Assembly (NCBI GenBank): GCA_963737635.1
Contig: CAVTTL010000001.1
Coordinates: 1,856,001-1,920,000, forward strand
Source: an uncultured Methanoregulaceae archaeon
GTDB lineage: Archaea > Halobacteriota > Methanomicrobia > Methanomicrobiales > Methanospirillaceae
Length of the DNA stretch: 64,000 bases
Reading direction: 5' to 3'
Numbering within the stretch: position 1 is the first letter of the stretch; each line of letters opens with the position of its first letter. A program made the position numbers and the translations under genes. Shown here piece by piece: positions 1 to 64,000 of the stretch. The notes below the pieces were generated by a model. That model saw only the letters and a list, made by a program, of their open reading frames with translations. It made no database searches and had not been told where the DNA came from.

Positions 1-1
1 T

Positions 2-880
2 AAAAAGCCGGACCCTGTCAATACTCCCGGCGCCTTCCTCAACATCCCGGGGCTGGGCGATATCGATTAGGATCAGCGGGCGGGGATGACCTTCGACCGG
101 CCAGCACCGGGCATGCATTGCCTCTTTTAATTCTGCCTTGTGGATGACCGGGTGCGGTGCCGATGTGCACGATATCACGACATCGGAGAGGGTGATGTAA
201 TGGTACAGCTCGTTCATCCTGACTGCTTTTCCGCCAATCTTCTCCGCGAGCTTGACCGCCCGCCCGAACGTGCGGTTCGCGACGTACATGGCGGTCAGCT
301 GCTTTGCCGCAAGCGCCTGAGCCACAAGAAGCCCCATCTCGCCGCTGCCGACCACGAGAATGTGCCTTCCCTCAAGCGTCCCGATCTCCGATTCGGCAAG
401 AAGAACGGCGGCGGAGCCGACCGAGACGGCACCCCGGTTAATCTTCGTATTTTTGCGCACACCGATGCCAACGTGGACGGCCTTGTTGATACAGAGTGTA
501 AGGAACGTACTTGCAGTACCGGCAGTCTCTCCATCAGCAAGCGCTTTCTTGAGCTGTCCGATGATCTGGTCTTCACCGACAATCATCGATTCGATGCCGG
601 AGGCAAGGGAGAAGAGGTGGTGCAATGCTTCGCGTCCCTCAAACAGGAAGAATTTCGATCGCCCCTGATCGTCGAGGAATTCCCGGAGCGTGTCAACGCC
701 GCCTTCGACAATGATCTCGACCCGGTTGCAGGTCTGGAGGAGAAGGACACCCTGGAATTTCTTTTTTGCGGCTGCAAGAAATGCCGGTTCGTCCCCGAAC
801 CGGAAAGCCTCAAGTGCCATCACATCTGCGGTATGATGGCTCACCCCGGCGATGGCTATCCGCGATCCATGCTTATTCAT
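2..880 (-). CDS. hemA: glutamyl-tRNA reductase (runs off the window start)
   Basis: Manual translation from ATG at 880: MNKHGSRIAIAGVSHHTADVMALEAFRF...LLQTCNRVE. TCNR is the catalytic motif. The start overlaps the sirC stop. Not in the ORF track because it is open at the edge. Confidence 0.95.
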   Translation of the reverse strand, partial: MNKHGSRIAIAGVSHHTADVMALEAFRFGDEPAFLAAAKKKFQGVLLLQTCNRVEIIVEGGVDTLREFLDDQGRSKFFLFEGREALHHLFSLASGIESMIVGEDQIIGQLKKALADGETAGTASTFLTLCINKAVHVGIGVRKNTKINRGAVSVGSAAVLLAESEIGTLEGRHILVVGSGEMGLLVAQALAAKQLTAMYVANRTFGRAVKLAEKIGGKAVRMNELYHYITLSDVVISCTSAPHPVIHKAELKEAMHARCWPVEGHPRPLILIDIAQPRDVEEGAGSIDRVRLF

Positions 881-1499
881 GCAGGTACCTCTCACTTACC
901 CGCTCCCATGCCCGGTCCTGGGATTCGGTAAGCAGTGTCCATACGATCTTGTCACGGAGTACTGACCAGAGGATCCTGCGGCGCATTTCCGGGGTAGTCA
1001 TGCGTTGTTTTAACGTCTCCCGCAGTCGGTGCTGGAGTACCACCATGGCGTCAAGGGCAGGATAATTCTTCTCGATCTCCTGCCGGATAAATCGTGAGAC
1101 CGCCGGGCTCTCGCTCCCTGTACTGACGGCGATAGTATAATGCTCCCCGTTTGTTATTGCCGGGATAACCACATCACCCGGTTTCCCATTGGCATTGTTG
1201 AAAAGGACGCCGTGTTCTTTGCAGAGTGCACCGATCCGGTCGTTCTCGGCCTGATCGGAAAGCGCACCGATGACAAGAAACGCAGGCGCAATGAAAAGTC
1301 CCAGTTCAGCGTCTGTCGCCATACGGGTATCGAGCGTGTTCAGCTGGACCGGAGACGCCCGACATGACGGTCCGAAGGTCCTGCTGACCATGACGACGTC
1401 GGCTTCCCGTGCAAAATGCCCGGCTTTGCGTGCCGCCACGTCTCCTCCCCCGAAAATGACCACTCGTTTTCCCGTGCACTCCACGAAGAGCGGTATCAT
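873..1499 (-). CDS. sirC: precorrin-2 dehydrogenase / sirohydrochlorin ferrochelatase (CysG N-terminal-like)
   Basis: MIPLF...VVIFGGGDVAARK Rossmann motif and IAVSTGSESPAVSRFIR; directly upstream of hemA. Confidence 0.9.
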   Translation of the reverse strand: MIPLFVECTGKRVVIFGGGDVAARKAGHFAREADVVMVSRTFGPSCRASPVQLNTLDTRMATDAELGLFIAPAFLVIGALSDQAENDRIGALCKEHGVLFNNANGKPGDVVIPAITNGEHYTIAVSTGSESPAVSRFIRQEIEKNYPALDAMVVLQHRLRETLKQRMTTPEMRRRILWSVLRDKIVWTLLTESQDRAWERVSERYLHE

Positions 1500-1680
1500 T
1501 GATCAATACATAGAGCCATTAGGTTAATTTAAGATGTGTCATTTGGATCCGGCAGGGAGATTATGATTCCATCTTGTGAAGCCTGTCTTACGGGAGTGCC
1601 GACTGGTAAATACGCCTGCATTTATGCCTGAAATGTCGATATACTTAAATTCTATGAATGACCACACTTTAGAGCACACT

Positions 1681-1752
1681 GCGCCGATAGTGTAGTGGTT
1701 ATCACTAGGCGTTGCCAACGCCTAAACCCGGGTTCGAGTCCCGGTCGGCGCA
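1681..1752 (+). tRNA. tRNA-Gly (GCC)
   Basis: GCGCCGA/TCGGCGC acceptor stem, anticodon arm AGGCG-TTGCCAA-CGCCT, T-arm CCGGG-TTCGAGT-CCCGG. Confidence 0.97.
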
Positions 1753-1834
1753 CTCTGTTTTGATGTTCGAGGCGGTGCACTTTTATTATTGATCTTTATC
1801 ATAGCTAAAGCCTCGGCCGGGGTGGCACCACTTT

Positions 1835-2575
1835 TCAAGTCTCGATTTGCCTATCGCTTTTACCTAGATTGCACTCTTCGCAAAGCGTTTGAAGATTGTC
1901 TAAAGTACTCTTTCCTCCTTTGGAGAATGGGATGATATGATCTATATGTAATTTTGTTCCGAAATCAGTAGCGGGGCTTTTCCCGCAAAATACGCATTTG
2001 AAATTATCTCGAATGAGTACCTTCAGCCTCAAACTAAGCGATACATTTCTAGATTTTTCTCTCGAATATTCATCAGCTTCATTACTATCTTTAACAAGGA
2101 ATTCATCTCCATTAAATCTGACAAAATTTTCAGACGAAATTTCTCCACCCATTTGATACTCAATAAATTTTTGACATGCGGTAGTCCAACTACCAAACCG
2201 TCTTTTGTAAGCACCAATACTGATTTTCGGGTCTGATATTTCCCATTCAGTTCTGGAGGGCCGTTGACCAACTTTTTGCCATATCTTCCCCATTTCTTCA
2301 AACAAATCTTTATCGGAATAAATGCGTTGTGGCGCATGAGGACGTGGGAATAAGTTTAGTCCTTTTTTTTGAAGATTTGTTTTTAACGCTACCAGTCCAT
2401 TTTTCCAACTCCCATAATGATTCTGTATCGTGGATGCAGACATTCCGGAAAATTTTGTAAAATCTCGCTTCGAAAATTCAAAAAAATTAAAATGAATAGC
2501 TGCTTTTTCAAGTTCGTCCATTATCTTAGATTCGGAAAATTTATCGATTCGATGTCGTTGGAAATTAAAATCCAT
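1835..2575 (-). CDS. HNH endonuclease with two N-terminal homing-endonuclease-associated (GSW) repeats
   Basis: C-terminal RDNFKCVFCG...HIDHIIPFSKGG...NLQTLCEECNLGK; repeats HYGSWKNGL and RFGSWTTAC; visibly more AT-rich than its flanks. Confidence 0.88.
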   Translation of the reverse strand: MDFNFQRHRIDKFSESKIMDELEKAAIHFNFFEFSKRDFTKFSGMSASTIQNHYGSWKNGLVALKTNLQKKGLNLFPRPHAPQRIYSDKDLFEEMGKIWQKVGQRPSRTEWEISDPKISIGAYKRRFGSWTTACQKFIEYQMGGEISSENFVRFNGDEFLVKDSNEADEYSREKSRNVSLSLRLKVLIRDNFKCVFCGKSPATDFGTKLHIDHIIPFSKGGKSTLDNLQTLCEECNLGKSDRQIET

Positions 2576-2803
2576 AATTATGACAGAGGTTGTATCTTGG
2601 ATATATCAATTAATCTCAGATTCTGTTCTGAAAATACTATATTGTTTTCCATGTCGGATTTTTCCGAATAATTTTATCCTCGTCACATCCCCGGTCCGGA
2701 CGATGGGTAGATGTGCAGACCCAGGTATAGCCCGGCCTTCTCTCTGTTAGAGGATCCAAACCAGTCATGAATATATACCGAATAGTCAATATCCAATCAA
2801 ACG

Positions 2804-3352
2804 ATGTCGCTGATGGGCACCTGGACCGGCTTTCTGGACGTACTCAAAAAGGATCCGGAGAAGAGAAAGCAGTTGATCGGTGTTCCTGCATTCACACTCG
2901 CATATCCGGCAATGCAGCTGGTAATACGGTACATTCCCAATCCGCTTGTTCCCGGGGCCACTATCGCCCTGAATATGATCCTGCCGGTTCTTGCCGGTTA
3001 TTTTTTTGGACCGTGGAGCGGTGCCGTCGCCGGCGGTGTTGGGACAGGTATAGCATCATTACTCACTGGTTCAATATACACGGTCCTTGCAATCATTCCT
3101 CAGACTATCATGGGAGCGGTGGCCGGCTGGACCGGCAAGTACCGTTCCGAATTCCTGACCGCCTCAACCATCCTGATCGGTCACGCCCTGAATATCCTTT
3201 TTTACGTCGGAGCCGGAGTCACAACTATTCCCGCAGAAAAAGTAGGGATAACCCTTCTTGGCCTTGCAACAGAATCCATGGTTGACATCATCGCCATCGT
3301 TATCCTCATCCTGCTTTTGAAACGGTATCTCTATTGTACGGAACGATGGTAA
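2804..3352 (+). CDS. ECF transporter S-component-like membrane protein
   Basis: About 180 aa, about six hydrophobic segments, IPNPLVPG...LAGYFFGPWSGAVAGGVG pattern typical of S components. Confidence 0.65.
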   Translation: MSLMGTWTGFLDVLKKDPEKRKQLIGVPAFTLAYPAMQLVIRYIPNPLVPGATIALNMILPVLAGYFFGPWSGAVAGGVGTGIASLLTGSIYTVLAIIPQTIMGAVAGWTGKYRSEFLTASTILIGHALNILFYVGAGVTTIPAEKVGITLLGLATESMVDIIAIVILILLLKRYLYCTERW

Positions 3353-5217
3353 TGCTGCTGCAAAAACGGGTGGTTGAGGGTGCGAGAGTTGCTGTAATTC
3401 TGATTCTAATAGTCACGGCATGTCTGGGTGTTTTCCTGACACGGGACCAGCCCGGCCAGTGGGCAGAATTGTATGCGGATCTGTTTATCATTCCCATCCT
3501 TATTGCATCGTTCTATTATGGTCGTATCATCGGTTTATCAGTTGCACTGATATCAAGCCTCGTCATCGGCTCACTTGCCATCGGTACATCCAATCTGCTT
3601 GAGTCTCCTCTTGTTGTGCGGCTGCTTTTCCAGATCCTTATTTTCGGTGCCGTAGCGATTGTCACCACAGAACTTGCCGGGCGCGAGAGGGAATTAAAGA
3701 ACCGGTATCAAAATCTGTTTGAAGGCTCACCCTTCGGCCTGTACCGCACGACCCCTGCCGGCATAATCCTTGAGGTAAACCCTGCAATGACACAGATGCT
3801 AGGGTACCCGGATCAGGCCCTTTTGGTCGGGATGAGCATTGCCGATATTTATCTGAATCCGAAAGAGTGGGAACCGTTACAAACGTTAATTGAACGTGAT
3901 GGGATTGTCCAGGGGTTTGAAACACAGATCCGGAGACCGGATGGGATAATTATCTGGGTCAGGGATACGGTCCGGACTGCCCGGGATAAAGACGGTTTTG
4001 TGGAGTTCTACGATGGATCTCTCGAAGACATCACAGAACGCAAACGCACCCAGGATGCTTTGCGGGAGAGCGAGGAGTTCAACCGCAACCTTGTGGAGAA
4101 CCTGCCGGACATTATCGCAGTATACGACCGTAAGGGGATTGTCAGGTTCGCCAACCGGGCCGGGCTGAACGTATTAGGGTCTCCTTCGTCAAAAGTCGTC
4201 GGAAATCCGATCCTCTCGTTTGTCACGGATGATCAGCAAGGGGAGATGGAAAGGAAGATGAGCGCACGATTATCCGGTGCTCAGGTACCTTCCTATGAAA
4301 TTGATATCAGGACCAACAGCGGAGAGATCATCCCCACTATTCTTCAAGGAGTCCCGATCAGGTACCAGGAAGAACCTGCCGTGCTATTGCTTATAACCGA
4401 CATCACCGAGCGCAAACGGGCTGAGCAGATTCTTCTCGAATCCCATCGCGATCTTGAGAAGAAGGTCGCTTTGCGGACCCGCGAACTCTCGGAGGCCAAC
4501 CTCCATCTCCAGGAGCTCGACCGGCTCAAATCGCTGTTTATCGCGTCCATGAGCCATGAACTCCGGACACCGCTCAACTCCATCATCGGCTTTACCGGCA
4601 TCCTCGTAAAAGGGATGGCTGGGGAGATCAACGCGGAGCAGAAAAAGCAGCTCGGTATGGTACAGGATAGTGCCCGGCACCTGCTCGCGCTTATCAACGA
4701 TGTCATCGACATCTCCAAGATCGAGGCGGGCAAGATCGAAGCTGGCGCCTCGACCTTTAATCTTGCTGACGTAATGAACGAAGTGAGGAATACCTTTGCT
4801 CAGGCAGCACAGGACCGGGGACTTGTCCTCACCATTGAAATTCCCGGTCCCCTTGCCATCACCAGCGATGAACGCCGTATTAAACAGATCATCATGAACC
4901 TTGTGAGTAACGCCATCAAGTTTACCGATACCGGAAGGGTCGATGTAACTGTCGGACAGAAAGATGTAATGGTAGAAATCAGCGTCAGGGACACCGGGAT
5001 CGGCATCAAAAAAGAAGATCTGGAGGGGCTCTTTCGCCCTTTTGTCCGGGTGATGGTGCCCGGCCGCCTGACCGAAGGGACAGGCCTTGGACTGTACCTA
5101 TCAAAGAAAATCGCCCGGTTCCTCGGCGGGGATATTACCGCGAACAGCGAGCTGCACGAGGGAAGCGTGTTCACGTTTACCTTCCCGGTGACGTACGAGA
5201 AGAAGGAGGAACCATGA
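3352..5217 (+). CDS. membrane-bound two-PAS sensor histidine kinase
   Basis: N-terminal TM helices, two PAS/PAC domains, H-box MSHELRTPLNS, N-box NLVSNAIKFT, DTGIG, GTGLGL. Start is ATG 3352 (TAATG overlap) or 3346. Confidence 0.93.
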   Translation: MLLQKRVVEGARVAVILILIVTACLGVFLTRDQPGQWAELYADLFIIPILIASFYYGRIIGLSVALISSLVIGSLAIGTSNLLESPLVVRLLFQILIFGAVAIVTTELAGRERELKNRYQNLFEGSPFGLYRTTPAGIILEVNPAMTQMLGYPDQALLVGMSIADIYLNPKEWEPLQTLIERDGIVQGFETQIRRPDGIIIWVRDTVRTARDKDGFVEFYDGSLEDITERKRTQDALRESEEFNRNLVENLPDIIAVYDRKGIVRFANRAGLNVLGSPSSKVVGNPILSFVTDDQQGEMERKMSARLSGAQVPSYEIDIRTNSGEIIPTILQGVPIRYQEEPAVLLLITDITERKRAEQILLESHRDLEKKVALRTRELSEANLHLQELDRLKSLFIASMSHELRTPLNSIIGFTGILVKGMAGEINAEQKKQLGMVQDSARHLLALINDVIDISKIEAGKIEAGASTFNLADVMNEVRNTFAQAAQDRGLVLTIEIPGPLAITSDERRIKQIIMNLVSNAIKFTDTGRVDVTVGQKDVMVEISVRDTGIGIKKEDLEGLFRPFVRVMVPGRLTEGTGLGLYLSKKIARFLGGDITANSELHEGSVFTFTFPVTYEKKEEP

Positions 5218-5576
5218 CAAAAGCACTGGTCATCGAGGACAATGAAAAGAACCGGTATCTTATTTCTTTTATCTTAAAAGGGAATGGGTATGAAGTGATT
5301 GAGGCGATCACCGGAGAGGAGGGGGTTGAGATGGCAATCAGGGAACACCCGGATCTGGTCCTTATGGATATCCAGCTGCCGGGTATCGACGGATATGAGG
5401 CGACGCGGCGTATCCGGACATCTCCCGCCGGTGAAAAAATTCCTGTTATTGCGCTGACTTCCTATGCAATGGCTGGTGATCGCGAGCGGGCGCTTGCCGC
5501 CGGATGCACCGGGTACGTCGAAAAACCCATCAACCCGGATACTATCATAGATGAAATCCAAAAATATATCAGGTAA
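5214..5576 (+). CDS. single-domain response regulator (receiver)
   Basis: LVIEDN, DLVLMDIQLPGIDG, IALT, KP motifs; ATGA overlap with the kinase. Confidence 0.95.
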   Translation: MTKALVIEDNEKNRYLISFILKGNGYEVIEAITGEEGVEMAIREHPDLVLMDIQLPGIDGYEATRRIRTSPAGEKIPVIALTSYAMAGDRERALAAGCTGYVEKPINPDTIIDEIQKYIR

Positions 5577-5694
5577 CGTTATTACATCTCAAGGAAGGCT
5601 TTGTGCGATTGAACCGGGTTTGTTTTGAGGAAATCTGGGAGAAGAACAAAAGAATCAGGAATAAAAAGAAGGATATGCAGTGGTTGGAGCAAGC

Positions 5695-7188
5695 ATGAAG
5701 ATCCTGATCGCGGACGACAATACGCAAAATCTCTATATGCTCGAAGTACTGCTCAAAGGAGCGGGGTATACCGTTGTTACCGCAAAAAACGGGATCGAGG
5801 CTTTGGAAAAACTCCGTACCACCCCGGTTGATGGCATTGTTTCTGACGTTCTCATGCCTCGTATGGACGGGTTCCGGCTGATCCGGGAATGCAAGAACAA
5901 TCCGGTGCTCCGGCAGATTCCGTTCCTCTTCTACACCGCGACATTTACCGAAAAGAAGGACGAGGAGTTCGGACTCTCTCTTGGGGCGATCCGGTACATC
6001 ATCAAGCCGGCGGAACCTGAAGAGCTCCTCAGGGAGATCGAGGCCGCATTTTCAGAACATGCACAGCTCCCGAGAGATTACGCGACACAGCCGGTTGTCG
6101 ACGAAGGTACGTTTAGTCGCGAATACACGCAGCGGATCGGTCTAAAGCTGGAGAAGAGAAATCAGCAGCTTACCGAAAGTGAAGAAAAGTTCCGGATGAT
6201 CTACGAGAACTCCATGGATGCAATTCTCCTGACCAGCCCGGATGGCAGCATTCAGGCAGCAAATCCTGCGGCGTGTGCCATGTTCCAGCGGACAGAAGAT
6301 GAGATCATCAGGAATGGAGGAAGCCTGATTGTGGATATAACAGACCCCCGCCTGTTATCTGCGCTGGAAGAGCGCGATCGCACCGGCCGGTTTAAAGGCG
6401 AACTTACGTTCCTGCGAAAGGATGGGACACGATTCCCCGGGGAGATCTCCTCTAATATTTTTACGGATCGTACCGGGCAGAAACGGACGAGCACGATTAT
6501 CCGGGACACTTCTGAAAGCAGGAAGCAGGAAAAGGCCCTGCTGATCGCAAACCAGAAACTGAACCTGATGAACATGGTCGCGTGGCATGATATTTACAAC
6601 AAGATAACCGGAATACGGGGATATGTCGAGCTGAGTAAGGAGCATATTACAGATCAAAAAGCGAATGACTATCTCGCCCGGGAGGAGGAGATCCTTAAAG
6701 TAATCCATCAGCAGATTACGTATACCAAGGAGTACCAGCAGATTGGTGAGAAACCACCCCGCTGGCAGAACCTGGATGACCTGCTGAAAACCATCCTCTT
6801 CCGGGGTGTTGCGGGATCCATTACCGTCACCAACGAAGCAAAGAATCTGGAAATATTCGCGGATCCGGTAATAAAGAAAGTGTTCTGGCACTTGATCAAC
6901 AACACGGTAAACCATGGAGAAAAGGCAACAGACATCCGGATTACGGCTACTGAATCTGCAGCCGGTTGTTCCCTGGTATATCAGGACAACGGCGTCGGGA
7001 TTCCGGAGGACAAGCGACATGACCTTTTTACCAAAAGTTTTGGCAAAGTGACCGGGTTCGATCTCTTCTTTGTGCACGATATCCTTGAGATCTCCGGGAT
7101 GCAGATACAGGAAACGGGGGAGCCGGGAATGGGAGTCAGGTTCGAGATCGGTATCCCAAAGGGACTCTACCGTTTTAACGGAGGTTGA
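5695..7188 (+). CDS. hybrid receiver-PAS-histidine kinase
   Basis: MKILIADD...SDVLMPRMDG receiver, PAS, HDIYNK H-box, DNGVGI. Confidence 0.9.
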   Translation: MKILIADDNTQNLYMLEVLLKGAGYTVVTAKNGIEALEKLRTTPVDGIVSDVLMPRMDGFRLIRECKNNPVLRQIPFLFYTATFTEKKDEEFGLSLGAIRYIIKPAEPEELLREIEAAFSEHAQLPRDYATQPVVDEGTFSREYTQRIGLKLEKRNQQLTESEEKFRMIYENSMDAILLTSPDGSIQAANPAACAMFQRTEDEIIRNGGSLIVDITDPRLLSALEERDRTGRFKGELTFLRKDGTRFPGEISSNIFTDRTGQKRTSTIIRDTSESRKQEKALLIANQKLNLMNMVAWHDIYNKITGIRGYVELSKEHITDQKANDYLAREEEILKVIHQQITYTKEYQQIGEKPPRWQNLDDLLKTILFRGVAGSITVTNEAKNLEIFADPVIKKVFWHLINNTVNHGEKATDIRITATESAAGCSLVYQDNGVGIPEDKRHDLFTKSFGKVTGFDLFFVHDILEISGMQIQETGEPGMGVRFEIGIPKGLYRFNGG

Positions 7189-7247
7189 TTCCGGTTGTCG
7201 CGTGTCACCCTCAGGTCATCGGGGTGCTGAGTGGGAAGGACACCGTG

Positions 7248-9683
7248 TCACGGTATACTACACCTGATCATCACATATTTGACTGCGTCGTTGATCACAA
7301 ATGAGAAGACAACGGACATCCCGATTACAGTCAGCGTATCAAGAGGTGGAATACCCGTAAGCCCGGGGATTCCTAAGGTAACCAGTATCCCGACGATGCA
7401 CATGTCTGCAAGGGTAATAAGGAACAGCGATCTGCTGGGAAAAGAGTCCCAGAAGTGTCCCCGTTCTCGGACCACAAAGACCGTGAGCAGCCCGAAGTAG
7501 AAGAGGATCGCAAACGAGAACGTCTGGATTGCCGCGATATGGCCGGCAAGACCGAGAGGTCCTAATCCAACGGCAAGGATCGCAAGGGATTCAAGAACCA
7601 CAAGAACTCCGAGGACAAGCGAAGACTTCACTAAGCCCGATATATCCCAGGTGTCCGGTTTTGTGGATCCCCGGACATTATCGGTCGAGAGCGACAGGGT
7701 CACAAAATCGATCACGAAGAGCAGCAGCACAACATCGAATACCGAGACGATGAACTGCCCGGTCAAGAGAAATGCTGCTACCACAAAGACGACGATCTGG
7801 AACGTCTTGACCACTTTGTTAATGATCCAAGTCAGCAGCCGCTGGTGCATCATGCGCCCTACGAGGACAAGGTCCACAATATTCCCCAGGCCCTCACCGG
7901 TAAGCACGACACTCGCCGCCCCCTTTGCCACATCGGTCGCGCTGCTGACAGCGATCCCCACTTCAGCCTGCCGGAGCGATGGTGCGTCGTTGATGCCGTC
8001 CCCGGTCATTCCCACAATATGGCCTTTCTCCTGCAGACTCTTGACGATCGCATACTTGTCCTGGGGATAGATCCTCGCAAACCCGGCGCTCTCTTCAACC
8101 ATCCGGGACGCCCGTTCCGGATCTGTTGTCTGCACCTTCTCAAATTCCTCGGCAGACGTGATCGTGCCGGAGAGACCCACCTGCCGGGCCGTCTCCTGGG
8201 CGATCGGGAGGGCATCGCCGGTCAGGATCTTGACGGATATCCCGAGATCTTCCAGATCACTGATGAGTTTTCCAGCATCAGACCGCGGCGGGTCATACAA
8301 GGCAACGAGACCAATAGTCTTCAGCGGTTTTCCCTGCTCGCTCATGGCAACGGCGAGCGTCCGGTACCCTTTCGCTGCAAAGCCGGCAGACTGAATCCGG
8401 CATGAGGCAGCGTCGGTCCCGGTTAGTTCCGTGATAGCGACAAGGGCCCCCTTGACCACCCGGTACTTTATCCCGTCCTTCTCTACCAGCGCCTCGGTTC
8501 GCCGGGTCGCCGGGTCAAACGGGACAAAGGATCGCCGGATGAACGCCTCAGTTGAAATATGCCGCTCCTTTGCCGCGACCAGAAAGGCACAATCGATAGG
8601 ATCGTGGTTAGCAGCCTCCGAGGCAAGCGCCCCGTACAAGAGGACGTCCGTCTCGGTCCACCTGTTCTCTGGGATAATGCCGGTAACGGTAAGCTGGTTC
8701 CGGGTGATCGTCCCGGTCTTGTCCGAGCAGAGCGTGTCCATCGTCGCGGCGTCTTCCGAAGCGCTCAGCCGGGTCACGAGCACGCCGCGTCGCGAGAGCT
8801 CCATCGACCCAAGTGCCATGGTGATGGTAAACATCGCCGGCAATGCAATCGGGATCGCAGAAGCAAGGAGCACGAGGGCAAGGGGGAGGACGTCCAGCAC
8901 GTCCATGCCGGATAGAAGTGACGCGACAGAGCCTGCCGCAACTGCGAGGACAACAATCACTACCAGCCATTTCACGATCTGGCCCATGACCTCTTCGGCC
9001 TGGAGCCGGGGGCGGGCAAACTGCACCAGTTCCGTTGTTTTTCCAAAATACGTTTTTGTCCCGGTTGTTACGACAAGCCCGGTTGCCTCACCGGATTTTA
9101 TGATCGAACCGGAAAAGAGTGTCGCATCTTGCTTTTTTGGAACCATGAGCGACTCGCCTGTCAGTGCCGATTGGTCAACCTCAAGGTGCCCATCGAGAAT
9201 TTTAGCATCGGCGGGGACGAAGTCTCCTGCCCGTATCCTTACAATATCTCCGGGGACAAGGTCCCGTGCCGGAATGATCTGCCAGGTACCGTCCCGTAAT
9301 GTACGGGCGTTGACTCGCAACCGCTGCTTGAGTGCATCGACAGCCTTCGATGCTTTCTGTTCCTGGAAAAAACCCAGGATTGCGTTTAATAAAAGAAGTG
9401 CAACGATAATGGAGACATTGGCATAATTCTTCAGGATAAGAGAGAGCACAATAACCGCTTCAAGCATCCACGCGGTAGGGCCGGAGAATTTTTTTGCAAA
9501 ACTGAGATACGGGTTGGGTTTTACCTCAGGGACTTCATTGTAACCGTAGAGTGCGATCCGGCGCTGGTGCTCAGCAGACGACAGGCCGGATTGAGTGTCT
9601 GTCGTAAGAGCAGCAATCAGCTCTTCAATTCCCATAGCCTCGTAACCGGTGCTTGTTCCCGCTGAGTCTTTTTCTTCCGGCAT
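7248..9683 (-). CDS. plasma-membrane-type proton-efflux P-type ATPase
   Basis: TGES, IPIALPA, CSDKTGT, LTGD, GDGINDAPSL motifs; 811 aa P3A-like layout. Confidence 0.9.
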   Translation of the reverse strand: MPEEKDSAGTSTGYEAMGIEELIAALTTDTQSGLSSAEHQRRIALYGYNEVPEVKPNPYLSFAKKFSGPTAWMLEAVIVLSLILKNYANVSIIVALLLLNAILGFFQEQKASKAVDALKQRLRVNARTLRDGTWQIIPARDLVPGDIVRIRAGDFVPADAKILDGHLEVDQSALTGESLMVPKKQDATLFSGSIIKSGEATGLVVTTGTKTYFGKTTELVQFARPRLQAEEVMGQIVKWLVVIVVLAVAAGSVASLLSGMDVLDVLPLALVLLASAIPIALPAMFTITMALGSMELSRRGVLVTRLSASEDAATMDTLCSDKTGTITRNQLTVTGIIPENRWTETDVLLYGALASEAANHDPIDCAFLVAAKERHISTEAFIRRSFVPFDPATRRTEALVEKDGIKYRVVKGALVAITELTGTDAASCRIQSAGFAAKGYRTLAVAMSEQGKPLKTIGLVALYDPPRSDAGKLISDLEDLGISVKILTGDALPIAQETARQVGLSGTITSAEEFEKVQTTDPERASRMVEESAGFARIYPQDKYAIVKSLQEKGHIVGMTGDGINDAPSLRQAEVGIAVSSATDVAKGAASVVLTGEGLGNIVDLVLVGRMMHQRLLTWIINKVVKTFQIVVFVVAAFLLTGQFIVSVFDVVLLLFVIDFVTLSLSTDNVRGSTKPDTWDISGLVKSSLVLGVLVVLESLAILAVGLGPLGLAGHIAAIQTFSFAILFYFGLLTVFVVRERGHFWDSFPSRSLFLITLADMCIVGILVTLGIPGLTGIPPLDTLTVIGMSVVFSFVINDAVKYVMIRCSIP

Positions 9684-9830
9684 CGTCTCACCGTTTTTAT
9701 TGAGAGGTCTTCACTTTTGGTGCGTCACAGACGGAGATAAACGTTGTGCGGGTTAAAGACAAATCCATTCAGCAGAAAGAAAGTGATATCCTGTGTGTAC
9801 ACTCCACCCGACGCCGTCACGATGGAAAAA

Positions 9831-10124
9831 TCAATAGTCTTTGTAGATCAGCCCGGTGATGTTACCAAGATCGTCTCCCACCGTCATCATATCATTTGTG
9901 TCTGAAAACGGCACGTTGTTGACATAAACGGCGAAGATAAGGCGCTTCCCGCTCTTCGTATCCACATAGCCGGCAAGGGACACGAGTGCGGTCAGGGCCG
10001 CATTGACCATCAGGAATGCGAGATAATACCGGATGATCGATAGTATCTCCTCCCGTGATTTCCTGAACGTTTCCAGCGGCCGGGAAAGGAGATCCGTTGC
10101 TTTCCGGATGATCGTATCCGTCAT
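9831..10124 (-). pseudogene. chimeric fragment: Yip1-like N-terminus fused to the C-terminal strand of an S13 (DacB-like) peptidase
   Basis: MTDTIIRKATDLLSRPLETFRKSREE..YYL resembles Yip1 starts; SLAGYVDTKSGKRLIFAVYVNN resembles the DacB end; only 97 aa. Confidence 0.55.
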
Positions 10125-10224
10125 AGAACAGGGCTCTACGGGAGGATATATAAAAAGGTGGTATTTTCTGAAAAACACATCTTGAAATATCCCGGCACCG
10201 AAGAGAGATGTGAGGCAAAACACC

Positions 10225-10885
10225 ATGACCACACGCGATCAGGACAATGCAGTTCTGGACAGGATTATCGGGGAACGCCGTTCCCACCGGAAGTTTACCG
10301 GGGAGATCCCCCCGGATGAGATGATCGAAGGTATCATCCATGCCGGACTTCACGCCCCGTTTGCAGCATCGGCGATCGGGAATACATCGGATTACTTCCG
10401 GAGGTTTGTTGTGGTCCGGAAGGATTCAAAGGCCATGAAAGAGCTTATCCCGCTCGTTTTTAACGAAGTGGTCGCCATGTCTGGTACCCTGGAACGCGAA
10501 ACGGCAAAGAATCCCGGTCTCCAAAACAAGGCAGCATCCTTCATGAACCGTCTTGCGATGATCAAAAAGATGGGCATGGTACCGGGAGTCGGCACCGCTC
10601 CGTTTTATGTCGTCGCCGCGGAGAAGAAAGGATTTCCTCCTGTGGAGATGCAGTCCCTTGCACATTGCATGGAGAACATGTGGCTCAAAGGCTACAGCAC
10701 TTGGTCTTGGGTTCCAGATAGTCTCGGTCACGGCTCAGTTGGCTGAGAATTCCCGGTTCTGCCGGATCCTCGGGCTTGAACCCGGCAGATGGGCTCTTAT
10801 GGGGTGTGCTACAGGATATCCTGCCGAGACGTTGTCTCCGTCGATCAGGCCATCGGTAAGTGAAGTTACTGTATGGCTGGATTAA
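10225..10885 (+). CDS. nitroreductase family protein (frameshift near 10690)
   Basis: RRSHRKF, HAPFA, ENMWLK; continues ATALGLG...GCATGYP in the next frame. Confidence 0.85.
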
Positions 10886-11024
10886 GACTTTTTTAACATT
10901 TCACCCCGGAACCTTGTTTCCACTATCAAGGAAATTATATTCAAAAAGGGCTCAGGATCAATTCATTTTAAATTCAGGAAAATTTCAGAAAAATAGAGAG
11001 AAAACAATAAATGAACCCCTAAAA

Positions 11025-11108
11025 TTACTTCTTCTTCGGGGCTGCCTTCTTTACGGCGGGTTTTTTTGCTGGGGCCTTCTTTACGGCTGGTTTCTTTGCT
11101 GCAACCAT
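11025..11108 (-). CDS. 27-aa basic micro-protein MVAAKKPAVKKAPAKKPAVKKAAPKKK (histone-H1-tail-like)
   Basis: GGAGGTG Shine-Dalgarno about 9 nt before the ATG, AT-rich TATA-like box upstream (~11160), T-rich tract downstream, codon-level tandem repeat. Confidence 0.75.
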   Translation of the reverse strand: MVAAKKPAVKKAPAKKPAVKKAAPKKK

Positions 11109-11493
11109 TTTCAATCCACCTCCCACCGGAAAGGGTTATAATTCTCATTATTCTCTGAATTAATAAATATTTTGGTCAAAATGGTATTTTCCCGCATAGA
11201 AATGCTATAAATCGTCATTTTGTCCTGCGCAAAATGCGGGACTCCGGAATAGAACTGATTTTAAGAACGATTGGGAGCGAAATGCGCAATCATGGGAATA
11301 TGGTCCGGATTGTCAAAAAAGGAGCAGTGGGGTGCTCAATCAAGGTTGCAAGGTCATGGGGATTTTGCCGGAAACGATAATTTGCCTGACGTTTCTCCAA
11401 AATGACGCGCACATCTCTTCATCCCGGACAGCGTATTGTATATTGAAATATAAAAGAGAACATTAAAAACGTTTGTTGTTCCACTCCATACCC

Positions 11494-11862
11494 ATGAAGA
11501 AACCATTTGTCATTGGCGTGATTGGGGGTCTCCTTGGCATCGCAACTGCGGCATTCGTTATTTTTTCTTCAACGTCATCTGACGTGACCCTATCAGGTGT
11601 CCAGGATGCACTTTTTTCAAGCCTCGGCCTGATGGGTGCAGTGATCTCAAACAGCGAGACCCGGTTCGCCGGGTGGATGCTGATCTCATCCGTCGTGTGG
11701 ATTATTATATCGGTCCCGCTTGCCGGGTCGTCCAACTTGCTCGTATGGTACATACCCTCGGTCATTTTGCTCGGGATAGCGGCTGTACTCTGTTTTATGG
11801 AACCACAATCCGAGAATGCACCGTCAACCGAGGAGCCCTCTGACGTGGAAGAAGGAGACTAA
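11494..11862 (+). CDS. small membrane protein
   Basis: About four hydrophobic segments and an acidic tail; ATG at 11494. Confidence 0.7.
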   Translation: MKKPFVIGVIGGLLGIATAAFVIFSSTSSDVTLSGVQDALFSSLGLMGAVISNSETRFAGWMLISSVVWIIISVPLAGSSNLLVWYIPSVILLGIAAVLCFMEPQSENAPSTEEPSDVEEGD

Positions 11863-11967
11863 GACCTCTTTATTTTTATCGTGGCGGATTCCCGGCGAAA
11901 CGTTCCCGCCCCCACATTAAGGATTCAGGTCCGCAGGGCTCTCCCGTATGTTGAAAAGAAAATCGGG

Positions 11968-12318
11968 TTATGATTGTTTTTCGTCTTCGGCGTACGAAGG
12001 CGGCATAACCGGAACGGATGAACGGCATACCACATCAGTAGCGATCCGGTTGAGGACAACAACAAGGACAAGCAGCAGGATCGCGGCAAACGCGAATTCC
12101 AGGTATTGCATTCCTCCCACGGTGAGCCACGCATAGATGCCATAACAGACCCCAGCAGCAGACACAAGTGTTATGGCAAGAATGCCGGCGCGCAGTCCGG
12201 TGAACGATCTGCTCCGGATATCCGGGAAGAGCAGCAGGCCTACCACGCTTATAGCGCCAAACCCGAGCGCTGCAAGAAGCAGGATGTACAAAAGCACGTC
12301 GAGTATCCATGCAATCAT
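11968..12318 (-). CDS. MnhG-like membrane protein
   Basis: GLLLFPDIRSR resembles MnhG GLLRFPD.YTR; three TM segments; ATGA-coupled to the mnhF-like gene. Confidence 0.55.
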   Translation of the reverse strand: MIAWILDVLLYILLLAALGFGAISVVGLLLFPDIRSRSFTGLRAGILAITLVSAAGVCYGIYAWLTVGGMQYLEFAFAAILLLVLVVVLNRIATDVVCRSSVPVMPPSYAEDEKQS

Positions 12319-12578
12319 GCCGTTGCACCCCGGGAAACCTGGGAGATACGGATAGTAACTGCAAACACGATGCATGCAAGCAGGCCGGCAATTAACGCTA
12401 TGATCAGGCTGCCGACAGATACGGTCAGGGCCAGTGCCCCTGTACAGGCGAGGGTGGCTGCTACATTGATCGCGATCAGACGGTCATTTAGTGTCGGTCC
12501 AGGAAGGATACGCAGTACTGCACAGAAGGCAAGAATGAAAAAAACGACTGCCGCAAAAAGCCAGATATCAATGGTCAT
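12315..12578 (-). CDS. monovalent cation/H+ antiporter subunit F-like protein
   Basis: RILPGPTLNDRLIAIN, the MnhF GPT..DR motif; three TM segments. Confidence 0.75.
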   Translation of the reverse strand: MTIDIWLFAAVVFFILAFCAVLRILPGPTLNDRLIAINVAATLACTGALALTVSVGSLIIALIAGLLACIVFAVTIRISQVSRGATA

Positions 12579-12776
12579 TATCGATCACACCCCAAAAATT
12601 TCCGGTATGCCCGGGTTTCCAGCGGCTCTCTCTCACAGTATCAAAGTGGTGGGGAGTACATATCAAATCTATCGCTCTTTCTCGGAGGGGTGCCGGTACA
12701 AACACCCCGTGAGTCTCCTCCGTAAAGAAAGACGGCGCTTACCATTTTATACGAACAAAGGCGTACAGATGAGGGA

Positions 12777-14189
12777 ATGCGCCTCTCTTATCTTGGCAGG
12801 ATCTTGCTGCGCTGGTGCGACCAGTGCCATACACCGGTGCTTGCAAAGATCTGTTCAGCGTGCGGTTCGGCAACCCGGGAAGTACCGCTTACCCCTCCCG
12901 GTGACGCACGACCGGCATTTCCAGCCGATGTCGCACTTATTAACACTATCTTTCAGGAGCACTTTGGCGCACCGCTCGTTCCCGAAGGGCATCTTGTCCT
13001 GTTAAACAAGGTCCCGGACACCGACCGGATGGAAGAGATCGTCATTGGTGGAGGCATCGCGGGTTCCATCCGGTATATCCCAAAGGAACGCCGTTGGGAA
13101 CCCATTCCGCGCCCCGAAGCCTGCAGCGTGTTCCGGCCACAAAAACGATGTGTTGTTGTAGACGACAGCGCCGTGCCGTTTATCCGCGATCAGGGGATGA
13201 GTGTTCTCCGGCCCGGGCTTGATTTCGTCGATGATGAGGTACGGAAGGGGGATGAGGTTTTTGTCCTCACTAAAACTGGGGAATGTATTGCGGTAGGAAG
13301 GGCAAAAGTCGGGGCGGAGGAAGCCCGGGCGATGCTGAAAGGGCAGATTGTGAGAAATCGTAAAAATGTTCCTTCAACCATCGTGCCAGGGAAAGCCACA
13401 TGGCAGGATGCGGTCCGGTCAAATGCCGAAGTAATATCTCGTGCGGAAGACGAGGCGGTCCGGTTTGTACAGTCTGTTGCTGCCGCGTATCCTCTCAAGC
13501 CTACCATCTCGTACTCCGGAGGAAAAGACAGCCTGGCGACCCTGCTCGTGGTAAGAAAAGCGCTCGGTAGCGTTCCCCTGCTTTTCGCCGATACCGGGTT
13601 GGAATTCCCGGAGACCTACGAGAATGTGGCGGTAGTCCAGCAGAAATACCAGGTAGAACTCATCCGGACCGCCACCTCCAGTACATTTTTTGCTACCCTT
13701 GCCCGGCAGGGACCTCCGGCGGTCAACGCGCGCTGGTGCTGCAGCGTCTGCAAGCTCATTCCAATCGCAGAGACCATCCGTTCAACGTGGGGAGAGTGCC
13801 TCTCTTTTATCGGGCAGCGCCGGTACGAATCTCTTTCACGCTCAGAAAGCGATCGGGTCTGGAAAAACCCGACCGTAAAAGTTCAGGTCTCTGCTGCGCC
13901 GATTCAGGAATGGACTGCACTTCATGTGTGGCTGTACCTTTTCAGGGAAGAAGCACCCTATAACCGGCTCTACGAGCGCCGGCTCGATCGGATCGGATGT
14001 TTCATGTGCCCGTCCAGTGATATGGCATTGATCCACATGATCGAGACCGAGTTTCCCGGCCTCTGGAGCGGGTGGAGAGAACACCTCGAAACATGGCGCA
14101 AAGGAGAGGATCTGCCGACTGACTGGATCGAGAGCGGGGCATGGAGAATCCGGGAGGGGACGCATGGGAAAGAACATCACCATCATTGA
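12777..14189 (+). CDS. archaeal PUA-domain phosphoadenosine phosphosulfate reductase family protein
   Basis: N-terminal WCDQC...CSACG, PUA (LRPG..GDEV), PP-loop SYSGGKDS, WCCSVCK, RIGCFMCP. Confidence 0.88.
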   Translation: MRLSYLGRILLRWCDQCHTPVLAKICSACGSATREVPLTPPGDARPAFPADVALINTIFQEHFGAPLVPEGHLVLLNKVPDTDRMEEIVIGGGIAGSIRYIPKERRWEPIPRPEACSVFRPQKRCVVVDDSAVPFIRDQGMSVLRPGLDFVDDEVRKGDEVFVLTKTGECIAVGRAKVGAEEARAMLKGQIVRNRKNVPSTIVPGKATWQDAVRSNAEVISRAEDEAVRFVQSVAAAYPLKPTISYSGGKDSLATLLVVRKALGSVPLLFADTGLEFPETYENVAVVQQKYQVELIRTATSSTFFATLARQGPPAVNARWCCSVCKLIPIAETIRSTWGECLSFIGQRRYESLSRSESDRVWKNPTVKVQVSAAPIQEWTALHVWLYLFREEAPYNRLYERRLDRIGCFMCPSSDMALIHMIETEFPGLWSGWREHLETWRKGEDLPTDWIESGAWRIREGTHGKEHHHH

Positions 14190-14772
14190 TTATGGCCTTG
14201 GAAACCTGCGCAGCGTTATGCGGGGTATTGAGGCTGCCGGTGCACGGGCTGTCATTACGGGCGATGCCGAAGAGATTGCGGCGGCTGACGGCATTGTGCT
14301 GCCCGGCGTCGGTGCCTTTCACGAAGGAATGGAACAGCTGGGATCTATGAGGGAAACAGTGTGCGCTGCTACTAAAACCATCCCCCTCCTTGGCATCTGT
14401 CTTGGCATGCAGATGCTCATGGATTCAAGCGAGGAGCACGGGCTGCACCAGGGACTTGGCCTTATTCCGGGCAGTGTCCGCCGGTTCCCCATTGTTCCTG
14501 GCGCCAAGGTTCCGCACATGGGCTGGAATACCATACGGCTTACAAAAGAGGATAACCCACTTTTTTCCGGTCTCCCCCGGGAGGCATATGTATATTTCGT
14601 TCATTCCTACTATGCGGATACAACTCCCCAGTACACGCTCACTTTGACGGAATACATTCTCCCCTTTGCCTCATCTATCGTCAAGGACAAGGTATACGGT
14701 GTCCAGTTCCATCCGGAAAAGAGCGGGACCGTCGGGTTGCAGTTGCTTAAAAATTTTATCGATCTGGTCTGA
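14164..14772 (+). CDS. hisH: imidazole glycerol phosphate synthase glutaminase subunit
   Basis: IDYGLGNLRSV, LPGVGAF, GICLGMQ, YFVHSY, QFHPEKS. Confidence 0.97.
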   Translation: MGKNITIIDYGLGNLRSVMRGIEAAGARAVITGDAEEIAAADGIVLPGVGAFHEGMEQLGSMRETVCAATKTIPLLGICLGMQMLMDSSEEHGLHQGLGLIPGSVRRFPIVPGAKVPHMGWNTIRLTKEDNPLFSGLPREAYVYFVHSYYADTTPQYTLTLTEYILPFASSIVKDKVYGVQFHPEKSGTVGLQLLKNFIDLV

Positions 14773-14864
14773 GGACCTCGCATATCATCGCCCCACAGAT
14801 TTCCATGCAAGCTACTTCACCCATTTGGGAACCTTTTTAATTCCGGCGATTCGATCAATTAGAC

Positions 14865-15701
14865 ATGAAAAAGTTTCTTATCATCCTGCTCCTGCTATCG
14901 CTGTTTCTCGTAGGATCGGCATCAGCATATGGCATTTACCTGAACTGCACTCCACTCTCCATCCCGGTTGGCCAGACCATCAAATGTTCGGTCGATTCCG
15001 ACTTCCCGCCGGGGACCAGTTTTAATCTGGTTTTTTACCAGAAGCAGTATACCGCTACAGAAATCACCAGCCAGACGATGACGATCCAGCCAAACCAGCT
15101 CACCCAGTACGCGCTCTTTGATACTACCGGACTCAAAGGGGGCCAGTACGACGTGGAGATCCAGTGGAACGGTGCCGTACCTGCGATGCGTAGCGACTCA
15201 GTTTCAGGCCAGATTATCATGCTTACTGACCGCTCTGCAGATATCACGCTTACCTCTTCCACAACCCAGAACCTTGCTGATGCCCTAGTGATCTCCGGCA
15301 CACTCAAGAACGGAGGGAACAGCGGTATCCAGGTTCAGGTCGATGGCGAATCATCGGGCCGGGTATTTGGCCCACAATATATCCAGACGGTAGCAAATAT
15401 CCAGAACGGAGATGGTGTCTTTTCACAGACTGTGCCCGTAACCCAGCCTGACACCTATAATGTCAAGTTTTCCGATGCTAACGGTCTCATTACTACCGTC
15501 GCATACACGGTCGTTGCCCCGACAGTAGCAACCACCATACCCACGATTATAACCCCGCCCCCGGTCACCACCACTCCTACGGTGACCTACACACCTATCG
15601 TCCACCCCACAACACATGCGCCTCTGCCCTCGATTGTGGTTATCGGAGCGCTTGGCATTGGTGCGTTATATGCCATCAGGATAAGAAAAGACCGTAATTA
15701 A
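14865..15701 (+). CDS. secreted surface protein with Thr-rich linker and C-terminal TM anchor
   Basis: Signal peptide MKKFLIILLLL, T/P-rich stretch, APLP-TM-basic tail. Confidence 0.8.
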   Translation: MKKFLIILLLLSLFLVGSASAYGIYLNCTPLSIPVGQTIKCSVDSDFPPGTSFNLVFYQKQYTATEITSQTMTIQPNQLTQYALFDTTGLKGGQYDVEIQWNGAVPAMRSDSVSGQIIMLTDRSADITLTSSTTQNLADALVISGTLKNGGNSGIQVQVDGESSGRVFGPQYIQTVANIQNGDGVFSQTVPVTQPDTYNVKFSDANGLITTVAYTVVAPTVATTIPTIITPPPVTTTPTVTYTPIVHPTTHAPLPSIVVIGALGIGALYAIRIRKDRN

Positions 15702-15813
15702 ACCATCGATTTGTTTTTTTTCGCCGCAGCCGGTATATTAGCGGTGTAAAGAGTATCTCCGGATACCTTTTTTTCCGGTCAGGCCGGTAGCGCTATATCC
15801 CAACGGAAATTTT

Positions 15814-16413
15814 TCAGCGCCACTTCTTCCAGAGATAGGCCTCATAGCAGAGCAGGATAAAAATAACTAGGACCCCGCCGAGGAAGAAGGCAAGTGCAGG
15901 ATCAAGAGTCGCAGCCGGAACCACGGCAGTTTCCTGAAGGATGTTTGCACCGTACACCCCGGCTCCCGATCCCACACTGGGTGTCGCCATGGGTACTGCT
16001 TCGGATACAGCCCGCGAGGAAAGCGTGGGTGAAAGGGCAATGACAACAAGTGTCCCTGCAACAACGATCCCAAAGAGGGAGCTGTACTTAAGAAGAATGT
16101 CCCGGACATTGATATTTTTGGGGGCAACAATCAGGAGCCGGTCGCTTAGTGCGTATATCTTCACTTCACGCCCTTTAATACTGTACCGGGTTTCGGACAC
16201 GGTAATCAGACCGGCGTCGAGCAGGTTTTCTGTATGGTATTTTGCTGTGGTAAGAGGAATCCGGAGATGTTCGGTAATATCAGTGAGGCTTCGTGCACCG
16301 GCAGCAAGAAGGGTCAGGATGTCATTTGCGGTCTGGCTTGCCATGGCTTTTGCTATCTTTTGCGCACGTTCATCGCCCGGTTCCAGCACCACAACGTCGT
16401 CGGTCATATTCAC
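15814..16413 (-). CDS. ArsR-like wHTH protein with two C-terminal TM helices
   Basis: IAKAMASQTA..IL, LTTAKYHTENLLDAGLI, YSIKGREVKIY; overlaps the alaS stop. Confidence 0.8.
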   Translation of the reverse strand: MNMTDDVVVLEPGDERAQKIAKAMASQTANDILTLLAAGARSLTDITEHLRIPLTTAKYHTENLLDAGLITVSETRYSIKGREVKIYALSDRLLIVAPKNINVRDILLKYSSLFGIVVAGTLVVIALSPTLSSRAVSEAVPMATPSVGSGAGVYGANILQETAVVPAATLDPALAFFLGGVLVIFILLCYEAYLWKKWR

Positions 16414-19154
16414 TTCTTTTGCAGGGCTGCTATAATGCGTTCGCGCCCCACGTTCAGGGCAAGGTCCAGTTTATCTGCATCGGGCCCGCCGCCCTGTGCC
16501 ATCTGGGGTTTCCCGCCGCCTTTGCCGCCAAGAAGGCTGCACAGCTGCCCAATAATCTCACCCGCGTTTACCCGGGGGTCACCGGAGGCAAGCACGACCC
16601 GGGCGGTTTCACCCGGGGTGGCAAGAAGGGCGACACCCCCTTTTTCAGAAAGGGCTGTGGCGATCGTTGAAAGTTCGCGGGGAGCAAGATCGATGCGTTT
16701 GACAAAGACGGAAATCCCGCAGATAACTTCGGCGGGGATGGTCCTGAGTTCGAGTTCCACTAGTTTCTGGCTCATGCGTTCGATCTCTTTTTTCTGGTCT
16801 TTCCATTCGGTGAAGAACCTCAAGACTGTGGGAGGAAGGTTATCGAGCTGAACGGAGAGGACTTCCGCAGAGGCGGTGGCAAGCTGCTCCAGGTGCTGTG
16901 TATAATAGACCGCTGCCGTCCCCGCCGCAAACTCGATCCGTTCGATCCCGTCCTGGATATGCTCGACCCTGAGGATTTTGATCATCCCGATCTCCCCGGT
17001 GCTCCGGCAGTGGGTGCCCGCGCAGGCTTCGATATCACCGGCTACTTTCACTACCCGGATATCCTTTCCCTGAGGAACCCCTCCCTGGTACAGGGAAAAG
17101 CCGTATTCCTGTTCGGCTTTCGTACGGTTCTCAATAGAGATCTCGACCGGTTGGTTGGCCATCACCATCCGGTTTGCTGCAACTTCGATTTTGCGGAGCT
17201 CATCGGGGGTAATATGCTTGAAATGACGGATATCGATACGCGAGGTCTCGGGACCTTTCTGCGCACCGGACTGGTGGATATGGACGCCAAGAACCTCTTT
17301 TGCTGCGTGAAGGAGGATATGGGTAGCGGTGTGGTGACGCATCAGCGAGAACCGCCGTTCCTCATCAACCATGCCTTTCACCCGATCGCCACGCTGGAGG
17401 ACGCCGCCACTGATATGATGGAGAATGACCTCGCCTACTTTGAGGACATCGTCCACCCGGGCCATGCTCTCCGGCCCGACGAGGCTTCCGGTATCTGCAG
17501 GCTGTCCACCGCCCTCCGGGTAAAAGAGCGTCTGGTCAAGCACCGCGTACTCATCGAAGAAATCGATGACGATCGCCGCGAACTCGGTATCCCCGGGCTG
17601 CTCGTAATAGAGTTTCTTTGTCGGTGGAAGTCCGCTGACTCGATCCGCATACGCTGAGGTCTTGTCAACAACCGCCTCTTTCTTTGATTCAGAGTGCATA
17701 TCGGCAATCTGGGAATAGAAATTGTCTGGGAGATCGATCACTGCGCCTTCCTTTGTGGCGATGTCCTTGATCATCTCCGGGGGAATGCCATGGGAATCGT
17801 ACAGGGTAATAATCTCTGATAGAGGCACACGCTGGCTCTTTGCCTTGTACGTCTTTGCGACCTTCTGGACGATCCGGCTACCCCGGTCAAGCGTTACCGC
17901 GTACTTTTCCACCTCACGGTCAACAATCTCACGGACAACCGCAATATCCTGTGCGAACTTGGTTATGCCGATAATCTTCATCTGTTCTTCGATGAGATCA
18001 GCAAGCGTATCCTGCATCTTGAACTCATTCATCATCCGGAGTGTACGGCGGATGACAAGCCGGGCGAGGTATCCTTCCCGGACATTCGAGGGAACGATGC
18101 AGTCCCCGAGCATGTAGGCAAGGCACCGGGTATGGTCGACAATGGCGTACACCTTTTCGATGGGGGTAATCATCCGGTCGAGTTTTTCCGGTGAGATCTC
18201 GATGGCCGCCGCAACCTTCTTTCGCAGGTTAAAGAGGTTGGATCCTGAGATGTCCATCAGGCCGGCGAACTTCGCGTTCAATGCAAGGATCTTCGTATAG
18301 TCCTTGTTCTCAAGAAGGTGGGAGATACCTGCCGAGCTCATGACCCGGCTGACCATATCGGGGAAGACTGCATCATAGATGGTCGGGGATCCTTTCGATG
18401 CCCAGACAAGCCGCTCAAGCCCGTACCCGGTATCAACTATGCGGAGTTTCATCGGGTAATATTTCTCGCCATTGAGATCGTAGCCGGGGTGCTCGGTCTT
18501 CTGCCGGCCAAGGCTCATGAAGACAAGCGTCGCCACTTCGAGACCGCCAATCATAACTTCGACGCTCGGTCCTGCATTCCCGCCGCCGATCCATGGGTGC
18601 TCCTTGTACGTGACCTTGTTCAGGTCCCCACCGATTGACGAGAGGAACTGGTCGCACAGCTCGACAGTGCGGTCTTTCCAGTAGATCTCCTCGGTTGGCG
18701 TATTAAACGCGTGGTGGGCAAGCATTTCAAAGGTTGTCAGGTGCCGCCCTGACCTCCCGACCGAGTCAAGATCGTTGAGCCGTATACAAGGCTGGGAGAT
18801 AGTGAGAGGATTTGCCGGTGGGGGGACGATGCCTGCGGTCACGAACGGCTGGAAATCAGCGATGGATGCGATGGTCAGATAGATGTCGTCTCTCCAGCGG
18901 GCGACGACGGGGTACCGTTCGATCCGGGTATGGCCGTTTCTCTCAAAAAAGGAGAGATAGGCCTCCCGCATCTCGTCAACGGTATGGCAGGTAAATACGG
19001 GATTGCCGATGAATGAATAGGGTTCACAGGGTGCGTCCCCACAAACCTCGCGGGAACTGTCCCGGGTCCAAAAGGCGGAGCCACAGGATTTGCATATCTT
19101 CCGCATCAACCCTTCTTGCTTGAAATAGTCGAGCTGGTATTCTTCTTCGAGCAT
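16410..19154 (-). CDS. alaS: alanine--tRNA ligase
   Basis: MLEEEYQLDYF start, IASIADFQP, HLTTFEM, DTGYGLER, HHTATH editing motif, GGKGGG C-terminus. Confidence 0.98.
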   Translation of the reverse strand: MLEEEYQLDYFKQEGLMRKICKSCGSAFWTRDSSREVCGDAPCEPYSFIGNPVFTCHTVDEMREAYLSFFERNGHTRIERYPVVARWRDDIYLTIASIADFQPFVTAGIVPPPANPLTISQPCIRLNDLDSVGRSGRHLTTFEMLAHHAFNTPTEEIYWKDRTVELCDQFLSSIGGDLNKVTYKEHPWIGGGNAGPSVEVMIGGLEVATLVFMSLGRQKTEHPGYDLNGEKYYPMKLRIVDTGYGLERLVWASKGSPTIYDAVFPDMVSRVMSSAGISHLLENKDYTKILALNAKFAGLMDISGSNLFNLRKKVAAAIEISPEKLDRMITPIEKVYAIVDHTRCLAYMLGDCIVPSNVREGYLARLVIRRTLRMMNEFKMQDTLADLIEEQMKIIGITKFAQDIAVVREIVDREVEKYAVTLDRGSRIVQKVAKTYKAKSQRVPLSEIITLYDSHGIPPEMIKDIATKEGAVIDLPDNFYSQIADMHSESKKEAVVDKTSAYADRVSGLPPTKKLYYEQPGDTEFAAIVIDFFDEYAVLDQTLFYPEGGGQPADTGSLVGPESMARVDDVLKVGEVILHHISGGVLQRGDRVKGMVDEERRFSLMRHHTATHILLHAAKEVLGVHIHQSGAQKGPETSRIDIRHFKHITPDELRKIEVAANRMVMANQPVEISIENRTKAEQEYGFSLYQGGVPQGKDIRVVKVAGDIEACAGTHCRSTGEIGMIKILRVEHIQDGIERIEFAAGTAAVYYTQHLEQLATASAEVLSVQLDNLPPTVLRFFTEWKDQKKEIERMSQKLVELELRTIPAEVICGISVFVKRIDLAPRELSTIATALSEKGGVALLATPGETARVVLASGDPRVNAGEIIGQLCSLLGGKGGGKPQMAQGGGPDADKLDLALNVGRERIIAALQKK

Positions 19155-19557
19155 CAAACACACATCCATAGGATGGATATCGGGAATTTTCTGTACAATC
19201 GCAGACCAGTTCTGCCGGTGGGCTCGGATCGATCCGACGAGGCTGACAGGACAAGGCGCATCGTCCGGGGTACTGGTTTTCCGCTCATTCATCAATGATT
19301 GAGCCGCGAAGGGAAAAAGGGTTTGCGATAACACAGTGTTCCGGGCAGGGGTTGCTGATGGGCATTTTTTGCAGACTCCAAGGTAACAACGGGACCGGAT
19401 TTATCATTGTTCTATTACTATTCAGCGTGGAATCCACAGAAAAATGAAGCCTCATGCAAATTGTGATAAACGACGTAAACAAATCAAGTTACAAGAATCC
19501 TCATATTGAACAACGAACATAGATAGTTATATCATTGATTTTTAGTGATTGTTAACT

Positions 19558-19788
19558 ATGGAATCATATGATAGTTTCCTTAGGGCGCTTTTACTTGGTG
19601 TGCTTTTAGGTGGTGGCCTCAGCATGTTTGGAAATTTATGGGTTGATGCATTAGTGAATGGTGCAAGTCTGACCCAAATTCATCCGTTGGACGATTTGCG
19701 TTTTTTATTCATCGTAGGATTTGTTATTTGGTGTGCTGTTATCATCATGATCTGGAAAATGGTTTATCCGGATAACCCCAAAAAATGA
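19558..19788 (+). CDS. small two-TM hypothetical protein
   Basis: AT-rich ORF with two hydrophobic segments. Confidence 0.45.
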   Translation: MESYDSFLRALLLGVLLGGGLSMFGNLWVDALVNGASLTQIHPLDDLRFLFIVGFVIWCAVIIMIWKMVYPDNPKK

Positions 19789-20028
19789 CTAAAATTTATG
19801 AGTGGTTCTGCAAACAATGTTCGGATCCTATGCGGAAGTAGTAACTGAAAAAAAACTTTGAAAATCGATTATCTTGCCTTGATTTTTCCACCCTTTACCG
19901 AAAGATATCTCAGAGACCTTTGATGAATTCGTTCCGGGCGAAAGTGTTGTGCAGTCCAGTAAAGATTGCAGAGAGAACAAGCAGAACCATACCTAACAGC
20001 AAGCTGAGATTTCATAGATCTATAATCG

Positions 20029-20346
20029 CTAAATTTTCTCGGTTTCCTGGTACCATGTATCAACAGTCTCGAATTCCCCGGTTGTCTCGGCAATCCGGAC
20101 GGCGATGATGTGCCAGCAGGGTTTTTGCCGGTAGGCAAAATCCCGGCAGGTACAGATCCCTTCACAGACAACATAATTCCCAGAAGAGCCGGTTACCACA
20201 AAGAAGTCGAGGTATTTTTTTACCAGATGCCTTTCGATGGCGTCAAGTGCCTTCTTTCCCCGTGTGCTGTACTGTGCGAGAAGAGCTGCCCGGCTCTCGT
20301 CGTCCAGTACTTTTCTCTCGCAAAGCAGCTGCCAAGGATCGCTCAT
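20029..20346 (-). CDS. SWIM zinc finger protein
   Basis: CTCRDF...CWH motif. Confidence 0.85.
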   Translation of the reverse strand: MSDPWQLLCERKVLDDESRAALLAQYSTRGKKALDAIERHLVKKYLDFFVVTGSSGNYVVCEGICTCRDFAYRQKPCWHIIAVRIAETTGEFETVDTWYQETEKI

Positions 20347-21050
20347 GGATACACGGTAAGGATAGGAGGATCGTCAATGTACTGCCAGCCTTTCTGTGCC
20401 GCAAGACGCCGCATGGCCGGCGCTTCAAGGGCATAATGGGTCGATTCTATGCAGGGAAGCGGAGCCGCACGGGCTACCGACAGTTTCATCTCAGACGAGA
20501 GAAACGCGTCAGCCCCAAGCGCTTTTGCCTCGACCATTAGAGCGGGATCAAAACCACTGCCGGCAACAACGCCAAGCTGCCGGTGAGATGAAAGGTTTCC
20601 CCAGATCCGGAGGCTTCCGCCCAGTCTCTGTGAGATTTCAGGAACCGCGAGACTGCAGGTTCCCACCAGGCCAAGGGACAAGGGTTGGCAATCCTCAAGA
20701 TCGAGGAGGTCTACAAGTGCATCATTCACGCCACCGCCGGCGTGGTCAAAGTTCGTATGCATCACGTACACATTCAATCCCCCGGAAAGGATCTCGCGGA
20801 TCAACGACGCAGTGGACCCGGTGAGAGCGGTGAGTGGCGTCCAGATTGGTGTGTGGTGGACGACGAGCATATCGGCTTGTGCAGCGATCGCCTGCTGTAC
20901 CACAGAAGGAGTTACGTCCAGAGCGCAGCAGACCGTCCCTATCTCCGGTCTTCCCTCTATAATTAGCCCTATCCTGCCAGTATCAAATTCTTCGGCGAGT
21001 GATGGGGGGGCGAGCCGTTCCATCTCTTCTGCAAAAGCACGCAGGTGCAT
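20343..21050 (-). CDS. Nif3-like dinuclear metal centre hexameric protein
   Basis: ALDVT, VHHTPIW, HTNFD, HYALE motifs. Confidence 0.92.
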   Translation of the reverse strand: MHLRAFAEEMERLAPPSLAEEFDTGRIGLIIEGRPEIGTVCCALDVTPSVVQQAIAAQADMLVVHHTPIWTPLTALTGSTASLIREILSGGLNVYVMHTNFDHAGGGVNDALVDLLDLEDCQPLSLGLVGTCSLAVPEISQRLGGSLRIWGNLSSHRQLGVVAGSGFDPALMVEAKALGADAFLSSEMKLSVARAAPLPCIESTHYALEAPAMRRLAAQKGWQYIDDPPILTVYP

Positions 21051-21141
21051 ATATGAGGTTTTGCTGGGCTGGGATATATACCATATATTACCAATGGTAA
21101 TAACAGTGACTTTTAATATTCATAAAACGATATTTCCTGCC

Positions 21142-22650
21142 ATGTACAAGTCCATCGGGCAGATCAACGAGCGTATCTGTGACGGCAGTGCCCGGGTCGT
21201 CACCGCGGAAGAGATGCCGCGCATCGTTGACGAGCTGGGCGAGGAGGGCGCGCTTAAGGAAGTGGATGTCGTCACCACCGGGACATTCGGGGCCATGTGT
21301 TCTTCAGGAGCTTTCTTAAATTTCGGACATTCAGAGCCTCCGATACGAATGGAGAGGATATGGCTCAACGATGTCGAGGCGTACGGAGGTCTTGCCGCCG
21401 TCGACACCTATATTGGTGCAACCCAGCAGTCAGCTACGTTAGATGAGAGATATGGCGGCGCCCACGTCATAGAAGACCTTGTCTCCGGGAAATCGGTCGA
21501 ACTGCGCGCTACTTCGCGCGGTACCGACTGTTACCCACGCAGGACGATCACGACCGAACTCCTGCTTGAAAACCTTAACCAGGCGATTATGTGCAACCCG
21601 CGCAATGCCTACCAGCGATATAATGCGGCGACCAACACGACTGACCGGCTCCTCCACACATACATGGGAACTCTCCTCCCCAATACCGGCAACATCACGT
21701 ACTCAGGGGCGGGATTGCTCAACCCGATAACGAACGACCCCAAACTCCGGCTCATCGGCAGCGGCGTCCCGATCTTTTTGTGTGGCACGCAGGGTATGGT
21801 GATCGGGGAGGGAACGCAGCACTCGCCAGCTGGCGGTTTTGGCACGCTGATGGTGACCGGGAATTTAAAAGAGATGTCTTCCGATTACCTCCGCGCTGCC
21901 ACTATGACCGGGTACGGTGTTACCCTCTACATCGGTATTGGGGTACCACTGCCGGTCCTCGACATTGACGTTGTCAGGGCAACGGCAATCCGGGACGAGG
22001 ATATTTCAGTGGATCTGCTCGATTACGGCGTGCCAAGCCGGGCCCGTCCCCAAGTGAGAAGCGTGACCTATGCCGAACTCAGGTCCGGCGCGGTTGAGAT
22101 CAACGGGGAGCAGGTGAGGACCTCTTCATTATCGAGCTTCCGCAGGGCACGCAGGGTCGCCGAAGAGCTCAAATCCTGGATCGAAAAGAGCACGATGCAG
22201 CTGGCATTGCCTACCCGGCCCATTGATCCAGCTAAAAAGGTTCACCCGATGCACGAGAGCAGAAAAGGCCCCCGGGTGATGGACATCATGGACCGGCAGA
22301 TCGTGAGCGTTGGGGAGAACGAAGAGATCCGGACCGCTGCGCAGAAACTGCTCAAAGGGGAGACCAACCACCTCCCGGTGATCGGCGGCGATGGCAGGCT
22401 TGTCGGGATCGTGACCACCTTTGATATATCAAAGGCCGTCGCAAACCCGGGGAAGGCAAGCACTGTAGGCGATATCATGAAAAAGAAAGTGGTGACCACC
22501 ACCACTGACGAAGCAGTAGACATTGCGGTCCGGAAACTGGAACAGAATAATATCAGTGCGCTTCCGGTCCTTGACCCGGATCGCCACGTGATTGGCATGC
22601 TTACCGCGATCAATCTCGGCAAGCTCTTCGGCGGGAGATGGCTGAAATGA
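21142..22650 (+). CDS. homocysteine biosynthesis protein (DUF39 + 2 CBS; MA1821-like aspartate-semialdehyde sulfurtransferase)
   Basis: DVVTTGTFGAMCSSG, NPRNAYQ, C-terminal CBS pair; ATG 21142. Confidence 0.92.
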   Translation: MYKSIGQINERICDGSARVVTAEEMPRIVDELGEEGALKEVDVVTTGTFGAMCSSGAFLNFGHSEPPIRMERIWLNDVEAYGGLAAVDTYIGATQQSATLDERYGGAHVIEDLVSGKSVELRATSRGTDCYPRRTITTELLLENLNQAIMCNPRNAYQRYNAATNTTDRLLHTYMGTLLPNTGNITYSGAGLLNPITNDPKLRLIGSGVPIFLCGTQGMVIGEGTQHSPAGGFGTLMVTGNLKEMSSDYLRAATMTGYGVTLYIGIGVPLPVLDIDVVRATAIRDEDISVDLLDYGVPSRARPQVRSVTYAELRSGAVEINGEQVRTSSLSSFRRARRVAEELKSWIEKSTMQLALPTRPIDPAKKVHPMHESRKGPRVMDIMDRQIVSVGENEEIRTAAQKLLKGETNHLPVIGGDGRLVGIVTTFDISKAVANPGKASTVGDIMKKKVVTTTTDEAVDIAVRKLEQNNISALPVLDPDRHVIGMLTAINLGKLFGGRWLK

Positions 22651-23033
22651 AGCTGCTCGTTAACTTTTCCAAAGGCCGAAATAATGCCCCGATAATCGCC
22701 CAGGTAGTAAAGGAAACCGGCGTTCTTATCAGTGTCGAACGTGCGGTGATCGACTCGTCTGAAGGTGAAGCACTTATCGAAGTCCCCGACGACCAGTGCA
22801 AACTCGTCCGGGCCAGCCTGACGCGGCACGGTGCAACCGTGAGACTGCTTGAACACGGGATCAGCCTTGATACAGGCGAATGCGTGGACTGTGGTGCATG
22901 TATTTCCATCTGCCCCCGGGAAGTCTTCTCCTTTGACACAGACTGGAAACTTACGATAGCCGAAGACCGGTGTATCCTCTGCGGCACGTGCGTTCCCGCC
23001 TGCCCGCACCAGGCGCTGACGCTGCCCCTATGA
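22647..23033 (+). CDS. NIL-domain 2x[4Fe-4S] ferredoxin (MA1822-like)
   Basis: CVDCGACISIC and CILCGTCVPAC; coupled to the DUF39 gene. Confidence 0.92.
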   Translation: MKLLVNFSKGRNNAPIIAQVVKETGVLISVERAVIDSSEGEALIEVPDDQCKLVRASLTRHGATVRLLEHGISLDTGECVDCGACISICPREVFSFDTDWKLTIAEDRCILCGTCVPACPHQALTLPL

Positions 23034-23743
23034 TCCGCGCACCGTTCCGGTACCGGGAGACCTTCGCTGCGATCCTTGCTGATACACCCGCCCATGTGGC
23101 GGCGGCAAAGAAAGGTATGATCGATGCCCGGCAGGTGCTCGAGGCGCACATTGCCCGGGATCCTTTTTTTGCCAGCACATTTTTCCCATATGAACCGGAC
23201 ACTGACCATTCCCTGATTCGTCACATGGCAGCCGCCGTCTCCGACGCCGGTGTCGGGCCTATGGCAACTGTTGCGGGTGCCATAGCTGCTGCCGGTATCG
23301 ATGCCATGATCGAAGCAGGCGCCTCGTTTGGCGTGATCGATAATGGGGGTGACATTGCGCTTGTCAGCGACCGTGAGGTGACCGTCGGTGTGCACGCAGG
23401 AACTGCCCCGCTCTCCGACAGAATCGCCTTTGTCATCCCGCCTCAAAAAGAACCGTTTGGCATCTGCACATCATCTGCCACCGTTGGCCCATCTATCTCG
23501 TTTGGGGTTGCGGACGCGGTCACGATCTTCGCATACGATCCTCTCGTCGCGGATGCGTGGGCGACTGCAGTATGCAACCAGCTGCGCCCGGATGACCAGC
23601 GTATCCTCGACGGACTTGACCCGGGCAAAGTACAGGGAGTCTTTGCCATCATGGGAGAGACCGTTGTACAATGGGGAACTGTTCCACCCATCGTTCCTGC
23701 CCGGGTTGACAAACAGCTGATCGCTGCCGGGGACCGGTTATAG
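23030..23743 (+). CDS. UPF0280 (ApbE-like, MA1715-like) protein
   Basis: GPMATVAGAIA, DNGGDI, GICTSSATVGPSISFG. Confidence 0.9.
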   Translation: MIRAPFRYRETFAAILADTPAHVAAAKKGMIDARQVLEAHIARDPFFASTFFPYEPDTDHSLIRHMAAAVSDAGVGPMATVAGAIAAAGIDAMIEAGASFGVIDNGGDIALVSDREVTVGVHAGTAPLSDRIAFVIPPQKEPFGICTSSATVGPSISFGVADAVTIFAYDPLVADAWATAVCNQLRPDDQRILDGLDPGKVQGVFAIMGETVVQWGTVPPIVPARVDKQLIAAGDRL

Positions 23744-24142
23744 CGTCGACTCGATAGAAGAAAGGCTGTCGGCGACCGCACTAGGACCGGAAAAGGTTTT
23801 GATGACCGCCTTGCCATCGGTTACTAAAATTTCCGGCTGGGTGTTCTTGACTCGGAAGACCCGTTCGAAGACGTCGATCTCGTCAATCTTCACACCTTCG
23901 ACAAGCGATGACGCAGGTTCAAGCTCAAGGCGTTCCCTGACGAGTTCATCGGGCACAGTACGGAAAAAATAATAGAAGACCTGCCACGCGTTTAAGAGAT
24001 CCGAGACCAGGAGTTCGCGGAGCACCGGCTGAGGCAGCGTTTCCAGCCGGCGCACGAGTGTGTCCTCATCCTCGCCGCTCTCCTCAAGAAGGCAGTCTGC
24101 GATCTGGACCAGTTCGGCAAAGGAGGGGGATCCATCATCCAT
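23738..24142 (-). CDS. hypothetical protein
   Basis: Acidic ORF filling the gap between two + strand operons; the start could be 24190. Confidence 0.6.
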   Translation of the reverse strand: MDDGSPSFAELVQIADCLLEESGEDEDTLVRRLETLPQPVLRELLVSDLLNAWQVFYYFFRTVPDELVRERLELEPASSLVEGVKIDEIDVFERVFRVKNTQPEILVTDGKAVIKTFSGPSAVADSLSSIESTL

Positions 24143-24237
24143 GGGATAAGGTAGGTCCCGGTGGGCAAAAAGGGTGCCGTACGAACGCATAACGATCGGT
24201 AATAAACTATAATGAGGCCGGGTGGGAATGTATACAG

Positions 24238-24519
24238 GTGAAAGATGAGGACACGGACTGGGTGGTCTATCACCTTATCGCACAGGAACCGGGCATCACT
24301 GCGGAAGGATTGGTAGATAAAAGCGGGTTGGATGGTGCTATTGTTGCGGCCTCCCTTGACAGGCTCGACCGTTCCTTTCTCATCAACCGTACCGGCACAC
24401 AGGTAAGAGTGCTTTCCGTTGGGGAGGCAATGGTGAAATGTCAGGCAAAATACGATACTACTCTGCCATATATCATTGAAGACGGCGTGATAAAGCCGCG
24501 GGAAAAACGAGGACCATGA
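24238..24519 (+). CDS. MarR-like winged-helix protein
   Basis: VYHLIA..GIT...ASLDRL; GTG start; coupled to trm56. Confidence 0.7.
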
Positions 24520-25046
24520 CGGAAAAAGAAGTAGCCATACTCAGGATCGGCCACCGGCCTGAGCGCGACCAGCGGGTGACCACCCATGTGGCGCTGACCG
24601 GTCGGGCACTGGGCGCATCGGGGATGTTCCTTGCTACAAGCGACAAAGATATCGTCAAAAGTGTGCTGGATGTCGCTGACCGGTGGGGAGGTCCTTTTTT
24701 CTGCGAGGACAATGTATCCTGGCGCACCTGCATTAAAGGCTGGAAGGCAGCAGGAGGAAAGGTGGTCCACCTTACGATGTATGGGATCAACCTGCCCGCT
24801 ATCATTGGCGAGATCCGGCCCTGCGAAAAAATTCTTGTCGTTGTCGGGGCGGAGAAAGTGCCCGGCGAGATGTACGGTCTTGCAGATTACAATGTTGCTG
24901 TGACCGGCCAGCCCCACTCGGAGATCGCAAGCCTTGCGCTGTTCCTAGACCGCCTCTACGAGGGAACAGAATTCGCCCGTGAATTTCCCGGCGCAAAGAT
25001 CCGGATTGTGCCATCCCGGGTCGGGAAACAGACGGAGGAGTTGTGA
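24516..25046 (+). CDS. trm56: tRNA (cytidine(56)-2'-O)-methyltransferase
   Basis: [35 protein letters not shown]. Confidence 0.96.
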
Positions 25047-26116
25047 AAGGCCGGGTCCTCGTCGCCGGTTTTGCCACGCGCCATGTGGCGCAGTCTGCTG
25101 CTCTTGCCGGTTATGAGGTCTGTGCGGTCGATCATTTCTGTGACCAGGACCTCATGTGGTACACCCGGGACAGGATCCGGTTTGACGACCTAAGCGACCT
25201 TCCCGAAGCCATCTCCCGGATGTGCACCAGATACTCTTTTGATTTCTGGGTGGCCACTTCAGGGGCGGAGAGTCTTACGGTGCCGGTTCCATTCTGCGGG
25301 ACGCCGCGCGAACGTGTTGACCGGTTCCTTGATAAGCTGGAGATGCAGCATTTTTTTGAAGATCTTGGTGTCCCGGTCCCCCGGATTGCCGGGGATAGCG
25401 AATACCCGGTGATGGCAAAACCACGCTGCGGTGCGGGGGGATGGCGCAATGCAGTGCTGTCTGATGCAGCGACAGAAAAACAATGGGCTGACCTGTACCC
25501 TAACGTTCCCTATATCCGCCAGCAGGTGGTTGAAGGGATCCCTGCAAGCGTCTGCTGTATTGCCAACGGCTATGCAGCGAGAGCGGTTGCGACAAACGAA
25601 CAGGTACTCCGGGGGTCCGGTGACGCTACGTTCGGGTTCTCCGGGTCGGTGACGCCGTTTGATCATTCATCGTCCAGAGAGATGATTGCCCTTGCCGAGA
25701 AAATTGCTGCATCAAGCGGCTGCATCGGAACCCTTGGCATCGACTTTGTGGTCGGTCCTGATACACCCTGGGTTATCGAGGTGAACCCCCGGTTCCAGGG
25801 AACACTTGACACGGTCGAGACAGCCTACGCGTGCAACCTGTTCCGGTACCATGTGAATGCATGCGCAGGGACGCTCCCGGATGCCTCCCACGCACAGATG
25901 TACGCTGCCCGGCGGATCCTCTTTGCAGACCGGGATCTGATCCTTGATACCGATTTGAAGGTGCTTGCCCCGGTTGTATCGGATATCCCGTGGCCGGGGA
26001 CTTTTTTTGAAGAAGAGCAGGCGGTTACCAGTGTATCCGGGACCGGGCAGACACGTAATGAAGCCCTTAGTACGCTGGATAAGAATATTAGCACTGTCCG
26101 ACAATATATGCGCTGA
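25043..26116 (+). CDS. ATP-grasp domain protein
   Basis: [21 protein letters not shown]. Confidence 0.88.
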
Positions 26117-26637
26117 TGGATCCAGTGGAAGAAGTGCTTAATAATCCGGCAATGAGGGCATATATTCACCGGTTGGTGGGTGACGAGGGGCTCAACCTTC
26201 TGGAAAAATTTCCCAAAGAAGGCGAGCACAGCGACGAGGAACTGGCCGCAAGCACCGGGATCAACCTGAACTCCGTACGCCACACGCTCTATACCTTGTA
26301 CGAGAAGCGGCTTGCCGAATACCACAGGATCAAGAATAACGAGACCGGCTGGCTGACGTATCTGTGGCAGCTGCGGATCGATCACATCTATGACGCCATC
26401 CGCGAAGATATGGAGATGGTACTGAGTAAACTCGAACACCGCGCACGGTTCGAAGAGGAGAATGATTTTTATATCTGCCGGGAATGCCACGACATCTATA
26501 CCTTCACGGTCGCTATCGGTAACGATTTCAAGTGCCCCACCTGCGACCTGCCGCTTTCCCATTTTGAGAACGAGATGCTGATAAAAGCACTCCGGGATCG
26601 CATCGAGAGCATGAAAAAAACCCTGGGTCATGCCTGA
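26116..26637 (+). CDS. tfe: transcription factor E
   Basis: DEELA...LNSVRHTLYTL...GWLTYLW wHTH plus C-x2-C/C-x2-C zinc ribbon. Confidence 0.95.
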   Translation: MDPVEEVLNNPAMRAYIHRLVGDEGLNLLEKFPKEGEHSDEELAASTGINLNSVRHTLYTLYEKRLAEYHRIKNNETGWLTYLWQLRIDHIYDAIREDMEMVLSKLEHRARFEEENDFYICRECHDIYTFTVAIGNDFKCPTCDLPLSHFENEMLIKALRDRIESMKKTLGHA

Positions 26638-27127
26638 GACCCGGGACCGCTGCATTACGCTGCTCAGGGAAGCCGGGTGCAAACCGAAGGTTATAGCCCA
26701 CTGCCAGGCGGTCTGTGCCTGCGCCGAGGAGTATGCACAGCGGTCTTCTCTTGCCGATCCGTCCCTTGTTACTATCGGGGCTATGCTCCATGATATCGGC
26801 CGGGGAGGCACGCATTCGATCGGTCATGCGCAGAGAGGCGCAGACCTCCTGCGGGAGAAAGGTTTTCCGGAACGTGTGGCCCGGATCGTGGAATGCCACA
26901 CCGGTGCCGGCCTGACCGCCGATGAATGCACGCTTCTTGGGCTTTCTCCCCGCGACTGCATGCCGCGGACCATTGAGGAGAAGATTGTCACCCATGCGGA
27001 CAACCTGATCGCCGGTTCGACCCGGGTGACGATAGATGAAGAGATTTCATCTGCCATTCACCTGCCCCGGAAGATCCGGATAAGGATGTACCGGCTGGCA
27101 AATGACGTGGAACTGCTTACTCAGTAA
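26630..27127 (+). CDS. HDIG-domain metal-dependent hydrolase (TIGR00295-like)
   Basis: LHDIGR, H..G, HTGAG, EEKIVTHAD. Confidence 0.9.
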   Translation: MPETRDRCITLLREAGCKPKVIAHCQAVCACAEEYAQRSSLADPSLVTIGAMLHDIGRGGTHSIGHAQRGADLLREKGFPERVARIVECHTGAGLTADECTLLGLSPRDCMPRTIEEKIVTHADNLIAGSTRVTIDEEISSAIHLPRKIRIRMYRLANDVELLTQ

Positions 27128-27148
27128 GGGCACGTTTCAGTTTTCGTA

Positions 27149-27649
27149 TCAAATAATAACCTGACGTACCTGCGGAAGGGCACGTATCTCGTTGACAACA
27201 CCGGCTGGCAACGGCTCTTCGACAATAATGACCAGTTTTGGATCTTCTGAAAACTGAGGATCGGTAACGAAGATCTGCCGGATGGCAAGCGAGTGTTCTG
27301 CAAGTACGCGAACTGCGGCACCTATGATGCCTCGTTCGCTCGCATCCCTAGGCATGACAATGATAACCGAGAACCCCAGGGATTCTGCGACCCGGCTTAG
27401 GTCAGGAGTGGCCCGCATGTTGAGAAAGATCTCGCGCAGAAACGGACGATCGAGGATGCGTCTTGCGGTAGAATCCACGACGCGACGGTCCGATCCGATC
27501 GCTTTTGCGATTGACGTGGCCGGGATCTCGATCCCGTTGCAACAGATTCTTCCCTCATCATTGACGCTGAAGCCATTTTCGAGGAGGAACCGCACCACGC
27601 GACTTTGGGATGGTGAATCAGCAAATTCGTGGATGATGTCAGACCACAT
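27149..27649 (-). CDS. ACT-domain regulator (COG2150-like)
   Basis: LLENGFSV...IAKAIGSDRRVV HTH plus a C-terminal ACT-like domain. Confidence 0.85.
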   Translation of the reverse strand: MWSDIIHEFADSPSQSRVVRFLLENGFSVNDEGRICCNGIEIPATSIAKAIGSDRRVVDSTARRILDRPFLREIFLNMRATPDLSRVAESLGFSVIIVMPRDASERGIIGAAVRVLAEHSLAIRQIFVTDPQFSEDPKLVIIVEEPLPAGVVNEIRALPQVRQVII

Positions 27650-27899
27650 ATGTTCACCCGGTTATAACGTAGATTCATATACACTTATGCTTCCAGCATG
27701 TCATCAGTGTAGAGAAAAGGGGGATCTGTCTGTACATGTGGCAGGGGACTGGCGCAAATCTCACAAAACGATTATTCACCCGTAAACAGGGCGGAACCGT
27801 GCATAACATTCTTTTAGATAGACAACCTTTTTGTTATGGCACAGAAGCGGGGTCAGCTGGCAACTCCGGCGGCGTTCGCAGTGCATTTCCTCTTCCCGG

Positions 27900-27984
27900 G
27901 CGAGGGTAGCCAAGCCAGGTCAAAGGCGCTAGGTTGAGGGCCTAGTCTCGTAGGAGTTCTTGGGTTCGAATCCCATCCCTCGCA
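27900..27984 (+). tRNA. tRNA-Leu (GAG)
   Basis: GCGAGGG/CCCTCGC acceptor stem, CTAGG-TTGAGGG-CCTAG anticodon arm, long variable arm, TTCGAAT T-loop. Confidence 0.96.
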
Positions 27985-28241
27985 TTTCCCGTTCAGGGTC
28001 AACTCTCTTCTCAAGATTATTTCATTGTTCCCACGACACCGATGGGGTACGGATCGCTTCGGTCAAATCCCGAATGCCAGATACGATTTAATCAGGTGAT
28101 ATTTCCGCCTTAATGAGACTTTGATCTGAAAATCTCTTATTTTCATTGAGATTTCCCCGAATTCCCGTATTGTTCATGGTTTTGAATTAACAAAATAAAA
28201 AGGTAAAATAATAAATAAACAAAGGACAAACAATCCAGTCG

Positions 28242-29018
28242 ATGGATCGTATATTGTCTGATCGCGCTTTCAAGATCATCGTTCTCGTAGTCGGGATACT
28301 TGTCCTGGTCGATGTCGTAAACGTCTTTGTGCTCGGTGGACCTTCGGTGTTTACCCTTCTTTTCAAACCCGGGGGGACTGCTGCCGGAAATTCCAGCCCG
28401 ATCCCATCGGCGGATAATGTACCGGTGACTCCAACACTGAAGCAAACTGCAGTGAGTTCATTAAATGGCGTCCCGGCAATTTACGTACCGACGACCGCGA
28501 CCCCCATCCCGACGGTCCCGTATGTTTCTGTTGTGACACCGATCCAGACATCAAACGAAGGAACTATACCGACATATGTTATGCCTGCCGCCCAGACTTC
28601 CACTGATCAGAACGATTACATGGCGATTTACTCAAATAACCTTGCCTTTATTACAGACTCTCCCACAGCGGTGGCATTCAACGTGGGAAATCCTCCCCTC
28701 CTTATCAACTACACCGTCACCCCGACGACAACGGTTGACTACAACTATTATTATAATCACACGGCAACACAAGCAGGTACCTGGATGTATGACAACGTTA
28801 CACGACCTTCGGAACATGCCTGGTTCACGATAACAATCTATGACAAGGATACCGGCCAGCAAGTCGATCAGACGGGATACGGTGGCATCTATGGCTGGAC
28901 CCCCCAGAATACCTATAGTCTGCGAAAATCCGGGAATTTCCTGATCCAGTTTGATGGCGAGAATGCAAACGTCCTTGTCAACATGTTCCTCAGTAAGGAA
29001 GGAAACAGCGCATCATAG
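28242..29018 (+). CDS. N-terminally anchored extracellular protein
   Basis: One N-terminal TM, P/T-rich linker, beta-rich C-terminal domain. Confidence 0.75.
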   Translation: MDRILSDRAFKIIVLVVGILVLVDVVNVFVLGGPSVFTLLFKPGGTAAGNSSPIPSADNVPVTPTLKQTAVSSLNGVPAIYVPTTATPIPTVPYVSVVTPIQTSNEGTIPTYVMPAAQTSTDQNDYMAIYSNNLAFITDSPTAVAFNVGNPPLLINYTVTPTTTVDYNYYYNHTATQAGTWMYDNVTRPSEHAWFTITIYDKDTGQQVDQTGYGGIYGWTPQNTYSLRKSGNFLIQFDGENANVLVNMFLSKEGNSAS

Positions 29019-29131
29019 AAATACACAAAAAATCCCCATCTTCTCTTTAATCTCGCAGATACTTCCGGGACTGCTTCGGTGTTTACCGTTATCTTTCGGT
29101 TCCTGTCAATTGTACGTTCTCCCAGTGCATT

Positions 29132-29983
29132 TTATAACGGGAAAAAACGGTTTATTATCAGGAGGATGACGACGAGTGAGGCAAGTATAATGCCCATAAG
29201 GAGATCGAACCGACCGAGTTTCTGCGGTTTGTACTTGGTATGGGGTACAGACTGGCGAAATCCCCGGGCCTGCATAGCGTCGGACGTATTTTTTGACCGT
29301 TTGAGGAGGGAAACGGTCGCCGGGATGAAGAGGGCGGTGAGTTTGTTCCGGATGCCGGTACCATTTCCCCGGTCCAGTTCAAGACCCCGGGATCGCTGCG
29401 CATCCATGATCTGACAGGTATCCTCGGTTAAGAAGGTTGTCGACCGAAGCGCATATCCCAGCGAGAAACTGAGGGTGGGCGGGACTCTCATTCCCTTGAG
29501 GCTTCGTATGAAATCATCATGCGAGGTAGTCATGAGAAAGAGGATCGCGATCCCGCAGATTGCAAGAAGCCGGAATCCCATCGCTAGGGCAAGAACCAGC
29601 CCGGCCCGGGTAACCTCCGGATGAAGAAAGCCGATCGAGGCAGAAAAATAGACCGGGCCGGACGGTGCCTTTGAGAATAAACTATCCAGAACAATGACCA
29701 GGATGAAGAGGGGTGAGGCCAGGGTGAGTGCACCCAGGAATTTCTTTATGATGCCCGAGCTAAGGGCGAGGAGTATTTCGAAAAGAAAAACCAGAACCAG
29801 GACGGCCAATGCACTGAACAGGACTGCAACGATACTCACCACAAGAAGAGCCAGGAGTTTTGTCCGTGGGTCAAGGTGGTGAAGAAATGAGTCTCCGGGA
29901 CTAAAACGGAGGAGCTGCAGGCGCCGGAGTTTCCGGGGTGTTCTTTCTGTATCCGACCTTTCAGGATTCACCTGTAGATTCAC
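29132..29983 (-). CDS. ecfT: ECF transporter transmembrane (T) component
   Basis: SFLHHLDPRTKL, AQRSRG and AMQARGF motifs. Confidence 0.92.
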   Translation of the reverse strand: MNLQVNPERSDTERTPRKLRRLQLLRFSPGDSFLHHLDPRTKLLALLVVSIVAVLFSALAVLVLVFLFEILLALSSGIIKKFLGALTLASPLFILVIVLDSLFSKAPSGPVYFSASIGFLHPEVTRAGLVLALAMGFRLLAICGIAILFLMTTSHDDFIRSLKGMRVPPTLSFSLGYALRSTTFLTEDTCQIMDAQRSRGLELDRGNGTGIRNKLTALFIPATVSLLKRSKNTSDAMQARGFRQSVPHTKYKPQKLGRFDLLMGIILASLVVILLIINRFFPL

Positions 29984-31499
29984 TCCTCACAGAGTCTACT
30001 TCCCGCTTATCCGGATACAGCACCGGAAAGGCACGGGAAGGGTTCCGGTCATCTGCCGTGATGCGGCCGGCCGAGATCCGGATGAACCGGTCCCCGCACG
30101 CCATCCCAAACGCTTCATCATGGGTCGCCACAATGACTGTTTTTTCTGCCGCGCACAAACTGCGGAGAAGACCGGTAAGCAGGTCTTTTAGACTCTGATC
30201 GAGGCCGAATGTGGGTTCATCAAGGACGACGATCGGCGTGTCCATCGCGAGAATACTGGCGAGCGCCACTCTCTGTTTTTCCCCGCCAGATAAGCTGAGT
30301 GGCGGTGTAGACAGATCGATGTGACCGAGCGAACACTGGTTTCGCATCTCCACAACGATCTTCTCAATCTCGTCATGTGTCTTGCCGATATTCTTGGGAC
30401 CGAACGCGAGTTCTTCAGTAATCGTGCTCTCGAAGAGCTGGTAATCTGCGTGCTGGTTGAGCAGACCGACGCTGTGCGCGATGGCGGCGACGGTCTTTGT
30501 AGTGAGAGGTTCCGGACCGAGAAGGATAACCCCCCGGTCCGGGCGAAGAAGACCGTTGCAGTGCTTGAGAAGGGTCGTCTTTCCCGACCCATTTGCGCCG
30601 GAAATGACGGTTATCTCGCCGGGATAGAAATTGAGGGTAATCCCGTCGAGGGCCGGGGCCTGTACCTCCGGGTACTGGTAAGAAACCTCCTGAAATGAGA
30701 GGGATGGGACGCGTGCCTGCCTGTCTGAATGAACGGTAATACTGTCAAGTTCCGGGACAGGAGAACCTGCCGGAACAGCTGCAGGGAGACCTCGTTTCCG
30801 GTCCGCTATGATGATCCCTCCCTCCATGACGATCTGGCGATCCGTTTGCGGCAGCAGGCAGGCAGTGCGGTGCTCAAAAACGATGATCGTAGTTCCACGG
30901 ACTGAGCTGAGTTCTTCAAAGATGTCTGCGAGATTCCGTGCAGCTGCAGCATCGATCCCGGAGAAAGGTTCGTCCATTACCAGGAGAGACGGCTGCAGGG
31001 CTATGACCGAGGCGATTGCTACGCGCTGGCGTTCGCCCCAGGAAAGGTCACTGGTGGACCGACCCAGAAGGTGCCCGATGCGAAAGAGTGCCGCGGTCTC
31101 ATCGATCCTCCTGTGGATCTCCTGTTCCGGCAGGTTGTTGCACTCAAGCCCGAACGCGATCTCGCTCTCGACATCTCCCGCGACCAGCTGATACCCGGGG
31201 TCCTGGAATACCATACCGACGTGCCGGGCGAAATCCGGGGTATCGTACTCTTTGGTATTCATCCCGGCGACGATCACCTCGCCGTCCATGAAGCCTTTTG
31301 TCGCGTGGGGGATAAGCCCGTTCAGGCACCGGGCAAGCGTGGATTTCCCGGAACCGCTCTGCCCGGTAACCAGGACCAATTCGCCGGGCTGGATCGTGAG
31401 ATTGATCTGGTTCAGGGCGGTAACCTGCCTTCCCGACAGGGTTGTGGGATACCGGAACGACAGGTCCCGGATAAGGACGGCCGGATCAAGGCTCGTCGT
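29961..31499 (-). CDS. ecfA: ECF transporter fused double ATPase; apparent ACG start
   Basis: Two Walker A motifs (GQSGSGKS, GANGSGKT) and LSWGE/LSGGE signatures. The frame is open up to ACG at 31499 behind GGGGTGA and includes IRDLSFRY. Confidence 0.9.
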   Translation of the reverse strand, partial: TTSLDPAVLIRDLSFRYPTTLSGRQVTALNQINLTIQPGELVLVTGQSGSGKSTLARCLNGLIPHATKGFMDGEVIVAGMNTKEYDTPDFARHVGMVFQDPGYQLVAGDVESEIAFGLECNNLPEQEIHRRIDETAALFRIGHLLGRSTSDLSWGERQRVAIASVIALQPSLLVMDEPFSGIDAAAARNLADIFEELSSVRGTTIIVFEHRTACLLPQTDRQIVMEGGIIIADRKRGLPAAVPAGSPVPELDSITVHSDRQARVPSLSFQEVSYQYPEVQAPALDGITLNFYPGEITVISGANGSGKTTLLKHCNGLLRPDRGVILLGPEPLTTKTVAAIAHSVGLLNQHADYQLFESTITEELAFGPKNIGKTHDEIEKIVVEMRNQCSLGHIDLSTPPLSLSGGEKQRVALASILAMDTPIVVLDEPTFGLDQSLKDLLTGLLRSLCAAEKTVIVATHDEAFGMACGDRFIRISAGRITADDRNPSRAFPVLYPDKREVDSVRSESTGES

Positions 31500-32031
31500 G
31501 GGTTATCACCCCGGCTTTTAAAAGACGGCTGAGAACCACAGCAGCAATAATACCCCCCAGACCGCCGAAGATGAAATGGGTGATGGATGCGGTGCCGATC
31601 CCGATAATAATAAAAACCGCCGGGATCCCAAGAAATGTCTGGAAAAGGTAGTTCACTACCATTTTTGCAAGGTTTCCCGCGGCCCCGGCGATAAACCCGG
31701 CTACCGGGTGGTCCAGCCGGTAGAAGAAGAAGAGCCCGGCAAGATCGATTGTTCCCGCTAAGGCCATGTAGATGAAAAGGTTGAAGATATGCAGGGTATC
31801 TGTCCCGAAGAGAGTGGCGAGGATCCCCGAAATGAATCCGATATATGTCCCGGCGCCCGGCTTTTTCACGATCCCTACACCGATAATAACCGGCACTACC
31901 CAGTAGATCCCGGTATGCCCGGGAATAGTCAGGGGAAGGGTAAAGGCCGTATTCATGACAAAAACGAGTGCGGCGCACAGCGAGAGCAGGGCAATCTCGT
32001 ACAGCGTAAAATACGGTTTTTTCACCGGCAT
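31486..32031 (-). CDS. ECF transporter substrate-specific (S) component with IPGHTG motif
   Basis: 181 aa, about six TM segments, KKPGAG loop; directly upstream of ecfA/ecfT. Confidence 0.8.
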   Translation of the reverse strand: MPVKKPYFTLYEIALLSLCAALVFVMNTAFTLPLTIPGHTGIYWVVPVIIGVGIVKKPGAGTYIGFISGILATLFGTDTLHIFNLFIYMALAGTIDLAGLFFFYRLDHPVAGFIAGAAGNLAKMVVNYLFQTFLGIPAVFIIIGIGTASITHFIFGGLGGIIAAVVLSRLLKAGVITHDEP

Positions 32032-32034
32032 GTG

Positions 32035-32841
32035 TCACACCCTTATTATCTGTGTCCTTACCCGGAGGGAGAAATTGTCGGGCTGCAGTCGGTCGACCGC
32101 GACCATTAAAAGGAGTGTGTCTCCCGGATCGGTTCCGGTAGCGGTGATGTAGAATGACCCGTCCAGGTCAGTGGTATTGGTGATACCTCCCACCGGTCGT
32201 GCAAGGCTTGGAGTGAGATGGAGAGCTCCCTGACCACTTGTTGCCGGAGGGAAGAATGCAAAGGGATACGTCGTCGCGGTCATTGCATCGGCATCTGTGA
32301 GCAGGTTGTTAGAAACATCAATCGTATACTGGTGCGAGGGTGACTGGGCAAGTGGTGTGGCCCCGGGCATAGAGGTCCCTGCAGTGGCATTACCGGTAAC
32401 GATATAAGCATTTGAACCCGTGCCGCTCTGCCGGTTCGTCCTCGTTGACCTGGGAGGGGTTTCCAGTCCATAGACATCAAAGACTGCCCTGCCACTGAGA
32501 TCGGTGAAATTGTACGTCAAGAGAACGGATCTGGTTCTTACTACATTCGGATTTCCGCTCACCGGAGAGGCATTCAGGTCAATAAACATCAGGTACCAGC
32601 TCCCGTTATCGGGAGCATCTTGTCCCGGTTCGATTCCCATGGGATCGTATCCCGGTCTCCAGGACTGCGGGCCATACTGGAACCCGGCCTTTGAGAAGAT
32701 CTTATCAAGGAGAATGCCGGGTGCCGGGGTCCCGGTATCTGCAGGAAGAATTGTATCACCTAATGTATCCAGAATAACCATCCCACCGAGAAAACAGCCG
32801 AGTAGTACCAGCGCGAGCCCGGCCCGGGTGCGAAACTCCAT
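32035..32841 (-). CDS. N-terminally anchored extracellular protein; circularly permuted copy of the uncharacterised YGPQxW domain
   Basis: TM/signal at the N-terminus. FQYGPQSWRP...YLMFIDL precedes GALHLT...GSFYITATG...LLLMVAV..PDNFSL, the reverse of the order in the other copies. Confidence 0.8.
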   Translation of the reverse strand: MEFRTRAGLALVLLGCFLGGMVILDTLGDTILPADTGTPAPGILLDKIFSKAGFQYGPQSWRPGYDPMGIEPGQDAPDNGSWYLMFIDLNASPVSGNPNVVRTRSVLLTYNFTDLSGRAVFDVYGLETPPRSTRTNRQSGTGSNAYIVTGNATAGTSMPGATPLAQSPSHQYTIDVSNNLLTDADAMTATTYPFAFFPPATSGQGALHLTPSLARPVGGITNTTDLDGSFYITATGTDPGDTLLLMVAVDRLQPDNFSLRVRTQIIRV

Positions 32842-32842
32842 C

Positions 32843-33552
32843 TCAATCCCGTTTGTCCTCGACTAACCGGCCGCTTTCTTCCTTGACAAAGAGGACGGTC
32901 TTGTCTCCAACAGGGCAGGGCCGGGGCGGCTTGTCGGGCCGGAAGAACACCGTCCCGTCAATAAACTGCCTGCCGTCAAGAGAACAGATCTCATCGATAC
33001 CGTGTTCCCGGAGGACTTTTACCGGCGCAGATGTAAGCAGATCGCGGATATCCCCTTTCTGGAGATATCTCCCGTCACTTTTACTGTAAGCAAGTCCGAT
33101 ACCGGCAAGGGCACCGATGACGCCATCCTCGGTACCTCCGAGACCTTTGAGCCTGATGCACAGGTTTTTTGCGAGTGTACGTGCCCTTTCCTGAGTGAGA
33201 ATAGTGCATTTTGCATCTTGGCCGTAGATAATGAGCGAAGGGGTGACCTGGCTTTCGGCAGCCACAGCAAGACCGGGATCGCTTCCCTCCAGGAAATCCC
33301 CGAGCATGACGTCTTCCGCAGTTTTGAAAATACGATCCATGGCACCGTCATCAGCCTGTACATGGATCACCGCGTTGCTGTTGTGGGAGGTATAGGGAAT
33401 ATCCGGGTGGACATACAGCTGGTGTCGTGTAACCCCGTAGACCGGATACTCTGCGGCGACGGTGTCGGCAATCGCCCGTGCCAGTTTCCCGGTACCCGCG
33501 GACCGGTGAGGGTATCGGTATCGTCAATACTGATATAGATCGTGTGGATCAG
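32843..33552 (-). CDS. stand-alone TiaS/Mmp11-like DDTD-motif protein (frameshift near 33497; no ATG at the expected start)
   Basis: Manual translation: IYISIDDTD../GTGKLARAIA...VTRHQLYVHPDIPYTSHNS...SDPGLAV...GVIGALAGIG. Confidence 0.75.
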
Positions 33553-33698
33553 CTCGATCGTACTCTGGGAAAAGAAAACAATTATAGTTTTGTTTAATTT
33601 TCCCGATTCTTAAATGATTGTGATTACCGGGAACGCCGTCGACCAGGGTCATGCCGGACCTGGTTTTTCAGTCCCCTCCTTCGGGGTATTTCCTTCGT

Positions 33699-35231
33699 TT
33701 ATGACCTCCCGGGCACAGCCAACCATTTCCTGAAATTCCCCGGGTCCGGGGCGTCTTTTGCAAACCCGACGGAGATTGCCCGGTTTAGTACCCAGCGGAT
33801 CTTCACCGTCAGTTCTTTATGGGCTCCTATAAGATTCTCCAGTTCTCCCCCCGTTAGTTCAGCGCCGTCACCAATCTCGTGGGAAAGGAAGATCCGGATT
33901 GCCCGGCCGGTCTTCCGGTACGCTTCCGGATAGAGATCGCGGGCGGCATCTGATTCAGCCTCGTTCAAGAGGCGGTTGGCGGCCTCCTGTGGCGATTCCT
34001 TTCGTTCCGGTTCAACAGTAGCAGGGAGATCTTTTTCCCGGAACCGGGCGAAGTACCAGATCCCTGCCGACAGGAGAAGGACACTGGCCAGTGCAATAGC
34101 AGGACCAGCATAGGAAAGCGGATCAACTGGGCTGTCTCCGGCAAATGCGATGACACTTCCGTTCTCAATCTCTGCGCTTGCGTGGAGCATGCGGTTGTCA
34201 GGATTTGAGTAGGTAAGATCTATGGTTTCCTGATCAAGCGTGACATTGATCCCGGTCTGGTTAAGCGTGAACCCGTTACCGGTGACGCTGTTCAGGTAGT
34301 CCTGGTAGGAGGCATTGTCGACCAACACACTTGGAAGGGGGACTGGATCATGAGACGATTCTTCAGCGAACATGACGTGGGTCTCATTTACCGATCCATC
34401 AATAACCGCGGTTTTTTTCCCGGACATATACATCTGTGAAAAAGTCCCGGTACTGTTTGAAACCGGGTGGATATCGGTCTTTTCTAGCATAAAACCACCG
34501 GCGGATAACGAGCGGTTCAGCGATTCTATAAGGGGATCGGTTGTAATATATCCCAACAGTTCATCCTGCTCTTTTTCGGATTGGTTGATTTCGCGTTCAA
34601 CTTCAGACTTGAATGCCTGGCTGTCCTGCGGGATTTGGGCATTGATGATCGCGGCGTCCGGGTTGTTTGCGACGTTTGGACGATTGGACGGTCCTTGTCC
34701 TAACTGACCGGTGCCAAAAGGGTTGCTGCCACTTGAACTGGACAGCGTATCCGTCCCGAACAGGGGGGTCTGATCTGGTGCAGGAGCCTGCGGGTTAGTG
34801 ACATAACGGACAGTAAGTTGTGGAAGGACGACACTGTGCTGGCCGCCGTTATCGTACGTAAAGATCACTGTTACCCTGTAATCTGCGGGAACATCTGATT
34901 CGCCCACGTTTATCATGATAGTCCGTTCATCGGTAAAAGCAGAGAGGGCCAGGGATTTGATGTTCTCGTTTGCCGATGCTGCGTTCTCCTGGACCGTCAT
35001 CAGGCTGAGCGTCCCCGTGACGTCATGGCTGTAGGTACTTACTATTGAGATCGGGAGAGCAGCCTGCATACCCACGGGGAAATAGTAGATATCCTGCGGT
35101 ATCGAGAGGTTAACGCCATCAGCAGCAACTGAAGGGATACCCAGAAAAATGGCAACAATGAGGAAGAGACCGGCTATCGGTAGTGTGGTAATATACCGTA
35201 GGTCCTTTGTTTGCCGGTTTGGATGGATCAT
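33699..35231 (-). CDS. secreted, single-TM membrane protein with cytoplasmic helical tail
   Basis: Signal peptide, beta-rich ectodomain, TM AIALASVLLLSAGIWYF, helical tail (AYRKTGRAIRIFL). Confidence 0.75.
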   Translation of the reverse strand: MIHPNRQTKDLRYITTLPIAGLFLIVAIFLGIPSVAADGVNLSIPQDIYYFPVGMQAALPISIVSTYSHDVTGTLSLMTVQENAASANENIKSLALSAFTDERTIMINVGESDVPADYRVTVIFTYDNGGQHSVVLPQLTVRYVTNPQAPAPDQTPLFGTDTLSSSSGSNPFGTGQLGQGPSNRPNVANNPDAAIINAQIPQDSQAFKSEVEREINQSEKEQDELLGYITTDPLIESLNRSLSAGGFMLEKTDIHPVSNSTGTFSQMYMSGKKTAVIDGSVNETHVMFAEESSHDPVPLPSVLVDNASYQDYLNSVTGNGFTLNQTGINVTLDQETIDLTYSNPDNRMLHASAEIENGSVIAFAGDSPVDPLSYAGPAIALASVLLLSAGIWYFARFREKDLPATVEPERKESPQEAANRLLNEAESDAARDLYPEAYRKTGRAIRIFLSHEIGDGAELTGGELENLIGAHKELTVKIRWVLNRAISVGFAKDAPDPGNFRKWLAVPGRS

Positions 35232-35480
35232 TTTTCACCCGGTCTCGTATTCCCCATGTTGCCGGGGAAGACCCCGTCTCCATGTGATCGTCTGATAGGA
35301 TCCGGTACTGGGCGGATACCATACAGCTCTCGTTTGGCGATATACTGAGTACGGGAAGGCCGGGTATCTCTTCATTGAGGATATATTTACTAACTTTGAA
35401 AATAAAAAGAATTACTCAACCAAAAAGTTAATCCCATTCGGTTAATTATTCTGGTTATTTGGATAACGGAGTATATTTTC

Positions 35481-37714
35481 ATGATCGAACCACGACAGGC
35501 AGGATGCCGAACGCAAGCCTGGAGGACAGTCCTCGTCATCGTTTTGGGTCTTTCTTTTTGTGTTGCACCGATACTTGCGGATGACGAGGCCGGCTCCGTT
35601 GGCGTATTTCCAGGATATTATGATATCAGTAACGTTATCTTTGCAAACGCAAACCAGGGGGCTTATTATTTCGCGTTCGATGAAGACGGCGGGGGGATCA
35701 ACGCCATCCATATGGCCTCGACCGATCAAGCCGCACCAAACTACGGTGATGTAACGACCACGACCTCCCCATCCGGTACGTTCTATATCACCGATACCGG
35801 CGGACGGGGATACCAGGATGAAGCCATTTTAATGGTCGCTGCAAAGGCACCGATCCCAAGCAACTTTTCCATCCATATCACATCCAGCGGGTATACCTGG
35901 ACCCCGACCGGGAATGCAAACGATCAGCCCATTCTTGCCAACGTCACGTATCACACCGGTATCGACTCTACGTTTACCCCCGGCCAGTTTGTCTACGGCC
36001 CCCAGAACTGGCGTCCTGCCGGGAAAAACCAACCGGAGAATTATCCCCTTTACAATGGTGACGATACCACCGATACGATCGATACATATTATCTGATGTT
36101 TGTCGATCTTAAGTCCGGGCCTTTAGGTCCCCATGGAAGCAATATCGATGAGAACACGATCAACACCCTCAATAACCACGGGGCGGTCCGGGTCGATTAT
36201 ACCCTCAGTAACTTAAATGCCGTCGTTGCATTCGATGCCTATTGCTGGAACTCGAATACCAATGGTGGTCCCCTGACCGACAGGGGCATCTCCTGGTCAA
36301 ATGGTCTCAATAGTCAGGCATCTGTTCCTTCGATGATCAGCGGGTATACCGTCCTTGGTCCTGCCTACGCCAGCGATCAAGGAGAGTTCCCCACCTTGGC
36401 CGGCCAGTCCCCGCAGTACAAATCACCCGATGCCTCATTTACGTCCAACGCAACATCCGGGACCGCGCCGCTTACCGTCCAGTTTACGGATACCACGCTC
36501 CAGTCCGTCAAAACATGGTCCTGGGACTTTGGTGACGGGAGCAACTCATCCGCGCAGAACCCGACGCATACGTATACGACCGCGGGAACCTATACCGTCA
36601 CCATGACCGTAACAAATCCCCAGGGAATGAGCGGTTCGGCGACGCAGGTCATTACAGTCACATCCTCCTCCGGCGGGAGTTCGTCCGGAGGGAGTGGCGG
36701 GGGAAGTGAGAGTGGTGGCTCCAGCGGTGGTTCAGGCAATAGTTTCGTTCCGGCGCAGGTCAGTTTCACCTCAAACGTAACCACCGGCGTAGCCCCGCTT
36801 GCGGTCCAGTTCACCGACACCTCGACCACCCGGAATATTTCGAGCTGGGCCTGGAACTTCATGGGGGGTAATAGTACGGATAGTTCTGAGCAGAACCCGA
36901 CGTTCGTCTTTACCAATGTCGGGAATTACACGGTGAACCTGACGGTAACTACATCAGACGGATCGGTCCTCAACGTCTCCCGGCAGGAGTACATCCAGGC
37001 GACTCTTCTCCCGGCATCCATGGGGGGCGGGTGGGTCTCCTCGGACCAGTATACCCCTCCTGCCACTACCGTGACGTATCCCCTGTCTGCGATTCCCTCC
37101 GGTGGATCAGCGACGGTTAACATCAGCCAGGAGGTGACCAGTACCGATCCGGCGGGATCAATTCGATCAGCATAACTGCAGCACGTTCGATCGCCGATAC
37201 AACCCTCAACGTTTCAGAAGGGGATGGCGGTGTCGATACTTCCCAGATCTCCAGTCGCCCGATAGCGGGCGTCGTCCAGATCGAACCGGTCGGCGTAGAC
37301 CCGTCATCGGTTAGCAGCGGGACCATCACGTTTGCGGTCAGTGATTCCTGGGTAACGTCTCACCAGATTTCAACCTCTGATATCGTCCTTGATCGCTATC
37401 ACGAAGGAAACTGGGTCGATCTCCCGACCGCGTACTCCTACCAGACCGGCGGATTGGATTTCTTTACCGCAACAACTCCCGGGTTCTCGTTCTTTGCCGT
37501 GACCGCAAAGTCGTCTACTGCAATGGTATCATCCGATACCGGTACGAATGGAGGTACGCAGGCAGTGAAATCGCCGGGAAATGCATCTCCTGCCGCGGTT
37601 TCATCCACTGGCAGATTTTCTCCTCTTGGGGTGAAGGTTGCCGAGACCCTTCTGGATTGCTTAATCGTCGTCGGTGTTGTCGGCGCCGGGGTGATCGTGT
37701 GGAAGAAGCTGTAA
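35481..37714 (+). CDS. surface protein: YGPQxW domain + 2 PKD + PGF-pre-PGF + TM anchor (frameshift near 37152)
   Basis: Signal peptide, WDFGDG and WNFMGG PKD domains. After a +1 shift the frame reads IEPVGVDPSSV...TTPGFSFFAV and ends in TM-WKKL. Confidence 0.85.
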
Positions 37715-37784
37715 CCGGAATCTACGGGTCAGCCGGATGTGTGTGCCAGACGGTTGGGGGCATATCTGAAGAGCGGGGACAGCC

Positions 37785-38567
37785 ATGGAACCTTTTGCAC
37801 TCACTACCATAACCGTCCTTCCCGGGAAGGCCAGGAACGGCTGCAGCGAATCCTTCAAGGAGATCACGATCCGTGCCGGTGATATGATATCGATTGTCGG
37901 CCCGACCGGTTCCGGGAAGACTGCATTCATCAACGATATCGAGGTCTTCGCCCGGAACGATACAGTGACCGGGCGCACGATCCTGGTCAATGGGGAAGTC
38001 CCCCCGGATGAGATGGTGCGGGACCCGGCACGAAAACCGATCGCCCTCATTACCCAGAACACCAAGTGTCTTGCGGATCTGACGGTCCGGGAGTTCCTAG
38101 AGATGCATGTGAAAGCCCGCAGGATCCCGGACGAATCCCGTACCGAGACCACGATCACCCTTGCAAACGAGTTTACCGGCGAGAAGATCGCGGGGGGGAT
38201 GCGGATGACGGCACTCTCCGGCGGTCAGACCCGGTCGCTCCTGATCGCTGATGCCATCGCGGTCAGCAGCGCCCCGATCATTCTTCTCGACGAAGTGGAG
38301 AGCGGGGGGATCTTTAAAGAGAATGTGATCGCGTCCCTCAAGAACAACAACAAAGCGGTCCTCTTTGTCACGCACGATCCTCTTCTTGCCCTCCTTTCGG
38401 ACCGGCGCATCGTCATGAGGAACGGGGCGGTTGAATCTATCCTCGAACCGGAAGGACGCGAGAAGAAGGTCCTCGCCCGGATCTCGGAACTTGACCGCTA
38501 CCTCTCCAGGATGCGGGAGAAGATCCGGGCCGGGGAACTCCTGGAAGATGAGGTGCCGGTCCCATGA
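37785..38567 (+). CDS. ABC-type ATPase with no adjacent permease
   Basis: GPTGSGKT, LSGGQ, ILLDEVE, VTHD. Confidence 0.9.
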   Translation: MEPFALTTITVLPGKARNGCSESFKEITIRAGDMISIVGPTGSGKTAFINDIEVFARNDTVTGRTILVNGEVPPDEMVRDPARKPIALITQNTKCLADLTVREFLEMHVKARRIPDESRTETTITLANEFTGEKIAGGMRMTALSGGQTRSLLIADAIAVSSAPIILLDEVESGGIFKENVIASLKNNNKAVLFVTHDPLLALLSDRRIVMRNGAVESILEPEGREKKVLARISELDRYLSRMREKIRAGELLEDEVPVP

Positions 38568-39273
38568 AACTGCTCATCTTTGCCGGACCCCCCAGTGCCG
38601 GAAAGACGGCTGTAATCCGCCAGATTATCCGGCAGCTGGCTCAGAAGTATGCAATCGCCTTTCTCAAGATCGATGTCGTACGGGCGTTCGAAGACGAGGA
38701 GTTGTCGGCGGAGTTCGGGATCCCGGCACGGAAAGTGTATTCCGGGGACGTCTGTCCGGATCATACCGGTATTCTGGTCCTCCGCGACGCGATCTCCTGG
38801 GCCGACGATCTCGGCGCCGGTATCCTGATCGTAGAGAGTGCCGGACTCTGTCTCCGGTGCACACCTTATACAACGCAGTCTCTCGGTATCGTCGTGCTCT
38901 CCGCGGTCGGTGGGACGAACAGTCCCCTCAAGATGGCGCCGATGATCGCGCTTGCCGATATTGCCGTTGTCACCAAGGTCGACTTGATTTCACAAGCGGA
39001 AAAAGAGGTCTTCCGGGAACGGGTGCGGGAGGTTGCGCCGGAGGTCGATATCATCGAGACCAATGCAGTGCAGGGAACCGGGACTCAGGTACCTGATGAA
39101 GGCGATAGAAGAAGTTCCTGCCATGACCGCCCCGGATGCGATCGTTCTCCGGGGCATGCCGCCGCTTGGGGTCTGTACCTATCTGTGCCGGGAAAAAGGA
39201 GATCGGGTGGCAGCACCATTTCGGGATCCTCAAGACTCTTGACAGTGCCGACGACCTCTACCGGGGAGAGTGA
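38564..39273 (+). CDS. UreG/HypB-like (G3E) GTPase (two frameshifts near 39081 and 39180)
   Basis: GPPSAGKT, CPDH, VESAGLCLRC, VTKVD. The repaired C-terminus reads GVCTICAGKKEIGWQHHFG...YRGE*. Confidence 0.85.
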
Positions 39274-39279
39274 AGGTTC

Positions 39280-40140
39280 ATGGTATGGGAACCGCCCGGC
39301 CGGAACTGCGGGGCCTGCGGAGTCGCGAACTGCAGCAATTTCCTGTTGATGGCCAAGATTGGGAAAAAGGATCTCGGAGACTGCCCCTATTACCCACGAC
39401 GGTCCGGCCCGGGCCGGGTACTGGCCCCTCCCGTGTATTCAGGCCGGGACATTCTCGGGCTCGATTACGATTTCGTGATAAAAGCGTTCCCGGACGAACC
39501 ATCTGCCCGCCGCTACATCCAGCCGTTCCGGCCCGACCTTGCCGAGCGATGGGAACTCGGGCCGGGAGATATCCTCCGGGGGCGGCCCATCGAACCCAGC
39601 TGCCCGGTCCAGCATGTGCTCCGGGTTATCTCATCCGACCCGGTGACGGGAATCCTTACCTGCCATACGGTTGGACCGGTAGTCGCCCGCAAGAGCGACA
39701 AGGTCTTCGATATCCGGGCCTACCATGAGATCGGGTTTGAAGGCGTGGCGGAGATTACCCGGCACGAGCCGGTGGTCGGGTTCCGAATGCGGTTCCTTCC
39801 TGCGAACTGTATGCGCCAGATGGTCCATTCAGGCGTTGTCCAGATGGTGCTGAACAAATCGACCGGTATTCACGTGCTGGTGGAGGATATCCAGATGCAC
39901 GGGAAACGGGAGAAATTAAAAGATATCACTATCCGGCCCGGTGACTCCGTCTCCATCAAGGACGAGTCAGGTTTCCAAAAGACGGTTTTCATCGATGGCA
40001 TTGAAGTACACAGTACCGATGGCACCTTCCTGGAACGATCCCGGGAGCATGGCAACCCGGATCACCCGGGACGCGGATCGGGTCAAGGTCATCGTCACCG
40101 CCACGATCATAGTGGGTCACGGCAGGACGATGATGATTAG
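39280..40140 (+). CDS. Fe-S-binding protein with His-rich C-terminal tail
   Basis: PGRNCGACGVANC...DCPY cluster motif, CPVQH, CMRQMVH, tail HGNPDH...GHRHRHDH. Confidence 0.85.
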   Translation: MVWEPPGRNCGACGVANCSNFLLMAKIGKKDLGDCPYYPRRSGPGRVLAPPVYSGRDILGLDYDFVIKAFPDEPSARRYIQPFRPDLAERWELGPGDILRGRPIEPSCPVQHVLRVISSDPVTGILTCHTVGPVVARKSDKVFDIRAYHEIGFEGVAEITRHEPVVGFRMRFLPANCMRQMVHSGVVQMVLNKSTGIHVLVEDIQMHGKREKLKDITIRPGDSVSIKDESGFQKTVFIDGIEVHSTDGTFLERSREHGNPDHPGRGSGQGHRHRHDHSGSRQDDDD

Positions 40141-40459
40141 CGGACCACACTATTTTCACGACGGCAGTAATTTCCACTTGATAAGTACATGGGTTAAGTT
40201 AACATCATAGTCTTTATTTTACTTTATAGTCATATTATTTTAGTTACTTATTTATAATGCAAAAGACAGTATTCATATGATAATGCTATCTCCTTCCTGG
40301 AGATTCGGTACAAGGTCTCATGAGTATACCCGAATCCGAAGGAAGGTCGGTCGATATGCATTATCTCCCAGAGCCTTTATGAAATACACCATAGACTCAC
40401 GCAGATAAAGAAAATAGGACACATGCACACAAACTTCCCGCGGGAACCGGTCTGAGGCC

Positions 40460-40782
40460 GGTTCGTCCCCGGGTTTGGGGTCGACTCTTTTCTAGGAATT
40501 TTATTGATTGGCGTCCTTTGGTTCAGGATCATCTTTTTGGAATTCCACGATTGAATTGATACCAACTTCGAATTTCACGCTTTGATCTTTCGAAAGCAGA
40601 ACAACTGTGCCACGCTTCAGGACCCGCTCGGTTTCTTCGATCAGATGGATCTCATAATCCTTGATAATAAATTCGTTGATTACGTCGTCAAAGGTTTGTC
40701 CCTGCTTTATGTGCTGGTAGACAATCCTCCAGATACGGAGGGTTACGGGACCTTTTTGTTGCGCATTCTGATTTTGTCGTGA
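40460..40782 (-). pseudogene. decayed antitoxin-RelE pair homologous to 54511-54998
   Basis: Minus-strand fragments KSECATKR, GQTFDDVINEF, HLIEE..KRG, then GTG-KFEV and DPKPG match the intact pair; frames are broken. Confidence 0.7.
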
Positions 40783-40924
40783 GAAACTGTGAAGTATTGT
40801 GCATATTTACTTTTACCTTACTGTAATTCGGAAGGTATTCCCGGCGGTAGTATTTATCTTTTAGAAATAACTATTATCTTTTATCCATGCTAATATGATC
40901 TGAAATACCAGATCCTGATGAACT

Positions 40925-41128
40925 ATGTCTGCAATCAAAACGAATGCTGTATATAAAGAAGGGACGCTGATACTTGAGGATCGTGTGAACCTGCCGGAAC
41001 ATGCCCGGGTAGAAGTTGTTATCCGGAAAAAATTTTCTGATTTCGTGAAAACCTTTGGAGCACCCGAGGCCAAAGAAGATATTGAAAACACTCTTGCGAA
41101 AAACCGGAGACGCATACGGGATGCATGA
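40925..41128 (+). CDS. DUF104/AF2212-like antitoxin
   Basis: IKTNAVYKEGTL..L...LPE..RVEV; overlaps the PIN gene. Confidence 0.8.
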   Translation: MSAIKTNAVYKEGTLILEDRVNLPEHARVEVVIRKKFSDFVKTFGAPEAKEDIENTLAKNRRRIRDA

Positions 41129-41597
41129 GTTTTCGTCCGGTATCATCGATACATCTGTGATCATCAAGGCACTTTTCTCTCCGTCACGAAAGGATGCGGG
41201 CGCTGCATATTCCCGGGAATTACGGACGCACCATACATGTGTGACGTTACTTGCCGCTCTCGATGAACATGGGATAGAGGTTTTTCTTCCCCGTTGCGGC
41301 CTTATTGAGATTGCTGCAGTAGCCACAAGGATCTCTAATTCTCGGGATTCCGGGGAGATCTGTAATGAAGTGGAAAGCAGTTATACGCTTGTCCCGGAAG
41401 ATCGGATTTTTGAAACGGCTAAGACCATTGCCCTCACTGAAGGTTGTCCCGGTTTTGATACATACTTTATTGCACTCGCTGAGCAGCAGGCATATCCACT
41501 TTTTACTGACGATATAGGAATGTTCCGGATCTGTCAGCGGAGATCGATTTCTGCCCATCTGATCCGGGATCTTGATCTCGAATCGCTTTTCTCCTGA
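41121..41597 (+). CDS. PIN-domain (VapC) toxin
   Basis: IIDTSVI, IEI, FDTYFIALA, LFTDD. Confidence 0.85.
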   Translation: MHEFSSGIIDTSVIIKALFSPSRKDAGAAYSRELRTHHTCVTLLAALDEHGIEVFLPRCGLIEIAAVATRISNSRDSGEICNEVESSYTLVPEDRIFETAKTIALTEGCPGFDTYFIALAEQQAYPLFTDDIGMFRICQRRSISAHLIRDLDLESLFS

Positions 41598-41855
41598 TCA
41601 GGTTTCTCCCGGTACGTTATATTGTACTGCGGATTTGCATCCGATGCTCATCACTCTTTCCCGGGCAGCTCCCGGATAATTCTCGGTGCATTTATTTCTT
41701 TGATTCTGTCTAATGGCCGGAATCCAGCACTACGTTATCGCGCATCGCGATTCTCACGGATGGTGTCTGTGGCAGGCAGACGTTTTCCTGCCGTACAGGT
41801 GTACCTCCCGCGCCCATGCGAGGAGCTCAACCTTGCGTTTTTGCCTGACCGCCCG

Positions 41856-41940
41856 TTCAAAGGCTGCCACACCTATGGCAGAACTATTGACGAGGCGCTT
41901 TCCCGCGTCAAGGAAGTTATTGAGCTCTGCATGGAGGATT
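41856..41940 (+). pseudogene. HicB antitoxin fragment
   Basis: FKGCHTYGRTIDEALSRVKEVIELC without a credible N-terminus. Confidence 0.65.
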
Positions 41941-41995
41941 CGCAGGCAGAAAATCTGCGCAGAAAACAAAAGAGACCTAATCTGATCCTTACTTT

Positions 41996-42241
41996 TTACC
42001 CGAAGAGTTCCTGAAGGATTAACCCCACGTCTCTTTTCTGGTGATCTGCAATATCTTTAAGAATTCTATGGAGAGTACCGACGCGAAGGGGTTTATGCCG
42101 GGGAATCGTTATGTCATGTTTTTTTCCATTTACCCGAACCGAAAGCCGCTGGTGACTCCCGGTCTGATGATCGATACTATACCCATACCTATGAAGAAGA
42201 TGGGCAAGTTCGTCGCCGTCGATATTTCTGGGCAGTTTCAT
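41996..42241 (-). CDS. HicA family toxin
   Basis: MKLPR...GY...QTGSH...ITIPRH..LRVGTLHRIL. Confidence 0.9.
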   Translation of the reverse strand: MKLPRNIDGDELAHLLHRYGYSIDHQTGSHQRLSVRVNGKKHDITIPRHKPLRVGTLHRILKDIADHQKRDVGLILQELFG

Positions 42242-42459
42242 ACTGCCATCAGTTCCTCTTTTACCAGGTGAAGCCGGATGAGGGCAGGCCTATCTTTAGT
42301 GGTAAAATGGCAGGATACTGCATCATGAACCATCTCCTTAAGTTCTTCAAAGGTATCTGCCTCCGTGAAGATAGAATGATTTAATGACCGTGCTTCATAT
42401 CCTCCTTCCGGAGATTCTTCGACAATAAAAATAATTTCGTTGGTCTTATCAATCCCCAT
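42238..42459 (-). CDS. HicB-like antitoxin
   Basis: EIIFIVEESPEGGYEAR..IFTEADTFEEL; ATGA overlap with hicA. Confidence 0.8.
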   Translation of the reverse strand: MGIDKTNEIIFIVEESPEGGYEARSLNHSIFTEADTFEELKEMVHDAVSCHFTTKDRPALIRLHLVKEELMAV

Positions 42460-42572
42460 AAAAATTCCTTTATTACATATATCGTGGTCTGGGTCATCAA
42501 CTTTTCAGTGGCGCACCTTTAGTACCCGGACATTTTCGTCCGATGATTGCTCCAGCCGGTCTATCCTGGGGA

Positions 42573-42977
42573 TCACCCGAACAGAAGCCCTCCTGCCTCT
42601 TCTACGAACACTTCGATATCCTTTTTGATGAACCTCCCATGGATACGTTTCGGGAACTCCTCCCGCAGACGGTTGATGAGATCTATCGGATCGATTTTCA
42701 GGTCCATGCCTATTTTTTTGGCCTCCTCAACAATGAAAGGGGCCGAATCGAAGAGGTCAGATCCCTCGTTGAGGACGCAGAGAGGGCGGGCATCCAAGGT
42801 GTAAAAAAGATCCATGGTCTGTTTCGCACGCCGTACATTCTTTTTTGCCGATTTTTCTATGCTGCAGACGTTTGCTTTTGAGGTATGGAACATATCCGCT
42901 ATCTGCTGCTGTGTCATCCCGTTCTTCCGGTATCTCAGTACTTCCAGTTGCCGGTCGGTAAACAGACTTTCTCCCAT
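42573..42977 (-). CDS. Tfx family DNA-binding protein
   Basis: LFTDRQLEVLRYRKNGMTQQQIA...TSKANVCSIEKSA HTH plus a Tfx-like C-terminal domain; GGTGA SD. Confidence 0.88.
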   Translation of the reverse strand: MGESLFTDRQLEVLRYRKNGMTQQQIADMFHTSKANVCSIEKSAKKNVRRAKQTMDLFYTLDARPLCVLNEGSDLFDSAPFIVEEAKKIGMDLKIDPIDLINRLREEFPKRIHGRFIKKDIEVFVEEAGGLLFG

Positions 42978-43071
42978 TAATTTTCACCTGAATATAAATT
43001 GATTATGTTGACACTAAATTAATATATGCGTGCTGACATGCTGGCGAAGTGTCCACGAAAATCAAAGAGAT

Positions 43072-43323
43072 TCACGATTGGTTATAATACCGAATCCCTT
43101 CGGCAGTGAGGAGGTAACTATTGCTTATCCCTTCAGGTGCCGGTTTTTCATTTACAATGAAACCGGATTTTAGTAATTCTTTCAGGTTTTCGACAAGATC
43201 CCTGACATCCATGTCGGAAAAAGTACCATGGATTGCGCCAATGGTGACAGGAACGGTACGGTCTCCCCCGCTTAATTCAACGATGGTTCGTAAAACCTTT
43301 TCCTGTTCGCTGGATAGTATCAT
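43072..43323 (-). CDS. small winged-helix protein
   Basis: LSSEQEKVLRTI...LKELLKSGFI...YLLTAEG. Confidence 0.7.
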   Translation of the reverse strand: MILSSEQEKVLRTIVELSGGDRTVPVTIGAIHGTFSDMDVRDLVENLKELLKSGFIVNEKPAPEGISNSYLLTAEGIRYYNQS

Positions 43324-43372
43324 AATGCACGTTCTTTCCTTCGCTATCGGTTGTAACAGAGATACATTCCGG

Positions 43373-43810
43373 TTATCCTTGCAGGAACGGGTTCTTCACG
43401 ACCAGTCCGGCGATTTTTGAGAAATGGGCATCTTCAGACCAGATCGTATCTATCCCCTGTTCCTGCATGGTTGCAACAAGGAGAGCGTCCCAGAAATGAA
43501 TGTGAGCGGCCCGGGAAATCCCGATCGCCCGGGTCACCGTACCGGCATCGTAGCGGACGACCGTCCAGCCGTCAAATGCGATGATGTCCTCGATGAACCG
43601 GGTAATAATATCATCCGGCAGCGGGTTTTCCATCTTTTCTCTTGTTACCACGGCAAATTCAGCAAGGTTTTGGACCGAGACTACGAGCGTTTCCTCGTTT
43701 TGGAAAACCCGTTCCAGAAGTCTGCGTGCTGCCGCCCGCTTGTCGGGTTCGCTGATATCGAACGCGTAGCAGAGGATATTCGTATCCACGAGCGCGGGTT
43801 TACCGGTCAT
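43373..43810 (-). CDS. PIN-domain (VapC) toxin
   Basis: LVDTNILCYA, QNLAEF, HFWDALL, WSED. Confidence 0.9.
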   Translation of the reverse strand: MTGKPALVDTNILCYAFDISEPDKRAAARRLLERVFQNEETLVVSVQNLAEFAVVTREKMENPLPDDIITRFIEDIIAFDGWTVVRYDAGTVTRAIGISRAAHIHFWDALLVATMQEQGIDTIWSEDAHFSKIAGLVVKNPFLQG

Positions 43811-44039
43811 AGAGATCCTTTCGTTGAGAATAGCGACGTTTCCCAAAATTGTGCCCGGTATCCAGGAGGGCTAGGGCATCCTGCGCGATCTCTTCCTGCG
43901 TCTCGTGATGCATCCAGAATTCAAGAGCCTGCGTAGTGGCTTCCCCAAGAGATCCTTTTCTCCCGCCCATTTTTTTCCGGACGAGTTTCCGGAATTTTTC
44001 TTCAGTGGAGTTCTCGATGGTGAGAGTAATGGTGCCCAT
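43800..44039 (-). CDS. RHH-like antitoxin
   Basis: MGTITLTI...EEKFRK...GSLGEA; overlaps the PIN gene. Confidence 0.8.
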   Translation of the reverse strand: MGTITLTIENSTEEKFRKLVRKKMGGRKGSLGEATTQALEFWMHHETQEEIAQDALALLDTGHNFGKRRYSQRKDLYDR

Positions 44040-44077
44040 AGTATTACGTAGATTTTTTAATTATTTAAATAATTGGT

Positions 44078-44245
44078 TTATCCACGTATATTCATTAATT
44101 CTTTCAGGTGTCCGACGAGATCCCTGACATCCATATTTGAGAATGTACCATGGATTGCGCCAATGGTGACAGGAACGGTGCGGCCTCCTTTGCTTAATTC
44201 AACGATGGTTCGTAAAACCCTTTCCTGATCCATGGTCAATCTCAT
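44078..44245 (-). pseudogene. 3'-truncated copy of the small wHTH gene
   Basis: VLRTIVELS..RTVPVTIGAIHGTFS.MDVRDLV; stops before the wing. Confidence 0.75.
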
Positions 44246-44342
44246 ACATATCACCGGGTGCCGGCTGCTCACTGCTCCCCGTTATCAGGAGACGGATTAT
44301 TGACGTCCTTCGCTGTTGTATGCCAGATGATCAGCGTAAACG

Positions 44343-44543
44343 TCAATCCTTAATCTCCGAGAGTGATACATAGTCCTCTTTTTTCCGGCGGCTCCACTGC
44401 TCCCTATCTTTCTCAAGCCGGTACTTTTTCCGGTCCTCGATCATATCTGCCAAGAGATCTGTGTACGTCTGGCCTGCCGAACGCATCTCCGATACCTCTC
44501 TCCATGCCGGTTCTGTTACCGGGGTCCGCTTTACCGCCACCAT
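44343..44543 (-). CDS. antitoxin (homologue of 54511-54717) followed by a truncated toxin start
   Basis: KRTPV...W...GQTYTDLL...YVSLSEIK; overlapping TTG-TFTLII relic. Confidence 0.7.
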   Translation of the reverse strand: MVAVKRTPVTEPAWREVSEMRSAGQTYTDLLADMIEDRKKYRLEKDREQWSRRKKEDYVSLSEIKD

Positions 44544-44876
44544 GATCGTATTGTAAGCAAGCAAATATGAATAATTTTAGCTCACCACATCCGGATTGTG
44601 AAAGCACATGCCTTCACTTCCACGATCACCCGCGAAAAGTTGTCCGGATACTCAAAAAAGAAACGATTCGTTCTCTCCCGCAATTAATAAATATTTTAAA
44701 GAGGACATATCTCCCAATATTCATCCCTACCCCTCTATACCTGTTCAGGCTGAATGCACCGGAAATCTGGTTTTGAGAACCTTCGGCCCACAATGTCATT
44801 AAAAATTTTAATACTATGATAATTTTTGAACGGGTAATTATACTAACTCATAGCGTACATTCGAATTTGTTAACGT

Positions 44877-44897
44877 TTTGCTATAGTTAATAGCAAA
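44877..44897. promoter_or_regulatory. operator-like palindrome TTTGCTAT-N5-ATAGCAAA
   Basis: Perfect 8-bp inverted repeat in the AT-rich region 58 nt upstream of ATG 44956. Confidence 0.5.
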
Positions 44898-44955
44898 TAG
44901 TTGACACATGCAGAGCGGAGCTCTGCGTGGAAAATGACAAAATGAGGTAAAGAGT

Positions 44956-45912
44956 ATGAAAACAGAAAACGTGAAAAGAAACAGACTATGGGCGATGGCC
45001 GCAATGGTCGTCGTCCTGTTTGTCGCGCTGGCAGCAATGCCGGTGGCGGCACAAGATGCAAACCCGTTGAATCCTCAGAATATCCTGAATATTCCCGTAA
45101 TCAATAAACAGCGGGTCAGCATAAACGAGACAACTGCTCCGGGCACATACTTCTTCGATATAGGGAATAACCTTACCAACGGCGGGCAGAATGCTGTTCA
45201 CGTCACCGATACCAATGCAACACCCAATGGTATCTTTCACAACAGCAGTATCCTGAACCCAAGTGACGTCGACATGCTGAACGGGTCGTTCTATATCTCC
45301 GATACCGGAGGGAAAGGTTACGAGGACGAGGCGATCCTTCTCATTGCAGCGAGCGATGTGGACCCCGATACCTTCTCGATCCATATCAAATCCGAGGGCT
45401 ACAAATTTACCGATCACGCACCCAACTCGCCACCCATTTATCCGAATCAAACAGGAACATTTAACCCCGATGCCTATGAAAATACATTCCACCTGAGTGA
45501 TGCCATAAACGGCAACTCTGATGGCGCAAATCCTCCAGATGCAGCATTGCAGAACTGGAAATGGTCGACATCATCCAGCGACAACGTTAACGAAAAGTTG
45601 TTCTACGAAGAGAATCTGGGATCGGAAGACGATTATAACATGATCCTGGCCGATCTCAACACCAGCATTGTGGGCACCGCGGCCCCCACCGGAGGTGGCA
45701 ATGCATCCTACCGGAATCTCCTGACATACAACGGTAACCCGAAGATCACGTACAATATCACCGGACTCGGGGACACTGGGCGGGTAGCCTTTATACCCTA
45801 TGCCTATGTTGCTTACCAGACGGGAGGCGGAAGCTACTTTAACGAGACGGTTGGCTGGACAGACCGGGCATCGGGAGATTACTGGGTCGTGAACGCCACA
45901 CCACTCGTATAG
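44956..45912 (+). CDS. secreted protein consisting of one divergent YGPQxW-family domain, no anchor
   Basis: Signal peptide ending PVAA; GGQNAVH...GSFYISDTGGKGYEDEAILL...QNWK...MILADL; no C-terminal TM. Confidence 0.85.
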   Translation: MKTENVKRNRLWAMAAMVVVLFVALAAMPVAAQDANPLNPQNILNIPVINKQRVSINETTAPGTYFFDIGNNLTNGGQNAVHVTDTNATPNGIFHNSSILNPSDVDMLNGSFYISDTGGKGYEDEAILLIAASDVDPDTFSIHIKSEGYKFTDHAPNSPPIYPNQTGTFNPDAYENTFHLSDAINGNSDGANPPDAALQNWKWSTSSSDNVNEKLFYEENLGSEDDYNMILADLNTSIVGTAAPTGGGNASYRNLLTYNGNPKITYNITGLGDTGRVAFIPYAYVAYQTGGGSYFNETVGWTDRASGDYWVVNATPLV

Positions 45913-46264
45913 AAATACAAGGAGATCCCTCCAATTGCGTATCATCCCGCCATATCCCGGGAAAATCTCTCTTTTTTCCCCGGAAACCGGGCCAATAACC
46001 TACCTGAAAAGATTTTGCCTGATTTCTTTCTTCGAAGAGTGAAACCTGAGCGGAACATTCCTCTTCCAATCATGCTCTCTCATTCTTTGAACTTTTTTTT
46101 AACCTCATCCACCTTGAACGCATTCTGCACTGATTATCCGAGGAGAGAAAACGTCCCCAACCTACTGTGTGTCACTCTGGCCCCGCTGGATAACAAAAAC
46201 CATTACATTCAGGCAAAAGTAAATAAAAATATTTTTACGATCTGGTGGTGATAGTACATAGTTT

Positions 46265-49200
46265 ATGCAGGTCATCCGCCGTTTCCCTCCTCTGTCCCTC
46301 ATCTTGGTCATTCTGGGTATTCTTGTTCTTCTGGTATCTCCAGTTGCAGCGGGGCTCATATTGCCAACTGATAACAGCAACGTGAACCAGAACTCGATTC
46401 ACGAAAAGATGCTCCAGCTGCCGCTCTCGTTCATCCAGAATGCGGGACAGGCACCGGGTGCAGTGAAATACTCCGTGCAGGCCGAAGGCAACACAATCTC
46501 GTTCACGCCGAATAAGATTGTCCTCATCGCATCGGGCGAGAAGAACTATGCCGCGGCCAACTCGCAGGTCACCATGACCTTCCCCGGCGCAAACACCGCG
46601 CCTACGATAACGGGACTCGACCGGCTTACCGGCAACGCGAACTATTTTGTCGGCAACGACAAATCGCAGTGGCGCACGGATGTCCCGACCTATGGGGCCA
46701 TCCAGTACACGAGCCTGTACCCGGGCATCGATCTCCAGTACAAGGGAACGGAAGGCAACCTGAAGCGCCAGTTCGTGGTGGCGCCCGGCGCGGATCCATC
46801 CCACATCGTGATGGCCTATGACGGGATCCAGTCCATGAGTATCTCACCTGACGGCTCGCTGGAGCTGACCACTTCTTTAGGAGTGCTTACTGACCAGGCA
46901 CCGGTTGCGTACCAGGAAATAAACGGGGTCAACGTCCCGGTCACGGCAGGATACCAGATCGTGGGAGACAACAAGGTCAGGTTCACGCTCGGGAACTATA
47001 ATCCGGAATACCCGCTCGTCATCGACCCGTGGCTGAGTTATTCGACATACCTAACTGGATCCGCCACAAGTTCGCAGTTGTATGGGGTAGCCCACGATAC
47101 TGAAGGGAACATTGTTGTTGCCGGGTATGCAGTTGCCGGTTATCCCACGACGTTGGGTGCATATCAGATTGCCAATGCTGGTGGTTCGGATATAATTGTC
47201 ACGAAGATTACTCCTGATGGATCAGGTATTCTCTTTTCCACCTTTATCGGAGGGTCCAGTACAGAGACGTGTTACGGGATGGCGCTTGATCCTTCAGGAA
47301 ATATCTATGTCACCGGCTCGACGAAATCCAGCAATTTCCCTCATGTGAATGCTTTCCAGCCCTCAGAAAATGGAACAACGCAGGATGCCTTTGTCACAAA
47401 ATTGGCCCCAACAGGAAATTTTCTTGTTTATTCCACATATCTGGGTGGCTCGTCGACTTACGATGCCGGGTACGGCATTGCTGCAGATGCTGCGGGAAAC
47501 GCCTACGTAACCGGGGAAACAACGAGTGGTTTTCCGGCTGTGAACGCTTCACAAGGCGCAGGGGGCAGTTACGATGCATTTGTGGCAAAGTTCAATCCTA
47601 CCGGGGGAGTGGTCTATTCGACTAATCTTGGGGGATCGGGTACCGAAGACTTCGAATCCACGGTATGCCGTAGTAGCTGATTCGGCGGGGAATGCGTATG
47701 TTGTCGGAAGTACCCAATCGACCAACTTCCCGGTAACAGCCGGTGCCTACCAGACGACTTTTAGCGGCGGCACTAGTGGGGATGGCTATCTTGTAAAATA
47801 CGATCCGGTAGGAACAAAACTCTATGCCACCTTTATCGGAGGTAGCGCACGGGTATATATCCAGTCGCTGGCAATTGACTCCGCCGGATCGCTCTATATC
47901 AGCGGAGAGACGACAGGTCAGATCAACACAACATTGGGTGCAATGAATCCAACGTATCTGTCTGGTGATACGGCGGAAGGCTTTTTAATGAAGATGAATG
48001 CCTCCCTCGAATCGCTGGATTACTCGACCCTCTATGATCAGCAGGCCGGCTCCTATGCGGACGATGGGGGACAAAGCATTGCCGTGGATTCATCAGGAGA
48101 CGCATACGTCGCGGGGTATACCGGTAAAACGGCATTCCCGGTAATTAACTGCAATTTCGGACTTACCGGAACCGGAAGCACCTCGAACTTTGCCGGATAT
48201 GTATTCAAGATGAATCCCACGGGCTCCGCATTCCTCTGGTCATCCTATCTGGGGGGCAGCAGCACAAAACCCGAAGGGATCACGATTGACGGGATGGGTA
48301 ATGTCACCATTGCCCGGCTTTACCACATCGTCATCATTCCCGCTGGTCAACGCACTTAATGCGACATACACCGGTGGCACTTCCAACAACGGGTTCATCT
48401 CCACGGTAACGGAAACTACTCCCGCGGTAGGTTTTACCGCCACGAATCTCTCCGGCCCCGCTCCTCTTACCGTGTCCTTCACGAACAGCGTGGTTGATCC
48501 GGCAAATTCGTGGAACTGGGACTTCGGGGATGGCGCCACCTCAACCAGCCAGAGCCCGGTCCATATCTACACCAATGCCACACCTGCCAACTACACCGTC
48601 TCCCTTACGGGGACGAACTCTTATGGCAGCCATACGGTTACAATGACCAATTATATCCAGATAACTCCACCTCTACCGGTTGTCAGTTTCACCGCGAACA
48701 GGACCTATGTTGAGGCTCCCGGTACAGTCCAGTTCAATGACACCTCAACCGGATCCCCCACCTCATGGCTCTGGAATTTCGGGGACGGCACCAACTCCAC
48801 CTTGCAGAATACTACACATACTTACAATAACCTGGGAACGTACAACGTCTCGTTTAAGGCAAGCAATGTCGGTGGGTCCAACACGACCAACATGACGATC
48901 ACCGTCCTGGACACTCCTTCCCAGCCGATCTCCGCGTCCGATTACGTCAATGTATACGTGGCAAATACTGAAGGTGTGAAATACGACGTGCCCAACGGTG
49001 TTTCGGCATCAAACGCAACCTATCCCTACGAACCGAATACGTACTACCTCGACCTCGAGGGCGGCCTCAACCCGTTCCACATGTCGTCGCTGAGCAATGG
49101 GATGTCAGCGGCAGACACCAACATCACCACGAGCCAGTCCGGCTCGTTCTGGATCACGTTCAACGGCGGCCAGACGACGATGCCGGACGCGATCCTGATG

Positions 49201-52200
49201 CTGGCGGTCAATGGGAGTATCCCGAACGACTTCGCGGTCAATATTCAGTCAAGCGGTCAGACCTTTGATGTGGGAACCCCGTCAACCACGAACCAGTACC
49301 AGAGTGGACCGCCGGCAGTCTCGACTTTTGTGCCGGTAGGCATCAACGAGTCCTTCAACAAGAGCGATTTTATCTACGGCCCCCAGGGCTGGAAACCCTG
49401 CAGCACCTCCGGCTACCCCCTGAATCCTGCCAATACGAACATTAACGATCCCACCAACCAGTTCCGGATCATGTTCATCGATCTCCGGGTAGGGGCGATC
49501 CAGAACTCATCCCTGCCGGACAACGGCATGATCCAGGTCCAGTACAACTTCACGAACCTCACCAGCACCGCGGTCTTCAACGGCTATGGCTGGTACATGC
49601 AATGCAACCATGGGACCGGCGCGCCCATGACCAACGCGATCCCGGGCGGCGGCGGCGTGATCGTCTATGGCATCGCAGCACCGCCGGTCGCAAGTTTCAC
49701 GGCGAACACCACGGCCGCATATGCCCTCGCCGGGATCCAGTTCACAGACACATCGACCAACATCCCGCAATCATGGCTGTGGAACTTCGGGGACGGGACT
49801 AACTCCACCCAACAGAACCCGGTCCACGCGTACAGCAGCGCAGGTGTCTATAACGTGTCACTCACCGTATCAAACTTCCTGGGTAACAACACCGCGACGC
49901 AGACCAATTACATCACGGTGACCATTCCCCCGGCGCCGGTCGCCGGGTTTACTGCAAGTGCAACCACCGGGCCCGCACCCTTAACCGTCCAGTTCAGCGA
50001 TACATCGACAAATTACCCGATATCGTGGCTCTGGAACTTTGGGGACGGTACCACCTCGACCAGCGAAAACCCCTCGCACACGTATACGACGACCGGAAAT
50101 TTCCCGGTAAGCCTCACTATAATGAACGCCGGGGGGAACAGCAGCATCCAGATGCCGGGAGGCATCACGGTGTATACCTCCGGGGCACCCATTGCGAGCT
50201 TCACGGCGACCCCGGTGAACGGTGTCGCACCGCTTGCCGTCCAGTTCCTCGATACCTCAACCGGTTCCCCGACATCATGGTTGTGGAACTTCGGGGATGG
50301 CACTACCTCGACCAGCGAGAATCCCTCGCATACCTACACCTCAGCAGGCACGTACACGGTCAATCTTACTGCAACCAACAGCGCGGGAAGCACCAGTCTC
50401 ACCCGGACCGGGCTCGTGTACGCCGCTGCATCGACCGGCGCTCTTCCGACCTACAGTGGTATCTATATCCGGGCCGCGAACCATGAGGGCATCCTCTATA
50501 ATACCAACAGCAACGGGACGTATTACGCCAATTCCGGTTCGTCAGGAGGAGGCCTGAATGTAATCCACGTATCGACGGACCCGACAGTGAACACCGGCCA
50601 GGTCACCGTCTCCCGGAGCCTGTCCGGGACCATCTATGCCACCAGTTCCGGGACCTATGCCGATGATGCAATTCTCATGCTTGCGGTCAACGGGACCATC
50701 CCCAATGACTTCTCGGCTCACATTACCACCAGCGGGTACATCTGGACACCCGCGGGTTCGACACCGGCATCCGGGAGCATCACGTACCAGTCGCCGGCCT
50801 TAAGCGAGACCTTTACGAAGAACGACCTCTTCTATGGACCCCAGAACTGGAAACCCACAGAGGGCAATGCGAACTACCCGCTCTTCTCTGGCGAGGACAT
50901 GAACAGTTCGGCAAACCAGTACCAGCTCGCGTTCATTGACCTCAGGGCCGGCATCCCGGGGACCAGTTATCCCGGCTATTCCAGCCTCACGAACCAGGGC
51001 GCAGTGCGGATCGACTACCGTTTCAATGACCTGCCCAGCTTTGCAGCCTTCAACATCTATGGATGGAAGAGCGGTACGGGCATGGGCTGGACCAACCAGC
51101 TGCACCGGTACCGGGAGCAGCGGGTACTCGGTCATCACACCCACAATCACGATACCCCCGGTCGCCGGGTTCACCGTGAGCCAGTCAACAGGCCTTGCGC
51201 CAGTCAACATCCAGTTCACAGACAGCTCGGCGAATACCCCCACAAGCTGGCTGTGGAACTTCGGCGACGGTAGTACATCGACTGTCGAGAACCCGGTCCA
51301 CACTTTCAACTCATCCGGTACCTACACCGTTTCATTGACGGCAACAAACGCCGCCGGAAACTCTACGAGCACTCAGGCCGGTGAGGTCACGGTCAGCGCG
51401 CCGGTCGTGACCACCAACTGTTGCACGTTCACCGGTATCCAAACGATAACAGCCGGCAGTACCCAGAGCGTTATTGTCAATACAACCGGAACCACCACAA
51501 TCACTGCCGGGAACTTCATCAACATGACCGGCATGGGCGGCAGCTGGAGCAACCTCTCGATCGCACTCACAAGCCCGCCGGTAACCAGCGGGTCGAACCT
51601 GAGCGGCACCGTCAGCAGCGTCCAGGCGGTCACCCAGCCGGTAACGGTCCCGATCACCTCGCTGGGCAACCCGAACGTCTCCGTCTCCCTGAACCTTGCC
51701 CAGATCCCCGGGTCGACTGCCGCCATTACCAGTACCATCACGTCCGATCCCAATACCACGGTTCAGAGTAACTTCACGCTCGCTGCAACCGCTGCCAGCG
51801 ACCAGATCGTTGCCACTGCATACACGGTAACCTTCACCAAGTCCGGTATCGCAAATGCGGCAAACGGCGGGATCATCTCAAGCGCAACGATCACCATGGC
51901 AGCCAGTCCCACATGGGTGGCCGCAAACGGCGGTACCTCTGCGATGGTCATCATGCACCAGGCTGACGATGGCACGACAACCATTCTCACGACACAGTTT
52001 GCCGGCACCGATGCCAGCGGTAACGACGTCTTTACCGCGGTCTCGCCAACCGGTCTCTCGACTTTCATCCTGACCGCAATCTCGCCGCTCTCGTCGACAA
52101 GCACCGGGTTCACGTCCGGGTTCGGCTCCTCCGAATCGGGAGGGTCCCTGAATCCGACCTCGTTCACCCTGACTGCACCCGGTACCGGGCCCGGCCAGAC

Positions 52201-52935
52201 CATGAACTTTGCCGTTAACGAAGCTCTCAACGGCAACCTGAACTACGGCATCAGCGCCGTTTCGATCGTCCCGTCCAAGGCTCTCGGCTCGACGCAACTG
52301 AATGTGGGTGACGCAGGGATGGCCATCGCATCGGCGCTTACCGGCCGGCAGATTGCCGGTGTGGTATCGATTGAACCGGTCGGGGTCAACCCATCATCCA
52401 TCGATCACGGCACCATCACGTTCGCACTGAACGGTGCCTGGCTGACGACACACTCCCTGACACCGGCTGATATCGTGATGCTCCGGGATGTGAACGGCCA
52501 GTGGACTGAACTCCCCACCAGTTTCTCGACCCAGAGCGGCAGTACTTATACCTTCACCGCGACAACACCGGGCTTCTCGTACTTCGCCATCGCAGGCCGG
52601 GTTCCCTCAGCGGCAGCCGCCACACCGGCTACAACCACGTCATCCCTCCAGTCTGCTGCTCCGGGATCAGCGTATACCGGTACCAACGACGACCTTCCTC
52701 TACCCGGTAAAAACACAACAGACGACCGCTATCCCGGTGGCCATGCAGGCGTCTTCAGTGACCGCAAAACCGGCTGCAACGACCGGGATGAATTCCCTGA
52801 TCATCATCGCCGGAGGAATCGCCGGGATAGCTCTGATCGCCGCCGGCATAGCGCTAATTGCCGCCGGCGGGCTTCTCGTCCGGCGCTGGTGGATCCGCCG
52901 GGCAGAACCCGGCCCTGTTCCGGAAATACGATTAA
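46265..52935 (+). CDS. giant surface protein (~2200 aa): SBBP beta-propeller, six PKD, two YGPQxW domains, PGF-pre-PGF, TM anchor (five frameshifts)
   Basis: ORFs 46265, 47574, 48286, 50936 and 52737 join through +1 shifts near 47652, 48313, 51104, 52670 and 52901. YSTYLGGS repeats, [14 protein letters not shown]; repaired end [17 protein letters not shown]. Confidence 0.85.
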
Positions 52936-52946
52936 TTCTTTTTTTT
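52936..52946 (+). terminator. oligo-T archaeal terminator
   Basis: TTCTTTTTTTT immediately after the repaired stop codon. Confidence 0.5.
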
Positions 52947-53120
52947 AAATTTGTACTGCCGCTGCCCTGTCTAACCGTGCCAAACGGCAGGATTATCGCA
53001 AAGGAACCGATCAAAGGACTGCACTGCATCATTATGTTCCCAGAAAAATCAAACCATTTTTTTCCCCGACCGGCAGGATTATATCATGATCAGGAGAATC
53101 ATTAGTACTAAGAGTCTGAT

Positions 53121-53336
53121 ATGAGCCCATCTGTTACTGTGAATAAAGTGCTGGAAGAGATCGATCAGCTCGATATTGACGATCGTACCTATATCAATCA
53201 GATATTATCCTGCAGGCTTATTGAAACTGAACGGTCCCTGATCGCGGAACGGGCACGGGAAGCGGAGGATAATTATTCACGGGATCATGTGCGATCCGGT
53301 TCCGTGGACGACCTTTTGAGCGATCTGAATGATTAA
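53121..53336 (+). CDS. putative antitoxin
   Basis: 71 aa, acidic, ends GSVDDLLSDL; overlaps the toxin gene. Confidence 0.7.
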   Translation: MSPSVTVNKVLEEIDQLDIDDRTYINQILSCRLIETERSLIAERAREAEDNYSRDHVRSGSVDDLLSDLND

Positions 53337-53605
53337 CCTGGTATGGGATGAGAAATTCCGACGGATTTTTAAAAAATGGTGTGCACTGCATCCTGACCTC
53401 GTCCCCCTGTTTAGGGAAAGACTTGATTTTTTTGTTTCAGATTTTTTTCATCCCTCTCTCAGAGTACATTCATTAAAGCGGTGTTCTGCAAGGATTGTGG
53501 GCGATGAAGATAAATTATGATCAAAGACTTATTTTCAAATTTATGGATGAATCACATACAATTGTATTACTTATCGATATCGGGACGCACGATAAGGTTT
53601 ATTGA
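53329..53605 (+). CDS. RelE/YafQ-like mRNA interferase (frameshift near 53476)
   Basis: FHPSLRVHSL, then SGVLQGLWAMKINYDQRLIF...IDIGTHDKVY* in the shifted frame. Confidence 0.8.
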
Positions 53606-53802
53606 GGCGACGTCCCCGAGGGGTTTCCCGCCATGAGATGACAGCGATAACTGGAAATATCTTTTTTTCCCGGATGGTGCCAGACGTCCTCCCTCTTTAT
53701 TAAAAAATCCTAAAACCCCGTTTGAAGATCCCGGCCCCATGCCGATGTATTAATAATCCGACCGGCATACCTCTCTGATGAAACGGATTGCCACGATCAT
53801 CC

Positions 53803-54095
53803 ATGAAAAAAATTGCTGCCATCAAAAAAATTCTCCGCGCCAACAAGGAGACACTCCGCAACCGGTACAAGGTTAAAAGGATCGGGCTCTTTGGCTCGTA
53901 CGTGAGGGGCGATACCCAGAGCGGCAGCGATGTGGACGTGCTCGTGGAATTTTCCGATACCATCAGCCTCCTCAAACGTGTCTCCCTTGAAAATTACCTC
54001 ACAACACTCATTGGCATCAAAGTCGATGTCGTACCCCGGGAAGATTCCGCAGGGAGCTTAAGGACGCCATCCTCAAAGAGGCGGTCTACCTGTGA
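53803..54095 (+). CDS. minimal nucleotidyltransferase (MNT) antitoxin (frameshift near 54045)
   Basis: LFGSYVRG...[14 protein letters not shown]; repaired end [15 protein letters not shown]. Confidence 0.85.
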
Positions 54096-54346
54096 AGGAA
54101 TCAGAGAGAAATATCCGGATCTTTTTAAAAGATATCGCTGACAACATCCTCCGTACAGAACGCTTCACAAAAGGGATCACATTCGAAGAGTTCCGGGACG
54201 ATGAAAAAACCTATTATGCGACGGTCCAGTGCATCGAAATTATCGGTGAAGCGGCAAAGCACATCCCTCCACACGTGCGGTCCCGGTACCCCGAGGTTCC
54301 CTGGGACGATGTGGCAGGCATGCGGGACAAGTTGATCCACGTATAG
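54092..54346 (+). pseudogene. HEPN (DUF86) toxin, truncated after the RxxxxH motif
   Basis: [10 protein letters not shown]...PEVPW...GMRDKLIH, then an early TAG. Confidence 0.8.
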
Positions 54347-54510
54347 AAACGTCTAGGAACGATCAGGAATTTGGAGGAAATCCTCCGGAATTTGGGGTCC
54401 GGCCGGCTCCAACCGTTAGGAGATTTTTTTTCAGCCCGTACCCGGTCGCGCTTTTTATAAGTTTGATACGTGCAGAAAAAGTAAATATTTACAATACGTA
54501 TCATCCTGTC

Positions 54511-54717
54511 ATGACAGGATCAGAGTGTGCCACAAAGAGAATACCGGTCTGCCCGAGTACCTGGGAAACTATCCACCAGCTCAGGAGGCCCGGACAAACA
54601 TTTGACGATGTGATCAACGAACTCCTCCGCAAAGATTCCGAGACGCGGTTAATTGAAGAGATGGGACGGAGGCGAAAGAGGGGCCAGTACGTCCCGCTCT
54701 CGGAGATTAAGGCGTGA
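54511..54717 (+). CDS. antitoxin
   Basis: TKRIPV...GQTFDDVINELL...YVPLSEI; GTGA overlap with the relE-like gene. Confidence 0.8.
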   Translation: MTGSECATKRIPVCPSTWETIHQLRRPGQTFDDVINELLRKDSETRLIEEMGRRRKRGQYVPLSEIKA

Positions 54718-54998
54718 ATTTTGAAGTCATCATCGATATCGATGAAATCGCGTACATAAATTCTCTTGACAACAAGGACAAACGGATAATCAAGAACCGT
54801 CTTAAAACCTTGGAAAACGACCCGTTTCCGGGAAAGGGAGGGGATAAAGAACTCCTGAATCTCCGTGAAGGTGTCGAAATTTACCGGCTTCACATCGGGC
54901 ACACCTTTACGGCATTTTACGAGATTGAAGGGAAAACCGTTTTCGTAAACGAGATCCTGACCATCGAGCAGGCTCACAAAAAATATAAAAGATTATAA
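54714..54998 (+). CDS. RelE/ParE family toxin
   Basis: LENDPFPG..DKE...YRLHIG..TAFYEI. Confidence 0.85.
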   Translation: MNFEVIIDIDEIAYINSLDNKDKRIIKNRLKTLENDPFPGKGGDKELLNLREGVEIYRLHIGHTFTAFYEIEGKTVFVNEILTIEQAHKKYKRL

Positions 54999-55158
54999 TT
55001 TGGCTGCATTTCTGTCGCAATGCTCACCAGAGATTCAGAAACTATCAAGATACTTTTCTCCCGGTGACGTAAAAACCAGGCAGCGAGGGGAATAGAGTCC
55101 TGTAGTATATTACCCGAAGAGTTCCCGCAGGATGGACTCCAGGTCTCTCTTCCGATGA

Positions 55159-55260
55159 TCTGCGACGTTTTTAAGAATTCCATGGAGAGTACCACCGGGA
55201 AGGGTTTATAGGGGGAAATCGTAATGTCAGATTTTTTCCGTTTACCTTAGCCGAAAGCCC
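55159..55260 (-). pseudogene. degenerate copy of the hicA gene at 41996-42241
   Basis: TTTAAGAATTCCATGGAGAGTACC...AAGGGTTTAT...AATCGTAATGTCA aligns with ~42056-42150. Confidence 0.65.
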
Positions 55261-55401
55261 CACGTTCCCTCTCGGATCTTTTTTGGTCGATTTGCGGGTT
55301 TATTGCGAGTATCGATCGAAGGGACATTATGGTTAATTTCTTAACTATTAGAGAAAATCAAAAGGAAATATTTTATTGATCGGCAAAACAAGCATATCGT
55401 G

Positions 55402-58400
55402 ATGTACAAGTGGCCAGCATTCTCCGCACAGCACCTCATCCTGCTCGTTTTCATCCCGCTGCTGTTCGGGGCACTCGTTTGTGCGGACAATGTCCCTCAG
55501 AACCTCCAGAATACAACGCTCCAGATGGCGTCCCCGGTACAGGGACACCAAGTCTGGAACTATACGACCGGAGACTGGATCGCATCGTCCCCTGCCATTT
55601 CGGGCAACATAGTCTATGTCGGAAGCGAAGATGGTAACGTCTACGCTCTCAGCGCAGGCACAGGGGCTGTAGTCTGGAAATACCAGACAGGAACGTATGT
55701 ATCATCGTCTCCCCGGATCGCAGCAGGCATCGTTTATATCGGCGGCGGGGACGGGAAGATCTATGCCCTGAATACTGGTACCGGGACACCCTTATGGACC
55801 TACCAGACCGGCGCCAGCATCTCGTCGTCCCCTGCGATTGCCGGCGGGATGGTATTCGTCGGGAGCGAAGACGGGAAGATCTATGCGCTCGATGCAGTGT
55901 CCGGAAGCCAGATCTGGAATTACACGACAGGCACGTATATTCATTCCTCCCCAGTGGTTTCTGGGGGGAACGTTTATTTCGGCAGTTATGACCACAACGT
56001 GTATGCGCTCAATGCAACGACGGGCGGCCTGTCCTGGAATTATACCACGGGAGATACGGTCCTGTCCTCACCCGCAATCTCCGGCGGTACCGTGTATATC
56101 GGCAGTTACGATCACAATGTGTACGCACTCGACGCAGGGTCAGGCACGGTACTGTGGAAATGTACGACGGGCGGGAACGTCCTCTCGTCTCCCGCTGTCT
56201 CCGGCGGGGTTGTCTACGTTGGCAGCGGCGACGGGAATATCTATGCCCTTGATGCGAACTCCGGGGCCGTGATCTGGACCTATAAGACCGGCGACGAGGT
56301 GGACTCGACGCCCCGTATCGATAACGGGATCGTGTATGCAGGAAGTACCGACGGGAACTTCTATGCCCTGAATGCCGCAACCGGGCAACCGGTCTGGTAT
56401 TATCCCACGGGAAACACTGGGGAGTCCTCCCCGGCAATTGCCAACGGGATCGTATATGTCGGCAGTTACAACCACAATCTCTACGCACTCTCAAACCTTG
56501 CGCCCGTCGCAGGTTTCAGCTCTGACGTGACCGGCGGGAAAACACCCCTGGTTGTGCAGTTCACCGATACCTCGACCGGTTCACCGGCTGCCTGGTCCTG
56601 GGATTTTGGCGACGATGAAACGTCCACCCTCGAAAACCCGGTCCATACCTACCTGGAATCGGGCAACTTTACGGTGAACCTCACGGTCACGAACGGCGGG
56701 GGATCGGACAGTATGGTTCAGCAGGATTATGTAAACGCGGTCACGATATTACCCCCGCCGCCCGTTGCGAACTTCACGGCCGATATAACCGGCGGAATAA
56801 CCCCGGTTACCGTCCGGTTTATGGATACGTCGACCAATAACCCGACATCGTGGCACTGGGATTTCGGCGATGGCAATACATCGACTGAGGAGAACCCCAC
56901 CTACACGTACCTCCAGCCCGGCACGTTTACCGTCACGCTGACCGCAGCAAACAGCGGAGGTAGTTCCGTCATGGCACTGGCTGCTCCCATCGTGGTCCAG
57001 CCGCGGGTGATCGTGCCCGGCCCGGATTTCGCCGTAAATGTGAGTTCCGGGACAGCGCCGTTTGCTGTCCAGTTCACTGATACCTCTACGGGGCCGGCAA
57101 TAACATCGTGGGCGTGGGACTTCACGGGGAACGGGACTATTGACAGCACGGCCCAGAACCCGGTCTGTGTCTATAACCTGCCGGGCAACTACACGGTCAA
57201 TCTCACCGTCACCAATGCCTTTGGGACAAAGACAATCGTCAAAACAGATTTCATCTCGGTCGGGAGCCTTGCGCCGGCTGTTTCATTTACGGCGAATAGA
57301 ACAACGGGAACATCTCCCCTTGCGGTTCAGTTCACCGATACATCCGTAGGCCAGAACATAACGGGCTGGTCGTGGGACTTCACGGGGAACGGGAGAATTG
57401 ACAGCACGGCCCGGGACCCGGTCTGCGTCTACAACCAGCCGGGTAACTATACCATCAACCTCACCGTCACGAATGCATATGGTTCGAACACGCTGACCCG
57501 GACCACCTTTATTACGGTCGGGAGCCCGGCCCCAGTCGCTGCATTTAATGCAATCCCGGTCTCAGGCATGGCTCCTCTCAGGGTCCAGTTCACTGATGCC
57601 TCAGTGGGCCGGAACATCACCGGGTGGGCGTGGGACTTCACGGGGAACGGGACTATTGACAGCACGGCCCAGGACCCGGTCTGCATCTATAACCAGGCAG
57701 GCAATTACACGGTTGGTCTTACTGTTACGGATGCCGATGGCACGAATACCTCGACAAAGGCCGGTTTTGTTCTTGTGACAAACGGGGTTAAACCGGATTT
57801 CACTGCGGATACGACCTCCGGTCTGGCCCCTCTTACCGTCCATTTCCACGACACGTCAGTTGGGTCGGGGATCACCGGATGGGCCTGGGACTTTAACAAT
57901 GACGGGACGGTTGACAGCACGGAGCAGAATCCCTCAGTAGTCTATAACAAGCCGGGAAACTATACCGTCAACCTGACGGTCACGAATGCCCTTGGCACGG
58001 GCTCGACCGTTAAACAGGGCTATATTACGGTCAATTCCCTGGCCCCCGTCGCCGGTTTCACTGCAAACACGACGTACGGGGTTGCGCCGGTCGCCGTGCA
58101 GTTCACAGATACCTCTCTTGGCCAGAATATAACGGGCTGGGCCTGGGATTTCAACAACGACGGCACAATCGACAGCACGGAACAGAATCCTTCCGTTGTC
58201 TACAACCAGCCGGGTAATTACACGGTCGATCTTACCGTCACGAATGCCTACGGACCGAACACGACCTCAAGATCAGGTTTCATCACGGTATCCAATGGAA
58301 TCCCGGTCGCACGGTTTGCGGTGAACAAAACCTCCGGTCCGGCTCCCCTTGCCGTCCAGTTCAGGGATATTTCAACCGGTCCCAATATTACACAGTGGTC

Positions 58401-58558
58401 CTGGGACTTTACGAACGACGGCACAATCGACAGCACGGAACAGGATCCGTCTGTTGTCTATAACTTGCCCGGGAACTATACGATCAATTATACGGTCACC
58501 AATGCGTACGGGTCAGAGTACGATCCTGCGAAAGGATTTCATTACGGTGACCGAGTGA
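55402..58558 (+). CDS. secreted 8-blade PQQ-like beta-propeller + 8 PKD domains (frameshift near 58511)
   Basis: Eight W.Y.TG...SSP....VY.GS.D...YAL repeats and eight WDF PKD repeats; repaired end STILRKDFITVTE*. Confidence 0.9.
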
Positions 58559-58664
58559 GGTCCGGTGAAACCTCAGTTTTAAAGAGCGAGTGCCAAAAAA
58601 AGAGGATTTATCCGGTCAATGGTAGAAAAGTTCTTTGTTCTCCTCGAAAGGGGTCTCCCTTGGT

Positions 58665-59114
58665 TCACGCCGCGTGAGGTTGGCAGGCTGCCGAAGCGGT
58701 TTCCGGTGTGCACAGCACTTCGCGGGAAGAGTAATGCTTTGCGTTCTTCTTTTTTGTGAGCCAGATCAGTTTCCCATCCACGAACCCGAATGATTCCATG
58801 AAAATAACCTGGACGGTCTTTGGTATGGCTGAAACGTTTGCTGCCTTGGGGACGATCAGGTACTGTCCTTTGAGAGCCTTTCTTTTCAGGGAAATCGCCA
58901 GCGTCTCGAGTGCCAGCGCCGATGGTTCTTCATTGTAAGAGACTGCAAGGGCCGCCATCTCTGTCCTGCCCCGTACATCCCGGGAAAGGATCCCGGCCAT
59001 ATCGTGGGCAGACGGCGACGTGATTTCCCGGTAGACCCATCCCTCGTACTCCGTGAAATGGGCACGGATCTCCTTGAGCGCAAAAGTCTGCATGACATCG
59101 TGTGATGAACCCAT
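58665..59114 (-). CDS. hypothetical protein
   Basis: Intact ORF with an AT-rich promoter-like region upstream; start uncertain (59114 or 59093). Confidence 0.65.
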   Translation of the reverse strand: MGSSHDVMQTFALKEIRAHFTEYEGWVYREITSPSAHDMAGILSRDVRGRTEMAALAVSYNEEPSALALETLAISLKRKALKGQYLIVPKAANVSAIPKTVQVIFMESFGFVDGKLIWLTKKKNAKHYSSREVLCTPETASAACQPHAA

Positions 59115-59269
59115 GTTGATCCCAAGAAAATGGTTCACGGAACCATATAAGTTTTATTAAACTATTTTATTTTGTGGAAAGGTTAATTAAAAAAGATTTT
59201 GTCGGTACTTATCTTCTCTGAAGTCGGGGCTAATTGAGCTCCCTTTTTTTGGTATTCTTCAGGAAAGCA

Positions 59270-60298
59270 TCAGAGTCGCAGGAGGCGTTCTGCATTCCCG
59301 TGTGCTATCTTATGCTTATCCGCAAAACTCACCGGGAGTTGATCCAGGAAGGTGCGTGCTTCGGCCATAGAACTGTACGGGTAATCGGTAGAGAACATGA
59401 TCCGGTCGGCTCCGACTTGAAGATACAGGTTGAGGAATGTCGGGGTAAAGTTGAAACCGCTGAACGTATAGTAAACATTCTCCTGAAGGTAATCTGCGAC
59501 AGGATGCTTGAGTTTCGTTACGTTCATAGACAAACCTTTGTCGAGTCTGGGCATCATAAAGGGAAGAGCCTCCCCCATGTGGCCGATCACGATCTGAAGA
59601 CCCGGGAACTGGTCGAAAGCGCCACTGAGGATGAGACGGAGGACATGGACCGCAGTCTCGATATGCCAGCCCCACCCGTGCCGGGATAACCCGTTTGTTA
59701 CTTCTGGTGAGAAGCCCGCATAATACACTTCAATCACTGGTGCCGGCGGTGGTGTCGGATGAATGCAGAGCGGGACCTTGAGCGCTTCGGCACGCTCCAG
59801 GATTGGCCAAAAGGATTGGTCATCCAGGTAGCGGCCCCGGGTGTGGCCGTTGATCCAACCTCCTTTGAAACCATGCTCATTGACCGTGCGTTCCAGCTCG
59901 TCGGCTGCGATATTGGGAGCCACTGTCGGCAGTGTGGCAAATCCGGCGAAACGTTTTGGGTACCGCCGCACCGCTTCCGCAAGATAGTCGTTTGCTTCAC
60001 GGGCCAGATTTTCTGCCTCGGTCGCGTCGAGTTGCTGCACGGAGGGATCGGTCAATGACAATACCTGCACGTCGATCCCCGCGGCGTCCATTTCGGCGAT
60101 TCTTTTATCACCGAGATTGGACAAATCGTCGGCAAGATTCCCAAAACCAAAGCGCCCTGCCATCCGGGGCTGTTCCCTGAGCCTCCGTCCCGGGCCATCC
60201 AGGAATGCCGGGCTGGCATAGTGCTCTTCAAGCGCAATCGTCCGCATCAATTCGCGATCACCGGTGTGAGAAACGGTTTCGGAAGCCTTCTTTTCCAT
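59270..60298 (-). CDS. amidohydrolase_2 family protein (aromatic-acid decarboxylase-like)
   Basis: IALEEH, IHPT, GHMGE, MFSTDYPY; start 60298 or 60247. Confidence 0.9.
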   Translation of the reverse strand: MEKKASETVSHTGDRELMRTIALEEHYASPAFLDGPGRRLREQPRMAGRFGFGNLADDLSNLGDKRIAEMDAAGIDVQVLSLTDPSVQQLDATEAENLAREANDYLAEAVRRYPKRFAGFATLPTVAPNIAADELERTVNEHGFKGGWINGHTRGRYLDDQSFWPILERAEALKVPLCIHPTPPPAPVIEVYYAGFSPEVTNGLSRHGWGWHIETAVHVLRLILSGAFDQFPGLQIVIGHMGEALPFMMPRLDKGLSMNVTKLKHPVADYLQENVYYTFSGFNFTPTFLNLYLQVGADRIMFSTDYPYSSMAEARTFLDQLPVSFADKHKIAHGNAERLLRL

Positions 60299-60580
60299 AA
60301 TCCCTGATTCTTGTGAAGTCCTGAAATAATTTCTCATTGATCTTAGTTGGTGGCCCTGCCTCAACCACGTATGTGATTTTACTCTATGGGGCTGGGTAGA
60401 GATCATCTCAACAAGCTCCCGGGAATAGATCTGACAAGGAAGATTTTCACGACGGAGGGTCGTAACCTCAGCTATCCTACTATTATATACCAGATTCCCG
60501 GGAAAGACGATCGTAACCACAGGGGGAGGGCCGAAATTCGATCACTGCCCATCCCCTCACACTGGAAAAGAGGTTTTTCC

Positions 60581-60817
60581 CTGACAACCCCTCTCACTTC
60601 CCTTCTTGAGTACTCTGGCGCCGGCCTGGGGATACTGGGGTGGCTTGGTGTACGGCAGGTAGGCAGCATCGGGGCCCAGGAAATCGGTTTTATTGTGTGG
60701 ATTGTGAGTGGGCTAATCCTGATTGTTTGGGGATACCATACCCGGGCAAAGGCGATTATGGTTATCAATGCCGTAAATGTCATTATGGCAGTATCTGCAC
60801 TGACTGCGCTCCACTAG
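60581..60817 (+). CDS. small three-TM membrane protein; apparent CTG start
   Basis: Three hydrophobic segments; GAGGT SD precedes CTG 60581. Confidence 0.5.
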   Translation: MTTPLTSLLEYSGAGLGILGWLGVRQVGSIGAQEIGFIVWIVSGLILIVWGYHTRAKAIMVINAVNVIMAVSALTALH

Positions 60818-61021
60818 TGCCATGATTATCTAAAAATAGGAGTGCGTTTGGTTCTGGCGCATTGTCAGGATTTTTTCTTATCGGCGAGGGGTTTTATTAT
60901 GCCCATGCATGAGAATTATACAACGTATAGATTTATCATTCCTGCACCCGTAGACCTTTTCATAAAGGCGATCAACAGGTAAATTATACCATCCTGTCGG
61001 GTGCTTAAGGAAGCGATTACT

Positions 61022-61729
61022 ATGGACTTTGGAAAACTCATCGAAGAGACCTATAATTATACGAAGACCGGCGTGTTCAACCGTACCGATCGTTGGCTGA
61101 GATTGATTCTTGCAACGATCCTCATAGGAATCCCGCTGTATGGCTGGGTCCTGCGGATCTATCGTGGTGCAAACCCGGCACCGGATGTGGATGCATGGGG
61201 AACACTCTGTATCGATGGCCTTAAACTTTTGATAATCTGCCTGATTTACGCGATCCCGGTGATTCTTATTACCCTTATCCAGAATCTGGTCCTTTATGGC
61301 AGCATAATAGGTGTGGGGGTCCGGCACGTTGGCACTGCCATGCCCTTTTCCCCGGGTAAAATGCTGCTCTTTTTGGCACTCATTGTGATATTCGAGATTA
61401 TTATCGCAATTCTTGTGCCGATCGCATCGATCAGGTTTGCCCGGACCGGGAAGTTTCTCGAAGCGTTTAACTTCCGGGCCATAATCGACTCTATTGGGAA
61501 AATCGGATGGCTCAACTACATCATTGCCATCATCCTTCTGGCTGTCGTCATCGGCATCCCGATCTTCGTTCTCGTTGTGATAGCCGTCTTTGCTGGAATA
61601 TTCGCAGGCCACATATTGATCGCCCTCGGTATAGTACTCCTCTTTATCCTCATCATCACGCCACTTCTGGCGACCTTCCAGGCCCGGTACTATACCCAGG
61701 TTTATGATAGTGCGGTTCAGACAGCCTAA
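61022..61729 (+). CDS. DUF4013 membrane protein
   Basis: MDFGKLI, GWVLRIYRG..PAP...WGTLCIDGLKL, AFNF. Confidence 0.85.
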   Translation: MDFGKLIEETYNYTKTGVFNRTDRWLRLILATILIGIPLYGWVLRIYRGANPAPDVDAWGTLCIDGLKLLIICLIYAIPVILITLIQNLVLYGSIIGVGVRHVGTAMPFSPGKMLLFLALIVIFEIIIAILVPIASIRFARTGKFLEAFNFRAIIDSIGKIGWLNYIIAIILLAVVIGIPIFVLVVIAVFAGIFAGHILIALGIVLLFILIITPLLATFQARYYTQVYDSAVQTA

Positions 61730-61901
61730 TTCTCATCTTTTTTCGTCAGGGGCAATCCCAAAGGGTTTTCTGCATTTTCGAAAAATACCCATGCATAAAC
61801 GGAGATCTGTTTTTCACACCCGTCAAAAGTACCGGATTTTACAAGGCATTTTTGTCAGTATCCAAATGTTTATTTTTTGGCAATCCGTTCCAAGCAACTA
61901 T

Positions 61902-62597
61902 ATGGGTAGCGTTCACTTTTTCGCACTATCGGAAAGGGGGCTCCAGGGAACCAATCACGATGACTACTGTGCTGAGCGAATAGGGGCATACGAGGTCTTT
62001 GCCGTTGCTGGCGGGAATCCGGGATCGTCTGCCGGGCAGCAGGCAAGCGAGATCGCCGTTACCTCGCTGCGGGATGCCGTGAAAAAAAACTCCCGTGACC
62101 CGGCAGAGATCCTGGAAACGGCAATTGCCGATGCAGATGCACAGATCGGTGCCCTAACCCCGCATGACCGGGAACACGGTATGGGTACCGATCTCTGTGC
62201 CTGTCTTATCGACGATAACATGGACTGTACTATTCTCGATACCGGAAACGGGGGCGTGTACCATATCTCACCGGGTATCGGTATCGTGTTTCCTTCAGAG
62301 ATCCCGTTCTCTGAGAATGTCCACCCCTCGCTGAAGAAGAGGGTTATTTCACACACGCTGGGTGAACCGCTCGTGCTCAAAAGTTCGGCATTCAGCCGGG
62401 TAAACCTCCGGGATTCGTTTATTGTCCTGAGTTCGGGTGGATTGTATGATTATGTCAAAAGGGAAGACATCCGTTCCATCGTTGAAAAGAATGCCGGGAA
62501 TGTCGAGACGTCCTGTGAAGAACTCAAAGACCGTGCGCTGCTGGCAGGGAGCGATAAAACAATAACGCTCATTATCATCAGAGGAAGTGAGAATTAA
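61902..62597 (+). CDS. PP2C-fold protein lacking the catalytic aspartates
   Basis: VFAVAGG (for VADG), MGTDL, ISHTLG, VLSSGGL (for SDGL), GSDKTIT (for DNIT). Confidence 0.75.
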   Translation: MGSVHFFALSERGLQGTNHDDYCAERIGAYEVFAVAGGNPGSSAGQQASEIAVTSLRDAVKKNSRDPAEILETAIADADAQIGALTPHDREHGMGTDLCACLIDDNMDCTILDTGNGGVYHISPGIGIVFPSEIPFSENVHPSLKKRVISHTLGEPLVLKSSAFSRVNLRDSFIVLSSGGLYDYVKREDIRSIVEKNAGNVETSCEELKDRALLAGSDKTITLIIIRGSEN

Positions 62598-62608
62598 AAA
62601 ATAACGAA

Positions 62609-62950
62609 TTAAATGTACCGGTTTTTCCGCAGCCAATCTGTCTGAGGCTTGAGGTACCGGTAAATAATATCGCATTTTTCATCCTGGAAACTCCAGGGGA
62701 CGATTAGGACGGTATCGCCTTCCCGTATCCACTGTCGTTTCTTTATCTTTCCCTTGATCCTGCCCATGCGGGGAACGCCATCAATACACTGGACACGAAT
62801 GTGATTTGCCCCCATCATTGTTTCGGCACGGGCGAACTGCTCGTTGTTCCATTTCTTCGGCAGCCGTACACGGCAGACCGGCGTACCATCAGGGTTTAAT
62901 GCATTCGGATCTGCTGCACCTGTATCTTCTTTCCTGTGAAAACCACTCAT
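62609..62950 (-). CDS. eif1a: translation initiation factor aIF-1A
   Basis: RVRLP, MMGANH, RIKGKIKKRQWIREGD, PWSFQ, IIYRY. Confidence 0.96.
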   Translation of the reverse strand: MSGFHRKEDTGAADPNALNPDGTPVCRVRLPKKWNNEQFARAETMMGANHIRVQCIDGVPRMGRIKGKIKKRQWIREGDTVLIVPWSFQDEKCDIIYRYLKPQTDWLRKNRYI

Positions 62951-63145
62951 TCAACCAACTACGTACGCACTACAGGTGATGGCTGATATATTGAAGGTAT
63001 GTATGGTGGACACCGGGCACACCCAATAATGCAGGAAAACGGAATCTGGCTTTTTTGAACTTTCTTCAGGGTCTTTTTCCCGACCGTGACCGAAGGGCTC
63101 TTTAGTTCCCACACGTAACCCTACCCACAGGAGATAGTGCAGGAA

Positions 63146-64000
63146 ATGGACGACAAGCGCCCCAATACGCATAACCAGAAAACCACCGATTTCGCGTTCC
63201 ACACGGCGACGGAGGCAGAGGTCATGGCAACCCTTAAGACCTCAGATCATGGCCTTACCTCAGCTGAAGCTTCCGCACGGCTTGAACAGTACGGGCCAAA
63301 CGATGTCGCCCGGATCCGCCAGCGTCCGATTATACTGCAGTTCCTTGAGCACTTTAAAAATTTCCTCGTGATCATCCTTCTGTTCGCCGCTGTAATCTCC
63401 GCATTCACTGGTGGGATCATCAGTGCCGTAATCATCATCATTATCGTGCTCATCAGTGTCACCATCGATTTTTTCCAAGAATACAAAGCCGGGCATGCAG
63501 CTGAACTGCTCCGGAAGAAAATTATAACCAACGCGACGGTCCTCCGGAACGGTAAGGAACAGGAACTACCCATTTTCGATCTCGTTCCCGGTGATATTAT
63601 CTCCCTGTCTGCCGGGGATATCGTTCCGGCAGATGCCCGGATGCTGTCAGGCCGGGATTTATACGTAAACCAGTCCGCCCTGACCGGTGAACCCTACCCC
63701 GTCGAGAAGATGCCATCGGTCCCGGATCCGGCAAAATCCCTGACAGAAGCGGAGAACTATATTTTCCTTGGGACATCGGTCGTAAGCGGCACCGCTACTG
63801 CTGTCGTGACAAAGACCGGCCCTGCTACGGAATTTGGCAGTGTCGCAAAGACCCTTGTAGCACGTCCCCCGGAGACAGAGTTCGAACGCGGCCTCAAGCA
63901 CTTCAGTTACCTGATGACACAGTTTGTGTTTTCCCTCGTTGTCTTTGTGTTCTTCGTCAACGCTCTTTTCAAACATGACATCCTTGAGTCGCTGCTCTTT
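63146..64000 (+). CDS. mgtA: magnesium-translocating P-type ATPase (runs off the window end)
   Basis: Manual translation: GLTSAEASARLEQYGPN, FFQEYKA, LVPGD..AGDIVPAD, NQSALTGEPYPVEK, TEFERG. Confidence 0.85.
   Translation, partial: MDDKRPNTHNQKTTDFAFHTATEAEVMATLKTSDHGLTSAEASARLEQYGPNDVARIRQRPIILQFLEHFKNFLVIILLFAAVISAFTGGIISAVIIIIIVLISVTIDFFQEYKAGHAAELLRKKIITNATVLRNGKEQELPIFDLVPGDIISLSAGDIVPADARMLSGRDLYVNQSALTGEPYPVEKMPSVPDPAKSLTEAENYIFLGTSVVSGTATAVVTKTGPATEFGSVAKTLVARPPETEFERGLKHFSYLMTQFVFSLVVFVFFVNALFKHDILESLLF

Follow-up and report, generated by a model that had tools for sequence, protein, structure and literature searches.

The window analysed here, a 64,000-nt stretch of contig CAVTTL010000001.1 from an uncultured Methanoregulaceae archaeon within which all coordinates are given, carries five copies of an extracellular, beta-rich domain of about 230 aa (DOM), four of them collinear and one circularly permuted (PERM). 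A profile of 34 family members maps the collinear copies to 35487-36362, 44956-45900, 48886-49662 and 50317-51138. These share 30-42% identity with the first copy and 34 invariant columns (MAFFT), the invariant positions including GG-x-N-xx-H, G(T/S)F, AIL, P..F, G.Q.W, DL and F..Y. A phmmer search of 1.84 billion representatives found 210 proteins at E<=1e-3, of which 65 reach E<=1e-10, and therefore the likeness is not due to chance. The recurring histidine-containing domain proposed by the first-pass annotation, which could name no family for it, is thus real, and it has stayed nameless: Pfam, NCBIfam and the PDB gave no match to DOM, and none of the 34 members could be placed in any Pfam family. 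Judged by its sequence, DOM is a previously unnamed domain, without a named family. The motif histidine is kept in all five copies of the window, as had been claimed, in 18/18 PERM orthologues and in 30 of the 34 members in alignment A2 (counted by eye); across the collinear family it is conserved, not invariant, being present in 86% of 105 unique copies and absent in about 14%.

Three plus-strand genes encode the collinear copies. The gene at 44956..45912 encodes an unanchored, secreted protein of 318 aa with a single DOM (phmmer, alignment, hydrophobicity scan), whose sole hydrophobic feature is an N-terminal signal-like helix. Its AF2 model (pLDDT 74.8) consists mostly of beta strands, and the structural comparison that had been suggested for DOM yielded only a generic beta-sandwich (best VIA-align Z 6.0), with no Foldseek match in the PDB at E<=1e-3 and no convincing structural relative. 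The second protein (35481..37711) has a signal, DOM, two PKD domains (Pfam PKD_4, 97.8 bits), PGF-pre-PGF (63.6 bits vs a cut-off of 28) and a C-terminal TM helix, the last two readable only past a frameshift near 37150-37200. The third is a giant surface protein in four ORF pieces (46265..52948; Pfam, frame reading). It starts with a signal, DUF7948, SBBP beta-propeller repeats, PKD and DOM (48886-49662), and continues with three PKD, DOM (50317-51138), PKD, PGF-pre-PGF (64.3 bits vs 28) and a C-terminal TM helix; this ending is readable only after frameshifts and the TM helix sits in another frame. An intact paralogue of 2198 aa is found in L001, its DNA being 82.6% identical over the last 2.7 kb. 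The assembly breaks the frame in the giant gene (at least four times), in the 35481 gene and in the gene of the enzyme described below; several breaks coincide with G5/C5 runs, and they look like assembly errors. The hydrophobicity scan bears out the proposed localisation classes, one protein being unanchored, two stalked and PERM membrane-anchored.

The fifth copy belongs to a minus-strand operon with the order TiaS-TCKD-like enzyme, PERM, ECF-S, ECF-AA, ECF-T, in which, as with the trio and the Tfx gene discussed below, the genes lie where the first-pass annotation had put them. PERM (32035..32841) comprises a single N-terminal TM helix (residues 5-29; hydrophobicity scan) and a DOM whose halves are exchanged, the C-half-like part lying at 32470-32709 and the N-half-like part at 32059-32319. 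By BLASTP, PERM residues 45-124 match 161-254 of the 35481 protein (E 7e-9) and residues 175-261 match 48-133 (E 1e-7); since the two segments come in reversed order, the domain order is swapped. In hhalign, PERM 162-263 aligns to 31-134 of the DOM profile with 99.3% probability (E 2.3e-20), which likewise upholds the claimed permutation. The orthologue alignment A3 has 17 invariant columns, H208 among them. The S component (31486..32031; Pfam ABC_cobalt, PF09819, 27.8 bits vs 25.2) has three long hydrophobic stretches, a P-G-(H/S/N) motif and invariant E12, P37, G38, Y88 and D96 (alignment A5), and its family also adjoins the TCKD gene in bacteria. The fused double ABC ATPase, ECF A-A' (29961..31379), matches Pfam ABC_tran in two stretches (170 bits), its ORF as read opening at the first Walker A. 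The T component (29132..29983) belongs to the CbiQ family (Pfam CbiQ, 99.5 bits vs 25), with NCBIfam ECF_T_CbiQ at 76.3 bits, under the cut-off of 111.8. A predicted complex of PERM and S weakly supports contact between the two: the ipSAE is 0.44 (runs 0.44, 0.31, 0.44) vs 0.00 for the best control, at least 48% of contacts agree between runs and partner pLDDT is at least 72. The ipSAE mark used was reached by 58/80 solved complexes and 2/110 mismatched pairs, at values of 0.60 or lower by 7/80 solved complexes and both mismatched pairs, counts that hold only roughly for PERM-S because own alignments were used.

The first gene of the operon (32843..33609, minus strand; NCBIfam, AF2, Foldseek) encodes a TiaS-TCKD-like ATP-dependent enzyme in two frames, the ISIDDTDT piece at 33367-33609 and the remainder at 32843-33523; intact orthologues have 234-241 aa. 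It matches the NCBIfam models methan_mark_11 (E 5.8e-11, 42 bits vs 255.8) and TiaS (E 6e-5, 21.8 bits vs 600). With the AF2 model of a same-genus orthologue (pLDDT 87.1), the top nine Foldseek matches are all TiaS chains, the best being 3amt_A (E 3.4e-9, 158 columns, rmsd 2.6). Among 13 sequences, D14 and D15 of the DDTD motif are invariant, and T16 and D17 nearly so. What TiaS and methanogenesis marker protein 11 have in common with the enzyme is an N-terminal part of some 160 residues that adopts the TCKD kinase-like fold and contains DDTD. TiaS, the tRNA-Ile2 agmatidine synthetase, is longer at about 420 aa and contains other domains that the enzyme does not have; the genes around the enzyme point to transport rather than to tRNA modification.

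Further genes accompany the operon. The trio, on the plus strand, consists of a soluble ABC-type ATPase (37785..38567; Pfam ABC_tran, 54.5 bits), a G3E-family GTPase of the CobW/HypB/UreG fold with a CPDH motif (38564..39349; Pfam cobW, 48.7 bits vs 20.7) and the long form of an Fe-S-domain protein with a His-rich tail (39280..40140; Pfam FeS, PF04060, 28.1 bits). The GTPase is not a HypB equivalog, since the HypB model gives 66.6 bits vs 121.2; its orthologues align only to residue ~175, and the frame in which its last ~80 residues are read is probably wrong. In loci of Methanoregula and Methanolinea the trio ATPase borders on the TCKD island; in L047 and L063 a TCKD paralogue follows immediately downstream of it. 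Among 301 genomes of the order, the long Fe-S form occurs in 15 of the 55 with PERM and in 0/246 others, while a shorter 206-aa paralogue occurs in 170; the suggested tie of this metal-chaperone-like trio to the locus is supported, the trio being an island-specific paralogue. A Tfx-family DNA-binding regulator (42573..42977, minus strand; NCBIfam NF003057, 177.2 bits vs 168) is 79% identical to the Tfx of L001, which sits divergent beside a paralogous small-DOM gene. The Tfx gene is found in 4/5 same-genus loci (L014, L021, L022, L023) and also in L041 and L044; no operator word common to the island's intergenic regions was found. A 510-aa membrane protein (33699..35231, minus strand) with a signal-like helix, an extracellular part, a TM helix at 372-397 and a cytoplasmic tail matches no Pfam or NCBIfam family and recurs in 16/20 further loci and in two of the five first genomes (L014, L018). 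Toxin-antitoxin (PIN) genes also lie inside the island.

The operon and the DOM family travel together. In the first five genomes and 20 further loci, all from other Methanomicrobiales, the order TCKD-PERM-S-AA is kept without exception (5/5 and 20/20), the T component follows the ATPase in 22/25 (5/5 and 17/20), and collinear DOM genes lie in the fetched stretches of 5/5 and 18/20. A single draw of 301 Methanomicrobiales genomes contained full-length PERM orthologues in 55 (17/43 genera; 7/48 genomes of the own genus) and DOM in 62, seven having DOM only and 239 neither. DOM was matched in every one of the 55 PERM genomes, with a best E<=1e-63 in 53. In four Methanobacteriaceae genomes and Ca. 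Argoarchaeum, 17/17 DOM matches lie no farther than about 12 kb from the TCKD gene, which also adjoins DOM genes at loci that yielded no PERM or ECF genes. Bacteria and Thermoplasmata have the TCKD/S pair without any DOM protein. The DOM family, PERM, the ECF importer and the TCKD enzyme form a conserved unit in five families of the order and beyond. Of the capture relay that had been proposed, the linkage between surface domain and importer therefore stands (25/25 loci); the binding and relay of a ligand we infer.

The relatives of the enzyme in other taxa point to molybdenum or tungsten. An Rfam scan of 31 bacterial and Thermoplasmata TCKD loci found the Moco/W riboswitch RF01055 in six (eight matches, 62-73 bits vs a gathering score of 36) and no cobalamin or NiCo riboswitch, the sole other match being a tRNA. 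In Firmicutes, TCKD occurs in Moco/W-riboswitch operons with ECF-S or a MolA-like ABC importer. For instance, L087 has the order riboswitch, lipoprotein, TCKD, S, and L105 has riboswitch, Big_5 protein, FecCD, ATPase, Peripla_BP_2 and three TCKD, then a second riboswitch followed by molybdopterin oxidoreductase and XdhC. The best PDB match of the L105 binding protein (E 1.7e-29) is HI_1472, the molybdate/tungstate-binding MolA. PMC4031551 describes MolBC-A as a molybdate importer. A ModE-repressor-domain gene (TIGR00637, 78.2 bits, below the cut-off of 98.5) precedes TCKD in 13/15 Bacteroidales-type loci of the clustering, in 12 of which S, a protein of 310 aa and a TonB-dependent receptor come after TCKD. 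A homologue of the Mo-storage-protein beta subunit (2ogx_B, E 2.2e-64) adjoins TCKD in 4/4 Desulfocapsaceae loci and in the archaeal MAG locus L084. Subunits of tungsten Fwd (formylmethanofuran dehydrogenase) flank TCKD in L057, above NCBIfam cut-offs; such Fwd clusters recur in 8/18 Methanobacteriales-type loci, and the solitary TCKD genes of L082 and L058 are likewise flanked by Fwd. From this gene company, the TCKD/S core is likely linked to Mo/W. A literature search found no paper in which Mo/W is tied to an ECF transporter or to an enzyme resembling TiaS.

We propose, with about an even chance of being right, that the locus is a nutrient-acquisition island, accessory and patchy in its inheritance, for the capture, import and processing of Mo/W. 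Its ancestral core would be the small ECF-type S component and the cytoplasmic TCKD-like enzyme, which in Methanomicrobiales and Ca. Argoarchaeum is joined by its own A-A'/T energising module and by the membrane-anchored PERM, surrounded by secreted and C-terminally anchored proteins with DOM in normal order. DOM proteins at differing heights over the membrane would bind the substrate, PERM would present it to the S component, the ECF module would import it, and the TCKD-like enzyme would use ATP to process or trap it. In some lineages the paralogous trio might handle it further, and the Tfx regulator may govern the DOM genes. The most probable substrate is molybdate/tungstate, or else Mo/W as a complex or in cofactor form. 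Because the core genes stand under Mo/W regulators in other microbes, the island may be a new route by which methanogens scavenge these trace metals. Several observations count against parts of this proposal. None of the Mo/W evidence stems from the own locus; it was gathered on homologues in other phyla that are 35-45% identical. A ModA homologue is already encoded in the own genome (118.9 bits; no WtpA match), no shared operator word was found in the island, and the extracytoplasmic partners in bacteria have no homology to DOM (scores <=5.5 bits). Further points against it are the generic fold of DOM, the loss of the histidine in about 14% of copies, the adhesin-like context, the seven DOM-only genomes and a second Tfx/small-DOM/giant-DOM module of the own genome that has neither ECF nor TCKD genes close to it.

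Known systems offer partial parallels. In the Isd heme acquisition of Gram-positive bacteria, a NEAT-domain relay leads to the IsdEF ABC importer, and as in the island one type of extracellular domain recurs in proteins encoded around an importer, some of them secreted, some anchored to a wall or stalk and some close to the membrane. DOM is not NEAT, as no Pfam match arose in 34 members; the Isd importer is binding-protein-dependent and that of the island ECF-type, the membrane-proximal copy of the island is permuted, and heme is replaced by a likely Mo/W-related substrate with a proposed transfer. Nik(MN)QO with NikK/NikL, and CbiMNQO, are ECF metal transporters with extra extracytoplasmic components. 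They share with the island a CbiQ-family T, ABC ATPases, a small S and an operon-encoded membrane-anchored extracytoplasmic protein; they differ in that the island's S is of the PF09819 type, not CbiM/NikM, its accessory protein is a permuted DOM, and a TCKD-like enzyme is always co-encoded. In Bacteroidota, BtuG/BtuB provides surface capture for B12. There, as in HmuY/HmuR for heme, a surface protein picks up a cofactor in short supply and delivers it to a transporter, and the Bacteroidales core homologues have a comparable layout with their ModE-like regulator, TCKD, S, 310-aa protein and TonB-dependent receptor. In contrast, archaea to our knowledge have neither an outer membrane nor a TonB receptor, and their surface module, DOM, is not homologous to the bacterial partners. 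With the known Mo/W uptake and storage systems (ModABC, WtpABC, TupABC, MolBC-A, Mo storage protein) the TCKD/S core shares its gene neighbours and regulators, namely the Moco/W riboswitch, the ModE-like regulator, the MolA-like binding protein, the Mo-storage beta homologue and tungsten Fwd, but none of these importers is ECF-type or works with surface domain proteins or an enzyme of the TCKD kind.

The same architecture might serve another metal or metallo-cofactor, namely Ni, Co, corrinoid, F430 or a metal chelate, which we judge unlikely. The His-rich tail and the CPDH-bearing G3E GTPase suit cations (Ni, Co, Zn) better than oxyanions and count against Mo/W, as do the matches of S and T to 'cobalt' Pfam families. 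The neighbouring FecCD/Peripla_BP_2 importers are of the siderophore/heme/B12 class, and in Methanobacteriales TCKD follows MotA/ExbB and DUF2149 genes, a pair that PMC11681262 annotates as HmuU/HmuV of the Porphyromonas gingivalis hmu heme-uptake operon. Against this, Moco/W is the only riboswitch class near TCKD in the 31 loci scanned, and the ModE-like regulator, the Mo-storage homologue, the tungsten-Fwd neighbours and the relationship of the L105 binding protein to HI_1472 all concern Mo/W. From the substrates listed by the first-pass annotation, Mo/W has thus gained ground, and Ni, Co, corrinoid and F430 have found no riboswitch or regulator support.

About equally improbable, in our estimate, is that DOM is a head domain of adhesins or envelope proteins without a role in nutrient capture, its link with the operon having some other cause, such as the import or recycling of a small molecule for building, modifying or attaching surface proteins, with PERM as the docking site. 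DOM heads adhesin-like multidomain proteins with PKD, NosD/beta-helix, Big_2 and CHB_HEX_C, stands N-terminally on giant proteins whose stalks are of the PKD, beta-propeller, beta-helix or Ig-like type and which end in PGF-pre-PGF, and is followed in some members by PEP-CTERM or dockerin tails; the beta-sandwich fold, the transporter-free second module and the TCKD genes beside DOM where PERM and ECF were not found also fit this. However, the TCKD/S pair occurs DOM-free in Mo/W-regulated operons of bacteria and Thermoplasmata, which marks the core as a metabolic uptake unit, and the operon of each lineage recruits an unrelated partner outside the cytoplasm (lipoprotein, Big_5 protein, or lipoprotein with a TonB receptor), so that capture fits better than envelope building. 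That the DOM genes and the ECF operon merely ride together on one variable island is very unlikely: the patchy distribution (7/48 genomes in the genus, 55/301 in the order), the PIN genes and the differing number and architecture of DOM proteins among loci would suit it, but the domain is built into the operon as PERM in 25/25 loci, DOM accompanies PERM in 55/55 genomes, and no DOM copy lies away from the TCKD gene in five genomes from other orders.

The surface proteins of the island, which carry the repeated extracellular domain (DOM), form a conserved functional unit with the membrane-anchored, circularly permuted copy of this domain (PERM), the ECF importer and the cytoplasmic partners. 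Such a unit had been proposed in the first-pass annotation and is borne out by comparative genomics; the interpretation offered there is partly supported overall. On the minus strand, ORF listing and family scans delineate an operon encoding a 510-aa membrane protein (33699-35231), the 'DDTD' protein with a TiaS-like TCKD domain (TCKD-like; 32843-33609, split over two frames), PERM (268 aa with one N-terminal TM helix; 32035-32841), the ECF S component (31486-32031), a fused double ABC ATPase (AA; 29961-31379) and a CbiQ-type T component (29132-29983). Full-length PERM orthologues are present in five other genomes from four families, and all five retain the order TCKD-like, PERM, S, AA, T, with collinear DOM genes inside the fetched stretches. 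In 20 further loci the TCKD-PERM-S-AA order is kept without exception (20/20), the T component was found in 17 and the 510-aa membrane protein in 16, and DOM genes lie within +/-10 kb in 18, the remaining two having copies just beyond the stretch. The suggested linkage of the ECF operon to the domain is therefore conserved in the five first and the 20 further loci. In one evenly drawn set of 301 genomes from the order Methanomicrobiales, DOM occurs in 62 and PERM in 55, all 55 being among the DOM genomes (counts that are inflated by kinship, and in two of the 55, both fragmented, the DOM match is weak and possibly PERM itself); seven genomes carry DOM without PERM. The distribution is patchy, covering 17 genera and five families, and 7 of the 48 genomes of the archaeon's own genus.

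A scan with the TCKD-like alignment, using one genome per species, recovered 80 loci, which local HMM annotation resolved into three layouts. TCKD-PERM-S-AA-T with flanking DOM genes is found in Methanoregula, Methanolinea, Methanoculleus, Methanofollis, Methanogenium, Methanosphaerula, Methanospirillum and Ca. Argoarchaeum. In Methanobacteriales, the TCKD gene lies beside DOM surface proteins, is preceded by MotA/ExbB and DUF2149 genes and a DUF11 protein, and adjoins a FecCD/Peripla_BP_2/ATPase importer; PERM and ECF genes were not found in this layout. The third layout, in Bacteroidales, other bacteria and Thermoplasmata, consists of TCKD followed by the same S-component family, without DOM. 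In four Methanobacteriaceae genomes and Ca. Argoarchaeum, 17/17 genome-wide DOM matches fall within ~12 kb of a TCKD gene, so that DOM keeps its association with TCKD even next to a different importer.

The four collinear copies of DOM in the window share 30-42% identity and 34 invariant alignment columns, and the fifth, in the 268-aa protein, is the same domain with its halves swapped, as had been read from the sequence at first. The different localisations ascribed to the carriers also hold: the 318-aa secreted protein (44956-45912, plus strand) has a signal-like helix alone, PERM has its N-terminal anchor, and both stalked proteins, i.e. the signal-DOM-PKD-PKD protein that starts at 35481 (plus strand) and the giant surface protein present in four ORFs (46265-52948, plus strand), terminate, when the frameshifts are followed piecewise, in a PGF-pre-PGF domain plus a C-terminal TM helix. 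Six of the nine DOM matches in the genome lie in the window (the four collinear copies and the two halves of PERM), and the remaining three belong to a second module ~1.58 Mb away (L001, G000:C1:304000-323900). This module comprises a Tfx gene (7575-7979, minus strand) whose product is 79% identical to the window Tfx, a small secreted DOM protein (8460-9464, plus strand) and an intact 2198-aa giant with two copies (9650-16246, plus strand); its surroundings lack ECF and TCKD genes. Over their last 2.7 kb the two giant genes show 82.6% DNA identity, pointing to a recent duplication or to gene conversion.

No family could be named for DOM at the outset, and this stands, as Pfam and NCBIfam match none of the window copies or of 34 relatives; the tails of the 34 gave PEP-CTERM in two, a dockerin in one and one stray match. 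With zero Pfam families for the window proteins and these relatives, DOM does not belong by sequence to the NEAT family of Isd systems. A phmmer search against 1.84 billion representatives retrieved 210 proteins at E<=1e-3, about half of which are ~300-aa signal-plus-domain proteins, the others reaching up to 2800 aa. Among 105 unique copies, the best-kept positions are several glycines, D239, Q205, Y272, F285, Y288 and the loop (S)DTGG(R)G; the motif His is retained in 86% of them and in 18/18 PERM orthologues. The AF2 model of DOM (pLDDT 74.8) consists largely of beta strands. Foldseek returned 0 PDB matches at E<=1e-3 for this model, and the best VIA-align wide match (7fe0_A, Z 6.0, rmsd 4.0, 148 aligned) lies among generic Ig-like rows; the rows of both searches are generic beta-sandwiches, and those for leukocidin, spike and antibody, with TM-scores <0.2, were set aside. 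The DOM profile gave nothing meaningful against PDB sequences, the protein atlas no usable match for the 318-aa protein, and the literature search no description of the domain. The partners of the bacterial operons (a lipoprotein, a Big_5 protein, a 310-aa protein, a T9SS-tailed protein and a DUF11 protein) score <=5.5 bits against the DOM and PERM profiles and were rejected as homologues.

The importer has the components of an ECF system. The T component belongs to the CbiQ/EcfT family (Pfam CbiQ 99.5 bits, cut-off 25), and A and A' are joined in a single ORF of 472 aa, in which ABC_tran matches two stretches (170 bits). The S component, at 181 aa and hydrophobic throughout, is a small integral-membrane protein, in place of a soluble binding protein, that passes Pfam ABC_cobalt marginally (27.8 bits vs 25.2) and has no relative among PDB sequences. 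A predicted PERM-S complex reached an ipSAE of 0.44, compared with 0.00 for the best control, which lends weak support to PERM as a putative accessory of the S component and raises the odds of this a little. For a TCKD-like orthologue (model pLDDT 87.1), TiaS chains occupy all of the top nine Foldseek places, the alignments covering the first ~158 residues; the match to 3amt_A (E 3.4e-9, probability 1.00, 158 columns, rmsd 2.6) identifies a TCKD fold. D14 and D15 of the DDTD motif are invariant in 13 diverse sequences, and T16 and D17 are nearly so; a sequence search of the PDB with the orthologue gave nothing meaningful. With 234-241 aa, the protein has half the length of TiaS and lacks the full TiaS architecture, scores 21.8 bits with NF040849 against a cut-off of 600, and falls below the Mmp11 cut-off as well. 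It has a TCKD kinase-like catalytic-type domain in common with TiaS, and is not a TiaS. Such an enzyme might trap or activate the imported species at the expense of ATP.

The trio on the plus strand consists of an ABC-type ATPase (37785-38567), a G3E GTPase (38564-39349) and an Fe-S-domain protein with a His-rich tail (39280-40140). The GTPase has the G3E (CobW/HypB/UreG) nucleotide-binding domain (Pfam cobW 48.7 bits, cut-off 20.7) and is neither a HypB (66.6 bits vs 121.2) nor a UreG (33.1 vs 204.2) by the equivalog models. A paralogous trio is encoded elsewhere in the genome (L121, G000:C1:435000-451000, 7583-9758, minus strand), with an Fe-S protein of 204 aa and an ATPase split by a frameshift. 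The short, 206-aa Fe-S paralogue is present in 170/301 genomes of the order, this one included, and the long form with the His-rich tail in 15 of 301, every one a PERM genome; in one locus each of Methanoculleus and Methanosphaerula, a second TCKD gene follows immediately downstream of the trio. Because the long form is restricted to PERM genomes and the trio precedes these second TCKD genes, the window trio is an island-specific copy, which supports the earlier view that it belongs to the system; on the same evidence the trio is no mere genus-level neighbour, and that explanation was dropped. The Tfx regulator (42573-42977, minus strand) is a member of its family (NF003057 177.2 bits vs 168; TIGR00721 97.4 vs 60.25). 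For one characterised Tfx protein, PMC10570040 mentions promoter binding in Methanobacterium. A 9-mer search of nine intergenic regions returned AT-rich words alone, in three regions, and so no evidence of a common Tfx site.

The substrate of the core, i.e. the TCKD/S pair, is probably related to molybdenum or tungsten, a best guess for which the evidence comes entirely from homologous loci outside the window. In 31 bacterial and Thermoplasmata loci (428 kb), an Rfam scan detected eight Moco/W riboswitches, in six Firmicutes loci, and besides these one tRNA and no other match; four of the loci score 66.9 (L087), 70.3 (L105), 62.2 (L102) and 63.6 bits (L114) against a gathering score of 36. Riboswitches upstream of TCKD operons in the same orientation occur in the Firmicutes homologues only, and since we know of no archaeal Moco riboswitch, this line of evidence is not available in the window itself. 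In L087 the riboswitch is directly 5' of the lipoprotein gene, which is followed by TCKD and S. In L105 it precedes the Big_5 protein, FecCD, an ATPase, Peripla_BP_2 and three tandem TCKD genes, while a molybdopterin oxidoreductase with XdhC, and likewise another binding protein, are preceded by further riboswitches. The best solved relative of the L105 binding protein is HI_1472, which we take to be the molybdate/tungstate-binding protein MolA. MolBC-A is referred to as a molybdate importer in PMC4031551. L105 holds three Moco/W riboswitches within 12 kb, and the Syntrophomonas-type loci L102, L105 and L114 share, at about 6400-8800, three tandem TCKD-like paralogues after a MolA-like FecCD-type importer under Moco/W riboswitch control.

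In Bacteroidales, a gene with a ModE repressor domain is 5' of TCKD in 13/15 loci, and in 12 of these 13 the S component, the 310-aa protein and a TonB-dependent receptor follow. This ModE-N-like/TCKD-like/S/310-aa (no family)/TonB-dependent receptor operon is conserved and unannotated (L088-L111, about 7600-12500); in six loci the next gene product bears a T9SS sorting tail. Homologues of the Azotobacter Mo-storage protein beta subunit adjoin TCKD in 4/4 Desulfocapsaceae loci (L110, L113, L115, L116), and one lies beside a TCKD-like gene in the Methanomicrobiales MAG locus L084 (6053-6859, minus strand); to our knowledge, Mo storage proteins have been little studied outside Azotobacter. The operon for tungsten formylmethanofuran dehydrogenase (Fwd) abuts the TCKD gene in Methanobacterium, with the same clusters in 8/18 loci, and Fwd abuts solitary TCKD genes in two Methanomicrobiales loci. 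In the work of Hochheimer et al. 1999, the Tfx-bound promoter was reportedly that of the molybdenum Fmd operon.

Cations instead of Mo/W oxyanions are kept alive as the cargo, since the chemistry of the trio (G3E GTPase, His tail) suits cations better; the riboswitches, ModE domains, storage proteins and Fwd operons of the homologous loci point to Mo/W, which we favour as the cargo of the unit. A ModA homologue is present in the genome, so the island does not replace ModABC. In the literature searched, nothing was found that joins a Moco riboswitch to an energy-coupling factor or TiaS to molybdenum, tungsten or a transporter, and neither an ECF-type Mo/W system nor a transport-linked TCKD enzyme was found described; a review of the riboswitch landscape of Clostridioides difficile was the only paper to come up for riboswitches, the molybdenum cofactor and ECF transporters together.

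Tentatively, and as a whole with considerable doubt, the Mo/W reading can be extended to every part of the island. DOM might be a new class of extracellular domain that binds molybdate, tungstate or a Mo/W complex, its secreted, stalk-borne and permuted membrane-anchored copies forming a capture relay into an unrecognised ECF-type Mo/W importer, and the TCKD-like enzyme might activate or trap the cargo with ATP; the TCKD/S pair might itself serve anaerobic bacteria and archaea widely as an unannotated module of Mo/W homeostasis, under the control of Moco riboswitches, of ModE-like regulators and, among methanogens, of Tfx. Nutrient acquisition by surface capture plus an importer would be shared with known systems, whereas the component parts here are themselves new. 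Methanogens need tungsten or molybdenum for formylmethanofuran dehydrogenase, which catalyses the first step of CO2 reduction, and for formate dehydrogenase, and both metals are in short supply in peat, sediments and digesters. If this reading is correct, there would be a new route of Mo/W acquisition that combines a family of surface-capture domains with an ECF importer and a TCKD-like enzyme, and the unnamed domain of hundreds of archaeal surface proteins would gain a function. The TiaS kinase-like fold would gain its first non-tRNA role, the conserved riboswitch- and ModE-controlled gene pair of Firmicutes, Bacteroidales and Desulfobacterota an annotation, and PERM would be a rare natural circular permutation that sets a membrane-docked domain copy apart from free copies. 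Whether or not the substrate guess is right, the conserved DOM/PERM/ECF/TCKD unit is a well-defined experimental target.

Two PIN-domain (VapC-like) genes (41055-41597, plus strand; 43373-43846, minus strand) flank the Tfx gene in the stretch from the trio to the small DOM gene; the one at 43373 looks like an insertion, because in L001 nothing separates Tfx from the small DOM gene, which is transcribed divergently from it. Downstream of the island, a large surface-type ORF of 1092 aa (55399-58677, plus strand) has PKD-like DNA similarity to the giant genes, and no DOM copy was detected in it. At least seven frameshifts were located within 24 kb (33480-33560, 37150-37200, ~39090, 47574-47680, 48286-48359, 50936-51273 and ~52660). 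They affect conserved genes, several are at G5/C5 runs, and the paralogous giant in L001 has likewise lost its C-terminal TM frame, near 16100; they therefore look like homopolymer indels of the assembly rather than decay into pseudogenes, and such indels may be behind the 90% completeness estimate. Just past the T component, a protein of 258 aa (28242-29018, plus strand), which has an N-terminal TM helix and matches no family, is kept in four loci of the same genus (L014, L021-L023) and may be a further member of the island.
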